The notes under the pieces were generated by a model that was not told the DNA's origin, searched no databases, and worked only from the letters and a program-made list of their open reading frames with translations. The translations under genes and the position numbers were made by a program. A stretch of 47,700 bases of DNA from a bacterium (GTDB taxonomy: Bacteria; JACRDZ01; JAQUKH01), in contig JAQUKH010000022.1 of NCBI GenBank assembly GCA_028719205.1, forward strand, positions 1 through 47,700, read 5' to 3'. Positions 1 through 47,700 of the stretch are shown piece by piece; within the stretch, counting starts at the first letter, position 1; every line of letters starts with the position of its first letter.

Positions 1-1
1 G

Positions 2-559
2 ATAAACTATGAATATTATTTTTCATCTATGACATCAAACGCTTTCAAATTACAGCCTGATATTATTGACCCGGCTGAAAAGGTCCTTATTTTAGGCGGC
101 CAGGCTGAATATCCTGTTTCAAAAAACCTGATGGTTTCCGCGGATTATAAAAATTATAATTATAAAATATCAGGCAGGGCTGATTATTACGGCGGGGAAG
201 GGAAATATTCGGTTTCCGATATTTGGGGGTTAGGTTCGGGTATACACCGTATGAACGGCAAAGATGACGAGTCAGGATATTATGAATCGAGAGTATATGT
301 TTACAGGAATTTCGCTAAGATAGATGCTGTTATTGACCTGTTCGATGTTGCTTATGACGAAAAGATCAATGATGTGAAAAATGCTTATTCCGGTACACTG
401 GCTATTGGTTATAAACCTAATAAAAAAATCCATTTAAGTTCTGATCTTTCGTATTTACACAACCCGGAATTCAACAACGATGTAAGGTTGTTTTTTAAGT
501 TTATCTATGGATTTGATATCAGCAAAGGAGATGAAAGCCGTGAAAAAGGTGTTGATTAA
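2..559 (+). CDS. Outer-membrane beta-barrel protein, 3' part (probable porin of a porin-cytochrome cluster)
   Basis: Frame open from window start; alternating aromatic/hydrophobic strands (YYESRVYVY, RLFFKFIYGF); directly upstream of two multiheme cytochromes. Confidence 0.6.
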   Translation: MNYEYYFSSMTSNAFKLQPDIIDPAEKVLILGGQAEYPVSKNLMVSADYKNYNYKISGRADYYGGEGKYSVSDIWGLGSGIHRMNGKDDESGYYESRVYVYRNFAKIDAVIDLFDVAYDEKINDVKNAYSGTLAIGYKPNKKIHLSSDLSYLHNPEFNNDVRLFFKFIYGFDISKGDESREKGVD

Positions 560-983
560 ACTTGTTCCTATAATAATTATTATGGCGGCTCTTTCAGGGA
601 TTTTCGCTTGTGCAGCAACAAGAGGGATAGAAAGAGAACATCCTGAAAAAGTTACCGGATTGCCTGTATGCGAAGATTGCCACGAAGATGAAAGAAAGGA
701 ATTAAACCATACACCTATTTTCAGCACCAGGCACAAAATTTATGCGAGACGGCAAATACGTATTTGTAATACATGCCACAAAGAATCTTTTTGCTCAGAT
801 TGCCACGCTCATAAAGATGAAATAAATGCCGCGGATAAATATAAAGATTCACCGGAAAGATTTTTCCAGCACAGGGGGGATTATATAACACAGCATAAAA
901 TAGACGGGCAAGTTAATCCCGCTTCTTGTGTAAAATGCCATGGCAGGCAGAATAATGAAAAATGCAGATTGTGCCACGGATAG
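540..983 (+). CDS. Pentaheme c-type cytochrome, probable lipoprotein
   Basis: CEDCH, CNTCH, CSDCH, CVKCH, CRLCH; signal peptide ending IFAC; GTG start chosen from AAGGAG at 525-530. Confidence 0.85.
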   Translation: MKKVLIKLVPIIIIMAALSGIFACAATRGIEREHPEKVTGLPVCEDCHEDERKELNHTPIFSTRHKIYARRQIRICNTCHKESFCSDCHAHKDEINAADKYKDSPERFFQHRGDYITQHKIDGQVNPASCVKCHGRQNNEKCRLCHG

Positions 984-988
984 CAAAT

Positions 989-1615
989 ATGAAAGTTGGC
1001 TTATCAATTATATTTATAGTTTTATTGTTGTTTGCATCCTGCAGTGACAGAAATCAGGGATCCGTTTTAGACCCTTCTACAGGAAGGCATTACGGAAACT
1101 GGATTTCTGACCACAGGGAAAATTATCTTGAAGGTAAAAACGATTGCACTGTGTGCCATGGGAATGACCTTAAAGGCGGAATATCAAATGTTAGTTGTTT
1201 TTCCTTAAATTTCGGGGATATGTCATGCCATCCTGAAGGCCCTCCTTCAATGCATCCGTCCGGATGGCGAAAGCCTTCAAATCACGGTGCATCTGCAAAG
1301 TCCGCTCCTGATTTTGATCCTGAGGCGAGAAAAGGATTTTCACGCTGTCAGAAATGCCATGGAAATGATTTTTCAGGCGGTATTGCGAATATTTCTTGTT
1401 TTGTCTGTCATGGTGTCAATGCGCCGCATCCTAAAAAACCATGGCGTAGTGACAAAATAACACATCAAACTACAAATATAGCTAACGTGCCTGTATGTTC
1501 CGAATGCCATACTAACGGAGCCAATTCTACTCATAAACCGGATATTATAGCACCTTCAGGGACTTTGCCAGGATGTTTTAATGGTACTCTTTGCCATTCA
1601 GGAGAAAATGAATAG
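989..1615 (+). CDS. Multiheme c-type cytochrome lipoprotein (4 CxxCH plus CX9CH and CX5CH)
   Basis: Lipobox LFASC; CTVCH, CQKCH, CFVCH, CSECH, CFSLNFGDMSCH, CFNGTLCH; paralogous to N-terminus of 27396-29960. Confidence 0.85.
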   Translation: MKVGLSIIFIVLLLFASCSDRNQGSVLDPSTGRHYGNWISDHRENYLEGKNDCTVCHGNDLKGGISNVSCFSLNFGDMSCHPEGPPSMHPSGWRKPSNHGASAKSAPDFDPEARKGFSRCQKCHGNDFSGGIANISCFVCHGVNAPHPKKPWRSDKITHQTTNIANVPVCSECHTNGANSTHKPDIIAPSGTLPGCFNGTLCHSGENE

Positions 1616-1644
1616 GGATGCCGGCAATAATCCTTATTAAAGAA

Positions 1645-1704
1645 GAAAAAAGTCAGAAAAAAACAGAACCACCACCTTTATCTTTTTTTGGAAAAGTGTA
1701 ATAT
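1645..1704 (+). promoter_or_regulatory. Island promoter module copy 1
   Basis: GAAAAAAGTCAGAAAAAAACAG; TTTATC 1677-1682; TAATAT 1699-1704. Confidence 0.8.
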
Positions 1705-1746
1705 AAAAAAGGAAATATGAAAATGGAATATAAAAAGGAGGAAAAA

Positions 1747-2121
1747 ATGAATCAAAAAAATTTATTAAAAATATTAAGCATTTTATTTATAGGAATATTT
1801 TTATGCCTGGAAGCAGGGTGCAAAAGCAGTTCAAATTCAACATCTTCCTCCGATACCAGTGGTTTTCAGGTAACATCTTCAGCGACTAACGGCCATACGC
1901 ATTCCGTTACAATATTATCTGCTGACCTTGCGAGTTTACCCGCCGCCGGTGCTACCTATACCAGTACTTCGTCCGGCGGTTCATATTACAGTTCCGGCCA
2001 TACGCATACCATTTTTTTGAGCCAGCAGCAGCTTACGGCAATTAATAGCGGTTCAACAGTTACTGTTACTTCTTCCGTCACTGAATCTCATACTCATGAT
2101 TGGGTGATTACCAAATCGTAA
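1747..2121 (+). CDS. Ser/Thr-rich lipoprotein with three HTH (His-Thr-His) motifs, putative metal binder
   Basis: AAGGAGG RBS 1735-1741; lipobox LEAGC; GHTH, GHTH, SHTH. Confidence 0.7.
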   Translation: MNQKNLLKILSILFIGIFLCLEAGCKSSSNSTSSSDTSGFQVTSSATNGHTHSVTILSADLASLPAAGATYTSTSSGGSYYSSGHTHTIFLSQQQLTAINSGSTVTVTSSVTESHTHDWVITKS

Positions 2122-2143
2122 CAAATAAATCAAAAAGGGATCT

Positions 2144-3457
2144 ATGATAGATTTCAGGAAGTATAAAAAAATAGAATTTCTAAAAACCGCGCAAGTTAAA
2201 AATATTCAAAATACTTTATTTAAACAACATTTGAACTATTTAACAAATAATTCACCATATTATTCTAAACTATTTAAAAAACAAAACATTAACATTAATA
2301 AATATTGCCTCGAAAATATAAGTGATTTACCTTTTACCGATAAATCCGATTTTGAAAAATATAACAGTGAATTCCTGGCAGTGCCTTACTCAAAAATATC
2401 TGATATTGTTTTATCCTCAGGAACAACCGGAAAGCCGACAAAAATAATGTATACTGAAAATGATCTTTTACGGCTTGCTTTCAATGAGGAAATTGCTTTG
2501 AAAAGATGCGGCATAAGCCGGGAGGATACGGTTTTATTAACCTGTACCATGGATCGTTGTTTTGTCGCGGGATTGGCTTATTATTCAGGAGCAAGAAAAA
2601 TCGGCGCGAAAACTTTAAGGAACGGCCTTAATAATTTTGAGAGCCACATGGATCTGATCAACAGAATGAAACCTACCGCTGTAATAGGTGTCCCGTCATT
2701 GATGTATAAATTAGGTTTATTTATAAAATCCAGAGGTATAGATCCAAAAGAAACATCAATACGAAAAATGATATGTATTGGAGAACCATTAAGGGACAGA
2801 GATCTTTCCTTGTTAAAAATCGGTGAATATCTTGAAAAAATGTGGAAGGCTGAAATATTTTCAACCTACGCGTCTTCTGAAACTATTACAACTTTTTGTG
2901 AATGTTCCGCTCAAAAAGGCGGGCATATGAATCCGGCCCTGGCCATTATGGAGATAGTAAATGATAAGGGAGAAACACTGCCACCCGGAGTGGCGGGAGA
3001 GATAGTTATGACGCCGCTTTTTATTGACGGAATGCCTTTATTGAGATTTAAAACCGGGGATATCAGTTTTTTTATAGATGCGCCTTGTCCCTGCGGGCGT
3101 TCTTCCGTCCGTATCGGGCCGGTCCTGGGAAGAAAAAAACAAATGATCAAATATTGCGGAACGACATTTTATCCTCAATCCATTAATTCTGTTTTAGACG
3201 GTATTCCGGCAGTTACTGAATATTATATGGTTGTTTCCAGTGATTTCGATCTTTCTGACAAGGTAAAGGTTTATGTTTCAACCAGTGATAAATCTTGTGA
3301 GGTAAATTATATTTCCGAGAAACTTAAGTCACATTTAAGAGTTAAACCTGAGGTTATTCTATCGGCTGAAGAAGACATAAAAAAGCAGGTTTATAACGGA
3401 AACTCAAGAAAACCCGTAAGATTCATAGACGAAAGGAAAACCGCCAATGAATTTTAA
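2144..3457 (+). CDS. Phenylacetate-CoA ligase family (ANL adenylating enzyme)
   Basis: SSGTTGKP P-loop, YASSE, RFKTGD, CPCGR motifs. Confidence 0.85.
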   Translation: MIDFRKYKKIEFLKTAQVKNIQNTLFKQHLNYLTNNSPYYSKLFKKQNININKYCLENISDLPFTDKSDFEKYNSEFLAVPYSKISDIVLSSGTTGKPTKIMYTENDLLRLAFNEEIALKRCGISREDTVLLTCTMDRCFVAGLAYYSGARKIGAKTLRNGLNNFESHMDLINRMKPTAVIGVPSLMYKLGLFIKSRGIDPKETSIRKMICIGEPLRDRDLSLLKIGEYLEKMWKAEIFSTYASSETITTFCECSAQKGGHMNPALAIMEIVNDKGETLPPGVAGEIVMTPLFIDGMPLLRFKTGDISFFIDAPCPCGRSSVRIGPVLGRKKQMIKYCGTTFYPQSINSVLDGIPAVTEYYMVVSSDFDLSDKVKVYVSTSDKSCEVNYISEKLKSHLRVKPEVILSAEEDIKKQVYNGNSRKPVRFIDERKTANEF

Positions 3458-4613
3458 TAATTGTGTAGTGCCTGAATTTCCAAAGGAAATGATAGAAAAT
3501 GCCATAATAGATAATAATCTTTTGACCATGGAGATTGAGTTTACAAGAGCGTGTAACCTCAATTGTGTGTATTGTTACATGGATAATAATTTGTTTTGTG
3601 AATCCCGCGAATGTGATTTGACAAGAGAGGAATTCCAAAATGTTATTATGCAGGCAAAAGACCTTGGGGTGAAAACTATTGTTGTTCTTGGCGGAGAGCC
3701 TATGTTATATCCATACATCTCTGATATGATAAAATTTATCAGGAAACAGGATTTGTATATAGAAATATTCAGCAATGGAATTAACGTAACCGAATTTAAC
3801 GCGCGATTTCTATTTGAGCATGATGTGACTTTTGTTCTTAAAATGAATACTTTTATTGAAAAACTACAGGATTTAATTTCAGGGAAGGAAGGTACTTACG
3901 CGCAGATCCAGGAAGCATTTAAAAATCTGGAAAATGCCGGGTATCTTAAGGAAAAAAATCTTTTAGGAATAAGTTCGGTTATTTGTAATCAGAATATTGA
4001 TGAAATAGTTAAATTATGGCAATGGGCGAGAGAGCGGAAGATCACTCCCTATTTTGAAATAATTACGCCGCAGGGCAGTGCCAGAGCAAATAATGGATTA
4101 TATATTAATTACAAAGAAATGAAGGACCTGTTTTATATTATTTCCAACATTGACCGTGGGACTTACGGGTATACCTGGGAACCGCAGCCTCCTTTAGTCG
4201 GAATGAAATGCCTCAGGCATCAATATTCGTGCCTGGTAACATCCTGTGGAAATGTGCAGCCGTGTGTGGGAGTAAATATAAAAGCCGGAAATGTAAAAGA
4301 GAAAAGCCTGCGGGAAATAATTAAAAATAGCGAGGTTATACAAAATCTAAGGAATTACCGTCAAACGATAAAGGGCCATTGCGGCCATTGCGTTAATTCG
4401 GATAATTGTTACGGCTGCCGGGGTACCGCTTACCAATTGACCGGAGATTATCTGGCATCAGATCCATTATGCTGGAAAAACGCGGAGAGAGAGAATTATA
4501 TCAAGTCTTATGTCGGAAGAATGCAGGCAAAAAACAGGAATAAATTTGCCGCTAAAAACTATTCAAATGAGGAATACCTTGTCAAAGCTAAACGCGGTAA
4601 TTACTTCTTGTGA
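3447..4613 (+). CDS. Radical SAM/SPASM protein
   Basis: CNLNCVYC; GGEP; SPASM cysteines CGHC..CYGCRG..DPLC. Confidence 0.9.
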   Translation: MNFNNCVVPEFPKEMIENAIIDNNLLTMEIEFTRACNLNCVYCYMDNNLFCESRECDLTREEFQNVIMQAKDLGVKTIVVLGGEPMLYPYISDMIKFIRKQDLYIEIFSNGINVTEFNARFLFEHDVTFVLKMNTFIEKLQDLISGKEGTYAQIQEAFKNLENAGYLKEKNLLGISSVICNQNIDEIVKLWQWARERKITPYFEIITPQGSARANNGLYINYKEMKDLFYIISNIDRGTYGYTWEPQPPLVGMKCLRHQYSCLVTSCGNVQPCVGVNIKAGNVKEKSLREIIKNSEVIQNLRNYRQTIKGHCGHCVNSDNCYGCRGTAYQLTGDYLASDPLCWKNAERENYIKSYVGRMQAKNRNKFAAKNYSNEEYLVKAKRGNYFL

Positions 4614-5727
4614 TATGTTAACAGCATATGGCCTTGGAACAGAGCTGTGCTGGAATGGACTTCTTTCCAAAAAAACAGCAATATCAAAATTGAACAGGTT
4701 TGATACTTTTCCGTTTAAGACTGATTACGCCGCGATTGTTCCGGGGCTTGAGTATCTTAAAAATGATTCTTTGTCCGCGCAAATGTTCAAACTTTTGTTT
4801 CAAGGGAAGAAAGGCCTGATCCCTGAAGATTCTAAGCTTATTCTGGCTACGATCAAAGGAGAAATTGATCTTCTTGAAAAAAACATTCTTGAAAAAAAAG
4901 ATGAATATCCAAAATCCGGATTTAATTCCATGCTGGAAAAACTATCCGTTACCGCAAGAATAAAAGACGGGGGTATGATCATTTCATCCGCGTGCACTTC
5001 TTCTTCAGCCGCGATCGCGATAGCGGGAGCGATGATTCAAAACAGTGAATGTGACAGTATTCTGGTTGCAGCCTGTGATTGTGTTTCAGAATTTGTGTTT
5101 GCCGGGTTTTCATTATTAAACGCATTGGATAAATTCCCGGCTAAACCTTTTGACCGTAATAGAAACGGGCTGACTCTTGGTGAAGGCGCGGGTTTTATTT
5201 TAATAATGAGCGAGTCAAGAGCAAAAAAAGAAAAAAGAAAAATTCTTGGAGTAATTAAAGGTTTTGGATTAAGCAATGATGCCAGCCACATGTTAAGGCC
5301 ATCTCTGGATGGGAACGGTTTAATAATTGCTGTAAGAAAAGCGCTAAGGATGGCAGAAATTAATGAAGAAAATATAAACTTAATTTCTGCTCACGGCACA
5401 GGAACTATTTATAACGATAAAATGGAAATGAACGCTTTTAGCAAAATATTTGAAAACAAAAAACCTGTTTACTCGGTCAAAGGTGGAATTGGCCACACAA
5501 TGGGCGCGGCGGGATTGATAGAAACGATGATAGCGTTAAAATCCTTAAAAGAATCAATTATTCCGCCTACAGTTAACCTGGAAGACGTTGACGAAGAAGC
5601 GAAAGGCTGGGTTTCCGCTTGTGAACGCCCGCTTAACGGGGATAGAACAGTTTTATTAACAAATTCGGGATTTGGCGGAACAAATGCTGCATTGATCCTG
5701 TCCTTACACGATTTGGATAAAAAATGA
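4579..5727 (+). CDS. Beta-ketoacyl-ACP synthase (FabF/FabB-like)
   Basis: ACTSS catalytic Cys, AHGTGT, GHTMGAAG, GFGGTN; start uncertain (TTG 4579 after GAGGA, or ATG 4567/4510). Confidence 0.85.
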   Translation: MSKLNAVITSCDMLTAYGLGTELCWNGLLSKKTAISKLNRFDTFPFKTDYAAIVPGLEYLKNDSLSAQMFKLLFQGKKGLIPEDSKLILATIKGEIDLLEKNILEKKDEYPKSGFNSMLEKLSVTARIKDGGMIISSACTSSSAAIAIAGAMIQNSECDSILVAACDCVSEFVFAGFSLLNALDKFPAKPFDRNRNGLTLGEGAGFILIMSESRAKKEKRKILGVIKGFGLSNDASHMLRPSLDGNGLIIAVRKALRMAEINEENINLISAHGTGTIYNDKMEMNAFSKIFENKKPVYSVKGGIGHTMGAAGLIETMIALKSLKESIIPPTVNLEDVDEEAKGWVSACERPLNGDRTVLLTNSGFGGTNAALILSLHDLDKK

Positions 5728-5748
5728 AGGTTTTTCTGGAGCAGAATT

Positions 5749-6285
5749 ATGGTTTTTATCGGTGGGTTGGGTTTTTCCAAAATAACGTTTAACGCTATAG
5801 GCCTTGCGTTAAAAGATGCCGGGATGAATTGTCAATCAATACCCGGGCAGGATATCGGCATTATCGGTACAAATACCTCAGGATGCGTAAATTCAGATAT
5901 CGATTATTTAAATAATTATTTAAATGCTGGCCGGAATTCATACCAGAAAAAACTTTTTATTCATACCATGCCCTCCAGTTTCTTAAGTGAATCAGCGATT
6001 TATTACAAATTCCAGGGGCCTGTATTTTACATGACTATGTTAGACAGGTCATTAGCAGGGGCGGTAAAAATAGCATCCAATATGATTGAACTCGGAGAGG
6101 CATCTATTATGCTTGCGGGCTCATCAGAAGAAGAAAATTCATTGTATTTTGTTCTTGGCAGGGGAGCTTCTTTCCCCCGGGGAATCGTATGCGATATTGG
6201 TAAAGCTGAATTTATCTTTAACAGGAATCTGAATTTTCCTGAAATGGCAGAGGAGTTTCAAAAAATCAGGAAGGAGAAGAATTAG
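5749..6285 (+). CDS. Short ketosynthase N-terminal-like (chain-length-factor-like) protein
   Basis: DIGIIGTN, LFIHTMPS, AIYYKFQGP resemble KS N-terminal segments; no catalytic Cys/His set. Confidence 0.6.
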   Translation: MVFIGGLGFSKITFNAIGLALKDAGMNCQSIPGQDIGIIGTNTSGCVNSDIDYLNNYLNAGRNSYQKKLFIHTMPSSFLSESAIYYKFQGPVFYMTMLDRSLAGAVKIASNMIELGEASIMLAGSSEEENSLYFVLGRGASFPRGIVCDIGKAEFIFNRNLNFPEMAEEFQKIRKEKN

Positions 6286-7599
6286 ATGCGGGTTTTATTG
6301 ATCTCTTCAAATACCTCTAAGTCACCCTTTCCGGTTTATCCCATTGGCTGCAGTTTGATCTCAGCCGCGTTAACTTGCGCGGGCCATGAAACATCGATCT
6401 ATGATTTTTTAGAACGTAAACATTCATTTGATACGCTCGAGAAAGAAATAAAAAATGTTAATCCGGGGATAATAGGGATATCCATTCGAAATATTGACAA
6501 TACCAACATGCTTAATGAAAAATATTATATAGATGACATCAAAAATATCGTAAAAAAAATCAAAAATATTACAAATGTGCCGCTGGTTTTGGGAGGAGCG
6601 GGATTCTCGCTCATGCCTGATATTATTTTAAAAGAAACAGGGGCTGATTATGGAATAATCGGCGAGGGAGAATCCTTAATGGCTGATTTTGTCAATGACG
6701 CTGGCCGGGGAATTTTTCCCGGGGAGCGTATTATAAGAGGAAATAATAAAATTTCAGGGATAGAAATTCCACGGGCTGTATATGAGCCTGATTTGATGAA
6801 TTATTATTTGAGCAGGAAAAGTATTATCCCGATCCAGACTAAACGTGGATGTAACCACAGGTGTGTTTATTGCACTTATCCTTTTTTGGAAGGAACCAAA
6901 ATCCGTCCGAGAGATCCCGATTCAGTTATTGATGATATCGAAATGCTTGCTGAAAAATATAAAGTAAAATATATCTCTTTCAATGACGCGGTTTTTAATG
7001 ATGATGGAGGCCTTTATCTCGATCTTATGGAAAAAATGGAAAGGCGTAGCGTAAAAATATCATGGTTTAGTTTTTTTAAGCCGAAGGGCTTGACTAAAGA
7101 TATTATTGAATTGATGAAGCGGACCGGCCTTTCAGCCGCGGAGATCGGCTCGGACGCGGTTACAAACAGTACACTAAAGAAATTAGGGAAAGATTTTTCT
7201 TTTCAGAATATTTTAGATTGTAATAATTTGTTTAGTGGATCCGGGATCCCTGTCTCGCATTTTGTAATGTTTGGCGGGCCGGGTGAAACGAAGGAAACGG
7301 TACTGGAAGGGATTAAAAACATAAAAGCTTTAAAAAATTCTATCTTGTTTATTTTTATGGGGATAAGGATATTGCCAAATACTTCTCTTTCCAGTATCGC
7401 GATCGATGAAAAAATTATTGCGTCAAATACTGAATTACTCAAACCTGTTTATTATATTTCACCCGCGATTGATAAAGACTGGCTTAAGGAAACCCTGGCA
7501 AACGCTTTTTCTAATAATGAAAACTATATATTTCCTCCTGATGAAATTCAAATGGCAAAGGTATTTTTTAAATCCATAGAAAAAAATATTTCTCATTAA
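6286..7599 (+). CDS. B12-binding radical SAM protein (lipid-biosynthesis type)
   Basis: N-terminal PVYPIG and SIRNIDN cobalamin-domain motifs; RGCNHRCVYCTY; ketosynthase context. Confidence 0.85.
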   Translation: MRVLLISSNTSKSPFPVYPIGCSLISAALTCAGHETSIYDFLERKHSFDTLEKEIKNVNPGIIGISIRNIDNTNMLNEKYYIDDIKNIVKKIKNITNVPLVLGGAGFSLMPDIILKETGADYGIIGEGESLMADFVNDAGRGIFPGERIIRGNNKISGIEIPRAVYEPDLMNYYLSRKSIIPIQTKRGCNHRCVYCTYPFLEGTKIRPRDPDSVIDDIEMLAEKYKVKYISFNDAVFNDDGGLYLDLMEKMERRSVKISWFSFFKPKGLTKDIIELMKRTGLSAAEIGSDAVTNSTLKKLGKDFSFQNILDCNNLFSGSGIPVSHFVMFGGPGETKETVLEGIKNIKALKNSILFIFMGIRILPNTSLSSIAIDEKIIASNTELLKPVYYISPAIDKDWLKETLANAFSNNENYIFPPDEIQMAKVFFKSIEKNISH

Positions 7600-7603
7600 A
7601 GTA

Positions 7604-7663
7604 GAAAAAAGTCAGAAAAAAGCAGAACCATCACCTTTATCTTTTCCCGGGAAAGTGTAATAT
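7604..7663 (+). promoter_or_regulatory. Island promoter module copy 2
   Basis: GAAAAAAGTCAGAAAAAAGCAG; TTTATC 7636-7641; TAATAT 7658-7663; nearly identical to copy 1. Confidence 0.8.
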
Positions 7664-7689
7664 AAAAAAATAAAGGAAAAGGCTGGTTT

Positions 7690-8457
7690 ATGTCAATATT
7701 TTATTTGAAATCTATCTTGTCAATTGTGCTTCTTGCGGTTGCCATGATTTCCATGTTTACCATGTTTGAAATATTCGGGAAAAGCGAGAAGAAATATAAT
7801 ATCGAAAAACTCAAAAAGTTCCATAGAATAAACGGCCGTATATATATTATAATATTTTTATTTATATCCTATTATTGTATTAACTCGATGATGGCTTCAA
7901 AGGCGGAACTTTCTTCCCGTGGGGCTTTTCATAGCGTGTTTTCTCTGGCTGTAATAGTTCTCTTTGCCCTTAAACTTTCCTATATCAGGATTTACAAGCA
8001 ATACTATGGAAGAGTGCAGATGATAGGCCTCTTAATTGCTTTGCTGACTTTTGGCATGATGGGGACTTCCGGGGCGTATTTTCTTCTCGTTACAAAATTT
8101 GGACAAGATAGAACGTTCGAAGAGATCATGGAATATAAAACTAAAAGCCCTCAGGCTGTCAAGGGAAAAGAAGAAAAAATAACAGCAATAAGGACGGATC
8201 CTGAAAGTATCGGCAAGGGGAAAAACCTTTTTGACGCAAAATGCAGTTTCTGTCATGATCCATATGATATAAAATTCATTGTCGGCCCCGGGCTTAAAGG
8301 TATATTGAAAAATCCTGAACTCCCCATAAGCAAAAAACAGGCAAATGCTGAGAATATAGTTCATCAATTAAGAGAGCCTTTAAGCCAAATGCCGTCCTTT
8401 AACTATCTTTTGAAAGAAGATATAGAGAATATAATCGCTTTTTTGAATACTCTTTAA
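7690..8457 (+). CDS. Four-TM membrane protein fused to C-terminal monoheme cytochrome c
   Basis: Hydrophobic helices with His (FHRING, FHSV); CSFCH and distal MP. Confidence 0.8.
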   Translation: MSIFYLKSILSIVLLAVAMISMFTMFEIFGKSEKKYNIEKLKKFHRINGRIYIIIFLFISYYCINSMMASKAELSSRGAFHSVFSLAVIVLFALKLSYIRIYKQYYGRVQMIGLLIALLTFGMMGTSGAYFLLVTKFGQDRTFEEIMEYKTKSPQAVKGKEEKITAIRTDPESIGKGKNLFDAKCSFCHDPYDIKFIVGPGLKGILKNPELPISKKQANAENIVHQLREPLSQMPSFNYLLKEDIENIIAFLNTL

Positions 8458-8469
8458 GCTGGAGTAATT

Positions 8470-10446
8470 ATGCCTCGTGATATTCCTGTAGGAAACGGAA
8501 ATTTTCTTGTTAATTTTGACAATGATTATTGTATCAGAGATATTTATTTTCCGTCAGTCGGTAAAGAAAATCATACTGACGGCCGTAAATTCAGATTCGG
8601 TATTTTTACTGAAGGAAAATTCAAATGGGTGGATAAAAGCTGGGGACTTAAACTCTGCTATTCCCGAGAAAGCCTTATAACCCGGGTAGAAGCAAAGAAC
8701 ATTGAATTAGATATCGGGCTTGAATGCAGTGATTTCATTGATTATAAAGAAAATATTTATATTAAAAAGATATTGATCAAAAATCTTGCTGAAAGGGAAA
8801 GAGAATTCCGAATTTTTTTCAGCCATGACTTTAATATTCTTGAATATCCGGCAGGGGATACAAGTTATTACGACCCTGATGAAAGGGCCGTAATACATTA
8901 TAAAAGGAAACGTTATTTTTTAATGAGCGGTTTGAGAAATAATGTCCAGGGTATTGACCAATACGCGAATGGAAGAAAGGAATTCCAGGGGCTGGAAGGA
9001 ACCTGGCGTGACGCGGAAGACGGTATCCTTGAAGGAAGCCCGATATCGCAGGGGTCAGTGGATTCCGCGTTAGCTTTTACAGTTAAGGTTCCATCGAAGG
9101 GGGAAAACATCCTGTATTACTGGATTTGCGCGGGAAGAGATTACGCGGAAGTCAGCCGTTTGAATAAGATGATCATGGGGCACGGGGTTGATTATTTTAA
9201 TAAACGCACGGAAAATTACTGGAAAGCGTGGCTGAATAAAGACGAGCGCGGTTTCGGAGGAATACCGGAAGAGGTTATCGATCTTTATAAAAAGAGCCTT
9301 TTGATCCTTAAAACTAATATTAATTTTAACGGCGCGATAATCGCGGGAAATGATTCTGATATCCAGCATTTTGCGAGAGATACTTATAGTTATATGTGGC
9401 CCAGGGACGGGGCGCTTACCGCGTATGCTCTTGATATGGCAGGTTATCAGGGGGTTACACGGCAATTTTTTAATTTCTGCTTTGATATAATTTGCAAGGG
9501 CAAGGAATCGGTCGGGGGGTATTTTTTGCATAAATATAATCCGGATGGTTCCTTAGGAAGTTCCTGGCATCCCTGGATCAGCAGCGGCCAAAAAATCCTG
9601 CCTATCCAGGAGGACGGTACCGGGCTTATTTTATGGTCGCTGTGGTTTCATTTTAATAAATTCAGGGACATTGAATTTATTGCGAACCTTTATGAAAACC
9701 TTATAATCCGGTGCGGGGATTTTCTCGCGTCTTATAGAAACGATGAAACAGGGCTGCCGCTTTCATCTTATGACCTGTGGGAGGAAAAATGGGGGATACA
9801 CACCTTTACTCTGTCTGCCGTTTATGCCGGGCTTAAGGCTTCTGAAAATTTTGCGGATTTTTTTGGCAACAGGAAAAGAAAAAATATATACGGGAAAGCG
9901 GCGGAAGAAATAAAATCCGCCATGGGAAAATATCTTTACAGCAAAGAACATAACAGGTTTCTGAAAACAATAGTTCCCGATAAAAACGGTATATTTAAAA
10001 AAGATTTAACAATTGATTCGAGCCTCTACGCGCCCTTTTATTTCGGTATGTTCGGGGCAAAAGATGAATGGGTAATTAACACAATGAATGCTGTAAAAGA
10101 CCGGCTTTGGCTAAAAACACTAAGCGGCGGCCTTGCAAGGTATGAAGGGGACGGTTATTACAGGATCAGTGAAAATATTAAAGAAGTTCCGGGTAATCCA
10201 TGGTTTATATGCACACTCTGGCTTGCCCAGTGGTATATCGCGAAGGCTGAAAATTTAAAAGAACTTAGTGAGGCAATGGCCATTCTTAAATGGGTTCAGG
10301 CAAGGGCACTGTCTTCAGGTGTTTTGGCTGAACAAGCAGATCCTTATACAAATCAGTCTCATTCTGTTTCCCCGCTTACATGGAGCCACGCGGTTTTTAT
10401 TACAACCGTTCTGGAATATATAGAGAAGGCAAAGGTATTAAAATGA
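8470..10446 (+). CDS. Glycoside hydrolase family 15 (glucoamylase/trehalase-like)
   Basis: YSYMWPRDG, DLWEE, LAEQ, SPLTWSHA motifs. Confidence 0.9.
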   Translation: MPRDIPVGNGNFLVNFDNDYCIRDIYFPSVGKENHTDGRKFRFGIFTEGKFKWVDKSWGLKLCYSRESLITRVEAKNIELDIGLECSDFIDYKENIYIKKILIKNLAEREREFRIFFSHDFNILEYPAGDTSYYDPDERAVIHYKRKRYFLMSGLRNNVQGIDQYANGRKEFQGLEGTWRDAEDGILEGSPISQGSVDSALAFTVKVPSKGENILYYWICAGRDYAEVSRLNKMIMGHGVDYFNKRTENYWKAWLNKDERGFGGIPEEVIDLYKKSLLILKTNINFNGAIIAGNDSDIQHFARDTYSYMWPRDGALTAYALDMAGYQGVTRQFFNFCFDIICKGKESVGGYFLHKYNPDGSLGSSWHPWISSGQKILPIQEDGTGLILWSLWFHFNKFRDIEFIANLYENLIIRCGDFLASYRNDETGLPLSSYDLWEEKWGIHTFTLSAVYAGLKASENFADFFGNRKRKNIYGKAAEEIKSAMGKYLYSKEHNRFLKTIVPDKNGIFKKDLTIDSSLYAPFYFGMFGAKDEWVINTMNAVKDRLWLKTLSGGLARYEGDGYYRISENIKEVPGNPWFICTLWLAQWYIAKAENLKELSEAMAILKWVQARALSSGVLAEQADPYTNQSHSVSPLTWSHAVFITTVLEYIEKAKVLK

Positions 10447-10472
10447 TATATTAAATTTAAGGAGATAATCGC

Positions 10473-10700
10473 ATGCCGAAAGTAGAGGATAATTTTGATA
10501 ATGAAAATATATGCAATAAATTTTGCGGAGTATGCCCGACATATCCCGGAGTAAAGGGGGAGTTATTATTCTGCGCGAGAGGCGCGAGCCGCTTGCCAAA
10601 ACAAAAATCAGGGTGTAACTGTGGTTTATGTGATTTGTGGAACAAATACGACCTTTCGGATTTTTATTTTTGCATGAGGAAAAAAGAAGAAGGGGGGTAA
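10473..10700 (+). CDS. Small Cys-rich protein, DUF2769-like
   Basis: CGVCPTY, LFCARG, CNCGLC, YFC; AAGGAG RBS. Confidence 0.7.
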   Translation: MPKVEDNFDNENICNKFCGVCPTYPGVKGELLFCARGASRLPKQKSGCNCGLCDLWNKYDLSDFYFCMRKKEEGG

Positions 10701-10716
10701 GTTAACTTTTTAAAAT

Positions 10717-12246
10717 TTATTGTTTCTTTTTTTTCGGCAGATTTACTGAAACTTCTGTTCCCCTGCCAGTTTCGCTTTCAATATTTATTGTGCCGGAATG
10801 GAGGCTTATTATCTGAAAGCAAACTGAAAGCCCAAGCCCGGTACCTTTGGATTTGGTTGAGAAAAACGGTTCAAATACTTTTCCCAGATTATCTTTGCTT
10901 ATTCCAACTCCGTTATCTTTGATGCAGACTTTAAGCAGATTGTCATTGTCATAAGCTTTTATTTCTATCAAGCCGTCAGGTTCTGAAACAGCGTCATGCG
11001 CGTTATTCAGCAGATTAATAAATACCTCTTTTATCTGGAAAGGGTCTGATTCAATAAAAATATTTTTTATCGGTTCGAGTTCTTTTTTTAATAAAACTTT
11101 TTTCTTGGATATTTTTTTTGAATCCTTAATACATTCGATAAGGATCTCGTAGAAATTAAAATTCTCATAATTCGGCATTCTGATCTTAGAGTAAAACAAA
11201 AGATTATTAATGATTTGTTCGCTTTCAACTATTTTATTTTCAATATTATTTAAGGAACGTTCCGCTGATGGGTCCAGAATTTTTCTTTTGAGATTGTAAA
11301 CTGCCATTAATATAGTATTCAAAGGATTTCTAAGTTCATGTGCCACGGTCGCGGCCAGGGTGCCTATGTCTGAAAGCCTCTTGGCTTTATCCAGTTCTAT
11401 CCGGGTTATCATTAATTCCTGAGACCTCTCTTTGACCATTCTTTCAAAAGTTTCTTTATCGCGTTTCAGGATCTCCTCGGCCTGTTTGCGTTCGGTAATA
11501 TCAACCGAAAAACTTATTACCCCTATAATATTGCCTTGAGAATCGCGGTAAGGAATCTTATCCGTCTGGATGAAACGCGTCTTATTATTAATTATCGCGG
11601 TTTCAGTAATATCCATCTTTGGTTTACCTGATCTTATTACTTCCAAGTCTTCCTTCCAGTAGGCTTCAGCCTGTTCCCTGGTATAAATTTCAAAGAGAGA
11701 TTTACCTTCCAATGCCTTTTTAGACATTCCCATCATTTTACTGAAAGCTTTATTTACCCGCAGTAAGCGGTTTTCTTTGTCCTTATAAAAAATCCAGGAA
11801 GGCACGGAATCAAGAATGATTTGCAGTTCCTCCTGCTGTTTGGCAAGCACTTCTTCGATGTGTTTCCGTTCAATCGCGTATTTTATGCAGCGTTTAAGAG
11901 CATCTGTATTTATTTTCCCCTTTACAAGATAGTCAGCCGCTTTGCATTGTAAAGATTCTATCGCCAGATTTTCATCGTCAGCTCCAGTCAGGATAATAAC
12001 CGGAATATCCGGCATCAGCTTGACAATCTCTGTAAGGCCCTCAAGGCTGCGGCTGTCCGGCAGGTTAATATCCAGTAATACAGTGTCGAAAACTTCTTTC
12101 TCCAATTTTAAAATGCCGCCGGCCAAATTGTCCGCGTGAGTAATTTTAAAATAAGGATTCACGCAGTGCCTGAGTAATTCCCTGACAATTCTAATGTCTG
12201 CCGGATTATCTTCGATAACAAGTAAATGAATTTCACTTTTTTCCAT
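10717..12246 (-). CDS. Hybrid REC-PAS-histidine kinase
   Basis: N-terminal receiver (VIEDN, LLD), PAS/PAC, AHELRNPL, KGTGLGL. Confidence 0.9.
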   Translation of the reverse strand: MEKSEIHLLVIEDNPADIRIVRELLRHCVNPYFKITHADNLAGGILKLEKEVFDTVLLDINLPDSRSLEGLTEIVKLMPDIPVIILTGADDENLAIESLQCKAADYLVKGKINTDALKRCIKYAIERKHIEEVLAKQQEELQIILDSVPSWIFYKDKENRLLRVNKAFSKMMGMSKKALEGKSLFEIYTREQAEAYWKEDLEVIRSGKPKMDITETAIINNKTRFIQTDKIPYRDSQGNIIGVISFSVDITERKQAEEILKRDKETFERMVKERSQELMITRIELDKAKRLSDIGTLAATVAHELRNPLNTILMAVYNLKRKILDPSAERSLNNIENKIVESEQIINNLLFYSKIRMPNYENFNFYEILIECIKDSKKISKKKVLLKKELEPIKNIFIESDPFQIKEVFINLLNNAHDAVSEPDGLIEIKAYDNDNLLKVCIKDNGVGISKDNLGKVFEPFFSTKSKGTGLGLSVCFQIISLHSGTINIESETGRGTEVSVNLPKKKKQ

Positions 12247-12253
12247 AAAAAAT

Positions 12254-12703
12254 CTATTCCTTTGGCGGAAGCTTTACTATTGTAAGCCAGAAATCCTGAA
12301 TAGCCCTTGCTACCCTGGCGAATTGTAAAAGGTCAATGGGTTTTGTGATAAAACAGTTAGCGTGAAGATTATATGATTTTATTATATCCTCTTCCGCCTT
12401 GGATACCGTGAGAACTACCACGGGGATCATTTTCAGTTTGTCGCTTTCTTTTATTTCCTTGAGGACTTCTCTCCCGTCAATTCTCGGCAGGTTCAGGTCC
12501 AGCAATATAAGGTCAGGCCTTACCGCGTTTGAATATTTTCCCCGCCTGTGAAGAAAATTGAGCGCTTCTTCACCGTCACTTACGACCTGAACATTGTTGC
12601 ATATTTTTTCTTGTTTCAAGGTTTCGATCGTAAGCCTCACATCAGCCGGGTTGTCTTCCACTAGAAGAATTTCTATGGAATTAACATGATTTCCGTTCTT
12701 CAT
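12254..12703 (-). CDS. Single-domain response regulator (Rcp1-like)
   Basis: [27 protein letters not shown] 12703 with GGAGG RBS. Confidence 0.9.
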
Positions 12704-15700
12704 TTGCTGCCTCCTTTTGTATGTTTGCCGGTATCGTAAAATAAAAGGTTGAACCTTTTCCAACCTGCGATTCTACCCAGATCCGGCCGCCGTGCGTTTC
12801 TATAATTTTTTTGCATATTGAAAGGCCGATACCGGTTCCCGGGTATTTGTCCCTGCCGTGGAGCCGCTGGAATATTAAAAAGATCTTCTCCTTGTATTTT
12901 TCATCAATGCCTATGCCGTTATCGCTGACAGAGAACAGCCATTCATTTCCATTTTTTTTCGCGCTGATATGGATATGAGGAGCCTCTTTTCCGCGAAACT
13001 TTATGGCATTTGAAATAAGATTCTGGAAAAGCTGGAGAAAATTACTCTCATTGCATACCGAAACAGGAAGTGTGTCATGAGTTATAACAGCTCCTGTTCC
13101 CTCTATGACAGAGCTTAAAATCGTGACAACCTTTCCGAGAACTGAATTGCAGTCAACATCAGTTTTTTGCGTCTCAACCCTGCCAATACGGGAATAAGCG
13201 AGAAGGTCTATTATAAGTTTTTGCATGCGGTTCGCGGCATCCGTTATGAAATCAATGAAATCATCCGCGTCCGGATCAAGCCTGGCTTTATACCTGTGCG
13301 CTAATAATTGGGAAAAACTCGACATGGTCCGGAGCGGCTCCTGCAGGTCATGGGAGGCGACATAGGCAAATTGTTCAAGGTTTTCGTTCGCGCGTTTAAG
13401 GTTATCCTCAGCTTTCTTTCTCTCTGTAATATCGTGCACCATCCCTACGGACCTGATAATTTTTCCGGACGCGTCTCTGATGTGTTCACACTTTTCATGG
13501 ACGAAGCGAATTTCCCCGGTTGATCTTTTTACTATCCTGTGCTCGATTTCATATTTATCACTTCCTTCTCGAACGGAACCGGAATACGCGGAATCAACCG
13601 CGGCGCGGTCATCCGGGTGGATCGCATCGAGAAATGCCTCATATGTGGCCGTGAATTCCTGCGGTTCAAAGCCAAAGATCCTGTATACTTCATCCGACCA
13701 TGAAAGGCGGTTATTTATGAGGTTCAGTTCCCAGCCGCCGAGATGTGATATTTCCTGCGCCCTGTTTAACCTTTTTTCGCTTTCGAATAGTTCAAGTGAG
13801 CGTTCTTTCACGCGCTGTTCCAGAGTTTCGTTTATTTTTTCAAGGACTTCACGCGCTTTTTTGATATCAGTAACATCGCGCGCTGCAGCAAAAACGCCGG
13901 AGACATTGCCGCTGTTGTCTTTATAGACACTGGCATTATAGAGAACATCTATCAGCTTGCCGTCTTTACGTCGTATAGTCAGGGGATAGTCTGTAACAAA
14001 ACCTTTGGCAAATACCTGCAGGTAACCGGCCCGTGCTTTTTCAGGTTCCGTGAAATAGCCTGAGAAGTCAGTGCCTATAAGCTCTTCCCTGGTCTTTTCT
14101 GTTGCCCTGATAGTAGCTTCGTTAACGTCTGTAATTTTACCATCAGCTGATATAGTTACAAGCGGGTCAAGAGAGGCCTCGATGAGGCTTCTGGCGTATT
14201 GAGAGGCCTGTTTCAGCAACGTCACATCGCGCGCGGCAGCAAAGATGCCGGTAATATTTCCGCTGGTATCTTTGTAGACACTGGCGTTATATAGGACATC
14301 CGTAAGTTTGCCGTCCTTGCGGCGTATGGTCAGGGGGTAATCTGTAACAAAACCTTTTGAGAAAACCTGCAGGTAACCTGCCCGGGCTTTTTCAGGCTCA
14401 GTGAAGTAGCCGGAGAAGTCAGTGCCTATAAGCTCTTCCCTGGCCTTTCCTGTTGCCCTGATAGTAGCTTCGTTAACGTCTGTAATTTTACCATCAGCTG
14501 ATATAGTTACAAGCGGGTCAAGAGAGGCCTCGATAAGGCTTCTGGCGTATTGGGAGGCTTGTTTTGATTTTTCTTCTGCGCGTTTCTTTTCCGAAATATC
14601 GCTGCTTATCACCAAATATCCAATTGGTTTTCCAGAAGTATCATCACGCCTGGTAACGACAAGGTTAGCCGTAAAATTGGAGCCGTCCTTTCGGACACGT
14701 TGAAATTCTCCCTCCGCGATTCCCTTTTCATAAGCCTCCGTCAATAATTTTTCCACAGCTCCTGATCTTATATCTTCAGGCACATGAAGGATGTTTGAAT
14801 TTTTGCCTATAATCTCTTCCGCCTTATAACCGTAGTTGCGATAGGCTCCTTCATTCCAGGAAAGGATGCGTTGATTGATATCTTTTCCGATTATCGAGTA
14901 TTTTATTGAACTTTGCAGAATATTATCCAGGAAGTTTTTCGTTTTAACAAACTCGCTCATGATACGCTTTGATTCAGTCACATCGCGCGCGGCAGCAAAT
15001 ACGCCGGTGACATTGCCGTGGGTATCTTTGTAGACACTGGCGTTATAGAGGACATCCGTTAACTTACCGTCCTTATGGCGTATGGTCAGGGGATAATCAG
15101 TAACAAAGCCTTTAGAGAAAACCTGGAGATAACCTGCCCGGGCTTTTTCAGGCTCAGTGAAGTAGCCGGAGAAGTCTGTGCCTATCAGTTTTTCCCTGGA
15201 TTTTCCGGTTGCCCTGATAGTAGCCTCGTTAACATCTGTGATCTTACCGTCGGTTGAGATAGTAACAAGCGGGTCGAGAGAAGCCTCGATGAGGTTTCTG
15301 GCATATTGGGAATTTGCGAACAAATGTTCCTGGGCTAGTTTTAATTTACCGGTCATTTTATCAAATGATCTTGATAGCTGGCCGATTTCATCTCTTGAAT
15401 TGATTTCAACTTTGTGGTTTAAGTTTCCGCTCCCGATTATTTCAGCGCCATTTGACAATTTTTTTATAGGCTCAGAAATGGAATTGGCAATGGAAAACGC
15501 CATTATGCAGCTCAAAATAAGAATAATGGTAAGAATTAATATTGTAATATTCCGTAAATTAATCGCATCGGCAAAGGCTTCATCGCTATCGATTTTTGAT
15601 ACTATTCCCCAATCTAAAGAGGGAATATGCCTCCATGCCGCGATAACGTTTTTTCCCCGATAATCGATTAACTGCCCGGAACCGAACTTTCCCTTTACCG

Positions 15701-16466
15701 CTTCCTGGATCGGGCCGCCGAGTGATTTCCCTATTTCAACCTGCCTTTTGAGAACCGCCTGGGGATCATGCCTTAACGGATTTAAATATACTACTTGATT
15801 ATTTATTGCCCTGCCTAATAAAGTTTCGCCTGTGTTGCCCAACCCTGTCACATCACTGATAATTTCATACATGGGAGCCAGGTCTACTTCAAAAGCGATG
15901 ACTCCCGCAAAAGCGCCATTTAGATCCGAAGCCGGGGCGGTAATCAGCACTGCCGGTTTATCGCCTTCTGTTTTGTTTAAAAAGATTTCCGAAAAATAAA
16001 TTTTATTTTTTCCTTCCGAGAAAGCCTTTTCGTGATAGCTGAAAAAAGACTTTGAAATTTCCCTGGAATAATGTGGAATACTGCTTGTATATACGATTAT
16101 GCCTTTATTATCGATAAGCATAATGTCAAAAAGATGTAAAATTGATTGCATTCGCCTTAGTTGTTCATCCAGCGTTTTCTTCGCGGAAATAGACTCGGGA
16201 TTGGATGGGTCATTTAAAAACCGGGACAGGAGAGTAAGGTTCTTCCTGATATTGTAAAGGCCCTGGGTTATTTCCATTTCTGATTTTAACCTTCCAAAAT
16301 ATGTTTCAATTCTTTCCGTTTTGAACGCAACAGTATTTTCCAGCTGTATCAGCCTGTTAGCTTCTAATGAATTTCTGTAATTATTGAAAGTTAAAATGCT
16401 GATAATAAGAAGTGGAATGGAGGCAACAGCTAAAAAGGTAATAATAAGTTTTAATCTAATAGACAT
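12681..16466 (-). CDS. Membrane sensor kinase Cache-HAMP-5xPAS-HisKA-HATPase
   Basis: Two TM helices, HAMP (DEIGQL), multiple [22 protein letters not shown]. Confidence 0.9.
13870..15310 (-). repeat. Three near-identical ~117-aa PAS repeats in the sensor kinase
   Basis: SQYAR(S/N)[20 protein letters not shown] three times; DNA offsets 351 and 756 nt. Confidence 0.9.
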
Positions 16467-16582
16467 ATTTTCTTTTTCCGGGATATATTTTAGTTTTTAC
16501 TTACCTTAATTCTATTAAAATAATTTATTTTCTCAAAAGATTCTGCCGGTGTCAATTTAAATCTTATCTAAGAACCGGAGTG

Positions 16583-16642
16583 GTGAAAAGTCAATAAAAA
16601 ACAGATTCAGCCAATAGATATATTTTTCATAAAATATATAAT
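16583..16642 (+). promoter_or_regulatory. Island promoter module copy 3
   Basis: GTGAAAAGTCAATAAAAAACAG; TAGATA 16615-16620; TATAAT 16637-16642. Confidence 0.75.
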
Positions 16643-16663
16643 TATTCTAAAAGGTAAAATATC

Positions 16664-17290
16664 ATGTTTAACGATAGAAAAGACGCGGGAAAAAAATTGG
16701 CTAAAGCATTAGAAAAGTATAAAAATAAAAATGTTGTTGTGCTTGCCATACCGCGCGGCGGGGTGGAAGTCGGTTACGAGGTCGCGAAATACCTCAATGC
16801 TGAATTATCCGTAATAGTTTCACGAAAACTCCCTTCGCTGGAAAATCCTGAATCGGGGTTCGGAGCAATAGCGGAGGATGGCAGTCTTTTTATGTTTGAT
16901 TTCGCGAAAAGGATATATTCCACGGAAGTAATCAATAGAATTATTGAAGAACAAAAATCCGAGATAAAAAGAAGAATCCAATTATTCAGGAAAGGAAAGG
17001 CGCTTCCGGAGATTAAAGGAAAAACTGTTATACTTGTTGATGACGGGATCGCGATGGGTTCCACTATATACGCGTCAATACTTTTATGCAGAAATAAAAA
17101 AGCAGGGGAAATTATAGTCGCGGCTCCCGTATCAGGAATGGATACTAAAGAGATTATTAAAGAAGCGGCCGATGAAGTTATTATTCTGGAAACACCTGAT
17201 TCATTCCATGCCGTTGCTGAGTCTTATTTAAATTGGTATGATGTGCCGGATGAAGAGGTGATAAAGATATTGAACAAATTTGGTAATTAG
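16664..17290 (+). CDS. Phosphoribosyltransferase family protein
   Basis: FNDRKDAG, LAIPRGG, VILVDDGIAMGST PRPP loop. Confidence 0.9.
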   Translation: MFNDRKDAGKKLAKALEKYKNKNVVVLAIPRGGVEVGYEVAKYLNAELSVIVSRKLPSLENPESGFGAIAEDGSLFMFDFAKRIYSTEVINRIIEEQKSEIKRRIQLFRKGKALPEIKGKTVILVDDGIAMGSTIYASILLCRNKKAGEIIVAAPVSGMDTKEIIKEAADEVIILETPDSFHAVAESYLNWYDVPDEEVIKILNKFGN

Positions 17291-17292
17291 TG

Positions 17293-17353
17293 GAAATAAG
17301 TCATAAATAAGCAGACTCCGGCCATTTACATTATTTAAAAAAATAAATAATAT
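17293..17353 (+). promoter_or_regulatory. Island promoter module copy 4
   Basis: GAAATAAGTCATAAATAAGCAG; TTTACA 17325-17330; 17 bp; TAATAT 17348-17353. Confidence 0.8.
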
Positions 17354-17372
17354 TATGTGGGAGGATGTTATT

Positions 17373-18899
17373 ATGAAAAGTAATATTTTTTTGACCTTGA
17401 TAATCTTTAGTTTTATTATCTTATCATTTGTTTCTGCTATTGAAAAAAAAGTAATTAAACGGGAGGATAGAACAGAAACAGAAGATAATTTATTCAAATA
17501 TAAAGAAACAAGCGTGGATAAATTTGCTACACCGGAGAAATGCGGCGAGTGTCATGAGGATATATATAAGCAATGGAAAGGCTCAATGCACAGCAAGGCT
17601 TTTATTGACCCTGTCTGGAGGGCGGCAACTAAATTATTTTACAGTGAATCCAAAACACCCGGTGAAATTCTTGAAATGAAGACCTGTGTTAAGTGCCATA
17701 CCCCGCTTGGTTTCCGCTCTAATCTTATCCAATCCCCTGAAGATAATTATGATAAATTGACGGATTTACCCGCCCAGGGTATTTTCTGTAACTGGTGCCA
17801 TAATATAAATGAGGCAGTGCATATAGGCGATGCCGGGTATGAAATAGCAACCGGTGAGGGAGAAAATTTTACGTCAACTATTCTTGGCCCCCGCAATGAT
17901 CCCAGATTTGAATATCCTCCTGAACCTAAAGAAGTTTTGCATCCGTCGGAATATTCACAATTTTATACAAAATCCGAATTTTGCGGGATGTGCCATAATG
18001 TGTCCCATATAGAAAATAAACTTCCTTTAGAACAAACCTACAGCGAATGGGAAAATAGCCCGTATAATACTAAAGACCCGCAAACTACTGTAACCTGCCA
18101 GGATTGCCATATGAGGCAAAAAGCCGGAATTCCTTCCACCGGGAAAACAGAAAAAACAGACAGCCCCGGTATATCCGCGAAAAATGGCCCGCGCAGGGAA
18201 CATATATGGACACATTATTTCGCGGGTGGGAATTCTATTGTGCCAAAGCTTCTAGGAAGTGACCTTCATTCTTTTCTGGCTATCGAGAGGCTGACAAACG
18301 CGGCTGAACTGGAAATAATCAAGGATGATTCATATAAGAAGGGCGGGTTATCGAAGTTTAAAGTTAAAGTCACAAATTCCGGAGCAGGCCATTATCTTCC
18401 AACAGGTGTGACCGCGATAAGACAGATGTGGCTTGATGTTAAAATAACCAGCCGTGACGGAGTGGAGATCTTCAGATCCGGCGACATGGACAGGGCAGGA
18501 GATCTTGAGAAAAGTACTGTTATATATAACACTGTGCTGGGGGATAAAAATGGAAAACCGGTTACAAATGTCGCGCTTGCGGATAGGATACTTTATGATC
18601 ATAGAATACCCCCAAAAGGTTATGTTATTGAAGACTATAGTTTTATCATTCCTGAAAGTGCTTTTTCTCCGCTTAAGGTTGAAGTTGTTTTAAAATACCG
18701 GACTATTTCTCCGGGCCTTATGGAAAAACTTCTGGGCGATAAAGCCCCCAAGCCTATTTTAGCGGATCGTGACAAAGACGTTTTTCCTGATGATTCAGCT
18801 ATGGTAGATGATGTATATAAGGCGGATGATATTTCAGGCATACCGGTAAAGGTTCCTGTTATTGATATGGCCAGCTTGACTGAAAAAATAAATTTTTAA
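17373..18899 (+). CDS. Exported pentaheme c-type cytochrome with C-terminal beta-rich domain
   Basis: Signal peptide; CGECH, CVKCH, CNWCH, CGMCH, CQDCH; NSGAGHYLPTG; GGAGG RBS 17360-17364. Confidence 0.9.
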   Translation: MKSNIFLTLIIFSFIILSFVSAIEKKVIKREDRTETEDNLFKYKETSVDKFATPEKCGECHEDIYKQWKGSMHSKAFIDPVWRAATKLFYSESKTPGEILEMKTCVKCHTPLGFRSNLIQSPEDNYDKLTDLPAQGIFCNWCHNINEAVHIGDAGYEIATGEGENFTSTILGPRNDPRFEYPPEPKEVLHPSEYSQFYTKSEFCGMCHNVSHIENKLPLEQTYSEWENSPYNTKDPQTTVTCQDCHMRQKAGIPSTGKTEKTDSPGISAKNGPRREHIWTHYFAGGNSIVPKLLGSDLHSFLAIERLTNAAELEIIKDDSYKKGGLSKFKVKVTNSGAGHYLPTGVTAIRQMWLDVKITSRDGVEIFRSGDMDRAGDLEKSTVIYNTVLGDKNGKPVTNVALADRILYDHRIPPKGYVIEDYSFIIPESAFSPLKVEVVLKYRTISPGLMEKLLGDKAPKPILADRDKDVFPDDSAMVDDVYKADDISGIPVKVPVIDMASLTEKINF

Positions 18900-18914
18900 A
18901 TTTAAAAAAAGATA

Positions 18915-20687
18915 ATGCTTGATGTTAAACGAAATAATCTCGACAGATCATTGTCTCCATATCTCATACAGCATGTATCAAATCCTGTCTGGTGGCAGGA
19001 ATGGAGCACGGAGATAATAAATGAAGCGGTTCGGGAAAATAAACCGCTATTTGTTTCCGTGGGTTACGCTACTTGCCACTGGTGTCATGTCATGGCTGCC
19101 GGCGCCTTTTCAGATAAAGAAACTGCCGATTATCTTAACAAACATTTTATCTGTATCAAGGTGGATCGGGAACAAAGGCCGGACATCGATAAATTATTAA
19201 TGAATTTTTTAACCGTACAGAGCGGAAGCGGCGGCTGGCCGCTTAATGTATTCCTAACCCCGGAGGTTCATCCTATATTCGCGCTTACTTTTGCACCGGC
19301 AAGTTCCAGCGGTTCAATGAAATCTTTTTTAACTATTGCCGGAAAAGTTTATGAATATTATCAAAACAATGTGGATAAAATTCAGCAATTTGAAGAAAAT
19401 GAAGAACAGCCAGGGGTTGTTGCTGAAGAATCTATAGTAAAAAAAATATCAGCTTATTTTGACCATGATAACGGCGGTTTTGGGAACAGGCAAAAATTTC
19501 CTCCGCATTCAACTTTATTATATCTTTTGTATTTTATCTGTGTTGATAATAACGCGGATGCTGTAACTATTTGTGTAAAAACACTCGATGCCATGCGTTT
19601 GCGGGGATTGAATGACCACTTACAGGGTGGTATTTTCCGTTACTGCGTCGGCCCTGAGTGGTCTATTCCCCATTTTGAAAAAATGCTCTATGACCAGGCT
19701 ATGGCTTTATGGTGTTATTCTTTAGCCTATAAGGTAATTAAAAAAAAAGAGTATATGTTGATGGCTGATAATATTATAAGGTGCCTTGAGGAATGTTTTG
19801 AACAGAATGGATTATTTATATCGGCGCATGACGCGGATACAGGACACGTGGAGGGAGCGGCCTATACCTGGAGTTATGATGAGCTGAAAAAGGTCCTTTC
19901 ACCCGGTGAATTTAAAAAGTTTAGTGATTCCTATCAAATTGAAAGGAGCGGTAATTTCGAAGGTAAAATACATCTGATCAGAAAAAATGATAATGATCTA
20001 TCAGAGATAGAGAATAAATTGCTTCGCATTCGCAAGCTTAGAGCTCAGCCTGAAAGTGATAATAAAATTCTTTGCGGACTGAACGCTTTAACCGCGATAG
20101 CAATGATACAGGCGGGACGGTATCTGGAAAAACCGCTTTATGAGGAAAAAGCATCAAAGATCACACACAGCCTGATGGATTTATTCTGGGACGGAAAGAC
20201 ACTTGGCCACTCCTTTTATAATGGCGCAACGCAAAAACAAAGTTTTTTATTTGATGCCGCCGCGATGCTTACCCTGATCAGTATGCTTTATGAAAATGAT
20301 GGATTCTGGGGCGCCATGATGGACACAATGATTGCCTGTGTACTATCATTTAAAGACTCCGGGAAATGGATCGAATCAAGAGCGGAAGATTTTCAAACAG
20401 TGTACGCTTCGTGGTCTGATAATCCTATTCCTTCCAGTATAGGCCTGGCAGAAATGGGTTTAACTCGCGCGGCTATGCTCACAGGAAAACCGGCAGGATC
20501 GAAACAATACAGGCAGCCGCTTCAATGCGATTTTTTTAATATCACTGAGATGATAAACAACGGCCTTTTCCATATAATTACAGCTGAAAATATTATTCCA
20601 TGGAGTAAATTACAGCCGAATACGCTTCAGAAACGCGGGAAAACCGAAACTGACTGCTACAAGGGAACATGCAAGATGTTTGGGTAG
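18915..20687 (+). CDS. Thioredoxin-domain protein, YyaL/DUF255 family
   Basis: SPYLIQH, CHWCHVM, KVDREQRPDID, GGWPL, PHFEKMLYDQA. Confidence 0.9.
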   Translation: MLDVKRNNLDRSLSPYLIQHVSNPVWWQEWSTEIINEAVRENKPLFVSVGYATCHWCHVMAAGAFSDKETADYLNKHFICIKVDREQRPDIDKLLMNFLTVQSGSGGWPLNVFLTPEVHPIFALTFAPASSSGSMKSFLTIAGKVYEYYQNNVDKIQQFEENEEQPGVVAEESIVKKISAYFDHDNGGFGNRQKFPPHSTLLYLLYFICVDNNADAVTICVKTLDAMRLRGLNDHLQGGIFRYCVGPEWSIPHFEKMLYDQAMALWCYSLAYKVIKKKEYMLMADNIIRCLEECFEQNGLFISAHDADTGHVEGAAYTWSYDELKKVLSPGEFKKFSDSYQIERSGNFEGKIHLIRKNDNDLSEIENKLLRIRKLRAQPESDNKILCGLNALTAIAMIQAGRYLEKPLYEEKASKITHSLMDLFWDGKTLGHSFYNGATQKQSFLFDAAAMLTLISMLYENDGFWGAMMDTMIACVLSFKDSGKWIESRAEDFQTVYASWSDNPIPSSIGLAEMGLTRAAMLTGKPAGSKQYRQPLQCDFFNITEMINNGLFHIITAENIIPWSKLQPNTLQKRGKTETDCYKGTCKMFG

Positions 20688-20747
20688 AAATAAGTCATAA
20701 AAAAGTAACTAGGTGCCATTTACACTTTAAGGGAATTATAATAATAT
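20687..20747 (+). promoter_or_regulatory. Island promoter module copy 5
   Basis: GAAATAAGTCATAAAAAAGTAA; TTTACA 20719-20724; 17 bp; TAATAT 20742-20747. Confidence 0.8.
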
Positions 20748-20753
20748 TATTGT

Positions 20754-20939
20754 ATGAAAAAATCTAAATCCTTAACTAAAGACCCCATCTGCGGAATGGG
20801 CGTGTATAAAAACACTGCCTTACACGCTGAACGAGATGGGAAGACGTTCTATTTTTGCAGCGACCAATGCCGGCAAAAATTTTTGTCTGTGCCTGCCGGT
20901 GCCAAGCCGCAGGATAAGTCTGGCTGTTGCTGTGGATAA
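20754..20939 (+). CDS. YHS-domain small protein with CCC tail
   Basis: KDPICGM, GKTFYFCSDQC, terminal GCCCG. Confidence 0.85.
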   Translation: MKKSKSLTKDPICGMGVYKNTALHAERDGKTFYFCSDQCRQKFLSVPAGAKPQDKSGCCCG

Positions 20940-20971
20940 AAGTTGTTTCGACTGAAAGTGAAAAACTTATT

Positions 20972-21805
20972 ATGAGTGAAAAAACGAAATCTATATGGTC
21001 AGGATTAATATCATTTGGATTAGTGAATATTCCTGTTGAAATGTTTCCCGCGTCAAAAGACACGCCGATTAAACTTTCATATCTGCACAAAAAAGATTTG
21101 AGCCCCATACGTTACGCCCGTATATGTCTTTCTAACGGTGAGGAAGTTCCTTATGAGGAAATCGTGAGAGGCTACGAATTCCAGAAAGGCGATTATGTAA
21201 TTCTGGATGAAAAAGATTTCCAAAAAGCAAGGCCCTCGGGAGACCAGAATATTGAAGTTCTTCTGCTCGTGAATAATAATGAGGTCGATATTAAATTGTA
21301 CGATAAACCATATTATCTCGTGCCGGCGAAACAAGGCAGAAAAGCATATGTGTTATTGAGGGAAGCATTATCTAAAACCGGGAAGATCGCGGTTACAAGA
21401 TTCGTACTTAAAACAAGAGAGCATATGGGTGTGCTTAAAACTGAAGGAGATGTGATATTGCTGAACCGGATACGTTATTACAGCCAGATACGTGATTATT
21501 CAGAATTGGGCCTGCCCAAAAGAGAGGCCGTTACCGAAAAAGAGCTCAAACTTGCCGTTGAGCTCGTCGAAAAACTTTCAGGAAAATTTGTTCCCCGTGA
21601 TTATAAGGATACTTATAATGAAGTCCTTAACCAGGCGGTAAAAAATAAAATAAGCGGCAAAAAAGTCAGCCATATCGATAAAGAAATTCTATATCCAACC
21701 CGCGTGCCCGACTTGATGGCAAAATTACGAGCCAGCCTGGGAAGCCCCCGGCAGGAAGCCCTCCGCGGCGGGCAGGCCCTCCAGGGCGGGCAGGCCCGTC
21801 CATGA
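20972..21805 (+). CDS. ku: Ku protein (NHEJ)
   Basis: IWSGLISFGLVNIPV, EIVRGYE, YDKPYYL, DLMAKLRASL; coupled to ligD. Confidence 0.95.
   Translation: MSEKTKSIWSGLISFGLVNIPVEMFPASKDTPIKLSYLHKKDLSPIRYARICLSNGEEVPYEEIVRGYEFQKGDYVILDEKDFQKARPSGDQNIEVLLLVNNNEVDIKLYDKPYYLVPAKQGRKAYVLLREALSKTGKIAVTRFVLKTREHMGVLKTEGDVILLNRIRYYSQIRDYSELGLPKREAVTEKELKLAVELVEKLSGKFVPRDYKDTYNEVLNQAVKNKISGKKVSHIDKEILYPTRVPDLMAKLRASLGSPRQEALRGGQALQGGQARP
21759..21794 (+). repeat. Two tandem 18-bp GC-rich palindrome-type units in the ku 3' end
   Basis: CCCTCCGCGGCGGGCAGG then CCCTCCAGGGCGGGCAGG. Confidence 0.8.
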
Positions 21806-24201
21806 GAAAAACATCTCTCGAAAAATATAGCCGGAAAAGAAAATTTGAGTTCACACCCGAACCCGCTGCCCTTAAGTTTGTGGTTCAAAAACACAACGCG
21901 AGAAGCCTGCATTATGATTTTCGCCTTGAGGCCGGCGGTGTGTTAAAAAGCTGGGCGGTTCCTAAAGGGATTTCTGATGATCCCGAAGTAAAAAGGTTGG
22001 CGGTCCAGGTTGAAGACCATCCCATCGAATACGCGGAATTTCACGGGGTAATTCCCGCGGGAAATTACGGGGCCGGTACCGTGGATATCTGGGATAAGGG
22101 AACGTATTTTGTTGATCCGGATTATGCGCGTTCTTCCAACGAACAAAGCATCCTTAATGGTTTAGAAAAGGGGCATATTAATTTTTTTTTGAAAGGTGAA
22201 AAACTTTCAGGGGAATATTCTCTGGTTCACATGAAAAACCCCGCCACGGCGGGCAGGCAGGATAAAGACAACAAGTGGCTGATTATAAAAAAAAAAGATT
22301 CGCACCTGATTGGGAAATCAGGTATAACCGATGATGAACTAAGATTATTAGGCGCGAATAAAGCTAAAATGCCGCTTTTTTTTAAACCTATGCTCGCGGA
22401 GGCGGCTGAAAAACCTTTTGACTCCGCGGATTGGTATTTTGAAATAAAGTGGGATGGTTACAGAGCCCTTGCATTTATCAAAAACGGCAAAGTGAAATTA
22501 TACTCACGCAACAAAAAATTATTTAACGCGTATTTCCCCGTGGTTATAGATTCTCTTTCAAGAATATCCGACGCTGTTATAGACGGTGAGATCGTTGTCC
22601 TTGACGAAACAGGAAGGCCTTCTTTCCAGTTACTGCAGGATTACATGAAATCCAGGGAGGGAATTCTGGTTTATTACATTTTTGATATCATTTATTACCG
22701 CGGTTTTGATTTAAGTAACCTTTCGTTGTCACAAAGATCCTTAGTTTTAAATAAAGTTTTTCCTGAATTGCCGCATCTTAAAATAAGCGGCCACGTTGAA
22801 AAAGACGGTATAAAGTTTTATGAATCCGCACGGACAAACGGCCTTGAAGGCATTATGGCTAAGCGCCTTGACAGCCTCTACCATCCGGGAGTCAGAAGCC
22901 GGGATTGGCTGAAACTAAAAATATTGAACAGGGAAGAGGCGGTAATATGCGGCTTTACCAAACCGCGTGGGTCGCGTGGTTTTTTCGGTTCATTAGTGCT
23001 TGGAATGTATAAAGATAAGAAGCTTGAGTTTATCGGCCAGGTGGGAACAGGTTTCGATGAATCAAGCCTTGAAGAGATTTACAAAAAGCTAAAACCTCTG
23101 GTAACAGGTATAAATCCTTTTGGGAAAGAGATAACCGGCCTGAGACAGGCCCGCCGCGGCGGGCAGGTCAGCCCGCCGTGGCGGGTTACCTGGGTAAGGC
23201 CTGAACTTTTATGTGAAATAAAATTTTCCGAGTGGACCAGGGAAGGGAAAATGCGCATGCCCGTTTTTCTCGGGCTCAGGCTTGATAAAAAAGCCCGGGA
23301 TGACCGTGTCCACCCAACCAATCTTCAAAAAATATTCTGGCCGGAAGAAAAATACACCAAGGGTATGCTTATTGAATATTATTACCGCGTCGCGCCATAT
23401 ATGCTAAAATATCTTAAAGACAGGCCGGAATCTATGAACCGTTTTCCGGATGGCATAGAAGGTGAAAGTTTTTATCAAAAGAATGCGGGAGAAATTGTGC
23501 CGGATTGGATACAAACAATTAAGATATTTTCTGAGAGTGAAAAAAAAGAAATAGATTATCTTGTTTGTAATGATGAAGTGTCGCTTATCTTTATGGTTAA
23601 CCTTGGATGCATAGAGATCAATCCCTGGAATTCGCGGATAAACAGCCTTTCAAATCCTGATTACGCGGTTTTTGATCTTGATCCTGAGGATATTCCTTTT
23701 ACAAAGGTGGTCGAAACAGCCCTTTTTATTCACAACCTGTTAGATGAAATAGGCGCGTCTAATTATTGTAAAACCTCAGGGGGAAGAGGCCTTCATATTT
23801 ATGTGCCCCTGAACGCGAGCTATTCATATGATCAGGCGCGCGAATTTGTTCATATTATAAGCCTGATAACAAATAAAAATATGCCCGGTATTACAAGCCT
23901 GGAACAGCCCCCTGAAAAAAGGGGAAAAAAGGTTTATCTGGATTTTCGACAAAACGCAAGGAGCAAAACCATGGCCGCGGTATACTCAATCCGGCCTCGT
24001 AAAGGTGCTCCTGTTTCGACGCCGCTTTTATGGAATGAACTTAAGCCGGATCTGTCTCCTCTTGATTTCACCATAAAAACAATTGATAAACGTATCAATG
24101 AAAAAGGAGATTTATGGGAAGGCCTGCTCAGGAAAAATATAGACATGAATAAATGCCTCGAAAACTTGTATAAGCTTTTTCCAGGCGAAAAAAGTCAATA
24201 A
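21802..24201 (+). CDS. ligD: DNA ligase D (phosphoesterase-ligase-polymerase)
   Basis: FVVQKHNARSLHYDFRLE, EIKWDGYR, EGIMAK, FDLDP, KTSGGRGLH. Confidence 0.95.
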   Translation: MRKTSLEKYSRKRKFEFTPEPAALKFVVQKHNARSLHYDFRLEAGGVLKSWAVPKGISDDPEVKRLAVQVEDHPIEYAEFHGVIPAGNYGAGTVDIWDKGTYFVDPDYARSSNEQSILNGLEKGHINFFLKGEKLSGEYSLVHMKNPATAGRQDKDNKWLIIKKKDSHLIGKSGITDDELRLLGANKAKMPLFFKPMLAEAAEKPFDSADWYFEIKWDGYRALAFIKNGKVKLYSRNKKLFNAYFPVVIDSLSRISDAVIDGEIVVLDETGRPSFQLLQDYMKSREGILVYYIFDIIYYRGFDLSNLSLSQRSLVLNKVFPELPHLKISGHVEKDGIKFYESARTNGLEGIMAKRLDSLYHPGVRSRDWLKLKILNREEAVICGFTKPRGSRGFFGSLVLGMYKDKKLEFIGQVGTGFDESSLEEIYKKLKPLVTGINPFGKEITGLRQARRGGQVSPPWRVTWVRPELLCEIKFSEWTREGKMRMPVFLGLRLDKKARDDRVHPTNLQKIFWPEEKYTKGMLIEYYYRVAPYMLKYLKDRPESMNRFPDGIEGESFYQKNAGEIVPDWIQTIKIFSESEKKEIDYLVCNDEVSLIFMVNLGCIEINPWNSRINSLSNPDYAVFDLDPEDIPFTKVVETALFIHNLLDEIGASNYCKTSGGRGLHIYVPLNASYSYDQAREFVHIISLITNKNMPGITSLEQPPEKRGKKVYLDFRQNARSKTMAAVYSIRPRKGAPVSTPLLWNELKPDLSPLDFTIKTIDKRINEKGDLWEGLLRKNIDMNKCLENLYKLFPGEKSQ
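22240..22261 (+). repeat. GC-rich palindromic mini-repeat within ligD
   Basis: CCCGCCACGGCGGGCAGGCAGG. Confidence 0.75.
23150..23185 (+). repeat. Two GC-rich palindromic mini-repeats within ligD
   Basis: CCCGCCGCGGCGGGCAGG and CCCGCCGTGGCGGG. Confidence 0.8.
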
Positions 24202-24247
24202 AAAGAGGATTCAGCCAATTTACATTTTTTTACTTTCTTTATAAGAT
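24187..24247 (+). promoter_or_regulatory. Island promoter module copy 6 (overlaps ligD stop)
   Basis: GAAAAAAGTCAATAAAAAGAGG; TTTACA 24219-24224; 17 bp; TAAGAT 24242-24247. Confidence 0.8.
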
Positions 24248-24285
24248 AACAAAAAAGATATTGAACTAAAAAAAGGAGATTCAAC

Positions 24286-24678
24286 ATGGCAGATTTCAAA
24301 GAATTATTCCAGTCCGCTGATTTCAAGAAGGAAAAACATGTTCCTCTGATAGACGCGCCGGATAAATTTAAAAAGGGAGATCTTATTAAAGTTACGGTTA
24401 CTGTCGGCAAGGAAATAGCTCACCCGAATAAAACCGAACACCATATCCGGTGGATCGACGTTTATTTTCACCCGCAGGGAGAAAAATTCCCCTGCCATAT
24501 CGGCAGGTCGGAATTTAATGCCCATGGAGAATCCGCCCAGGGGCCTGATACAAGTTCAATATATACTCATCATGAAGTCACCTTAAGTTTTAAGACAGAA
24601 AAACCCGGGATCATTTACGCGTCCAGTTATTGCAATATTCATGGATTGTGGCAGAGTTCAAAAGAGTTATCTATGTAA
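24286..24678 (+). CDS. Superoxide reductase (neelaredoxin-type)
   Basis: EKHVP, HPNKTEHHIRWI, CNIHGLW. Confidence 0.9.
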   Translation: MADFKELFQSADFKKEKHVPLIDAPDKFKKGDLIKVTVTVGKEIAHPNKTEHHIRWIDVYFHPQGEKFPCHIGRSEFNAHGESAQGPDTSSIYTHHEVTLSFKTEKPGIIYASSYCNIHGLWQSSKELSM

Positions 24679-24697
24679 ATTTAAAGGAGCCAGAACG

Positions 24698-25120
24698 ATG
24701 GAAACTTTCAAATTGGCAATTTTGTCTTTTTTGTTGGTTTTTTGTGCCGGATTTTTTTTATCCTGTAATAGTACAGGAACCACGAATCCAACATCTGTGG
24801 ATTCGACTTTTACATCTATCCAGGATAATATATTTACCCCAAAATGCGCTTTGAACGGCTGTCACGCGGGGACAAATCCTCAAAAGGGTTTAGATCTTTC
24901 CAGCGGGCGAGCATTCTCGCTTATTGTAAATATAATGAGTGTAGAAGATGATCTATTTCGGATTACTCCGGGTAACAGCATGAACTCCTATCTCTATAGA
25001 AAGATTACAAATGATCCCAGAATTGAGGGAAGCAGGATGCCCTTTGGCGGAATTGCACTCTCGATCCAGGAAATTAAGGCAATTGCGGATTGGATTCAAG
25101 CCGGAGCTTTGCAAAACTAA
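24698..25120 (+). CDS. Lipoprotein with CX4CH motif, putative cytochrome c
   Basis: AAGGAG RBS; lipobox FLSC; CALNGCH; RMP; DWIQAGA. Confidence 0.65.
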   Translation: METFKLAILSFLLVFCAGFFLSCNSTGTTNPTSVDSTFTSIQDNIFTPKCALNGCHAGTNPQKGLDLSSGRAFSLIVNIMSVEDDLFRITPGNSMNSYLYRKITNDPRIEGSRMPFGGIALSIQEIKAIADWIQAGALQN

Positions 25121-25188
25121 TTATAGAAAACCGGCATTTTAAATAAGGAGTTGAACGCGGAATTGGAGTAAAAAAGGAGAATAGAAAA

Positions 25189-25803
25189 ATGAGTTATAAT
25201 GTTTTGCCTCCGAAAGAAATTATCGAAAAAACTATAAAGGCAGTGAAAGATCGAAATGTTACTGTTTATTTTGAAAATACCAAAGAGGAAGCCCTGAAAA
25301 AACTTAAGAATCTTATTCCCGCGGGAGCTGAAATAATGACAGGGGGGTCAACCACTCTCGAACAAATCGGATTTGCGGATTACCTGAAATCAGGCAGGCA
25401 TCCATGGAATAATCTTAAGGATAAAATTCTTGCTGAAAAGGACCCGGCAAAACAAAATGAGCTTCGGAAAATGAGTGTTTTATCGCAGTATTTTGCCGGT
25501 AGTGTTCATGCGGTAACGGAAACAGGAGTAATCATTATTGCTTCAGCTACCGGGAGCCAGCTTCCTTCTTACGCTTTTTCAAGCGATAACCTGATATGGG
25601 TCATTGGCTGTCACAAGATTGTGCCTACTTTTGAAGACGCACTGAAACGGATACGTGAATACACGTTTCCTCTTGAGGACAAGCGTATGAAAAGTGTTGG
25701 ATATTCCGGAAGCACCATAGGTAAAATGCTTATTTTTGAACGTGAAATAATGCCCAACCGCAAAATAAACCTGATATTTGTTAATGAAGTTTTAGGTTTT
25801 TAG
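25189..25803 (+). CDS. LUD-domain (lactate utilization/YkgG-like) protein
   Basis: GGSTTLEQIG, SVHAVTETG, ASATGSQL. Confidence 0.8.
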   Translation: MSYNVLPPKEIIEKTIKAVKDRNVTVYFENTKEEALKKLKNLIPAGAEIMTGGSTTLEQIGFADYLKSGRHPWNNLKDKILAEKDPAKQNELRKMSVLSQYFAGSVHAVTETGVIIIASATGSQLPSYAFSSDNLIWVIGCHKIVPTFEDALKRIREYTFPLEDKRMKSVGYSGSTIGKMLIFEREIMPNRKINLIFVNEVLGF

Positions 25804-25816
25804 ATAAGGGGGGGGA

Positions 25817-26563
25817 ATGTTAAAAGAACAAAACAATATTTTAATTTTTGTGTTAACAGGTTTTTATCTGGCAATTATTTTAGCCATAACAGCTATTTTA
25901 TCAGGTTTAGGCACAAGATGGTCTTTCTGGGATTTTCGCGCGGGCCTGAAAATTTTCAGGTGGGCGGTTTATGGAGAAATGGCGGTATTCGCGTTAACGC
26001 TGATCTCTGGTATCGTTGTGGAGTATAAACAATTTCAAAATATGTTCACTTTTTCCGTTATTGGTTTTTTAATAAGTGTTTCAGTTGCAGGTATGGGCTT
26101 GAAATGGATGTATATCGCTAAGCATGTTCCGGCCATCCACGACATTACTACCGATACTGAAAATCCTCCGAAATTTGACCTGATTCTTAATTTGCGTAAA
26201 GACGCGCTGAATTCTTCCGAATATGGAGGAATGGAAATCAGTTCGCAGCAGGAGAAAGCTTATCCTGACATTAAACCCGCTCTTCTTGAAGTTACACCGG
26301 AGAACGCGTACAAGCTTTGTTTGAAAACGGCTGGAGAAATGGGCTGGGATATTGTCAACGCGAACGCGGAGAAAGGATTTATTGAGGCGACTGACAGGAC
26401 CTTTTGGTTTGGCTTTAAGGATGATATTGTTATACGCGTTATGCCTGTTGATAAATCAAGCCGGATTGACCTACGTTCCGTCTCAAGAGTCGGGAGGAGT
26501 GATGTTGGAACGAACGCGAAAAGAATAAGAAATTTCTTTAAAAGATTGAATAAAAAAATATAA
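25817..26563 (+). CDS. DUF1499 membrane protein
   Basis: PAIHDITTD, FGFKDD, RSVSRVGRSDVGTNAKRI. Confidence 0.85.
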   Translation: MLKEQNNILIFVLTGFYLAIILAITAILSGLGTRWSFWDFRAGLKIFRWAVYGEMAVFALTLISGIVVEYKQFQNMFTFSVIGFLISVSVAGMGLKWMYIAKHVPAIHDITTDTENPPKFDLILNLRKDALNSSEYGGMEISSQQEKAYPDIKPALLEVTPENAYKLCLKTAGEMGWDIVNANAEKGFIEATDRTFWFGFKDDIVIRVMPVDKSSRIDLRSVSRVGRSDVGTNAKRIRNFFKRLNKKI

Positions 26564-26573
26564 GGGAAAAAAT

Positions 26574-26822
26574 ATGACAAAATATCGCTGTAAAGTATGC
26601 GGATATATTTATGACAGCATAAATATAGACGGACGTGACCAGATACCTGAAAAATGTCCGGTATGCGGCGCTTTTCAGTCAGCATTTTTATTAATCCCGC
26701 CATCAGAGGTTAATCTGGGTATTTATTTTAATCTTTTTCAGCCCGGATGGTGGGCCTTGCATTTTACCGGGATAAGTTTAGTTTACATTATAGGCCGGTT
26801 GATCTGGCATGGAATGCCGTGA
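26574..26822 (+). CDS. Rubredoxin-like domain with C-terminal membrane helix
   Basis: YRCKVCGYIY..CPVCGA; PGWWALH followed by TM segment. Confidence 0.8.
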   Translation: MTKYRCKVCGYIYDSINIDGRDQIPEKCPVCGAFQSAFLLIPPSEVNLGIYFNLFQPGWWALHFTGISLVYIIGRLIWHGMP

Positions 26823-26831
26823 GGAGAAAAG

Positions 26832-26951
26832 ATGTTAAAGAATTTTTTACGGTTTAAATCAGGCTGGTGGATCCTGCATTTAATTGCGGTCAGTTTTACT
26901 CTATATCTTGCATATGTAATAGATTTTTCCGCCCGTTTTGTTAAGAAATAG
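26832..26951 (+). CDS. 39-aa membrane peptide (not in ORF track)
   Basis: GAGGAG RBS 26821-26826; MLKNFLRFKSGWWILHLIAVSFTLYLAYVIDFSARFVKK; resembles tail of upstream gene. Confidence 0.7.
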   Translation: MLKNFLRFKSGWWILHLIAVSFTLYLAYVIDFSARFVKK

Positions 26952-26983
26952 TCCGCCTGAAATCTTATTAAATGGAGGATATT

Positions 26984-27394
26984 ATGAATATTCGCCGATG
27001 TTTATGGATAGCTTTGGTATTGCTGGCAGGAGGAGGGCTGCTGCTGCATTTACGCGTGCACCCTTTATATTTGCCGTCTGATCTGGAGCATATTAATATG
27101 GCTAATCTTTTTGCCTTTATGTTCCCTCTGGTTGATTTGATAATAGTCAGTGTTTTATTTATGTCTCCGGCAACATCCGCTTATGGATATTTACTGAACG
27201 GTATGTTCGCTGTTTACGCGTCCGTGTTAATGGGGCATATGAGTATTTATGGATATTTTGTAAATCATCCTTCTTTAGGGGAATGGATTTTTACTTCTAC
27301 TTTGCCTGATATTTTGATTGCCTGGGCTGATTTTTTCACAGGATGCGCTTTGTTTTATGTTTTACAGTTACCAAAATTTGATAAAGCTAAATAG
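26984..27394 (+). CDS. Four-TM membrane protein
   Basis: GGAGG RBS; hydrophobic helices with LLLHLRVHP and MGHMS. Confidence 0.7.
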   Translation: MNIRRCLWIALVLLAGGGLLLHLRVHPLYLPSDLEHINMANLFAFMFPLVDLIIVSVLFMSPATSAYGYLLNGMFAVYASVLMGHMSIYGYFVNHPSLGEWIFTSTLPDILIAWADFFTGCALFYVLQLPKFDKAK

Positions 27395-27395
27395 T

Positions 27396-29960
27396 TTACC
27401 ATGTTAAATTACTATGGTTTTTACTATGGCAGTTGATAGTGCATTTCCCGCCTGTATAATTTGCATTAGTAATAATTGTTAAATTAGCTCCGGTCATCGG
27501 GCTTGTATCTAAGTTTGTAAAATGATTAACAGGAAGTTTATTTATATCATGACATTCAACACAAGTGATACCCGCGCTTATATGAAAGCTATGCCTGCCG
27601 GAAGAATAGCTGTTAAATTCTGTTGTTCCTGAGATATGACATAAATTACATTGTGTGTTTATGTTAATACTTCCGTTTAACCAATTAGGTGTTGTTTGTC
27701 CTCCATGGCAGCTTACCTTCGCGCAAGTTACGTTCAGGCCGTTATACGCGAGATTTCCAGATTTTGCTTTATAAACATTATTAAAAATTACATCCGTGGT
27801 ATTATTAATATGTTTATTTGTATTAGCGCCCGCGCCTGTGTGACAGGATGAACAATTTACATTTATAAACGCGGTATGCACCGCGTGGCTGCCTGCTATA
27901 TTCGGATATGCTGAGCCTGACGGTGGTGTGGCATGGCATGTAACACAATTTGAAATTGTTAACGGCCATATATGACAACTTAAACAAGATGGCCCGCTTC
28001 CGGTAACACCTGTCAAACTTGCTCCGTGACAATTTATATTAGCGCATTTAGTTGTGCCATTGGTTTTTGCGTATGAACTGTGATTAAATCTTACGTCAGG
28101 GTACCATGCAGTCATATGCACCTTCGTCTGGTTCTCCATATGGCAAATATTACAAGCAACTTTAGACCCGCCGCCGAGATAGTTTGTTCCATGACATTTC
28201 TGGCAGGAAGTAATGTTTGCAACTGCGTTAGTTTTATGATTTGGAATAATCCATGCAGCGGCAGGGTGGTTAACTCCCGGCCCGTTATGACAGTTGAAAC
28301 AACTTATACCCGAAGTTCCGCCCTTGAAATCAGTCCCATGACAGGTTTGACATGCAGAGAAATCCACTTCGGCTGTAATACCGTGGTTAGCCGGTAAGTT
28401 CCAGTTTGAAGGATGTGTGCCCGTAAAAGGCCATGCATGACAGCTCGAACAAGAAGGCCCGCTCCCGGCGATACCTGTAAGATTAGCTCCGTGACAGTTT
28501 ACATTAGCGCATTTAACTGTGCCATTAGTTTTAGTATAAGCCCTGTGATTAAGCTGGACGTCAGGGTACCATGCAGCCATATGCACCTTCGTCTGGTTCT
28601 CCATATGGCAGATATTACAAGCAACTTTAGACCCGCCGCCAAGATAGTTTGTTCCGTGGCATTTTTGGCACTGTGAAATGTTTGCGACAGCGTTAGTTTT
28701 ATGATTAGGAATGATCCAGGCCGCGGCAGGGTGGTTAACCCCCGGACCGGTATGGCAGTTAAAACAACTTATATTTGCAGTGCCGCCCCTGAAATCAGTT
28801 CCGTGACAAGCCTGACAGGCCGAGAAATCCAATTCAGCGATAATCCCATGTTCAGCCGCCAATTTCCAATCCGAAGGATGGCGGACATAAGGCCATATAT
28901 GACAGCTCGAACAAGAAGGCCCGCTTCCTGTAACACCTGTCAAACTTGCTCCATGACAATTTACATTAGCGCATTTAGTTGTTCCGTTAGCTTTAGCATA
29001 AACCCTGTGATTAAGCTGAACATCCGGATACCATGCAACTATATGTACCTTAGCCTGGGTTTCCATATGGCAAATATTACAGGCTACTTTAGCCCCGCCG
29101 CCTGAATAATCAATTCCATGGCATTTTTGACACATTGTTAAACTCGAGAGAGCGTTATTCTTATGATCCGGAACAATCCAGGAAGCAGTGGAATGATTTA
29201 ACCCGGGGCCCTGGTGGCACTTGTAACAGCTTACTCCGCTTATTCCTCCTTTATAATCACTTCCGTGGCATGATGAACAAGCAGGAAAATCTTTTATGGC
29301 AGTTTCTCCGTGCTTCTCAGCTAAATCCCAGCCTGTTGAATGTTCTTTATTTGAATGGCATAGAGTATTATTAAAACATCCCGGCTGTGTTCCTTCAGGT
29401 GCTGAAGGATTTGGTTTGAGAACGGAATTCGCGCCGTTAGAATGACAATATACACAAATATTCGCGTTATTTATGTCGGTATTTGTATGGGTTGCTGATG
29501 TATCACTTCGCCAGGGAGCCTTAGAATGCGGCGCGTTGACAGAGTGGCAGGTAAAACAAGATTTATTTATGTTCCCGCCTGAAAAATCCTCGCCGTGACA
29601 GGACTGGCAGTTGGAAAAACCTTTTAATTTACCGGGAGCGGATTTAGCCGCGCTTCCATGTGCGGTTAACCATTCCGCGGTATGTTCAAAAGGCCCATCC
29701 GCATGGCACGATGTTCTGTTAAAATCAGCGGAAAAACAGCTTACATTTGAAATTCCGCCATTACGATCTGCTCCGTGGCATTCGGCGCAGTTGTTTTTAT
29801 TTGAAAGGAACGCGGCCCTATGATCTGAAATCCAGTTTTCAGCGTGCTCTCCGGTAGTCGGATTAATGATCGATTTTTTATTCCTGTCGCTGCAGCCCGC
29901 GTAATATAAAAATATAATGGAAAAGAGAACCGTTAAAATAAAATTTTTTAATTTTATCAC
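27396..29960 (-). CDS. Large multiheme c-type cytochrome lipoprotein (~30 heme motifs)
   Basis: GTG start, lipobox YAGC; 23 CxxCH, 4 CX4CH, one each CX3CH, CX5CH, CX9CH; C-terminal CxxxxCH..CxxCH domain. Confidence 0.92.
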   Translation of the reverse strand: MIKLKNFILTVLFSIIFLYYAGCSDRNKKSIINPTTGEHAENWISDHRAAFLSNKNNCAECHGADRNGGISNVSCFSADFNRTSCHADGPFEHTAEWLTAHGSAAKSAPGKLKGFSNCQSCHGEDFSGGNINKSCFTCHSVNAPHSKAPWRSDTSATHTNTDINNANICVYCHSNGANSVLKPNPSAPEGTQPGCFNNTLCHSNKEHSTGWDLAEKHGETAIKDFPACSSCHGSDYKGGISGVSCYKCHQGPGLNHSTASWIVPDHKNNALSSLTMCQKCHGIDYSGGGAKVACNICHMETQAKVHIVAWYPDVQLNHRVYAKANGTTKCANVNCHGASLTGVTGSGPSCSSCHIWPYVRHPSDWKLAAEHGIIAELDFSACQACHGTDFRGGTANISCFNCHTGPGVNHPAAAWIIPNHKTNAVANISQCQKCHGTNYLGGGSKVACNICHMENQTKVHMAAWYPDVQLNHRAYTKTNGTVKCANVNCHGANLTGIAGSGPSCSSCHAWPFTGTHPSNWNLPANHGITAEVDFSACQTCHGTDFKGGTSGISCFNCHNGPGVNHPAAAWIIPNHKTNAVANITSCQKCHGTNYLGGGSKVACNICHMENQTKVHMTAWYPDVRFNHSSYAKTNGTTKCANINCHGASLTGVTGSGPSCLSCHIWPLTISNCVTCHATPPSGSAYPNIAGSHAVHTAFINVNCSSCHTGAGANTNKHINNTTDVIFNNVYKAKSGNLAYNGLNVTCAKVSCHGGQTTPNWLNGSININTQCNLCHISGTTEFNSYSSGRHSFHISAGITCVECHDINKLPVNHFTNLDTSPMTGANLTIITNANYTGGKCTINCHSKNHSNLTW
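27960..29345 (-). repeat. Three tandem 154-155-aa six-heme repeats
   Basis: CCATATGGCA anchors at 28136, 28601, 29063 (465 and 462 nt apart). Confidence 0.9.
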
Positions 29961-30014
29961 TTTACTACCCTCTAATTTCCATCCCTCCTTAAAACAGATT
30001 GTTAAAGTATATTA

Positions 30015-30070
30015 AGTATATATATTAACTTGTCTTAACAATATATATACTAAAATGTTAACTTTGTCAA
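30015..30070. promoter_or_regulatory. 12-bp inverted repeat (candidate operator) overlapping a minus-strand promoter
   Basis: AGTATATATATT-N13-AATATATATACT; minus-strand TTGACA at 30070-30065. Confidence 0.5.
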
Positions 30071-30099
30071 GCATTATTTTCAAAGTATAAAATTAAAGA

Positions 30100-30759
30100 T
30101 TGAAAGATTTTAACCGAAAATTTAAAGATATGAAAAGAGGAATAGGGGAATATATATATAATATCAGGGAAAAAAACGGCGGTAAAGGTTTCTGGTCATT
30201 AAGATCGGTTGCTAAGCGCGCGAAAATTTCAGATGCTTATCTGTCTCAGCTTGAAAATGGAAAAGTAAAACATCCTCTGCCGGACATCTTAAGAAATATC
30301 TCGATAGCCTGCCGTCAGCCTTACGAAGATTTTCTTTGCGCGGCAGGATATCTTACACCTAAACAAAAAACACCGAAAATTTTGGAAATACCTGTATATA
30401 AAGACGTGCCGGACGATAAGACAGATTTAATTTACGATGAAATAATTTCTATTAATTATGAATTTATCGGGAATAATAACTGCTTCGCGCTTAAAATGAA
30501 AGGCGATTACCTTAATGATAATGGTATTTCCAAAGGGGATATAATCATTGTAAGCCGGGATGTTGAATGTAAAAATGGAGATCTGGTTATCGCGAGAATT
30601 ACGGATTTGTGTAAAATAAAGACATTTTATAAACTTCAGAGCAATCCTCACCCAAAAATAGTGCTTCAGCCATGCCGGGATAAATGTGAATCCGCCATTC
30701 TTTTGTCGGAAGAAATTGAAATTATAGGCAAAATTACCCAAACAATTAAAAGAATGTAA
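30100..30759 (+). CDS. XRE-HTH plus S24-like (LexA/CI-type) repressor, catalytically degenerate
   Basis: SLRSVAKRAKISDAYLSQLENG; FALKMKGDYL; GDIIIV; IEIIGKI; start may be 30130. Confidence 0.8.
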   Translation: MKDFNRKFKDMKRGIGEYIYNIREKNGGKGFWSLRSVAKRAKISDAYLSQLENGKVKHPLPDILRNISIACRQPYEDFLCAAGYLTPKQKTPKILEIPVYKDVPDDKTDLIYDEIISINYEFIGNNNCFALKMKGDYLNDNGISKGDIIIVSRDVECKNGDLVIARITDLCKIKTFYKLQSNPHPKIVLQPCRDKCESAILLSEEIEIIGKITQTIKRM

Positions 30760-30793
30760 AAGCCGCTTCTTAGCTGTATTCCTCATTAGGGTA

Positions 30794-30854
30794 GAAAAAA
30801 GTCAATAAAAAGCAGAATCAACACCTTTTTTTCTCAAAATAAAAAGTGTATCAT
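30794..30854 (+). promoter_or_regulatory. Island promoter module copy 7
   Basis: GAAAAAAGTCAATAAAAAGCAG; TATCAT 30849-30854; weak -35. Confidence 0.8.
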
Positions 30855-30895
30855 GAAAAAAGTAAAAAATAAATTTCACTAAAAAGGAGAGTAAT

Positions 30896-31504
30896 ATGAA
30901 AAAAGTATTTAGTTTAAAGTTATTTATCGCCTTATTGTGCCTGTTTTATTCAAGTATTGCACATGCTGAATCTTTGGAAACATCAAAAGCGGATAAAAGT
31001 TTATTTGAAACGAAATGCTCTTATTGCCATGAGATCGAGAGGCCTCTTTCAAAAAGAAAAAACAAGGACGGATGGACGGCTACAGTAAAAAGAATGCAGT
31101 CTAAAAATCCTTCTCATATAAGTGATGCGGAGGCAGAAAGTATCATTGCTTATTTATCGTATGAAAGAGGAGAAGAAGCGCCTGTTAACAGGATCAAAGA
31201 CCCTTCTAACCTTTCAGAGCTTGAGAAAAAACATGTCCCGGTAATTCAAATCGGGTCTGGAGATGTTGAGAAAAAAATTGTAACAATTACCGTGAAAGTT
31301 GGAGAAGTACCGCACCCGATGGAGGCAACACATTATATAAAATATATTGAACTTTTTATTGATGGTAAATCAGCCGGGAAAGTTGACCTCAAACCGGGCG
31401 ATAAACCGGAAGCAAGTTTTAATGTGTCCGGAGCGGCGGGTAAACGCGTTACCGCGCGTGAGGAATGTAATCTTCACGGCCTGTGGGAAGGCGAAGCCAG
31501 ATAA
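30896..31504 (+). CDS. Exported cytochrome c-superoxide reductase fusion
   Basis: Signal peptide [32 protein letters not shown]. Confidence 0.85.
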
Positions 31505-31569
31505 ACAGGCCTATATAAATTACTGAAATATTAAACAAATATATTATTTCATATTAATTAATTTAATAA

Positions 31570-31597
31570 TTGAAATCTTAAAATGGGGGAGTATAAT
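31570..31597 (+). promoter_or_regulatory. sigma70-like promoter of the regulator operon
   Basis: TTGAAA-16 bp-TATAAT, without the AAGTCA module. Confidence 0.55.
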
Positions 31598-31637
31598 TAA
31601 ACTGTATTATTACTAACAATAAAAAATGGAGTAATAT

Positions 31638-32369
31638 ATGCCGGATAAAATATTAATTGTGGATGATGATGAAGCTTTCAGGTCGGAGTTTAAAGAATTA
31701 TTTGATTATTATGATGTAATAGAGGCTTCGGATGGACAATCCGCTTTGAAATTATTAAAGTCGGCAAATGATATCGGCCTTATTCTTCTGGATGTAATGA
31801 TGCCGGGAATAAGCGGTATCGAGGTTTTAAAAGAGATAAAAAAGACGGATCCGGATGTAGGAATTGTGATTTTAACAGGTTATAGTTCAAAAGACTTGGC
31901 GATCAAGGCATTAAAAGGGCATGCTGATGATTATATTGAAAAACCGATAGACCTCAATAAAACAAGAGAAATTATTGAAAAGGCGTTTGAAAATAAACGG
32001 GGAGAAGATAAGATAAATACAGGAGATATACCGGGCAAGATAGAAAAAGTAAAAAGTTTTATTAAAAGGAATTGTTATAAAAAAACATCTTTAACAGATG
32101 TGTCTAAAGCAGTTTGTCTCAGTCCGAAATATTTAAGCAGAATATTTAAAAACAGCACTGGTGTAAACTTTATCGAATATAAGTTGAGAATAAAAATGGA
32201 AAAGGCAAAGGAGCTTCTGGTTAAAACGGGTTACAACGTGAATCAGATCTCGGATAAATTAGGATATGAGAACGCTGAATCTTTTATCAGGCAATTCAAT
32301 AAACTTGCAGGTTCTACTCCCACGGAATACCGGAGGAAATATTTAAAAAAGAAAAATAAAAAGTTATGA
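31638..32369 (+). CDS. Response regulator REC-AraC HTH (YesN-like)
   Basis: ILIVDDD, LLDVMMP, KP; LSPKYLSRIFK..LGYENAESFIRQF..TPTEYR. Confidence 0.92.
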   Translation: MPDKILIVDDDEAFRSEFKELFDYYDVIEASDGQSALKLLKSANDIGLILLDVMMPGISGIEVLKEIKKTDPDVGIVILTGYSSKDLAIKALKGHADDYIEKPIDLNKTREIIEKAFENKRGEDKINTGDIPGKIEKVKSFIKRNCYKKTSLTDVSKAVCLSPKYLSRIFKNSTGVNFIEYKLRIKMEKAKELLVKTGYNVNQISDKLGYENAESFIRQFNKLAGSTPTEYRRKYLKKKNKKL

Positions 32370-34567
32370 AGAAAAGGTCAATAGAAACAAAAGATAAATT
32401 TATCAAAGAAAAAAAGCAAATCCAAAACGCGTTAAAGCAAGCTGAAGATAAATACCGTTCTATTGTTGAAACCGCCCAAGAGGGTGTATCGATTGTTAAT
32501 ATTGATGGAAAGGTCACATACGTGAATAAACGTATGGTAGAAATGTTAGGTTATACGGAACAGGAAGTGATCGGAGTATCTTTTTTAAAGTTTCTGGATG
32601 AGAAAGAGCAGACATATATTCAGGAAAATTTAGAACGAAGAAAAAGAGGAATCAGGGAGAGGCGTATTTTTAAAAAAGACGGTTCATCTCTCTGGGCGCT
32701 TGAATCTATCAGTCCTTTATTAGACGCGAATGGCAAAGTAAATGGACAGCTTATAATGATCACGGATATTACTGAGCGCAAAAAGGCGGAGGAAATACTT
32801 AGAAGAACAAACAATGAACTGGAATCCAAAACGAATCAGTATACGGCTGAATTGGAGGAAAAAAATAAACAACTGCAGAAGGAGGTCCAGGAGCGTTATT
32901 ATATGGAAAAACGCATTCTGGCGAGTAATACGATACTTAAATTATTGACTACATCATCCTCATATGGTAAATACCTGAATTCTGTAATTAAATATATACG
33001 TAACATAACTAATTGTAAATGTGTGGGTATAAGAATATTAAATGAGAAGGGGCAGATCCCATTTGAATCGTATATGGGTTTAAGCCAGGGATTTTGGGAA
33101 TCGGAAAACTTGCTTTCAATAAATAAAGACCAGTGTGTTTGTATCAGGGTAATTACAGGGAAGCCAAAAGTTCAAGATATTAAAGTGACGAGCCATGGCG
33201 GGTCATTTTATTGTAACCACCTAATAAAATTCATTAATGAACTTTCTGATGAAGAAAGAGCTGAATTCAGGAACGCGTGTGTCAAACATGGGTTTCATTC
33301 AATTGCCGTTATCCCGATCAACTACAAAAATAAAATATTAGGGGCAATACATATCGCGGATGAAAGAGCGGATATGGTACCTTTGAAGATAATAGAGATT
33401 ATTGAGCCATTAACACCTATGATCGGTGAAGGTGTTTACAGGTTCAGCCTGGATGGCAGGCGGGCTGAGGTTGAAAAAAAATTACGTGAGTCAAACGCGA
33501 TATTAGAAACAATATTCAGCAGCGCCAATTTTTTAATCGCTTATATGGACCAATATTTTAATTTTATCCGTGTTAACCAGATTTACGCGCAGTTACAGGG
33601 ATATACTCCTGAGTTCTTTACAGGGAAACATTACTTTGATCTGTACCCGGGTGAAAATGAAAGATCAATCTTTGAAAAAGTGGTTAAAACCGGCGAAGGA
33701 TATTCGACTTATTCCAAACCTTTGGGATCGGAAGGACAGCCCGGGCAGAAAATTACTTTTTGGGATTGGAGCATCCAGCCGGTAAAAGATTCCCATGGTA
33801 AAGTTAAAGGGCTTGTTTTCTGTTTGATAGATGTTACTGAACGGAAACGCGCTGAAGAAGAATTGATAAAGGCTCAAAAAAGAGAAATTGAATCAAAACG
33901 ACTTTCTGACATAGGCACTCTGGCCGCGATGGTTGCCCATGAATTACGTAATCCCCTGGGAGTAATTCAAATGGCCGCGTATAATATAGGTAAAAAATCC
34001 AAGGATGCATTTCTTAACAGCCATATAACAAATATAGAAAAAAAGGTATCAGAAAGCAATCAGATCATTAATAACCTTTTAAGCTATTCACGGATAAGAG
34101 TGCCGCACATTGAAAAAATAAATATTTTGAACTTGCTGGATGAATGCGTTAATTTAGCGGGGAAAAGATTTTTTAATTATGAAGTCACGGTTAACAGGAA
34201 TTTTAATTTGTTAAAAGAAGAATTTATTGAAGCGGATCCAATTCAGATGAGAGAGATTTTTATTAATATTTTAAATAACGCTTATCAATCCTTACCGGAA
34301 AAAAAAGGCAAAATAGAGGTAAATGCCGCGCGAAATGGTAATGACATTATTAATATAAACATTAAGGATAACGGGTGCGGGATAAACAAAGAAGATCTGC
34401 CAAAAGTTTTTGACACGTTTTTTACAAAAAAATCAAAAGGAACAGGTTTGGGACTTACTATTTGTAAAGAATTAGTGGCTATGCATGGCGGCGATATATA
34501 TATCGAAAGTGAACCCGGGGAAGGCACAAATATTAATATAAATCTGCCAATAAGAGGAAAGATATAA
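32366..34567 (+). CDS. Cytoplasmic PAS-GAF-PAS histidine kinase
   Basis: No TM; PAS/PAC, Cys-rich GAF-like segment, AHELRNPL, KGTGLGL; ATGA coupling to regulator. Confidence 0.88.
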   Translation: MKKRSIETKDKFIKEKKQIQNALKQAEDKYRSIVETAQEGVSIVNIDGKVTYVNKRMVEMLGYTEQEVIGVSFLKFLDEKEQTYIQENLERRKRGIRERRIFKKDGSSLWALESISPLLDANGKVNGQLIMITDITERKKAEEILRRTNNELESKTNQYTAELEEKNKQLQKEVQERYYMEKRILASNTILKLLTTSSSYGKYLNSVIKYIRNITNCKCVGIRILNEKGQIPFESYMGLSQGFWESENLLSINKDQCVCIRVITGKPKVQDIKVTSHGGSFYCNHLIKFINELSDEERAEFRNACVKHGFHSIAVIPINYKNKILGAIHIADERADMVPLKIIEIIEPLTPMIGEGVYRFSLDGRRAEVEKKLRESNAILETIFSSANFLIAYMDQYFNFIRVNQIYAQLQGYTPEFFTGKHYFDLYPGENERSIFEKVVKTGEGYSTYSKPLGSEGQPGQKITFWDWSIQPVKDSHGKVKGLVFCLIDVTERKRAEEELIKAQKREIESKRLSDIGTLAAMVAHELRNPLGVIQMAAYNIGKKSKDAFLNSHITNIEKKVSESNQIINNLLSYSRIRVPHIEKINILNLLDECVNLAGKRFFNYEVTVNRNFNLLKEEFIEADPIQMREIFINILNNAYQSLPEKKGKIEVNAARNGNDIININIKDNGCGINKEDLPKVFDTFFTKKSKGTGLGLTICKELVAMHGGDIYIESEPGEGTNININLPIRGKI

Positions 34568-34965
34568 TGCCTGCTAAAATATTTATAATTGATGATGATA
34601 AAGAATTATGTGAGGAAGTAATAGAGATCATGAGAGATGAGGGATATTTGATAAGCGCTGAATATGATGGTTTAAAGGGAAAAGAAGCGGTTGAAAAAGG
34701 TGGATATGATCTTTTGCTTTTAGATCTTAAACTTCCCGGGTTAAGCGGGTTTGACGTTCTTAAGCAGATAAGAGAAAAAAATATCAGGATAAAAGTTATC
34801 ATAGTAAGCGGAAGGCCTCAATATAACGGTTTATTTAACGAGAATGCAGTTTGTAAAAACAAGGATAAGGAAGAAGAAGAAATCCTGAAATTAGCAGACG
34901 GAATTATCAGCAAGCCTTTTGAGATAAAAATAATGTTGAATAAAATTAAAGAGCTTTTAACTTAA
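34567..34965 (+). CDS. Single-domain response regulator
   Basis: IIDDD, LLLDLKLP, SKPF. Confidence 0.88.
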   Translation: MPAKIFIIDDDKELCEEVIEIMRDEGYLISAEYDGLKGKEAVEKGGYDLLLLDLKLPGLSGFDVLKQIREKNIRIKVIIVSGRPQYNGLFNENAVCKNKDKEEEEILKLADGIISKPFEIKIMLNKIKELLT

Positions 34966-35007
34966 AATTATTTGTTATCTGCCTTCCATCATCTCTCCTT
35001 CTATTGA

Positions 35008-35068
35008 GAAAAAAGTCAGAATAAAGTAGAACTATCATCTTCATTTTAATGTAAAAAAAGTTTATTAT
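35008..35068 (+). promoter_or_regulatory. Island promoter module copy 8
   Basis: GAAAAAAGTCAGAATAAAGTAG; TTCATT 35040-35045; 17 bp; TATTAT 35063-35068. Confidence 0.8.
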
Positions 35069-35094
35069 TAAAATCAAAAAGGAGATTAACTTTT

Positions 35095-36573
35095 ATGAGG
35101 AGAATTATATTTTTAACTTTAATAATATGTTTTATTATTTCATCCTTTATTTTTGCTGACGAAGAAGAAATAATAGTAGAAGAAACAACCGGACAGGAAT
35201 TAATAGAAATGCCGGTGAAAAATGAAATTAAAGAAAGTCCGGTGGAATACGAAAAAGATTTCTTGGATTTTATAAAATTAAGAACGGAAAAGTTTGCTGA
35301 GCAGGATATGTGCGGGGAATGCCATTCTGATATATTTAAGCAATGGAAAGGTTCAACACACAGCAAAGCGTTTATTGATCCAATTTGGCGCGCGGCGACA
35401 AAACTATTTTACAGTGAATCTAAAACGATAGGGCAGGTCCTTGAAATTAAACTCTGCGTAAATTGTCATATACCGCTTGGTTTCACTTCTAATATTATTA
35501 ATCTTCCTATTGATAATTATAATAGATTAATGGAACTTCCGGAACAGGGGGCTTTCTGTAACTGGTGTCATAATTTAAAGGAGGCAGTAAATATTGGCGG
35601 TGAAGGATATATGGACGCAGATACAACAGAAGCGTATTCATCAACAATGCTTGGTCCTCGTGATGACCCAAGGTGGGAAAATCCTTCAAAAGATAACAAA
35701 GCTTTTCATCCTTCAGAATATTCAGAGTTTTACTCAAAATCCGATTTTTGCGGATTATGCCATAATATGTATCAGCCGGATAATAAACTTCCTATAGTGC
35801 AAACTTATGATGAGTGGAAGAAAAGTCCATATAACACAAACGACCCTAAAACTACTGTAACCTGCCAGGATTGCCATATGAGGCAAAAACCGGGAATTCC
35901 TGCCACAGGAAGCACGTTAAGGCCTGATAATTCAGGACAAGCGGCAGACGGAGGCCCGTACAGGGATAACATTTGGACGCATTATTTCGCGGGAGGAAAT
36001 TCAATAATTCCAAAACTTTTAGGGAGCGAAATGCATTCTTATCTGGCTATCGAAAAGCTCACAAATTCGGCCGGATTAGAGATAATCAGGGATAGTTCTT
36101 ATGAAAAAGGTAAAGCATCACAGATAAAAGTCAAAGTTACTAATTCCGGCGCGGGACATTATTTGCCGACAGGTATGACCGCGATCAGGCAAATGTGGCT
36201 TGATATGAAAATTACAGACCGGGATGGAATTATGATCTTCAGGTCCGGCGCGATGGATAAAGAAGGGAATTTTGACAAAAATACAATTCTCTTTAACACT
36301 GTTTTTGGAAATAAAAACGGAGAACCTGTAATGAATTTCGCGCTTGCGGATAAAATTCTTTATGACCATAGAATTCCTCCTATGGAATCTGTTATTGAAA
36401 ATTACAGTTTTATTATTCCGGAAAATACAGTTTTCCCGCTTAAGGTTGAAGTTATTTTAAAGTATCGCACCGCGTCACCGGACTTTGTTAAAAAGCTTCA
36501 AGTTGATAAAGTCTCGAATACAGAAATTCCCGTTATTGATATGGTAAGTTTGACGGAAAAAATAGATTTATAG
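35095..36573 (+). CDS. Exported pentaheme c-type cytochrome, paralog of 17373-18899
   Basis: CGECH, CVNCH, CNWCH, CGLCH, CQDCH; long identical stretches with the paralog. Confidence 0.9.
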   Translation: MRRIIFLTLIICFIISSFIFADEEEIIVEETTGQELIEMPVKNEIKESPVEYEKDFLDFIKLRTEKFAEQDMCGECHSDIFKQWKGSTHSKAFIDPIWRAATKLFYSESKTIGQVLEIKLCVNCHIPLGFTSNIINLPIDNYNRLMELPEQGAFCNWCHNLKEAVNIGGEGYMDADTTEAYSSTMLGPRDDPRWENPSKDNKAFHPSEYSEFYSKSDFCGLCHNMYQPDNKLPIVQTYDEWKKSPYNTNDPKTTVTCQDCHMRQKPGIPATGSTLRPDNSGQAADGGPYRDNIWTHYFAGGNSIIPKLLGSEMHSYLAIEKLTNSAGLEIIRDSSYEKGKASQIKVKVTNSGAGHYLPTGMTAIRQMWLDMKITDRDGIMIFRSGAMDKEGNFDKNTILFNTVFGNKNGEPVMNFALADKILYDHRIPPMESVIENYSFIIPENTVFPLKVEVILKYRTASPDFVKKLQVDKVSNTEIPVIDMVSLTEKIDL

Positions 36574-36633
36574 TGAAAAAGTCAGAAAAAAGGGGAAGCA
36601 GCCAATTTACATTTTTTTTAAAAAGTATATTAT
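36574..36633 (+). promoter_or_regulatory. Island promoter module copy 9
   Basis: TGAAAAAGTCAGAAAAAAGGGG; TTTACA 36606-36611; TATTAT 36628-36633. Confidence 0.8.
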
Positions 36634-36672
36634 ATTAAAAAAATCAGAATCAAAAAGGAGAAGAAAACTATT

Positions 36673-37038
36673 ATGAGAAAAAAAGTGATGATCATAGATG
36701 ATGACAAGGTATTTTTAGAGGAACTTAATGAGGTTCTAATTTCAGGCGGATATGATGTTGTTACTGTTAATGATCCGGTTTTAGCTTTTAATATGGTTGA
36801 TAAAACAAAACCGGATGTTATTCTGGTCGACATGAAAATGCCTTCGATGAGCGGGTTTGAAGTCGCGAATGAATTAAAAAATTTTTTAGGATATGATTTT
36901 ATCCCTATTATAGGGATGAGCGGATTTTATAGAGATAACGACATATCGTTAATGAATATGTGCGGTATTCAAAAGTGCCTTAATAAACCGTTTCGTCCGT
37001 TAGATGTAATTTATAATATTGAGAAAGTAATGGGATGA
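36673..37038 (+). CDS. Single-domain response regulator
   Basis: IIDDD, LVDMKMP, NKPF. Confidence 0.88.
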   Translation: MRKKVMIIDDDKVFLEELNEVLISGGYDVVTVNDPVLAFNMVDKTKPDVILVDMKMPSMSGFEVANELKNFLGYDFIPIIGMSGFYRDNDISLMNMCGIQKCLNKPFRPLDVIYNIEKVMG

Positions 37039-37065
37039 GATATTATCCCCGCCGGTGACAATCTT

Positions 37066-38244
37066 ATGAAAAAGGAAGATATTAACACTCTAGTCGTCGA
37101 GGATAATCCCGGGGATCTCAGGCTGGTCTCTGAGATGCTTCGGGAGAGCCGCATACCGGTCTTTCGCGTTACACATGCCGGTACATTAGAGGATACGCTG
37201 AAGATACTTGGCAAGGAGAAACCGGATATCATATTGCTCGATCTGGATCTTCCTGACAGCTGCGGACTTGAGAGCTTAAGGGAGATTGTTAAGCTGGCGC
37301 CGTGGATTCCTATTGTTGTATTGACCGGTGTGGATGATGAAAATTTGGGGATCGAGGCAATACAGAACCAGGCCTCCGATTATCTGGTAAAAGGGAAAAT
37401 AAATGTAGGCATGCTTGTGCGAAGTATAAGATACTCCATGGAACGGAAGGTAATGGAAGAAGTTTTAAGAAGAGACAGGGAGATGCTGGAAAAGCTTGTA
37501 AATGAAAAAGCCCGGGAGCTTTTAAACGTTCAGAAAGGGATGGAACAAGCTAAACGCCTTACCGATATAGGCACGCTCGCGGCAACAGTCGCCCACGAAT
37601 TGCGCAATCCCCTGGCGGTGATAAACGTTGTATCCTATAATCTGAAGCGGAAAATAAATGATCCCGATCTTAAAAAGCAAATTCATATTATTGAAAATAA
37701 AGTAATGGAGAGTGATCAGATCATAAATAATCTCTTATTTTACTCCCGGTTGAGAAAACCCTTCTTTGAAAATGTTAATATTCAAAAAATACTCAGCGAG
37801 GTTATCGAGTTAATTAAATTCGATACGAAAAATATTAAAAAAGCCAGGATAACCGCGAAATGTGATCCCATAATGAATACTGCGTTTGAGGCCGATCCTT
37901 TACAGCTGAAAGAGCTTTTTATCAATATTGTGAACAATTCTTTTGACGCGCTAGCCGATAAAAAAGGCGCGATTGAAATTATTGCCAAGCCTGATATTAA
38001 TAAGAACGGCGCTTTAATTTATATTAAGGATAACGGATCAGGGATAGACAGTGAAAATTTAAGTAAGATCTGGGAACCGTTTTTTTCCACAAAGTCCAAG
38101 GGAACAGGGCTGGGATTGAGTGTGTGCCGTCAGATCATCCTTCTTCACAACGGGACTATAGATATAAAAAGTGAAAAGGGAAAGGGTACAACCGTGATCG
38201 TTGGATTACCATGTAAACAGATTTTTTTCAGGAATTCATCATAA
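37066..38244 (+). CDS. Hybrid REC-histidine kinase, paralog of 10717-12246 without PAS
   Basis: VVEDNPGD, AHELRNPL, STKSKGTGLGL. Confidence 0.9.
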   Translation: MKKEDINTLVVEDNPGDLRLVSEMLRESRIPVFRVTHAGTLEDTLKILGKEKPDIILLDLDLPDSCGLESLREIVKLAPWIPIVVLTGVDDENLGIEAIQNQASDYLVKGKINVGMLVRSIRYSMERKVMEEVLRRDREMLEKLVNEKARELLNVQKGMEQAKRLTDIGTLAATVAHELRNPLAVINVVSYNLKRKINDPDLKKQIHIIENKVMESDQIINNLLFYSRLRKPFFENVNIQKILSEVIELIKFDTKNIKKARITAKCDPIMNTAFEADPLQLKELFINIVNNSFDALADKKGAIEIIAKPDINKNGALIYIKDNGSGIDSENLSKIWEPFFSTKSKGTGLGLSVCRQIILLHNGTIDIKSEKGKGTTVIVGLPCKQIFFRNSS

Positions 38245-38264
38245 TTTAAAGAAATAATAAAACG

Positions 38265-38325
38265 GAAAAAAGTCAGAAGAAAGTGGCATTAGCCAATTCA
38301 CATTTTTCAGGAGAAAGCTTATTAT
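38265..38325 (+). promoter_or_regulatory. Island promoter module copy 10
   Basis: GAAAAAAGTCAGAAGAAAGTGG; TTCACA 38297-38302; 17 bp; TATTAT 38320-38325. Confidence 0.8.
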
Positions 38326-38395
38326 TAAACAATCTTAAACTTTGATCTTAAGCGGGGATCCTTAATTGTAATGTAAGTTCTGAAAGGAGGCAGTT

Positions 38396-38590
38396 ATGAG
38401 ATGTCCAGTTTGTAGAAACATGATTATTTCCACTGACGGCAATAAACAGAAATTAAGAAGTAGAATAATCATTTTCAGCCATCATAAAGCTATGGCTAAA
38501 TGCCAGACATGTAAGACGGATGTCGAGGTTCCTATTAGATTCAATCGTAGTTATGAATTAACAAATAATAATATTCTAAGGGCCAGCTAG
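38396..38590 (+). CDS. Small zinc-ribbon-like protein
   Basis: AAGGAGG RBS; CPVC and CQTC. Confidence 0.7.
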   Translation: MRCPVCRNMIISTDGNKQKLRSRIIIFSHHKAMAKCQTCKTDVEVPIRFNRSYELTNNNILRAS

Positions 38591-38647
38591 ATATAGATTA
38601 AATAGCTTTGTTATTTTTATGAACAATTAAATTAAAGGAGAAAAAGT

Positions 38648-39070
38648 ATGTGCGAAAGTTTAAAAAGGGTCAGTTGTGCTTTGGTTTTGTTGTTGTTAAC
38701 AGGTATAGCTTTTGCTGAAGTGAAAGAAGTGAAAATAGCCGGAGATGTTAAAAAAGGAAAAGCGTTATTTAATGATACCAAACTTGGTGGCGGCACGGCC
38801 GGTAAATCCTGCAATTCCTGCCATCCGGATGGCAAAGGCCTTGAGAATTTCATTGAACAGAAAGTAAGCGATTCTACTGGCAGCAAATTAAAAAGCGAAG
38901 AAGAAGCAGTTAACATGTGTGTTAAAAGCCCTATGAAAGGTGTAGGAATGGATATTAAAGGGGCTGATATGGCTAACGTTATTGCCTATATCAAGTCTTT
39001 AAAAAAGCCGGTAGAAAAATCTGGAAAAACCGAGGGTAAAAAGATAGATAAGTCTCAAAAGGCAAAATAA
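38648..39070 (+). CDS. Exported monoheme cytochrome c
   Basis: Signal peptide AFA-E; GKALF..CNSCH; PM distal ligand candidate. Confidence 0.85.
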   Translation: MCESLKRVSCALVLLLLTGIAFAEVKEVKIAGDVKKGKALFNDTKLGGGTAGKSCNSCHPDGKGLENFIEQKVSDSTGSKLKSEEEAVNMCVKSPMKGVGMDIKGADMANVIAYIKSLKKPVEKSGKTEGKKIDKSQKAK

Positions 39071-39123
39071 GCAGAAATATAAGGGAATAATAATCAGTAA
39101 CGAACCTGTAAAAAAACTTTAAT

Positions 39124-39165
39124 AAAACACAAGGCCGGGCTTAAATGCCCGGCCTTGTGTTTTTT
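39124..39165 (+). terminator. Rho-independent terminator, possibly bidirectional
   Basis: AAAACACAAGGCCGGGC-TTAAAT-GCCCGGCCTTGTGTTTT plus T run. Confidence 0.9.
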
Positions 39166-39203
39166 CACTGCAAGTCTAATACCAACCAATTTTAGAAAAA
39201 CTC

Positions 39204-39233
39204 TTGACTCTCATAATTATCAGTAGCTATAAT
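39204..39233 (+). promoter_or_regulatory. sigma70-like promoter
   Basis: TTGACT-18 bp-TATAAT. Confidence 0.6.
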
Positions 39234-39287
39234 AAACATGAATTTTACAATTTTTAAAATAACTCAAAACAAAAGAAAGGAAAACGT

Positions 39288-39605
39288 ATGTCCGAATTTA
39301 ATAATGTAACAATAGTTAAAAAAGCCAATGTTTATTTTGATGGCAAGGTTACAAGCCACACTGTTATTTTCCCTGATGGCAGTAAAAAGACATTGGGTGT
39401 AATGCTTCCGGGCGATTATACATTCAATACGGCGGATAAGGAAATAATGGAAATTTTTTCAGGTGACCTTCAAGTTTCCGCACCCGGAATTAGCGGTTGG
39501 AAAACGGTAAAAGGCGGAGAAGCTTTTGAAGTGCCGGCAAAATCCAAATTCAGCATGAAGGTAAAAAACCTTACAGACTATTGCTGCTCTTTTGTAAAAT
39601 CGTAA
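39288..39605 (+). CDS. ppnP: Pyrimidine/purine nucleoside phosphorylase (DUF1255)
   Basis: [30 protein letters not shown]. Confidence 0.9.
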
Positions 39606-39614
39606 TTTAACCTC

Positions 39615-39643
39615 TTGACATTAATGGTGTAAGGTGATACCAT
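39615..39643 (+). promoter_or_regulatory. sigma70 promoter of fur-feo operon
   Basis: TTGACA-17 bp-TACCAT with TGn extension. Confidence 0.75.
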
Positions 39644-39649
39644 AAGTTT

Positions 39650-39672
39650 TAATTGAGAATCATTCTCAATTA
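39650..39672. promoter_or_regulatory. Fur box
   Basis: Perfect 11-1-11 palindrome TAATTGAGAAT-C-ATTCTCAATTA at the predicted start site upstream of fur. Confidence 0.88.
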
Positions 39673-39684
39673 GAAAAAAAGAAA

Positions 39685-40113
39685 ATGATCTCATATCTTG
39701 AAAAATTTAAGGAATATTTAAAGTCAAAAGGGTTGAAATTTACTCCTGAAAGAAAAATAATTCTGGAAGAAGTATTTTTAATACATACGCATTTTGACAG
39801 CGAAATACTTTATAAAAAGATATGCGGACGGACAAAAAAAATATCAAGGGCCACAATATACAGGACTTTACCGCTGCTGACAGATTCGGAACTTATTAAA
39901 GAGGTCTTGCAGCAGAATGGCAGGGCGTATTACGAACACATATTCGGGCATGGGCATCATGACCATTTACTTTGCGTTAAATGCGGAAGGGTGATCGAAT
40001 TTTATAATAAGAATATTGAAAAATTGCAGGAAAGGATCTGCAATGAATATGATTTCAGTCCCACGGACCATAAACTTGGGATCAGGGGATATTGCAAAAA
40101 GTGCAAAAAATGA
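39685..40113 (+). CDS. fur: Fur family regulator
   Basis: TPERKIIL, SRATIYRTL, HHDHLLCVKCG, GYCKKC. Confidence 0.9.
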   Translation: MISYLEKFKEYLKSKGLKFTPERKIILEEVFLIHTHFDSEILYKKICGRTKKISRATIYRTLPLLTDSELIKEVLQQNGRAYYEHIFGHGHHDHLLCVKCGRVIEFYNKNIEKLQERICNEYDFSPTDHKLGIRGYCKKCKK

Positions 40114-40724
40114 ATATTTTAGAAAAATTAATTAATATCTTAAAACCGGATAAAGCTTGCTCCTCATGTCCTCAGGCCAAATTTGGGGCTTGTCAAAAAT
40201 TAGCGGCTTCCCTGGAAGGGATAAAAAAAATCGCGGTTGTGGGAAGCCCTAATGTCGGGAAATCAATGACTTTTAATTGTTTAACGGGCGCTTATGCCAA
40301 TGTCTCGAATTATCCGGGGACCACGGTTGAGGTTTTCAGGGGAAAGACAATATTGAACGGAGAGGAATTTGAGATCATCGATACGCCCGGAATGTACTCT
40401 CTTATGCCGATAAGCGAAGAGGAACGGGTAGCGAGAAATATTTTATTGAATGAAAAACCTATCATTGTCCTTCATGTGGTCGACGCTAAAAATCTGGAAA
40501 GGATGCTTCCTTTTACTTTGCAATTGATCGAGGCAGGTCTTCCGGTAATTTTGGTTTTAAATATTATGGATGAGGCTGAACGGCTTGGAATAAAGATTAA
40601 TATTGAAGCCATGCAGCATGAATTAAAGGTTCCTGTGGTTGCTACCGTATCTGCCAGGGGAGAGGGAATAGATATTTTAAAAGGAAAGATGGAAGAATAT
40701 GTCAGAACAAAAATATGCGGATGA
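40110..40724 (+). CDS. feoB: FeoB N-terminal GTPase domain (separate gene)
   Basis: GSPNVGKS, NYPGTTV, DTPG, NIMD; ATGA overlap with fur. Confidence 0.88.
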   Translation: MNILEKLINILKPDKACSSCPQAKFGACQKLAASLEGIKKIAVVGSPNVGKSMTFNCLTGAYANVSNYPGTTVEVFRGKTILNGEEFEIIDTPGMYSLMPISEEERVARNILLNEKPIIVLHVVDAKNLERMLPFTLQLIEAGLPVILVLNIMDEAERLGIKINIEAMQHELKVPVVATVSARGEGIDILKGKMEEYVRTKICG

Positions 40725-42144
40725 TGTGTTAGGATCATCGTTTAAAAAAATAGAGCTAATGCTTCAAGCTGATTATGGTATATCCAAACACTCTATCGGA
40801 TCGTTACTGCTTCAGGGCGATGATGAGATAATTTCGCTTGTAAAATTGAAAGATCCTGAAAATTTTTCCAAAATCATGGAAGCGGTTAATTTTGCCAAAT
40901 CAAGTTATAATGACCCGCTTTCTTATATTATCGCGATACAGAACCAGGGGAAGGCAAATTATATTATTGAAAGAGCTATGGAATACGGGCCTTCAAAAGG
41001 TATTTCTTACAGGGAGAAAATAAGCAAAGTAATGATCGATCCGTTGACAGGAATACCTATCATGCTTTTAGTTCTTTATTACGGTATATATAAATTTGTA
41101 GGAGATTTTGGCGCGGGTGTGCTTGTGAATTTTATAGAGAATGGAATATTTATAAAATATATTAATCCTCTGGTAATAAAAATATTTATTAAAATTATTC
41201 CGTGGGAAGTTTTAAGGAGCCTGTTCACGGGAGAATATGGGATCATTACCTTAGGTGTAAGATACGCGGTTGCCTTGATTTTCCCGATTGTGACAACGTT
41301 TTTTATCGCTTTCGCTGTTATAGAAGATTCAGGGTATCTTCCACGCCTTGCGTTGTTGATAGACAGGTTATTTAAAAAAATAGGCCTTAGCGGAAGAGCG
41401 GTGATACCGATGGTTTTAGGACTTGGATGTGATACGATGGCTACAATGGTTACGCGCACTCTTCCAACGAAAAGGGAGAGGCTTATCGCGACAATTTTGC
41501 TGGCATTGGCAGTTCCATGTTCAGCACAGTTGGGTGTTATCTTATCTTTGCTTGAAGGAAATCCAAAAGGTTTATGGGTCTGGGTTGGTGTTATAACTTT
41601 AGTATTTGTTTTTGTAGGATTTGTTTCTTCGAAAATTCTGCCCGGAGAAGGGCCCTCTTTTTATATGGAGGTGCCGCCGCTCAGGCTTCCAAAGTTGTCG
41701 AATGTTTTTTTAAAAACATGGACCAGGGTTAAATGGTATTTTATAGAGATATTGCCTGTGTTCATTCTGGTAAGTGTTTTTATATGGATAGGCCAATTGA
41801 CCGGTATATTTAATTTTTTAACCATGCTCTTAACTTACCCGATCCGCTGGATAGGACTGCCTGATAAAACCGCTGTCGCGTTTTTGTTTGGATTTTTCAG
41901 AAGGGATTACGGCGCGGGCGGGCTTTATGATATTAAAAAGGCGGGATTATTTACAGGGAATCAGCTGGTAGTCGCGTGCATAACTTTGACACTGTTTTTG
42001 CCCTGTGTCGCGCAATTTTTAATGAACATAAAAGAAAGAGGCTGGCGCGCGGCGGTTGGAATATCGGTTTTTGTGCTTTTCTTTTCTTTTTCAGTCGGAT
42101 ATTTGGTGAATTTAGCATTTAATACTTTCGGGATTAATTTATAA
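40699..42144 (+). CDS. feoB: FeoB helical and membrane domain (separate gene)
   Basis: EDSGYLPR, LGLGC, PCSAQ, FYMEVPPLRLP, LPCVA. Confidence 0.88.
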   Translation: MSEQKYADDVLGSSFKKIELMLQADYGISKHSIGSLLLQGDDEIISLVKLKDPENFSKIMEAVNFAKSSYNDPLSYIIAIQNQGKANYIIERAMEYGPSKGISYREKISKVMIDPLTGIPIMLLVLYYGIYKFVGDFGAGVLVNFIENGIFIKYINPLVIKIFIKIIPWEVLRSLFTGEYGIITLGVRYAVALIFPIVTTFFIAFAVIEDSGYLPRLALLIDRLFKKIGLSGRAVIPMVLGLGCDTMATMVTRTLPTKRERLIATILLALAVPCSAQLGVILSLLEGNPKGLWVWVGVITLVFVFVGFVSSKILPGEGPSFYMEVPPLRLPKLSNVFLKTWTRVKWYFIEILPVFILVSVFIWIGQLTGIFNFLTMLLTYPIRWIGLPDKTAVAFLFGFFRRDYGAGGLYDIKKAGLFTGNQLVVACITLTLFLPCVAQFLMNIKERGWRAAVGISVFVLFFSFSVGYLVNLAFNTFGINL

Positions 42145-42157
42145 AGGGAGATTAGAG

Positions 42158-42799
42158 ATGAAATTAAATGAGAGGGCCGAAGAGATACTTGAAACATTAT
42201 GGGTTAATAATGAAAAAAGCCCCGGGGAATGGATGGATCTGGGATTAGCAAAGGATAATCCTGAAATTGATGAACTTTTAAAACTTGGTTACATTAAATT
42301 GATAAATAACAGGCTGAGTTTATCAGATAAAGGTATGATTGAAGGACGGAAGATCATTCGCAGGCACAGGCTCGCGGAACGGTTATTTACGGATGTTTTG
42401 GATATAAAGGAAAAACTTGTTCATCCTGTAAGCTGTCAATTTGAACACCTGCTCCAGGAGGGCATAGAAGATGATATTTGTGTACTTCTCGGGCATCCTA
42501 AAACCTGCCCTCATGGCAAATCCATTCCTCCGGGTGAATGCTGCCGGAAATCTCAAAAAGATATAAAAAAGATAATTTCCGTGCTTTCAGAGATGGACGT
42601 AAACCAGAAAGGCAAGGTGGCGTATATTTATACAAAAGATAATCCTACCCTCCAAAAGGTTATGGCTATGGGGGTTTTGCCGGGGATGGCAATAAATTTA
42701 GTCCAGAAATATCCTTCCTATGTTTTTCAGGTCGGCCAGTCCCAGTTCGCGGTTGATAAAGAAATCGCGTCGGTAATTTATGTAAGGATAACAAAATAG
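42158..42799 (+). CDS. DtxR/MntR-like metal regulator with C-terminal FeoA domain
   Basis: IRRHRLAERLF, CQFEH, HPKTCPHG; MGVLPG FeoA-like tail. Confidence 0.85.
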   Translation: MKLNERAEEILETLWVNNEKSPGEWMDLGLAKDNPEIDELLKLGYIKLINNRLSLSDKGMIEGRKIIRRHRLAERLFTDVLDIKEKLVHPVSCQFEHLLQEGIEDDICVLLGHPKTCPHGKSIPPGECCRKSQKDIKKIISVLSEMDVNQKGKVAYIYTKDNPTLQKVMAMGVLPGMAINLVQKYPSYVFQVGQSQFAVDKEIASVIYVRITK

Positions 42800-42825
42800 A
42801 ACGCCCCATACAATAAAATTAAATT

Positions 42826-43608
42826 ATGTTAAAAAAATATCTGTATCTTATTTGCCTTTCTTTTCTAATTTTCACCTTACCCCAATGCAGTCAAAAAGAA
42901 TATCCGGTTAAAAACATAATAGACGGCGATACGATTGAACTTGAAAATGGTGAAAAAATAAGATATATCGGTTTGGATACACCGGAGACGCGAATTAAAC
43001 AAAAGGATGGAACATGGCTTTACCAGCCGCAGGCTTATGCTGAGAAGGCAAAGGAATTTAATCGAAAACTCGTTGAAGGAAAAAGGATCAGATTAGAATA
43101 TGATATGGTTCAAAAAGATAAATATAACAGGTCGTTAGCTTATGTATTTGCCGGAGATACCTTTGTAAATGCTGAATTGATCAGGCAGGGATACGCGTTG
43201 CTGTTTACGATGCCGCCTAATGTAAAATATATCGATCATTTTATTAAATTGCAGAAAGAGGCGCGGGAGAATAAAAGAGGCTTGTGGAGCGAAATTAATG
43301 ATGAACCTGTTTTTCCTGAAAATGCTCATAATTATGCTGGCAAAGTAATATACATTAAAGGTAAAGTTCTAGATGTATATGAAGGCAGGAATATAGTTAT
43401 ATTAAATTTCGGAAAAAATAAAAAGGATTTCAAGGCGGTTATTTTTAAAAATAACTTGACGCTTTTCATAAATAGGGATATATACCCCGTTAAGGGTTAT
43501 CTTTCAAAACAAGTCAGGATCTATGGTAAAATTAAAATGTATAAAGACGCGCCTGAAATAATTCTCGATGTTCCTGATCAGATCGAGATAATGCCGGATT
43601 TAGATTGA
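42826..43608 (+). CDS. Thermonuclease (SNase-like) with C-terminal OB-like domain, exported
   Basis: IDGDTI, IRYIGLDTPE, DKYNRSLAYV, RGLW. Confidence 0.88.
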   Translation: MLKKYLYLICLSFLIFTLPQCSQKEYPVKNIIDGDTIELENGEKIRYIGLDTPETRIKQKDGTWLYQPQAYAEKAKEFNRKLVEGKRIRLEYDMVQKDKYNRSLAYVFAGDTFVNAELIRQGYALLFTMPPNVKYIDHFIKLQKEARENKRGLWSEINDEPVFPENAHNYAGKVIYIKGKVLDVYEGRNIVILNFGKNKKDFKAVIFKNNLTLFINRDIYPVKGYLSKQVRIYGKIKMYKDAPEIILDVPDQIEIMPDLD

Positions 43609-43691
43609 TTTTAATTAAAAAAATTGTTATTATAATTAAGTTTAATTAAGCCGATATATTCTCTTATTCGTTAAAAAAAGAAGGAGGAGTT

Positions 43692-44558
43692 ATGAAAAAT
43701 AGTTTTAAAAAGTATTTGGTTGGTTTGAGTGTTTTTGTTTTGATGATCGGCTTGAGTTGCAGTAAGAGGGAAAGTGATACTGTAAATGCGAATCCGGCGG
43801 CGAATAGTTCATACACTAACGCGCAATCCACTCTTACGGCTTTGGGCTTGGCAATAAGTATTCCCACAATAGGAGATTTTGCGGATACTACAGGCACGAA
43901 TACTGCGGCATTGACATCAGTATTTAGCGGTAATGATAGTAAAACAGCAAATTTTGATTCGACCAAATTTTCAGGTTTGGAATCAGCTATCTCTGAGCTG
44001 GAAAATTCATTAGCTTCATATACAGCCGCGCCAAAAAGCAATTTGTCTCTTTCTCCAAGTTTGGTAACGCAATCATGGCAGAATTCGGATCTTGCTTATG
44101 TCCATTTCATATTAGGCTATTATTATACAGTGCACGCGGTTTTAAAATTGCGGGTTTTTATCGGGAATGTAATTCGAATTGTGGGATCACGATATGAGTT
44201 AGATTGGGATGCTGCCACGTTAAATGGTATAGGGGATAGTGGAAGACAGGCTGTTCTTGATGCCTACTTTATGTTAAATGGAGTAAGATATCAAGTTAGT
44301 AATAGTGCGGGAACAGGGAAGATTTATGCTAACAAAAGTTTACCGGCGGGTGCAGTAAAACTTGATTTACTGACAGGAACAAATGGTAATGAAAGCGCTT
44401 CATATCATTTAGATATGGCTATATATTATGGCGGGCAGGTATTCCCTCAGCTAAAAACTGCTTTAGAAAAACTTAAAAGTGATAGTTTTAAGACGTTTTT
44501 TGATGAGATAGCTTCTAAAATGACAGCTCTTGGGATAACTGAACTTGCAACTAATTAA
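43692..44558 (+). CDS. Hypothetical lipoprotein
   Basis: AAGGAGG RBS; lipobox GLSC. Confidence 0.7.
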   Translation: MKNSFKKYLVGLSVFVLMIGLSCSKRESDTVNANPAANSSYTNAQSTLTALGLAISIPTIGDFADTTGTNTAALTSVFSGNDSKTANFDSTKFSGLESAISELENSLASYTAAPKSNLSLSPSLVTQSWQNSDLAYVHFILGYYYTVHAVLKLRVFIGNVIRIVGSRYELDWDAATLNGIGDSGRQAVLDAYFMLNGVRYQVSNSAGTGKIYANKSLPAGAVKLDLLTGTNGNESASYHLDMAIYYGGQVFPQLKTALEKLKSDSFKTFFDEIASKMTALGITELATN

Positions 44559-44615
44559 ATAGCGTCTTCAGTATAGGCGGCCCTTTGGTCCGGCCAAAAA
44601 GGAGGATACATACTA

Positions 44616-45860
44616 ATGTTTAATAAACGCCTGTTGTTTTTTGTTTTAGCCTCAATTAGTTTTATATTTACTTTATCCGCTTACGCGACTGAAAATCTTT
44701 TTTATCGCGGTATGCGCCCGATGAGTATGGGCGGCGCGTTTACAGCGATAGCTGATGATGAATATGGAAGAAATTGGAACCCCGCGGGAATGATGTTTTT
44801 GCCGGGGATGAATCTTTCATTTCAACTTTATGGCAGGGGGACGCAGGATACCATTAATATGGTTACAGATTCAATTGATCTCGCGAAAGAGATTCAAAAA
44901 CCTGCTAACAAAGGTAAAGAATTAACGCTTCCTGAAACCCAGACACTTTTGAATAATTTCGCGGGGAACAAAATCGGGCTTCGTATAGGCGCGGATCTGG
45001 ATATGGTCCTGCCTAAGATAAGAAAGAAGAAAATGACTTTTGGTTTTGGAGCGTATGCTGATGCAAAAAGCAATCTCTGGATCAGAGAACAAGGTTTGCC
45101 GATCGGGTTTCCTTTGGGCTTAGTTAATGACCAGGTGTTATATGAAATAACAGCGGATATTGTGCCGTCTTTTTCAGGCGCGTATAGGTTCGAAAATGTT
45201 GTGCCGACATTTGACAAAGGTGGTAAAAGGGATTTATCCGTTGGTTTGACGGTAAAATATGTCAACAGGATCAAGGCGTCAAATGAAAAAAATCCATATA
45301 CTTTTCAGGAATTGTTTAATGGATACCGCGGTAATGATTCTACCCAAACAATAGATTTCGCGAAGGACATTGATCTGGATACCAGAGGAAGTTCTATAGG
45401 GTTTGATATTGGCGCCTTAACCAGTTTAACTGATTATTTGCGTCTTGGTATGACCATTCATGATATCGGCGGGACAAATATTTCATATAATACGACAAGC
45501 ATAACAAACGATAAAATTCCCATGAATGTGCGTATCGGTACTGCTTTATATCCTCTAAAATATTTGCGCCCCGATTCACAGAATAAATTTTTTAATGTAA
45601 TACTTTCAGCGGATCTGGATAATTTAAACGGCGATTCAGGGAGGAGCTCCAGTTTATCGGATAAGCTTCATCTGGGCGCGGAAATGCAATTCTCTTTGTT
45701 TAAAAATTTCTTGTTTGTTCAGCTTAGAGGAGGCAGTAACCAGGGGTTTCCGACTTATGGTGTTACTCTTCATGGCCTTTGGATATTCCAGCTTGATTAT
45801 ACCGTTTATGGTGATGAATTTGCCGATTATCAGAACGCCGCATTCTCAATTGTATTCTAA
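44616..45860 (+). CDS. Outer-membrane beta-barrel (TraF/FadL-like N-terminus)
   Basis: RPMSMGGAFTAIADD..WNPAG; amphipathic strands; terminal Phe. Confidence 0.7.
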   Translation: MFNKRLLFFVLASISFIFTLSAYATENLFYRGMRPMSMGGAFTAIADDEYGRNWNPAGMMFLPGMNLSFQLYGRGTQDTINMVTDSIDLAKEIQKPANKGKELTLPETQTLLNNFAGNKIGLRIGADLDMVLPKIRKKKMTFGFGAYADAKSNLWIREQGLPIGFPLGLVNDQVLYEITADIVPSFSGAYRFENVVPTFDKGGKRDLSVGLTVKYVNRIKASNEKNPYTFQELFNGYRGNDSTQTIDFAKDIDLDTRGSSIGFDIGALTSLTDYLRLGMTIHDIGGTNISYNTTSITNDKIPMNVRIGTALYPLKYLRPDSQNKFFNVILSADLDNLNGDSGRSSSLSDKLHLGAEMQFSLFKNFLFVQLRGGSNQGFPTYGVTLHGLWIFQLDYTVYGDEFADYQNAAFSIVF

Positions 45861-45862
45861 TA

Positions 45863-45907
45863 CACCACCCCTTAATCCCCTCCTTATGAAGGAGGGGAGA
45901 GGGGAGG
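45863..45907. repeat. C-rich/G-rich REP-like hairpin between convergent genes
   Basis: TCCCCTCCTT-ATG-AAGGAGGGGA stem with flanking CCCC/GGGG tracts. Confidence 0.55.
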
Positions 45908-46984
45908 TTATTTGTCCGTCCATTTCAACATTATTAAGCTTAATGAGCCGAATAATATATTTGCGCCCCACGCGGAAACCATGGGATCAAGTACATCACT
46001 TCTTCCTAACGCCTTAAACAGGGCGATAACCCCCCAATAGATGAATCCGAAAAGAAGGCTTAATCCAACGGACAGGATAAATGTCCCTTTCCTGCCGGTT
46101 TTTAAGGCGAATGGTATTCCCAAAAGGACAATAAAAAAACTTGTAAAGGGATATGAAATTTTTGTGTATAATTCTATTATTTCTTTTTTGAATGCCAGGC
46201 CGCTGTTTTTCATTTTACGGACATATTCCCTAAGGTCAAAAAAAGACATTTCCATAGGATCTTTCTGTTTTCTGACAAAGTCTGAAGGGGTTTCCTTGAC
46301 TGGTACTTTTGCCGCCTTAAAAGATTCCGCTTTTTCTTTTTCATCAAATGTCCTTAAAAATCCATTTTCAAGTATCCAGTACTTTCCAAGCCATTTTGCG
46401 GAAGGCGCGTCATATCGTTTTATTAATTCAAAATTTTGATCAAATTCATATATGGTAAAACCATTAATTACACCCCGGTTTGGATCTATTTGTTTAATAA
46501 AATACATTTTTCCTGATTCATCATAATAGGAAACATTTTGTTTTATTTCGTCAGACATAAAAGTTCTTTTATAGATTTTCTGATTTTTTATTTCTTTAAA
46601 ATTCGCGTTGGAAATCGGAACCACTGTTTCATTAAAGATAAGCGCGCCGATACTAATGAAAAAACTAAAAAATAAAATAGGGGCGATCGTGCGGACAGTA
46701 TTCATACCGCTTACTTTGAATATTACCAATTCATTTTGGCGGCTTAGCCTGGAAAATGTGAGTTGAGTTGCGATCAGGCAAATGATCGGCAGTATTTCTA
46801 TAATGATCATCGGGAGTTCATAAATAAAAAAACTTATTGCGGTACTTAGCGGGACTTTGTTATCTATTAAAATATCAATATTCTCGAAAAGTTCAGCGGT
46901 TAAAAAGATAAGTATACCTGCCAGAAATGTATAACCTAACGGTTTAATATATTCACGGATTAAATACCGGTCTAATACAGTCAT
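45908..46984 (-). CDS. lptG: LPS export permease LptG
   Basis: LDRYLIRE, ELVIFKVSG, KISYPF, AWGANILF. Confidence 0.85.
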   Translation of the reverse strand: MTVLDRYLIREYIKPLGYTFLAGILIFLTAELFENIDILIDNKVPLSTAISFFIYELPMIIIEILPIICLIATQLTFSRLSRQNELVIFKVSGMNTVRTIAPILFFSFFISIGALIFNETVVPISNANFKEIKNQKIYKRTFMSDEIKQNVSYYDESGKMYFIKQIDPNRGVINGFTIYEFDQNFELIKRYDAPSAKWLGKYWILENGFLRTFDEKEKAESFKAAKVPVKETPSDFVRKQKDPMEMSFFDLREYVRKMKNSGLAFKKEIIELYTKISYPFTSFFIVLLGIPFALKTGRKGTFILSVGLSLLFGFIYWGVIALFKALGRSDVLDPMVSAWGANILFGSLSLIMLKWTDK

Positions 46985-47700
46985 TTTTTATCCTTTAAAA
47001 AAAACAATGGATTTTTCTCATAAATCGCTATAAAAAGCAAAATAAGCGCAATTATTCCCATAATAAGATTGGCAGACCACATGGACAAAAACGGGCTGAT
47101 TTTTTCTCTGTCGCCTAAGGTTTCGCCGCCTATTAAAAAAAGATAATAAACAAAACTTAAAAATATGCTTAAAAAAATTCCTATTGCCCGTCCGCTTTTT
47201 TTTGCCATTGCCCCTATGGGAAGGCCGATTATCGTGAAAATTGTGCAGGCAAACGCTATGGCTGATTTTTTATAATATTCTACCCACAGATATCCGGTTT
47301 TTAAATTTAGAGTTTTAGCTCTTTTGGCTTCTTCTTTTAATTCGCGCATACTCATTTCCCTGTCGCCTTTTCGAATATCGGCGGTTTGTCCCAGCATTTG
47401 GTTAATATCAATATTGATATTATAAACTTCAAAATCAATTTTATGATATATGGCCATATTTTTTTCATCACATTCGTGCGCGGTTCCGTTATAAAGTTTC
47501 ATCATTACCTTCCGTTCAGCGGAATTGGATATTAATTCAGCCTCTTTCGCGATAATAGTCTGGCGGGGTTTATTTGGTTCGAATTTTTGGATAAAAACAT
47601 TATATAATCTGGATTTATTTTCATCCATACTACCGATATAAATAAGCAACCCGTCAAAGTCGTCAATAAAAACCTTTTCTTTCATAACTACTTCCGCCTT
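46981..47700 (-). CDS. lptF: LPS export permease LptF, 3' part
   Basis: REMSMREL, EYYKKSAIAFAC, MWSANLI; adjacent to lptG; truncated by window edge. Confidence 0.8.
   Translation of the reverse strand, partial: KAEVVMKEKVFIDDFDGLLIYIGSMDENKSRLYNVFIQKFEPNKPRQTIIAKEAELISNSAERKVMMKLYNGTAHECDEKNMAIYHKIDFEVYNINIDINQMLGQTADIRKGDREMSMRELKEEAKRAKTLNLKTGYLWVEYYKKSAIAFACTIFTIIGLPIGAMAKKSGRAIGIFLSIFLSFVYYLFLIGGETLGDREKISPFLSMWSANLIMGIIALILLFIAIYEKNPLFFLKDKK

Follow-up and report, generated by a model that had tools for sequence, protein, structure and literature searches.

An earlier, sequence-only reading of the window, as we call the whole 47,700-nucleotide stretch of contig JAQUKH010000022.1 analysed here, had proposed that ten copies of a promoter module with fixed geometry lie on its + strand just upstream of genes. 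Indeed, all ten copies were present at the proposed starts and with the proposed geometry, each directly preceding a + strand open reading frame (ORF). A module profile applied unfiltered to every position of the window returned exactly these ten matches (34.4-53.5 bits; next best 11.2 bits) and none after 38331, as expected from the claim that no copy follows the terminator. The modules and the genes relevant to their regulation are as follows.

1641..1710, + strand: module copy 1 (operator block, -35 and -10; 44.4 bits), preceding a 134-aa ORF and a lipid-like operon (AMP-ligase, rSAM-SPASM, KS, KS-like, B12-rSAM)
7599..7671, + strand: module copy 2 (45.1 bits), preceding DUF6529-cytochrome c and GH15 genes
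16579..16650, + strand: module copy 3 (48.9 bits), preceding a phosphoribosyltransferase-domain gene
17289..17356, + strand: module copy 4 (48.8 bits), preceding multihaem cytochrome and thioredoxin-like DUF255 genes
20684..20753, + strand: module copy 5, the weakest (34.4 bits), preceding a 61-aa ORF, Ku and LigD
24187..24255, + strand: module copy 6 (51 bits), preceding SOR, LUD-domain, DUF1499 and rubredoxin-like genes
30791..30861, + strand: module copy 7 (poor -35, TTTTTT), preceding a haem-SOR fusion and then the regulator operon
31570..31597, + strand: stand-alone sigma70-like promoter (TTGAAA-16-TATAAT) directly 5' of the regulator gene, from a consensus scan only
31638..32369, + strand: REC-AraC response regulator, 243 aa, proposed module binder
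32366..34567, + strand: PAS-rich histidine kinase, 733 aa, proposed cognate sensor
34567..34965, + strand: receiver-only protein closing the regulator operon
35007..35076, + strand: module copy 8 (40 bits), preceding a 492-aa multihaem cytochrome gene
36574..36641, + strand: module copy 9 (49.8 bits), preceding a stand-alone receiver gene
36673..38244, + strand: targets of copy 9, a stand-alone REC (36673-37038) and a REC-histidine kinase hybrid (37066-38244)
38263..38331, + strand: module copy 10 (53.5 bits), preceding 64-aa and 140-aa ORFs of unassigned family
39124..39165, + strand: intrinsic terminator ending the module-rich stretch, read from the sequence

The reported invariance of AAGTCA was seen in 10/10 window copies, together with the pair of A-tract+G units at 11-bp distance. 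Counted from the G of GTCA, the -35-like hexamer begins 25 bp on and occupies module positions 33-38; the -10 start given as +47/+48 corresponds to module positions 55/56-60/61. Copy 6 overlaps the final codons of LigD. The motif AAAAGTCA by itself occurs 14 times in the window (2.56 expected), a number reached in 0/100 shuffles. A generic sigma70 scan of this AT-rich DNA was too noisy to serve as evidence (75 promoters vs 59 +/- 8.6 expected); the predicted -35/-10 pairs of copies 5, 6, 9 and 10 were among the scanner matches listed, and those of copies 7 and 8 were absent among the 60 listed.

Scanning the 2.59-Mb assembly with a position weight matrix (PWM) revealed 36 sites of at least 26 bits and nothing at 16.1-26 bits. 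The same PWM gave no match of at least 18 bits in three shuffled genomes, so that random DNA is not hit at a similar frequency. Besides the ten sites in the window, 26 more copies are spread across 15 other contigs, and at 33/36 sites a co-oriented ORF starts 63-135 nt downstream. The term island-wide does not apply to a module that is genome-wide and recurs in other phyla.

Comparison of the 36 sites showed conservation from module positions -2 to +42, with A4, C10 and A11 invariant and G8, G19, G22, C29 and C30 conserved beside C10. The conserved block extends from ~-69 to ~-30 and contains a proposed operator of ~35-40 bp within a ~45-base stretch, with the consensus rGTGGAAAAAAGTCA-ww-AAAAAG-yGGA-wty-AGCCAATT. 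The block described previously is thus real and was drawn too short, as a GTG lies 2-3 bp further upstream and a conserved AGCCAAT adjoins the -35; likewise, the site placed near -60 does lie upstream of the -35, yet it is not a point but a ~35-40-bp block from ~-69 to -35. Four phased G/C sub-sites (GTGG / GTCA / GyGG / GCCA) follow each other at ~10-11 bp intervals on a single helix face and end at the -35, in an ABAB-like order (..GG / ..CA / ..GG / ..CA). When the block was shifted against itself, self-similarity was strongest at 10-11 bp, with a further peak at 20-21 bp. The 21-bp shift alone gave p=0.19 against column shuffles, leaving a strict 2 x 21-bp direct-repeat model without statistical support by itself; it is kept as one reading.

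The promoter elements following the block differ in quality. The -10 conforms to TAnnnT in 33/36 promoters, agrees with TATAAT at 4.75/6 positions on average and at 5/6 or better in 24/36, and is separated from the -35 by 16 bp (13 sites) or 17 bp (23 sites). The -35 reaches a mean of 3.72/6 matches, with 6/6 in none, at most three in 14/36 and conservation limited to the first two T. Together with the fixed distance of the block, these properties identify the module as a predicted activator-dependent sigma70 (RpoD) promoter with a housekeeping-type -10 and spacer and a sub-optimal -35. Transcripts are predicted to start at module +66 to +68, ~6-8 nt past the -10 (~1711, 7670, 16649, 17359, 24253 and 36640, + strand). 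Because 12/36 promoters carry a 5/6 -35 (TTTACA), these might fire without activator. The abundance of such hexamers and of good -10s, which could render many promoters constitutive, and phased A-tracts that could support DNA looping or wrapping would also suit a REC-AraC regulator that binds the module mainly as a repressor or in a dual manner, holding off or modulating intrinsically active promoters in either phospho-state. We regard this as improbable, since the block lies entirely upstream of and abuts the -35, leaving -10 and start uncovered, since so poorly conserved a -35 is typical of activator dependence, and since the distance from block to -10, kept with one-base precision across phyla, is a requirement of face-of-helix activation.

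Alternatively, the copies could represent a dispersed repeat (a promoter cassette that moved or was duplicated, or a structured RNA) and be alike through recent copying, not because a binding site is under selection. Two pairs of copies (1645/7604, and 16583 with position 11967 of contig C8) are indeed alike over the full 75 nt, spacer included, and some targets are paralogous (two SORs, two cytochromes, two PRTases). However, conservation is position-specific and falls to background in spacer and flanks, orthologous loci of other families and phyla carry the block as well, inverted ends are absent, and the copies face genes in 33/36 cases. A search of the window against Rfam gave 0 matches, and four tested copies folded no better than shuffles (z = 0.19, 0.07, 1.36, -0.81), which led us to reject a structured RNA or known RNA family. 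Recent copying is therefore largely refuted and has hardly any probability left as an explanation of the set.

Which protein reads the module had been left unnamed; the evidence points to the REC-AraC protein at 31638-32369. For its output domain, Pfam gave HTH_18 at residues 156-234 (E=2.1e-23) and HTH_AraC (E=2.7e-13), each exceeding its curated cut-off. The domain also aligned with the helix-turn-helix portion of a hybrid two-component REC+AraC protein of known structure, and the regulator is assigned by homology to the AraC/XylS-family transcription factors. The receiver domain (Response_reg, E=1.5e-27, Pfam) displays, in the translation, DDD at residues 9-11, the Asp in LLDVMMP as presumed phospho-acceptor, and ILTG and EKP motifs, as expected of a two-component response regulator with a canonical receiver. 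The genome contains only two AraC-family genes, this regulator being one of them.

In order to relate regulator and module, their distributions were compared. Of the six genomes of the phylum, G000, G001 and G005 contain the module, whereas searches of G002, G003 and G004 gave none. Full-length orthologs of the regulator were found exactly in G001 and G005 (69-70% identity, E<=1e-102), on contigs shared with module copies, whereas G002, G003 and G004 yielded only receiver-domain matches. The module is kept at orthologous targets in G001 and G005, namely CFA synthase, DLH, rubredoxin-like, REC-Hsp20, DUF1540, ferredoxin and TTHB210-like-PRTase genes. Beyond this phylum, ~50 full-length orthologs, mostly from Omnitrophota MAGs, were identified. 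All 44 module matches (44/44) fell into ortholog loci, 31/50 of which (525 kb) carry the module, compared to 0 matches in 30 control loci (319 kb; Fisher p=2e-9); at the other 19/50 no module lay inside the fetched flanks. A recurring gene order of regulator, kinase, REC, module and stand-alone REC was observed, the histidine kinase adjoins the regulator here and in most ortholog loci, and the module-receiver pair of the copy 9 type is the most widely conserved target. Dispersed copies, 4-10 each, were present in 4/5 Omnitrophota genomes bearing the regulator.

A further possibility is that RNA polymerase itself reads the block with no dedicated factor, either through an UP-element-like alpha-CTD site or because an alternative sigma uses it as part of an extended promoter. 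Upstream of the -35 the block is rich in A and includes A-tracts in an 11-bp phase, and the genome encodes a divergent 244-aa sigma of unassigned specificity. Profiling covered this sigma and two ECF sigmas; the FliA/WhiG-type sigma belongs to a class whose known promoter type is unrelated to the module. The divergent sigma was found in G001, G002 and G004, not in G003 or G005, one ECF in G002 and the other in all five relatives; none of the three matches the module distribution, and on this ground alternative sigmas were rejected as module readers. No RpoS/RpoH equivalog was found in the genome. An UP element was likewise discarded: C10 is invariant, the sub-sites have conserved G/C-specific positions, and the block is restricted to 36 promoters and to certain lineages. 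It was detected neither in a congeneric genome that retains RpoD nor in 35 unrelated genomes, where matches were weak at most (best E 2e-4). In addition, the promoters carry a housekeeping-type -35/-10 pair with a 16-17 bp spacer. Recognition by polymerase itself, with RpoD or with an alternative sigma, is thus very improbable.

Because the REC-AraC regulator co-occurs and is syntenic with the module, unlike the three alternative sigmas profiled, whose distributions differ from that of the module, we consider this regulator the likely binder. The explanation as a whole, in which it would bind the operator, activate RpoD promoters and serve stress or oxygen defence, has a probability of roughly 0.68 in our estimate. 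Another DNA-binding protein, from the same accessory set or chromosomal, might instead bind the module and the REC-AraC regulator be merely a target, which we think unlikely. Its operon itself follows a module, so that co-location may reflect target status; regulator and targets were gained and lost together; and, as the whole region is missing from G002, the regulator cannot be told apart by co-occurrence from other genes travelling in the same accessory set. When 101 genomes were sampled from the phylum around G042 (module threshold E<=1e-4), the association was again positive and imperfect, with 3 genomes having both, 4 the regulator only (orthologs 41-56% identical), 2 the module only and 92 neither. 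The two genomes with module-like matches have no clear ortholog (G077, receiver matches only; G093, AraC domain only, 38% identical). MAG incompleteness and a model trained on a single genome may explain part of these unmatched cases and of the 19/50 ortholog loci where no module was seen. In contrast, the compact loci of distant MAGs consist of regulator, kinase, module and receiver, where the module comes immediately after regulator or kinase, without an intervening gene for another DNA-binding protein or space for one, and site length, one-face phasing and -35 adjacency fit regulators with an AraC output. The alternative sigmas' failure to co-vary speaks against another reader as well. A LexA-like gene adjoining copy 7 was rejected as regulator, as it has no homologue at any of the 50 ortholog loci.

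Target functions were assigned from Pfam. The proposed regulon comprises redox proteins (two superoxide reductases, rubredoxin-like, ferritin/Dps-like, glutaredoxin and thioredoxin-like proteins, multihaem cytochromes), DNA-repair functions (Ku-LigD, DNA-alkylation repair, UDG-family) and, furthermore, two Hsp20, cyclopropane-fatty-acid synthase, MscL, Bax-inhibitor-like, GH15 and cellulose synthase proteins. About one third of the first genes had no Pfam family match. The regulon also includes the regulator's own operon and several receiver-only proteins and hybrid kinases; apart from these, the majority of targets have a protective function. The likeliest role therefore appears to be general stress response or defence against oxygen in an anaerobe, the label stress resting on domain names.

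Class II AraC/XylS activators, such as XylS at Pm, AraC at araI1-I2, RhaS and MelR, act on tandem direct repeats beside the -35, two units of ~17-21 bp at a period of ~21 bp with the proximal one in contact with the -35. The module resembles their sites in its ~35-40 bp operator from ~-70 to -35 on one helix face and in a weak -35 with a good -10. If the direct-repeat reading holds, it would also share the ~21-bp period, each unit containing two sub-sites. The regulator bears the corresponding HTH_18/AraC double helix-turn-helix output. It differs in its phospho-receiver input, which takes the place of a ligand-binding/dimerisation domain, and in serving 36 heterogeneous promoters rather than one catabolic pathway; the module sequence is unrelated to any AraC/XylS site known to us. 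The REC and AraC HTH architecture is shared with YesN-type and Bacteroides hybrid two-component systems (HTCS), the closest solved relatives being 12aw (hybrid two-component REC+HTH) and 3lsg (YesN HTH). Sites predicted for the Bacteroides REC+AraC hybrids are direct repeats of 20-21 bp period (PMC3878776), the period that the GG/CA/GG/CA pattern of the module would have. YesN/HTCS systems control single sugar-utilisation loci and sense in the periplasm, whereas the system described here has a soluble-looking PAS kinase and protective targets and, unlike the Bacteroides HTCS, belongs to Omnitrophota-like uncultured phyla.

In Enterobacteria, the AraC-family domain proteins MarA, SoxS and Rob activate dispersed stress and oxidative-defence promoters through a degenerate asymmetric box. 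As in the module, this box has a set distance and orientation relative to the -35. However, MarA/SoxS are single-domain monomers regulated by abundance that bind one 20-bp box, compared to an approximately two-fold longer site and predicted phosphorylation control here. General stress regulons are known under the alternative sigma factors RpoS, SigB and EcfG. Their gene content is similar in kind to that of the module regulon (Dps/ferritin-like proteins, small heat-shock proteins, cyclopropane-fatty-acid synthase, MscL, DNA repair, and small membrane and uncharacterised proteins), but control here is apparently exerted by an activator with the housekeeping sigma; no RpoS/SigB/EcfG-type sigma with a distribution matching the module was found.

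In the favoured reading, the module would be a composite promoter: an operator that touches or partly covers a mediocre -35, and a good -10 beyond a spacer of 16-17 bp. The phosphorylated REC-AraC regulator would bind the operator, probably as a tandem dimer (one reading among several), each DNA-binding domain setting its two helix-turn-helix units into two successive major grooves. Placed beside the -35, it would recruit RpoD-RNA polymerase like class II AraC/XylS-type activators, with the signal presumably received from the adjacent PAS histidine kinase. Inclusion of its own operon in the regulon would result in positive feedback on top of the promoter at 31570-31597, possibly the basal promoter of the regulator gene, and the receiver-only proteins and hybrid kinases among the targets may add feedback or branching. 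The initial proposal of a co-regulating activator site upstream of sigma70-type promoters is partly supported: it agrees with the computational tests of geometry, -10/-35, orientation, relatives and co-occurrence with one response regulator, and had to be revised for the extent of the regulon and the description of the site.

The motif had been thought to be undescribed, and full-text searches of the literature outside subscription journals found no description of it or of the regulon. To our knowledge, gene regulation in Omnitrophota-like candidate phyla is almost unstudied, and we know of no standard cultured model. Tentatively, Omnitrophota and neighbouring uncultured phyla might control general stress and oxygen survival via a phosphorylation-controlled AraC-type activator with the housekeeping sigma and a long four-sub-site operator, with no dedicated alternative sigma. 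If true, this would be a separate way of organising a general stress response, one that involves a PAS kinase and receiver-only partners, and an accessory, horizontally shared set of the regulator and its targets would decide which members of these lineages tolerate oxygen or starvation. Our analyses provide a concrete candidate regulator-operator pair with a 36-promoter regulon and smaller homologous sets in other phyla, and precise predictions of transcript starts, critical bases and the phospho-acceptor residue that are testable culture-free, in vitro or in E. coli. The regulon also gives a dozen proteins of unknown family a shared context in stress or oxygen defence, and would offer a marker set with which metatranscriptomes could be read for the physiological condition of these bacteria.

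All ten plus-strand copies of the promoter module (operator block, −35 and −10) were found in the window where the sequence-only reading had placed them, with AAGTCA in 10/10 and the distances to the −35-like and −10-like hexamers as it had described. The octamer AAAAGTCA was counted 14 times in the window, where 2.56 occurrences would be expected, and 0 of 100 shuffles reached that count. With speed filters off, the module profile R1 returned exactly ten matches across the window (34.4–53.5 bits; eleventh-best, 11.2 bits). None lay right of 38331, which bears out the claim that no copy follows the terminator; the terminator itself was recovered at ~39124–39165 as a 13-bp GC-rich hairpin with a T-run. 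An Rfam search of the window gave no match and four module copies tested for folding did no better than shuffles, ruling out the module as an RNA element.

Regulatory genes and module-free features of the window
10717–16466, minus strand: divergent signalling block interrupting the plus-strand array, without a module of its own (1261-aa Cache/HAMP/multi-PAS kinase, REC, REC-PAS hybrid kinase)
27396–29960, minus strand: 854-aa multihaem cytochrome with FtrD-like segment, without module
30100–30759: LexA-like S24 peptidase gene adjoining the 854-aa cytochrome gene, without module
31638–32369, plus strand: 243-aa REC-AraC response regulator
32366–34567, plus strand: PAS kinase
40092–40724: N-terminal GTPase ORF of FeoB, overlapping the next; Fur-family gene upstream
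40699–42144: Gate/FeoB_C membrane ORF of FeoB; DtxR/FeoA fusion downstream

The division of FeoB into two ORFs (40092–42144) is natural or else the result of a frameshift. The LexA-like gene beside the regulator is not conserved at the regulator's other loci.

The regulon had been called island-wide, a description that proved too narrow. An iterative search of the 2.59-Mb, 68-contig assembly of the genome under study (G000) with a 40-column PWM, started from the ten window copies, converged on 36 sites of at least 26 bits, the next best in the whole assembly scoring 16.1; three shuffled genomes, the comparison with random DNA that had been called for, gave no match of 18 or more. The window accounts for ten of these sites and the initial 24 kb of contig C8 for eight, with the remainder spread over 14 other contigs. 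A co-oriented ORF begins 63–135 nt past module position 1 (the first G of the originally described motif) in 33/36 sites; the other three are C18 2403, C14 21502 and C8 12447+, the last a partner within one of three back-to-back divergent pairs. These pairs, 7–36 bp apart (C8 12440−/12447+, C8 15751−/15787+ and C3 69996−/70022+), have counterparts in both module-bearing relatives (loci L038 in G001 and L041 in G005), a recurring bidirectional arrangement. Half of the modules (18/36) lie near the starts of C22, the window's contig (1–38331), and C8 (1–24078), directed away from those ends and opposite in sense. C22 and C8 may adjoin each other in a single region of ~65 kb dense in modules.

Genes downstream of modules
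Window, copy 1, 1717–7599: 134-aa unknown protein, AMP-dependent ligase, radical-SAM/SPASM, beta-ketoacyl synthase, truncated KS-like 178-aa protein, B12-binding radical SAM
Window: cytochrome c and GH15
Window: PRTase
Window: multihaem cytochrome and thioredoxin-like DUF255
Window: 61-aa ORF, Ku and LigD
Window: SOR, LUD, DUF1499 and rubredoxin-like
Window: haem-SOR, then REC-AraC, PAS kinase, REC
Window: second multihaem cytochrome
Window: stand-alone REC and REC-kinase hybrid
Window: two small unknown ORFs
Elsewhere in G000: ferritin-like, cytochrome c and REC
Elsewhere: two Hsp20 and winged-helix protein
Elsewhere: cyclopropane-fatty-acid (CFA) synthase
Elsewhere: DUF481 and MscL
Elsewhere: Bax-inhibitor-like and UDG-family
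Elsewhere: DNA-alkylation repair and glyoxalase
Elsewhere: DUF2934, dienelactone hydrolase and GSDH
Elsewhere: DUF1540; SHOCT, GalT-like and GT2; DUF1328
Elsewhere: two ferredoxins
Elsewhere: 2-oxoacid:ferredoxin oxidoreductase and multihaem cytochrome
Elsewhere: cellulose synthase
Elsewhere: OEP/HlyD efflux set
Elsewhere: DUF6600, glutaredoxin downstream
Elsewhere: a B12-rSAM
Elsewhere: several ORFs without family

The copy 1 operon is unusual and possibly encodes a modified-lipid pathway. As a whole, the module-driven gene set is similar in kind to general-stress and oxidative-defence regulons.

Position-wise information over the 36 sites delimits a conserved block from −2 to ~+42 in module numbering (about −69 to −30 in usual promoter numbering), with the consensus rGTGGAAAAAAGTCA-ww-AAAAAG-yGGA-wty-AGCCAATT and A4, C10 and A11 invariant in 36/36; the flanks and the −35/−10 spacer are at background. 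The −10 aligns once one gap is allowed (TAnnnT in 33/36; mean 4.75/6 matches to TATAAT), the spacer measuring 16 nt at 13 sites and 17 nt at 23. The −35 hexamer (module 33–38) averages 3.72/6 matches, with none perfect, 14/36 at three or fewer, and conservation confined to the first two T. Within the block, the G/C-containing sub-sites GTGG, GTCA, GyGG and GCCA recur every 10–11 bp with A-tracts between them, and self-similarity is highest at 10–11-bp shifts and again at 20–21 bp. Because the 21-bp shift taken alone is not significant (p=0.19 against column shuffles), we describe the operator as four phased sub-sites of ABAB flavour (..GG, ..CA, ..GG, ..CA), not as a proven 2 × 21 repeat.

The phylum comprises only six species-level genomes. 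Against 36 module matches in G000, 11–13 each were found in G001 (same genus) and G005 (another family); in G002, of the same genus and 92% complete, none was found at E≤1e-4, nor in G003 or G004. A set of 35 unrelated genomes gave weak matches at most (best E 2e-4). Of the five relatives, G001 and G005 alone have full-length orthologs of the REC-AraC regulator (70% and 69% identity, E 2e-108 and 2e-102), on contigs also bearing module copies, and orthologous targets in both keep the module; searches of G002, G003 and G004 with the regulator gave receiver-domain matches only. The sigma factors of G000 are RpoD, a FliA/WhiG-type, two ECF and one divergent, with no RpoS or RpoH equivalog found. 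The divergent sigma occurs in G001, G002 and G004, one ECF in G001, G002 and G005, and the other in all five relatives, distributions that do not fit the module's and reject these three as its readers. G000 has only two AraC-family genes, the regulator's among them; the regulator's receiver is canonical (DDD pocket, acceptor Asp, Thr, Lys), and the closest relatives of known structure are REC+AraC proteins.

The pairing extends to other phyla. Among one genome per species, we found ~50 full-length regulator orthologs (~48–65% identity, two at 36–38%; two truncated by the end of a contig), most of them in MAGs labelled Candidatus Omnitrophota, and took 30 distant matches as controls. The G000-trained profile gave 44 module matches, all within 31/50 ortholog loci (525,541 bases), and 0 in the 30 control loci (318,894 bases; Fisher one-sided p=2e-9, kin not being independent); 19/50 ortholog loci had no module within the fetched flanks. 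In the consensus across phyla the block is retained, and so is its distance to a TAtaAT −10. Gene order is conserved as regulator, histidine kinase, REC, module and stand-alone REC, often then SOR. Compact loci carry the module directly after the regulator or kinase gene, several have one upstream of the regulator too, and 4/5 Omnitrophota genomes with the regulator hold 4–10 dispersed copies.

Co-occurrence is looser across 101 genomes sampled evenly from the phylum around G042 (module E≤1e-4, regulator E≤1e-40). The module was found in 5 and the regulator in 7: both in 3, regulator only in 4 (G044, G053, G087 and G106; 41–56% identity), module only in 2 and neither in 92 (odds ratio 34.5, one-sided p=0.002, without phylogenetic correction). 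In the module-only genomes, a looser regulator search yielded nothing beyond receiver matches in one (G077) and an AraC domain of 38% identity in the other (G093). Incomplete MAGs and the single-genome model may account for some mismatches. Window 20000–39900 finds no DNA match in G002 but 14 matching segments in G001, and the CFA-synthase target (L009:4827–5948) is found only in G000 and G005 (75% identity), not in G001. This patchy distribution looks like transfer; regulator, module and targets move together as accessory DNA. Co-occurrence alone therefore does not distinguish the regulator from another factor travelling with the same DNA; the main argument against such a factor is the compact synteny.

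With the REC-AraC protein as reader, we infer that its phosphorylated form would bind the operator's four sub-sites from a single face of the helix, probably as two tandem protomers, each with two helix-turn-helix units in successive major grooves. The promoter-proximal protomer would contact the −35 region and recruit RpoD-polymerase to promoters whose −10 is adequate but whose −35 is sub-optimal, the class II AraC/XylS pattern. Such tandem binding would match the 20–21-bp period of the direct repeats that have been predicted as sites of Bacteroides REC+AraC hybrid systems (PMC3878776). A near-consensus sigma70-type promoter (TTGAAA-16-TATAAT, 11/12; 31570–31597) lies in the 133-bp gap before the REC-AraC gene, which suggests that basal regulator expression could be independent of module 7 (30791–30861), with the module adding putative positive feedback. 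The signal would presumably be sensed by the adjacent PAS kinase, and the presence of several receiver-only proteins and hybrid kinases among the targets hints at phosphate sinks or a branched phosphorelay.

The proposed system would be of a familiar kind, an AraC-output response regulator activating sigma70 promoters from tandem sites. Its regulator subfamily, operator and regulon appear undescribed, no description having been found in the portion of the literature that a full-text search returned. Tentatively, and with more doubt than confidence, the module system may be the general stress system of Omnitrophota-like phyla, replacing a stress sigma factor.

Follow-up and report, generated by a model that had tools for sequence, protein, structure and literature searches.

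Which protein reads a promoter module that recurs along a bacterial genome? The question is raised by a stretch of 47,700 nucleotides (contig JAQUKH010000022.1, here called the window), in which copies of the module lie on either side of an operon for a response regulator with an AraC-type DNA-binding domain. The first-pass annotation had suggested this protein as the master activator of the module. The operon comprises the following features:

31570..31597, + strand: promoter of the regulator operon, TTGAAA-16-TATAAT, sigma-70-like, 11 of 12 positions matching, no module upstream
31638..32369, + strand: response regulator of 243 aa, REC domain, short linker and AraC/XylS two-HTH domain (ORF, Pfam)
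32366..34567, + strand: cytoplasmic PAS-(GAF-like)-PAS histidine kinase, two PAS domains, HisKA and HATPase_c, likely cognate (Pfam, synteny)
34567..34965, + strand: stand-alone receiver, Response_reg only, last gene of the operon (Pfam)

The three ORFs (31638-32369, 32366-34567 and 34567-34965) overlap or are contiguous, all on the + strand. The TTGAAA-16-TATAAT sequence at 31570-31597 was the best of 18 promoter-like matches in 30700-35200, a number no higher than in shuffled versions of this region (17.6 +/- 3.9), so that the match alone proves nothing. Model R1, a sequence-only model of the module built from 32 aligned sites of this genome, had no match in 31504-31638. No terminator-like site was predicted between 31504 and 31638, and read-through from the module promoter at 30793 is therefore possible.

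The product of 31638-32369 matched the Pfam profile Response_reg with 96.4 bits (curated cut-off 30.2, residues 5-113) and HTH_18 with 82.8 bits (cut-off 33.6, profile positions 2-80 of 80 covered). HTH_AraC was also matched, in two stretches. The linker is about 20 aa long (about residues 115-135). The receiver hallmarks D9-D11, D52, T80, Y99 and K102 are present in the sequence, and D52, T80 and K102 were conserved in 50 of 51 aligned regulator sequences, the exception being a mis-framed translation. The recognition helices are LSPKYLSRIFK and NAESFIRQF. In the orthologue alignment, the former was 89% conserved, compared with 58% over the whole DNA-binding domain, which matches the conservation of the module motif. 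A comparison with NCBIfam returned no equivalog at or above cut-off. The best PDB sequence match was 12aw_A ("hybrid two-component system protein"); others were the YesN DNA-binding domain and receivers described as "AraC family".

Pfam searches of all receiver ORFs bore out the claim that 31638-32369 encodes the only response regulator in the window with a DNA-binding domain: none was detected in the other receiver ORFs 10717-12246, 12254-12763, 36673-37038 and 37066-38244. The window does hold four kinases and three stand-alone receivers, as counted earlier. Three further DNA-binding proteins in the window are not response regulators, namely a LexA-like protein (30100-30759), a Fur-family protein (39685-40113) and a DtxR-like protein (42158-42799). 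The whole genome encodes only two AraC-family proteins, two of OmpR type and one LytTR protein, and this scarcity of rival binders favours the REC-AraC regulator.

Copies of the module were found at the following positions in the window:

1640..1686, + strand: module copy upstream of 1717-2121 (no family)
7599..7645, + strand: module copy upstream of a DUF6529-cytochrome c gene (7690-8457) and a GH15 gene (8470-10446)
16578..16624, + strand: module copy upstream of a phosphoribosyltransferase gene (16664-17290)
17288..17334, + strand: module copy upstream of genes for a multihaem cytochrome (17355-18899) and a DsbH-like thioredoxin (18915-20687)
20682..20728, + strand: weak, diverged module copy (PWM score 18.4, core match) upstream of YHS (20754-20939), Ku (20927-21805) and LigD (21802-24201) genes
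24182..24228, + strand: module copy upstream of a desulfoferrodoxin-type superoxide reductase gene (24286-24678)
30789..30835, + strand: module copy upstream of a cytochrome c-superoxide reductase fusion gene (30896-31504), immediately 5' of the regulator operon
35003..35049, + strand: module copy immediately 3' of the regulator operon, upstream of a multihaem cytochrome gene (35095-36573)
36569..36615, + strand: module copy ("copy 9") upstream of genes for a stand-alone receiver (36673-37038) and a REC-histidine kinase (37066-38244)
38260..38306, + strand: module copy followed by a small ORF (38396-38590) and a cytochrome c gene (38648-39070)

The window thus holds nine strong copies and a weak one, and about 35 copies are present across the 2.59-Mb genome. 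Model R1 missed the weak copy (20682..20728) at E<=0.01. With at most one mismatch allowed, the core pattern matched 11 times in the window, as against 1.37 +/- 1.36 times in shuffled sequences, and none of 100 shuffles reached 11. Ten of the 11 matches were the intergenic + strand copies.

The consensus of the module is GTGGAAAAAAGTCAAnAAAAAGTGGAATcAGCCAATTTACA. It is an element of about 42 nt, extending from about -71 to -30 at a constant distance from the -10 box, with four G-containing cores (GTGG, GTCA, GTGG and GCCA) spaced by 10, 11 and 9 bp. All 32 genomic sites in the alignment point towards a nearby ORF; two rows with scores of at least 19 (C2:32026 and C19:50202) were left out because their 3' half was mismatched. 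In 28 of the 32 sites, 55-59 nt separate the start of the site from that of the -10 hexamer, which places the TTTACA at the promoter-proximal end of the module at -35, overlapped by the proximal half-site. Module promoters therefore consist of TTTACA, a spacer of 16-17 nt and a TATAAT-like hexamer. This housekeeping-type arrangement led us to reject an alternative-sigma regulon of the SigB, EcfG or RpoS type. A near-consensus -35 hexamer is unusual at activator-dependent promoters, and in this respect the TTTACA counts against activator dependence.

Within the alignment, GTGGAA occupies columns 3-8 and 24-29, and AG(T/C)CAA columns 12-17 and 32-37, so that one sub-site spacing exceeds the other by 1 bp. 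Self-similarity of the motif at a shift of 21 was the best of all shifts for the sites of other genomes and just a local maximum for those of this genome. Since the A-richness of the motif matrix confounds this measure (shifts 6-11 also scored high), it does not prove a tandem-unit model. The pattern is nevertheless suggestive: the site may be better read as a pair of bipartite units in tandem, each of about 21 bp, than as the simple repeat with a period of 11 bp described in the first-pass annotation.

The overlap with the -35 box would also suit a regulator that acts with the opposite sign. The REC-AraC protein might bind as a repressor or anti-activator that occludes the -35 region until a stress signal removes it, and promoters with core elements as good as TTTACA, a 16-17-nt spacer and a TATAAT-like hexamer might fire unaided. 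We consider this improbable. The site reaches about 40 bp upstream of the -35 box and does not cover the -10 box or the start, a layout usual for AraC-family activators (see PMC11983282), and TTTACA may owe its conservation to the regulator and not to sigma.

In order to follow module and regulator through other genomes, we compared the presence of R1 sites with that of regulator orthologues, as the first-pass annotation had proposed. Strong R1 sites were found in 14 of 15 orthologue carriers across three clades, related genomes being non-independent samples in these counts. In the home phylum, G001 and G005 have 13 and 14 matches and orthologues that are 70% and 69% identical, respectively, while G002, G003 and G004 are without an orthologue and had no R1 match at E<=1e-3. 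G050 and G055 were picked as centres of the other two clades for carrying both orthologue and module. In the order of G050 (71 genomes), all nine carriers had an R1 match at E<=1e-3, compared with 2 of 62 non-carriers; in the order of G055 (8 genomes), the corresponding fractions were 3/3 and 0/5. One of 34 genomes from other phyla without orthologue had a single weak match (4.5e-4). Altogether, R1 sites at E<=1e-3 occurred in 3 of 104 genomes without orthologue.

Among these three, only G148 is a real exception. In this genome there are three good module-like sites, with E from 3.9e-7 to 7.8e-5, and no HTH_18 (AraC) protein was found in its 1.4-Mb assembly, for which completeness is not given; G148 may reflect an assembly gap or be a true counter-example. 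Of 50 further orthologue carriers, 35 had an R1 match at E<=1e-4 and 15 had none genome-wide at this threshold. Eight of the 50 had no match in either R1 search, and a wider PWM found a flank site in three of these eight. G017, with a homologue of 39% identity, had no R1 match. The expected co-occurrence thus held for most carriers (14/15 and 35/50), and G148 is a case of the kind named beforehand as speaking against it, a motif-bearing genome whose assembly lacks the orthologue.

Such distributions also bear on the possibility that the module needs no dedicated regulator and is an A-tract UP-element, or a special class of promoter, read by RNA polymerase itself through its alpha subunit or an alternative sigma. 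The module is rich in A, has a phasing of about one helical turn and occupies -70 to -40, the region of UP elements. Most of its information, however, resides in specific G/C positions (GTGG, GTCA and GCCA), and both the -35 and the -10 box resemble those of ordinary sigma-70 promoters. The module is also missing from G002, a genome of the same genus whose LytTR regulator is 88% identical, and, at E<=1e-3, from 101 of the 104 genomes without orthologue. We regard this explanation as very improbable.

The neighbourhood of the orthologues also links the module to the regulator. With flanks of up to 10 kb, 51 R1 matches were found in 34 of 50 orthologue loci, compared with none in 29 non-orthologous control loci; 45 of all 52 matches were on the strand of the regulator. 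The wider PWM added five orthologue loci with sites, and had no match in 462 kb of controls. In at least six genomes (L090, L108, L117, L126, G102 and G126) the module lies immediately 5' of the orthologue. The regulator promoter had earlier been described as plain and free of the module, which is true in this genome and does not hold in these others. In G102 and G126, rpoN adjoins the orthologue, and no other sigma gene is linked.

The commonest linked target across genomes is a module-driven stand-alone receiver. In 21 of 23 cases, module-driven receivers elsewhere were most like 36673-37038 or its paralogue, and in the other two most like 34567-34965. The proposed feedback through copy 9 is thereby supported. 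The three stand-alone receivers had been thought to converge on the regulator together with the four kinases; at least one of them is a target of the regulon and not an input. A homologue of the kinase 32366-34567 (at least 35% identity over at least 250 aa) was present in 33 of the 50 orthologue loci, and, judged from gene order, this adjacent kinase is the only syntenic one of the four in the window.

Co-occurrence and linkage might also arise if the module is bound by some other DNA-binding protein that is co-inherited with the regulon, of which the REC-AraC protein is only a linked member or target. G148, with module-like sites and without an AraC-family protein, would fit this, and so would the regulator gene standing behind a module in several genomes, as any regulon member might. 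In the home phylum, a second AraC protein, of the classical type, is distributed just like the regulator, and the Hsp20 gene of the regulon was not found in G002 and G003; as regulon genes such as that for Hsp20 share the patchy distribution, co-occurrence cannot single out the regulator from co-inherited factors. G002 is also 0.5 Mb smaller than G000, so that binning may account for part of the joint absence.

Several such binders were considered and rejected. The LytTR regulator adjoins a module copy (C29:13515) and is kept throughout the five phylum relatives, whether or not they have the motif: its orthologues are 88% (G002), 48% (G003) and 44% (G004) identical in genomes without a module match at E<=1e-3, and G002 had no match better than E 0.11. 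Behind the LytTR gene of G002, synteny is lost and a CRISPR-like repeat is found instead, which makes a comparison of orthologous promoters uninformative. The classical AraC protein (316 aa, C4) is set aside as the common binder, being absent from the nine motif-bearing genomes in the order of G050, where the orthologue is the sole HTH_18 protein in all nine carriers, which also bear the motif. Homologues of the LexA-like protein (30100-30759) and of a small XRE protein of G102 and G126 were found in none of the 50 orthologue loci. A co-inherited binder thus appears unlikely to us: no other DNA-binding gene was conserved near module and orthologue in the 50 loci, the LytTR protein occurs in motif-less genomes, the classical AraC protein is missing from the nine just mentioned, and asymmetric, alternating cores abutting the -35 box suit a two-HTH AraC domain.

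From co-occurrence and linkage, we infer that the REC-AraC regulator binds the module. It is likely that, in this uncultivated organism and related ones, the 243-aa protein is a two-component output that activates about 35 stress-gene promoters through it. The original proposal of an activator at the module is supported by co-occurrence, conserved linkage and the autoregulatory placement in other genomes. Dependence on phosphorylation, dimer geometry and the sign of regulation are likewise inferred. The adjacent PAS kinase (32366-34567) would act as the kinase of the regulator, presumably phosphorylating it on D52. Two copies of the regulator would then bind the ~42-bp module head-to-tail, each AraC domain contacting a GTGG core and a G(T/C)CA core that lie in neighbouring major grooves. 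Since the unit nearest the promoter extends into the TTTACA hexamer at -35, the regulator would be expected to be a class II activator that touches RNA polymerase, as AraC does at araI1-araI2. Feedback on the phosphorelay is the probable role of the receiver 36673-37038, which could be a phosphate sink or a connector. The regulator gene of this genome appears to have its own constitutive-looking promoter, perhaps supplemented by read-through from the module promoter at 30793.

The regulon assignment is sound and new, and the kind of mechanism is already known. MarA, SoxS and Rob bind single boxes as monomers and are controlled by abundance or ligand. They resemble the present regulator in the minimal AraC-type domain, the asymmetric ~20-bp box near -35 and the multi-gene stress regulon, and differ in the apparently double-length site and the receiver-domain control predicted here. 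Like the pho boxes of PhoB/OmpR proteins and the LytTR repeats, the module has direct repeats on one face of the DNA that abut or replace the -35 box, but its cores alternate between GTGG and G(T/C)CA instead of being of one type. AraC half-sites, according to PMC11983282, are direct repeats of 17 bp separated by 4 bp, the proximal one overlapping the -35 box. At araI1-araI2 of E. coli PBAD, a two-HTH domain thus meets direct repeats that are bipartite and recur at about 21 bp, and AraC activates from the half-site at -35 (PMC11983282); the repeat in the module is suggestive of the same and its activation is predicted. AraC is controlled through a sugar-binding dimerisation domain, the regulator presumably through a phospho-receiver. 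Neither a distal operator nor looping was seen for the regulator, and its predicted binding extends to about 35 target promoters rather than a few.

YesN/AraC response regulators, such as CuaR and the protein of the YesN domain PDB 3lsg, share the N-terminal REC domain with conserved Asp and the C-terminal HTH_AraC (PMC10384115). CuaR of Ruminiclostridium cellulolyticum has 538 aa, 318 of them between the domains, and its target is a local operon for sugar uptake (PMC10384115). In contrast to CuaR and typical YesN proteins, the regulator has no long middle region (243 aa, linker of ~20 aa) and serves an apparent genome-wide stress regulon. In the Bacteroides hybrid two-component systems with AraC-type output, REC is likewise followed by HTH_18 and DNA binding depends on phosphorylation (PMC11253607). 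Those hybrids are membrane fusions of kinase and regulator for polysaccharide utilisation loci, whereas the kinase here is separate and cytoplasmic.

The cargo had been likened to a general-stress regulon. This is borne out genome-wide by module-preceded genes for Hsp20, MsrAB, superoxide reductases, a ferritin-like protein, cyclopropane-fatty-acid synthase and Ku-LigD, and the Ku, LigD, GH15, phosphoribosyltransferase and YHS genes were confirmed in the window. We propose that the regulon encodes functions against oxidative, protein-damage, DNA-break and envelope stress. A role in stress is thereby assigned to many uncharacterised genes, among them those for DUF2934, DUF1540, DUF6529, TTHB210-like and giant Cu-oxidase-like proteins.

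The regulator of G005, from a different family, is 69% identical and thus about as close as that of same-genus G001 (70%), while other proteins are 46-47% identical for G005 and 78-92% for G001, suggesting that regulator and module may have spread between lineages. To our knowledge, gene regulation in Omnitrophota-like candidate phyla has hardly been described, and these phyla have no cultured model organism. The portion of the literature covered by our search contained no publication on such a regulon. The result is a concrete triplet of regulator, motif and regulon that is testable with one 243-aa protein and short DNA fragments, and the module is a ready-made, portable design for an inducible promoter. 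Textbook general-stress programmes are run by alternative sigma factors. Our analysis suggests that here this task falls to a two-component AraC-type regulator with built-in receiver feedback. Tentatively, and with somewhat more doubt than confidence, we extend this to several uncultivated lineages (the small phylum to which this genome belongs and others whose records mostly bear the label Candidatus Omnitrophota), in which a compact REC-AraC protein may replace an alternative sigma factor as the general-stress master switch, with a conserved, module-driven single-domain receiver closing the feedback loop.

The regulator gene is the first of three contiguous + strand ORFs (31638-34965), with the following Pfam domains:

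31638-32369, + strand, regulator: Response_reg (96.4 bits), HTH_18 (82.8 bits), HTH_AraC in two stretches
32366-34567, + strand, histidine kinase: two PAS regions, HisKA, HATPase_c
34567-34965, + strand, stand-alone receiver: receiver domain only

The regulator consists of a receiver and an AraC/XylS DNA-binding domain joined by about 20 linker residues, with no further part, and the phospho-acceptor set read from its sequence is complete (D9-D11, D52, T80, Y99, K102). Pfam found no DNA-binding domain in the window's five remaining ORFs with a receiver, in agreement with the first-pass annotation that this is its only DNA-binding response regulator; the annotated four kinases and three stand-alone receivers were also counted correctly. 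Three other transcription factors of the window (LexA-like, Fur-family and DtxR-like by Pfam) are not response regulators. The promoter described for the regulator, TTGAAA-16-TATAAT, is present at 31570-31597, with 11 of 12 positions matching; promoter-like matches around it were no more numerous than in shuffles, and no terminator-like site was found between the upstream gene (30896-31504) and the regulator.

Several other genes of the window have unusual structures. On the - strand, an 854-aa multihaem cytochrome (27396-29960) contains three tandem units of about 465 nt that are 76-84% identical, and in a 1261-aa Cache-HAMP-PAS kinase (12681-16466) a segment of about 300 nt occurs three times within the PAS region. 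FeoB is split into G-domain and membrane-domain ORFs (40092-40724 and 40699-42144, overlapping by 26 nt), flanked by Fur-family and DtxR/FeoA-like regulators; the split may be natural or a frameshift.

Repeat finding and a core pattern identified ten intergenic + strand copies of the module in the window, one of them diverged (20686, before YHS-Ku-LigD). The core pattern matched 11 times against 1.37 expected, a number reached in none of 100 shuffles. The nine strong copies served to build a weight matrix, and its scan of the home genome (2.59 Mb, 68 contigs, the window being contig C22) found 32 good sites. An ORF starts 52-135 nt downstream in 28 of the 32, and in one more, under the cut, at 42 nt. 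Alignment of the sites, from which C2:32026 and C19:50202 (both scoring at least 19) were left out for their unmatched 3' halves, gave the consensus AAGTGGAAAAAAGTCAAAAAAAAGTGGAATCAGCCAATTTA. Because a TATAAT-like hexamer begins at a fixed distance (55-59 nt past the site start in 28/32 sites), we place the module at roughly -71 to -30, with TTTACA as the -35 hexamer.

Four G-containing cores of two alternating types make up the informative positions: GTGG, GTCA, GTGG and GCCA (alignment columns 3-6, 13-16, 24-27 and 33-36). Their spacing of 10, 11 and 9 bp puts them on one helix face. GTGGAA recurs at exactly 21 columns' distance, and self-similarity of the matrix has a local maximum at shifts of 20-21, and no other shift scores higher when sites of other genomes are used; shifts of 6-11 are also raised, owing to A-richness. 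We tentatively read the module as two tandem bipartite units. At two home-genome loci (L001 on C8, 12399-12488 and 15710-15828; L006 on C3, 5956-6064) paired copies stand back to back, one on each strand and about 25-35 nt apart, and drive divergent genes. No ORF was found within 400 nt of the + strand copy C8:12446.

Genes behind module copies include those for two superoxide reductases, a ferritin-like protein, MsrAB, Hsp20 and YHS-Ku-LigD; cyclopropane-fatty-acid synthase, GH15 and a GalT-like enzyme with a glycosyltransferase; two phosphoribosyltransferases, dienelactone hydrolases, a Bax-inhibitor-like protein and glyoxalase-like proteins; two paralogous multihaem cytochromes, a DsbH-like thioredoxin, pyruvate:ferredoxin oxidoreductase and ferredoxin; an outer-membrane efflux protein and DUF2934, DUF1540, SHOCT and PEP-CTERM proteins; and receivers and a 1468-aa Cu-oxidase-like protein. 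Given these genes, the earlier reading of the cargo as a general-stress regulon is fair. The paralogous cytochromes (17355-18899 and 35095-36573, the latter directly after the regulator operon) are 70-76% identical in nucleotide sequence along most of the gene, and each lies behind its own module copy. GC-rich imperfect 29-nt repeats lie inside the Ku/LigD genes (21755-23174) in a genome otherwise of 37.6% GC, a composition that may indicate a foreign source.

Linkage was scanned within at most 10 kb on either side of 50 orthologues of the regulator and in 29 non-orthologous control loci, using R1, a sequence-only covariance model of the 32 home-genome sites. R1 gave 51 matches in 34 of the 50 orthologue loci, one further match in a partial Omnitrophota locus (52 in total) and none in the controls; 45 of the 52 were on the regulator strand. 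A wider matrix found sites in five more orthologue loci and none in 462 kb of controls. The first ORF behind 49 flank matches was a stand-alone receiver in 23 cases, a REC-CBS protein in one, the regulator itself in three and a kinase in two; the remainder include DUF2934, DUF1540 and the giant Cu-oxidase-like protein, all also in the home regulon. Twenty-one of the 23 receivers are closest to 36673-37038 or its C8 paralogue, both module-driven in the home genome, and a homologue of kinase 32366-34567 is present in 33/50 orthologue loci. In six cases (L090, L108, L117, L126, G102, G126) the module stands immediately before the regulator gene, the classic arrangement for a factor that regulates its own expression. 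Gene order in G102 and G126 is rpoN, module, REC-AraC, small HTH_3 protein (L169, 1484-6526; L170, 2113-5082), followed in G102 by a V4R-PAS kinase and a receiver; their module reads GGAAACAGGACAG instead of GGAAAAAAGTCA, and the second recognition helix differs too.

Whole genomes were searched with R1 and the regulator protein. Among the six genomes of the home phylum sample, the same-genus G001 and G005, from another family, have orthologues (70% and 69% identical) and 13 and 14 R1 matches; G002 (same genus), G003 and G004 lack an orthologue, and their best R1 matches are at E = 0.11, 0.0021 and 0.13. The Hsp20 gene of the regulon is also absent from G002 and G003, and this joint absence of regulator, motif and cargo makes the co-occurrence less specific. 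LytTR (92% in G001, 47% in G005) and Hsp20 (78% and 46%) show a different pattern of identities to the home genome, so that the regulator does not follow genome phylogeny, which could reflect lateral transfer or replacement. In 35 genomes of other phyla nothing exceeded one weak match (best 4.5e-4), and one of the 35, G017, has a 39%-identical homologue and no R1 match.

In 71 genomes sampled from the order around G050, R1 matched at E ≤ 1e-3 in 9/9 carriers of an orthologue vs 2/62 non-carriers (G106, one weak match; G148, three good ones), and in eight genomes of the order around G055 in 3/3 vs 0/5; G050 and G055, chosen as centres for carrying both features, are to be left out of any count, and related genomes are not independent samples. 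Among 50 further genomes found via the orthologue, mostly labelled Candidatus Omnitrophota, R1, although trained on the home genome alone, matched at E ≤ 1e-4 in 35. The lack of a strong genome-wide match in the other 15 counts against the assignment, as does G148, an apparent instance of the refuting case named in the first-pass annotation, motif without orthologue. Three module-like sites occur in G148 at the proper spacing of -35 and -10 (L166:4569-4614; L167:4121-4159; L168:2174-2220), with no HTH_18 protein in its 1.4-Mb assembly, whose completeness is not stated. One of these sites lies after an MsrAB gene and before a pilin-like gene.

Other binders were considered. The home genome encodes only two HTH_18 proteins, the regulator and a classical 316-aa AraC on C4, besides two OmpR-type regulators, one LytTR regulator and four GerE-type proteins. 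The LytTR regulator adjoins a module copy, but it is conserved in all five phylum relatives, including G002 (88% identical), from which the module is absent. After the LytTR gene, the home genome has a module copy and the cyclopropane-fatty-acid synthase gene, and G002 a CRISPR-like direct repeat with a unit of about 25 nt in three or more copies (L076, G002:C147, ~560-700). In the home phylum the classical AraC occurs in the same genomes as the regulator; it was rejected as the common binder on the order of G050, where the HTH_18 proteins are only orthologues of the regulator, one paralogue and one unrelated G106 protein. Homologues of the LexA-like and XRE proteins are absent from the 50 orthologue loci. 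The LexA-like gene (30100-30759) encodes HTH_3 and peptidase S24 domains and scores under the cut-off of the lexA equivalog. A module copy follows it closely, and its position near the regulator is not conserved in other genomes. The first recognition helix of the regulator, LSPKYLSRIFK, averages 89% identity across orthologues vs 58% for the whole domain, paralleling the near-unchanged motif in other lineages.

We propose that the kinase would phosphorylate D52, that two protomers would then fill the two tandem units, the proximal one touching RNA polymerase at -35, and that the induced single-domain receiver may feed back on the relay. AraC at araI1-araI2 binds direct repeats 4 bp apart, of which the proximal one overlaps the -35 by 4 bp (PMC11983282), a layout that the proposed one resembles; DNA binding by REC-AraC proteins of Bacteroides hybrid systems is phosphorylation-dependent (PMC11253607); and CuaR, a REC-AraC regulator of 538 aa, has a 318-aa middle stretch (PMC10384115), compared with which our regulator is a compact form. 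REC-AraC regulators are already a known class. Among the PDB sequence matches are a hybrid two-component protein and a YesN DNA-binding domain, and no NCBIfam equivalog reached its cut-off. No paper describing a regulon of this sort in these phyla was listed by full-text literature searches. The regulator appears to govern a large stress regulon, and its assignment to the module is a well-supported prediction that is cheap to test by experiment.
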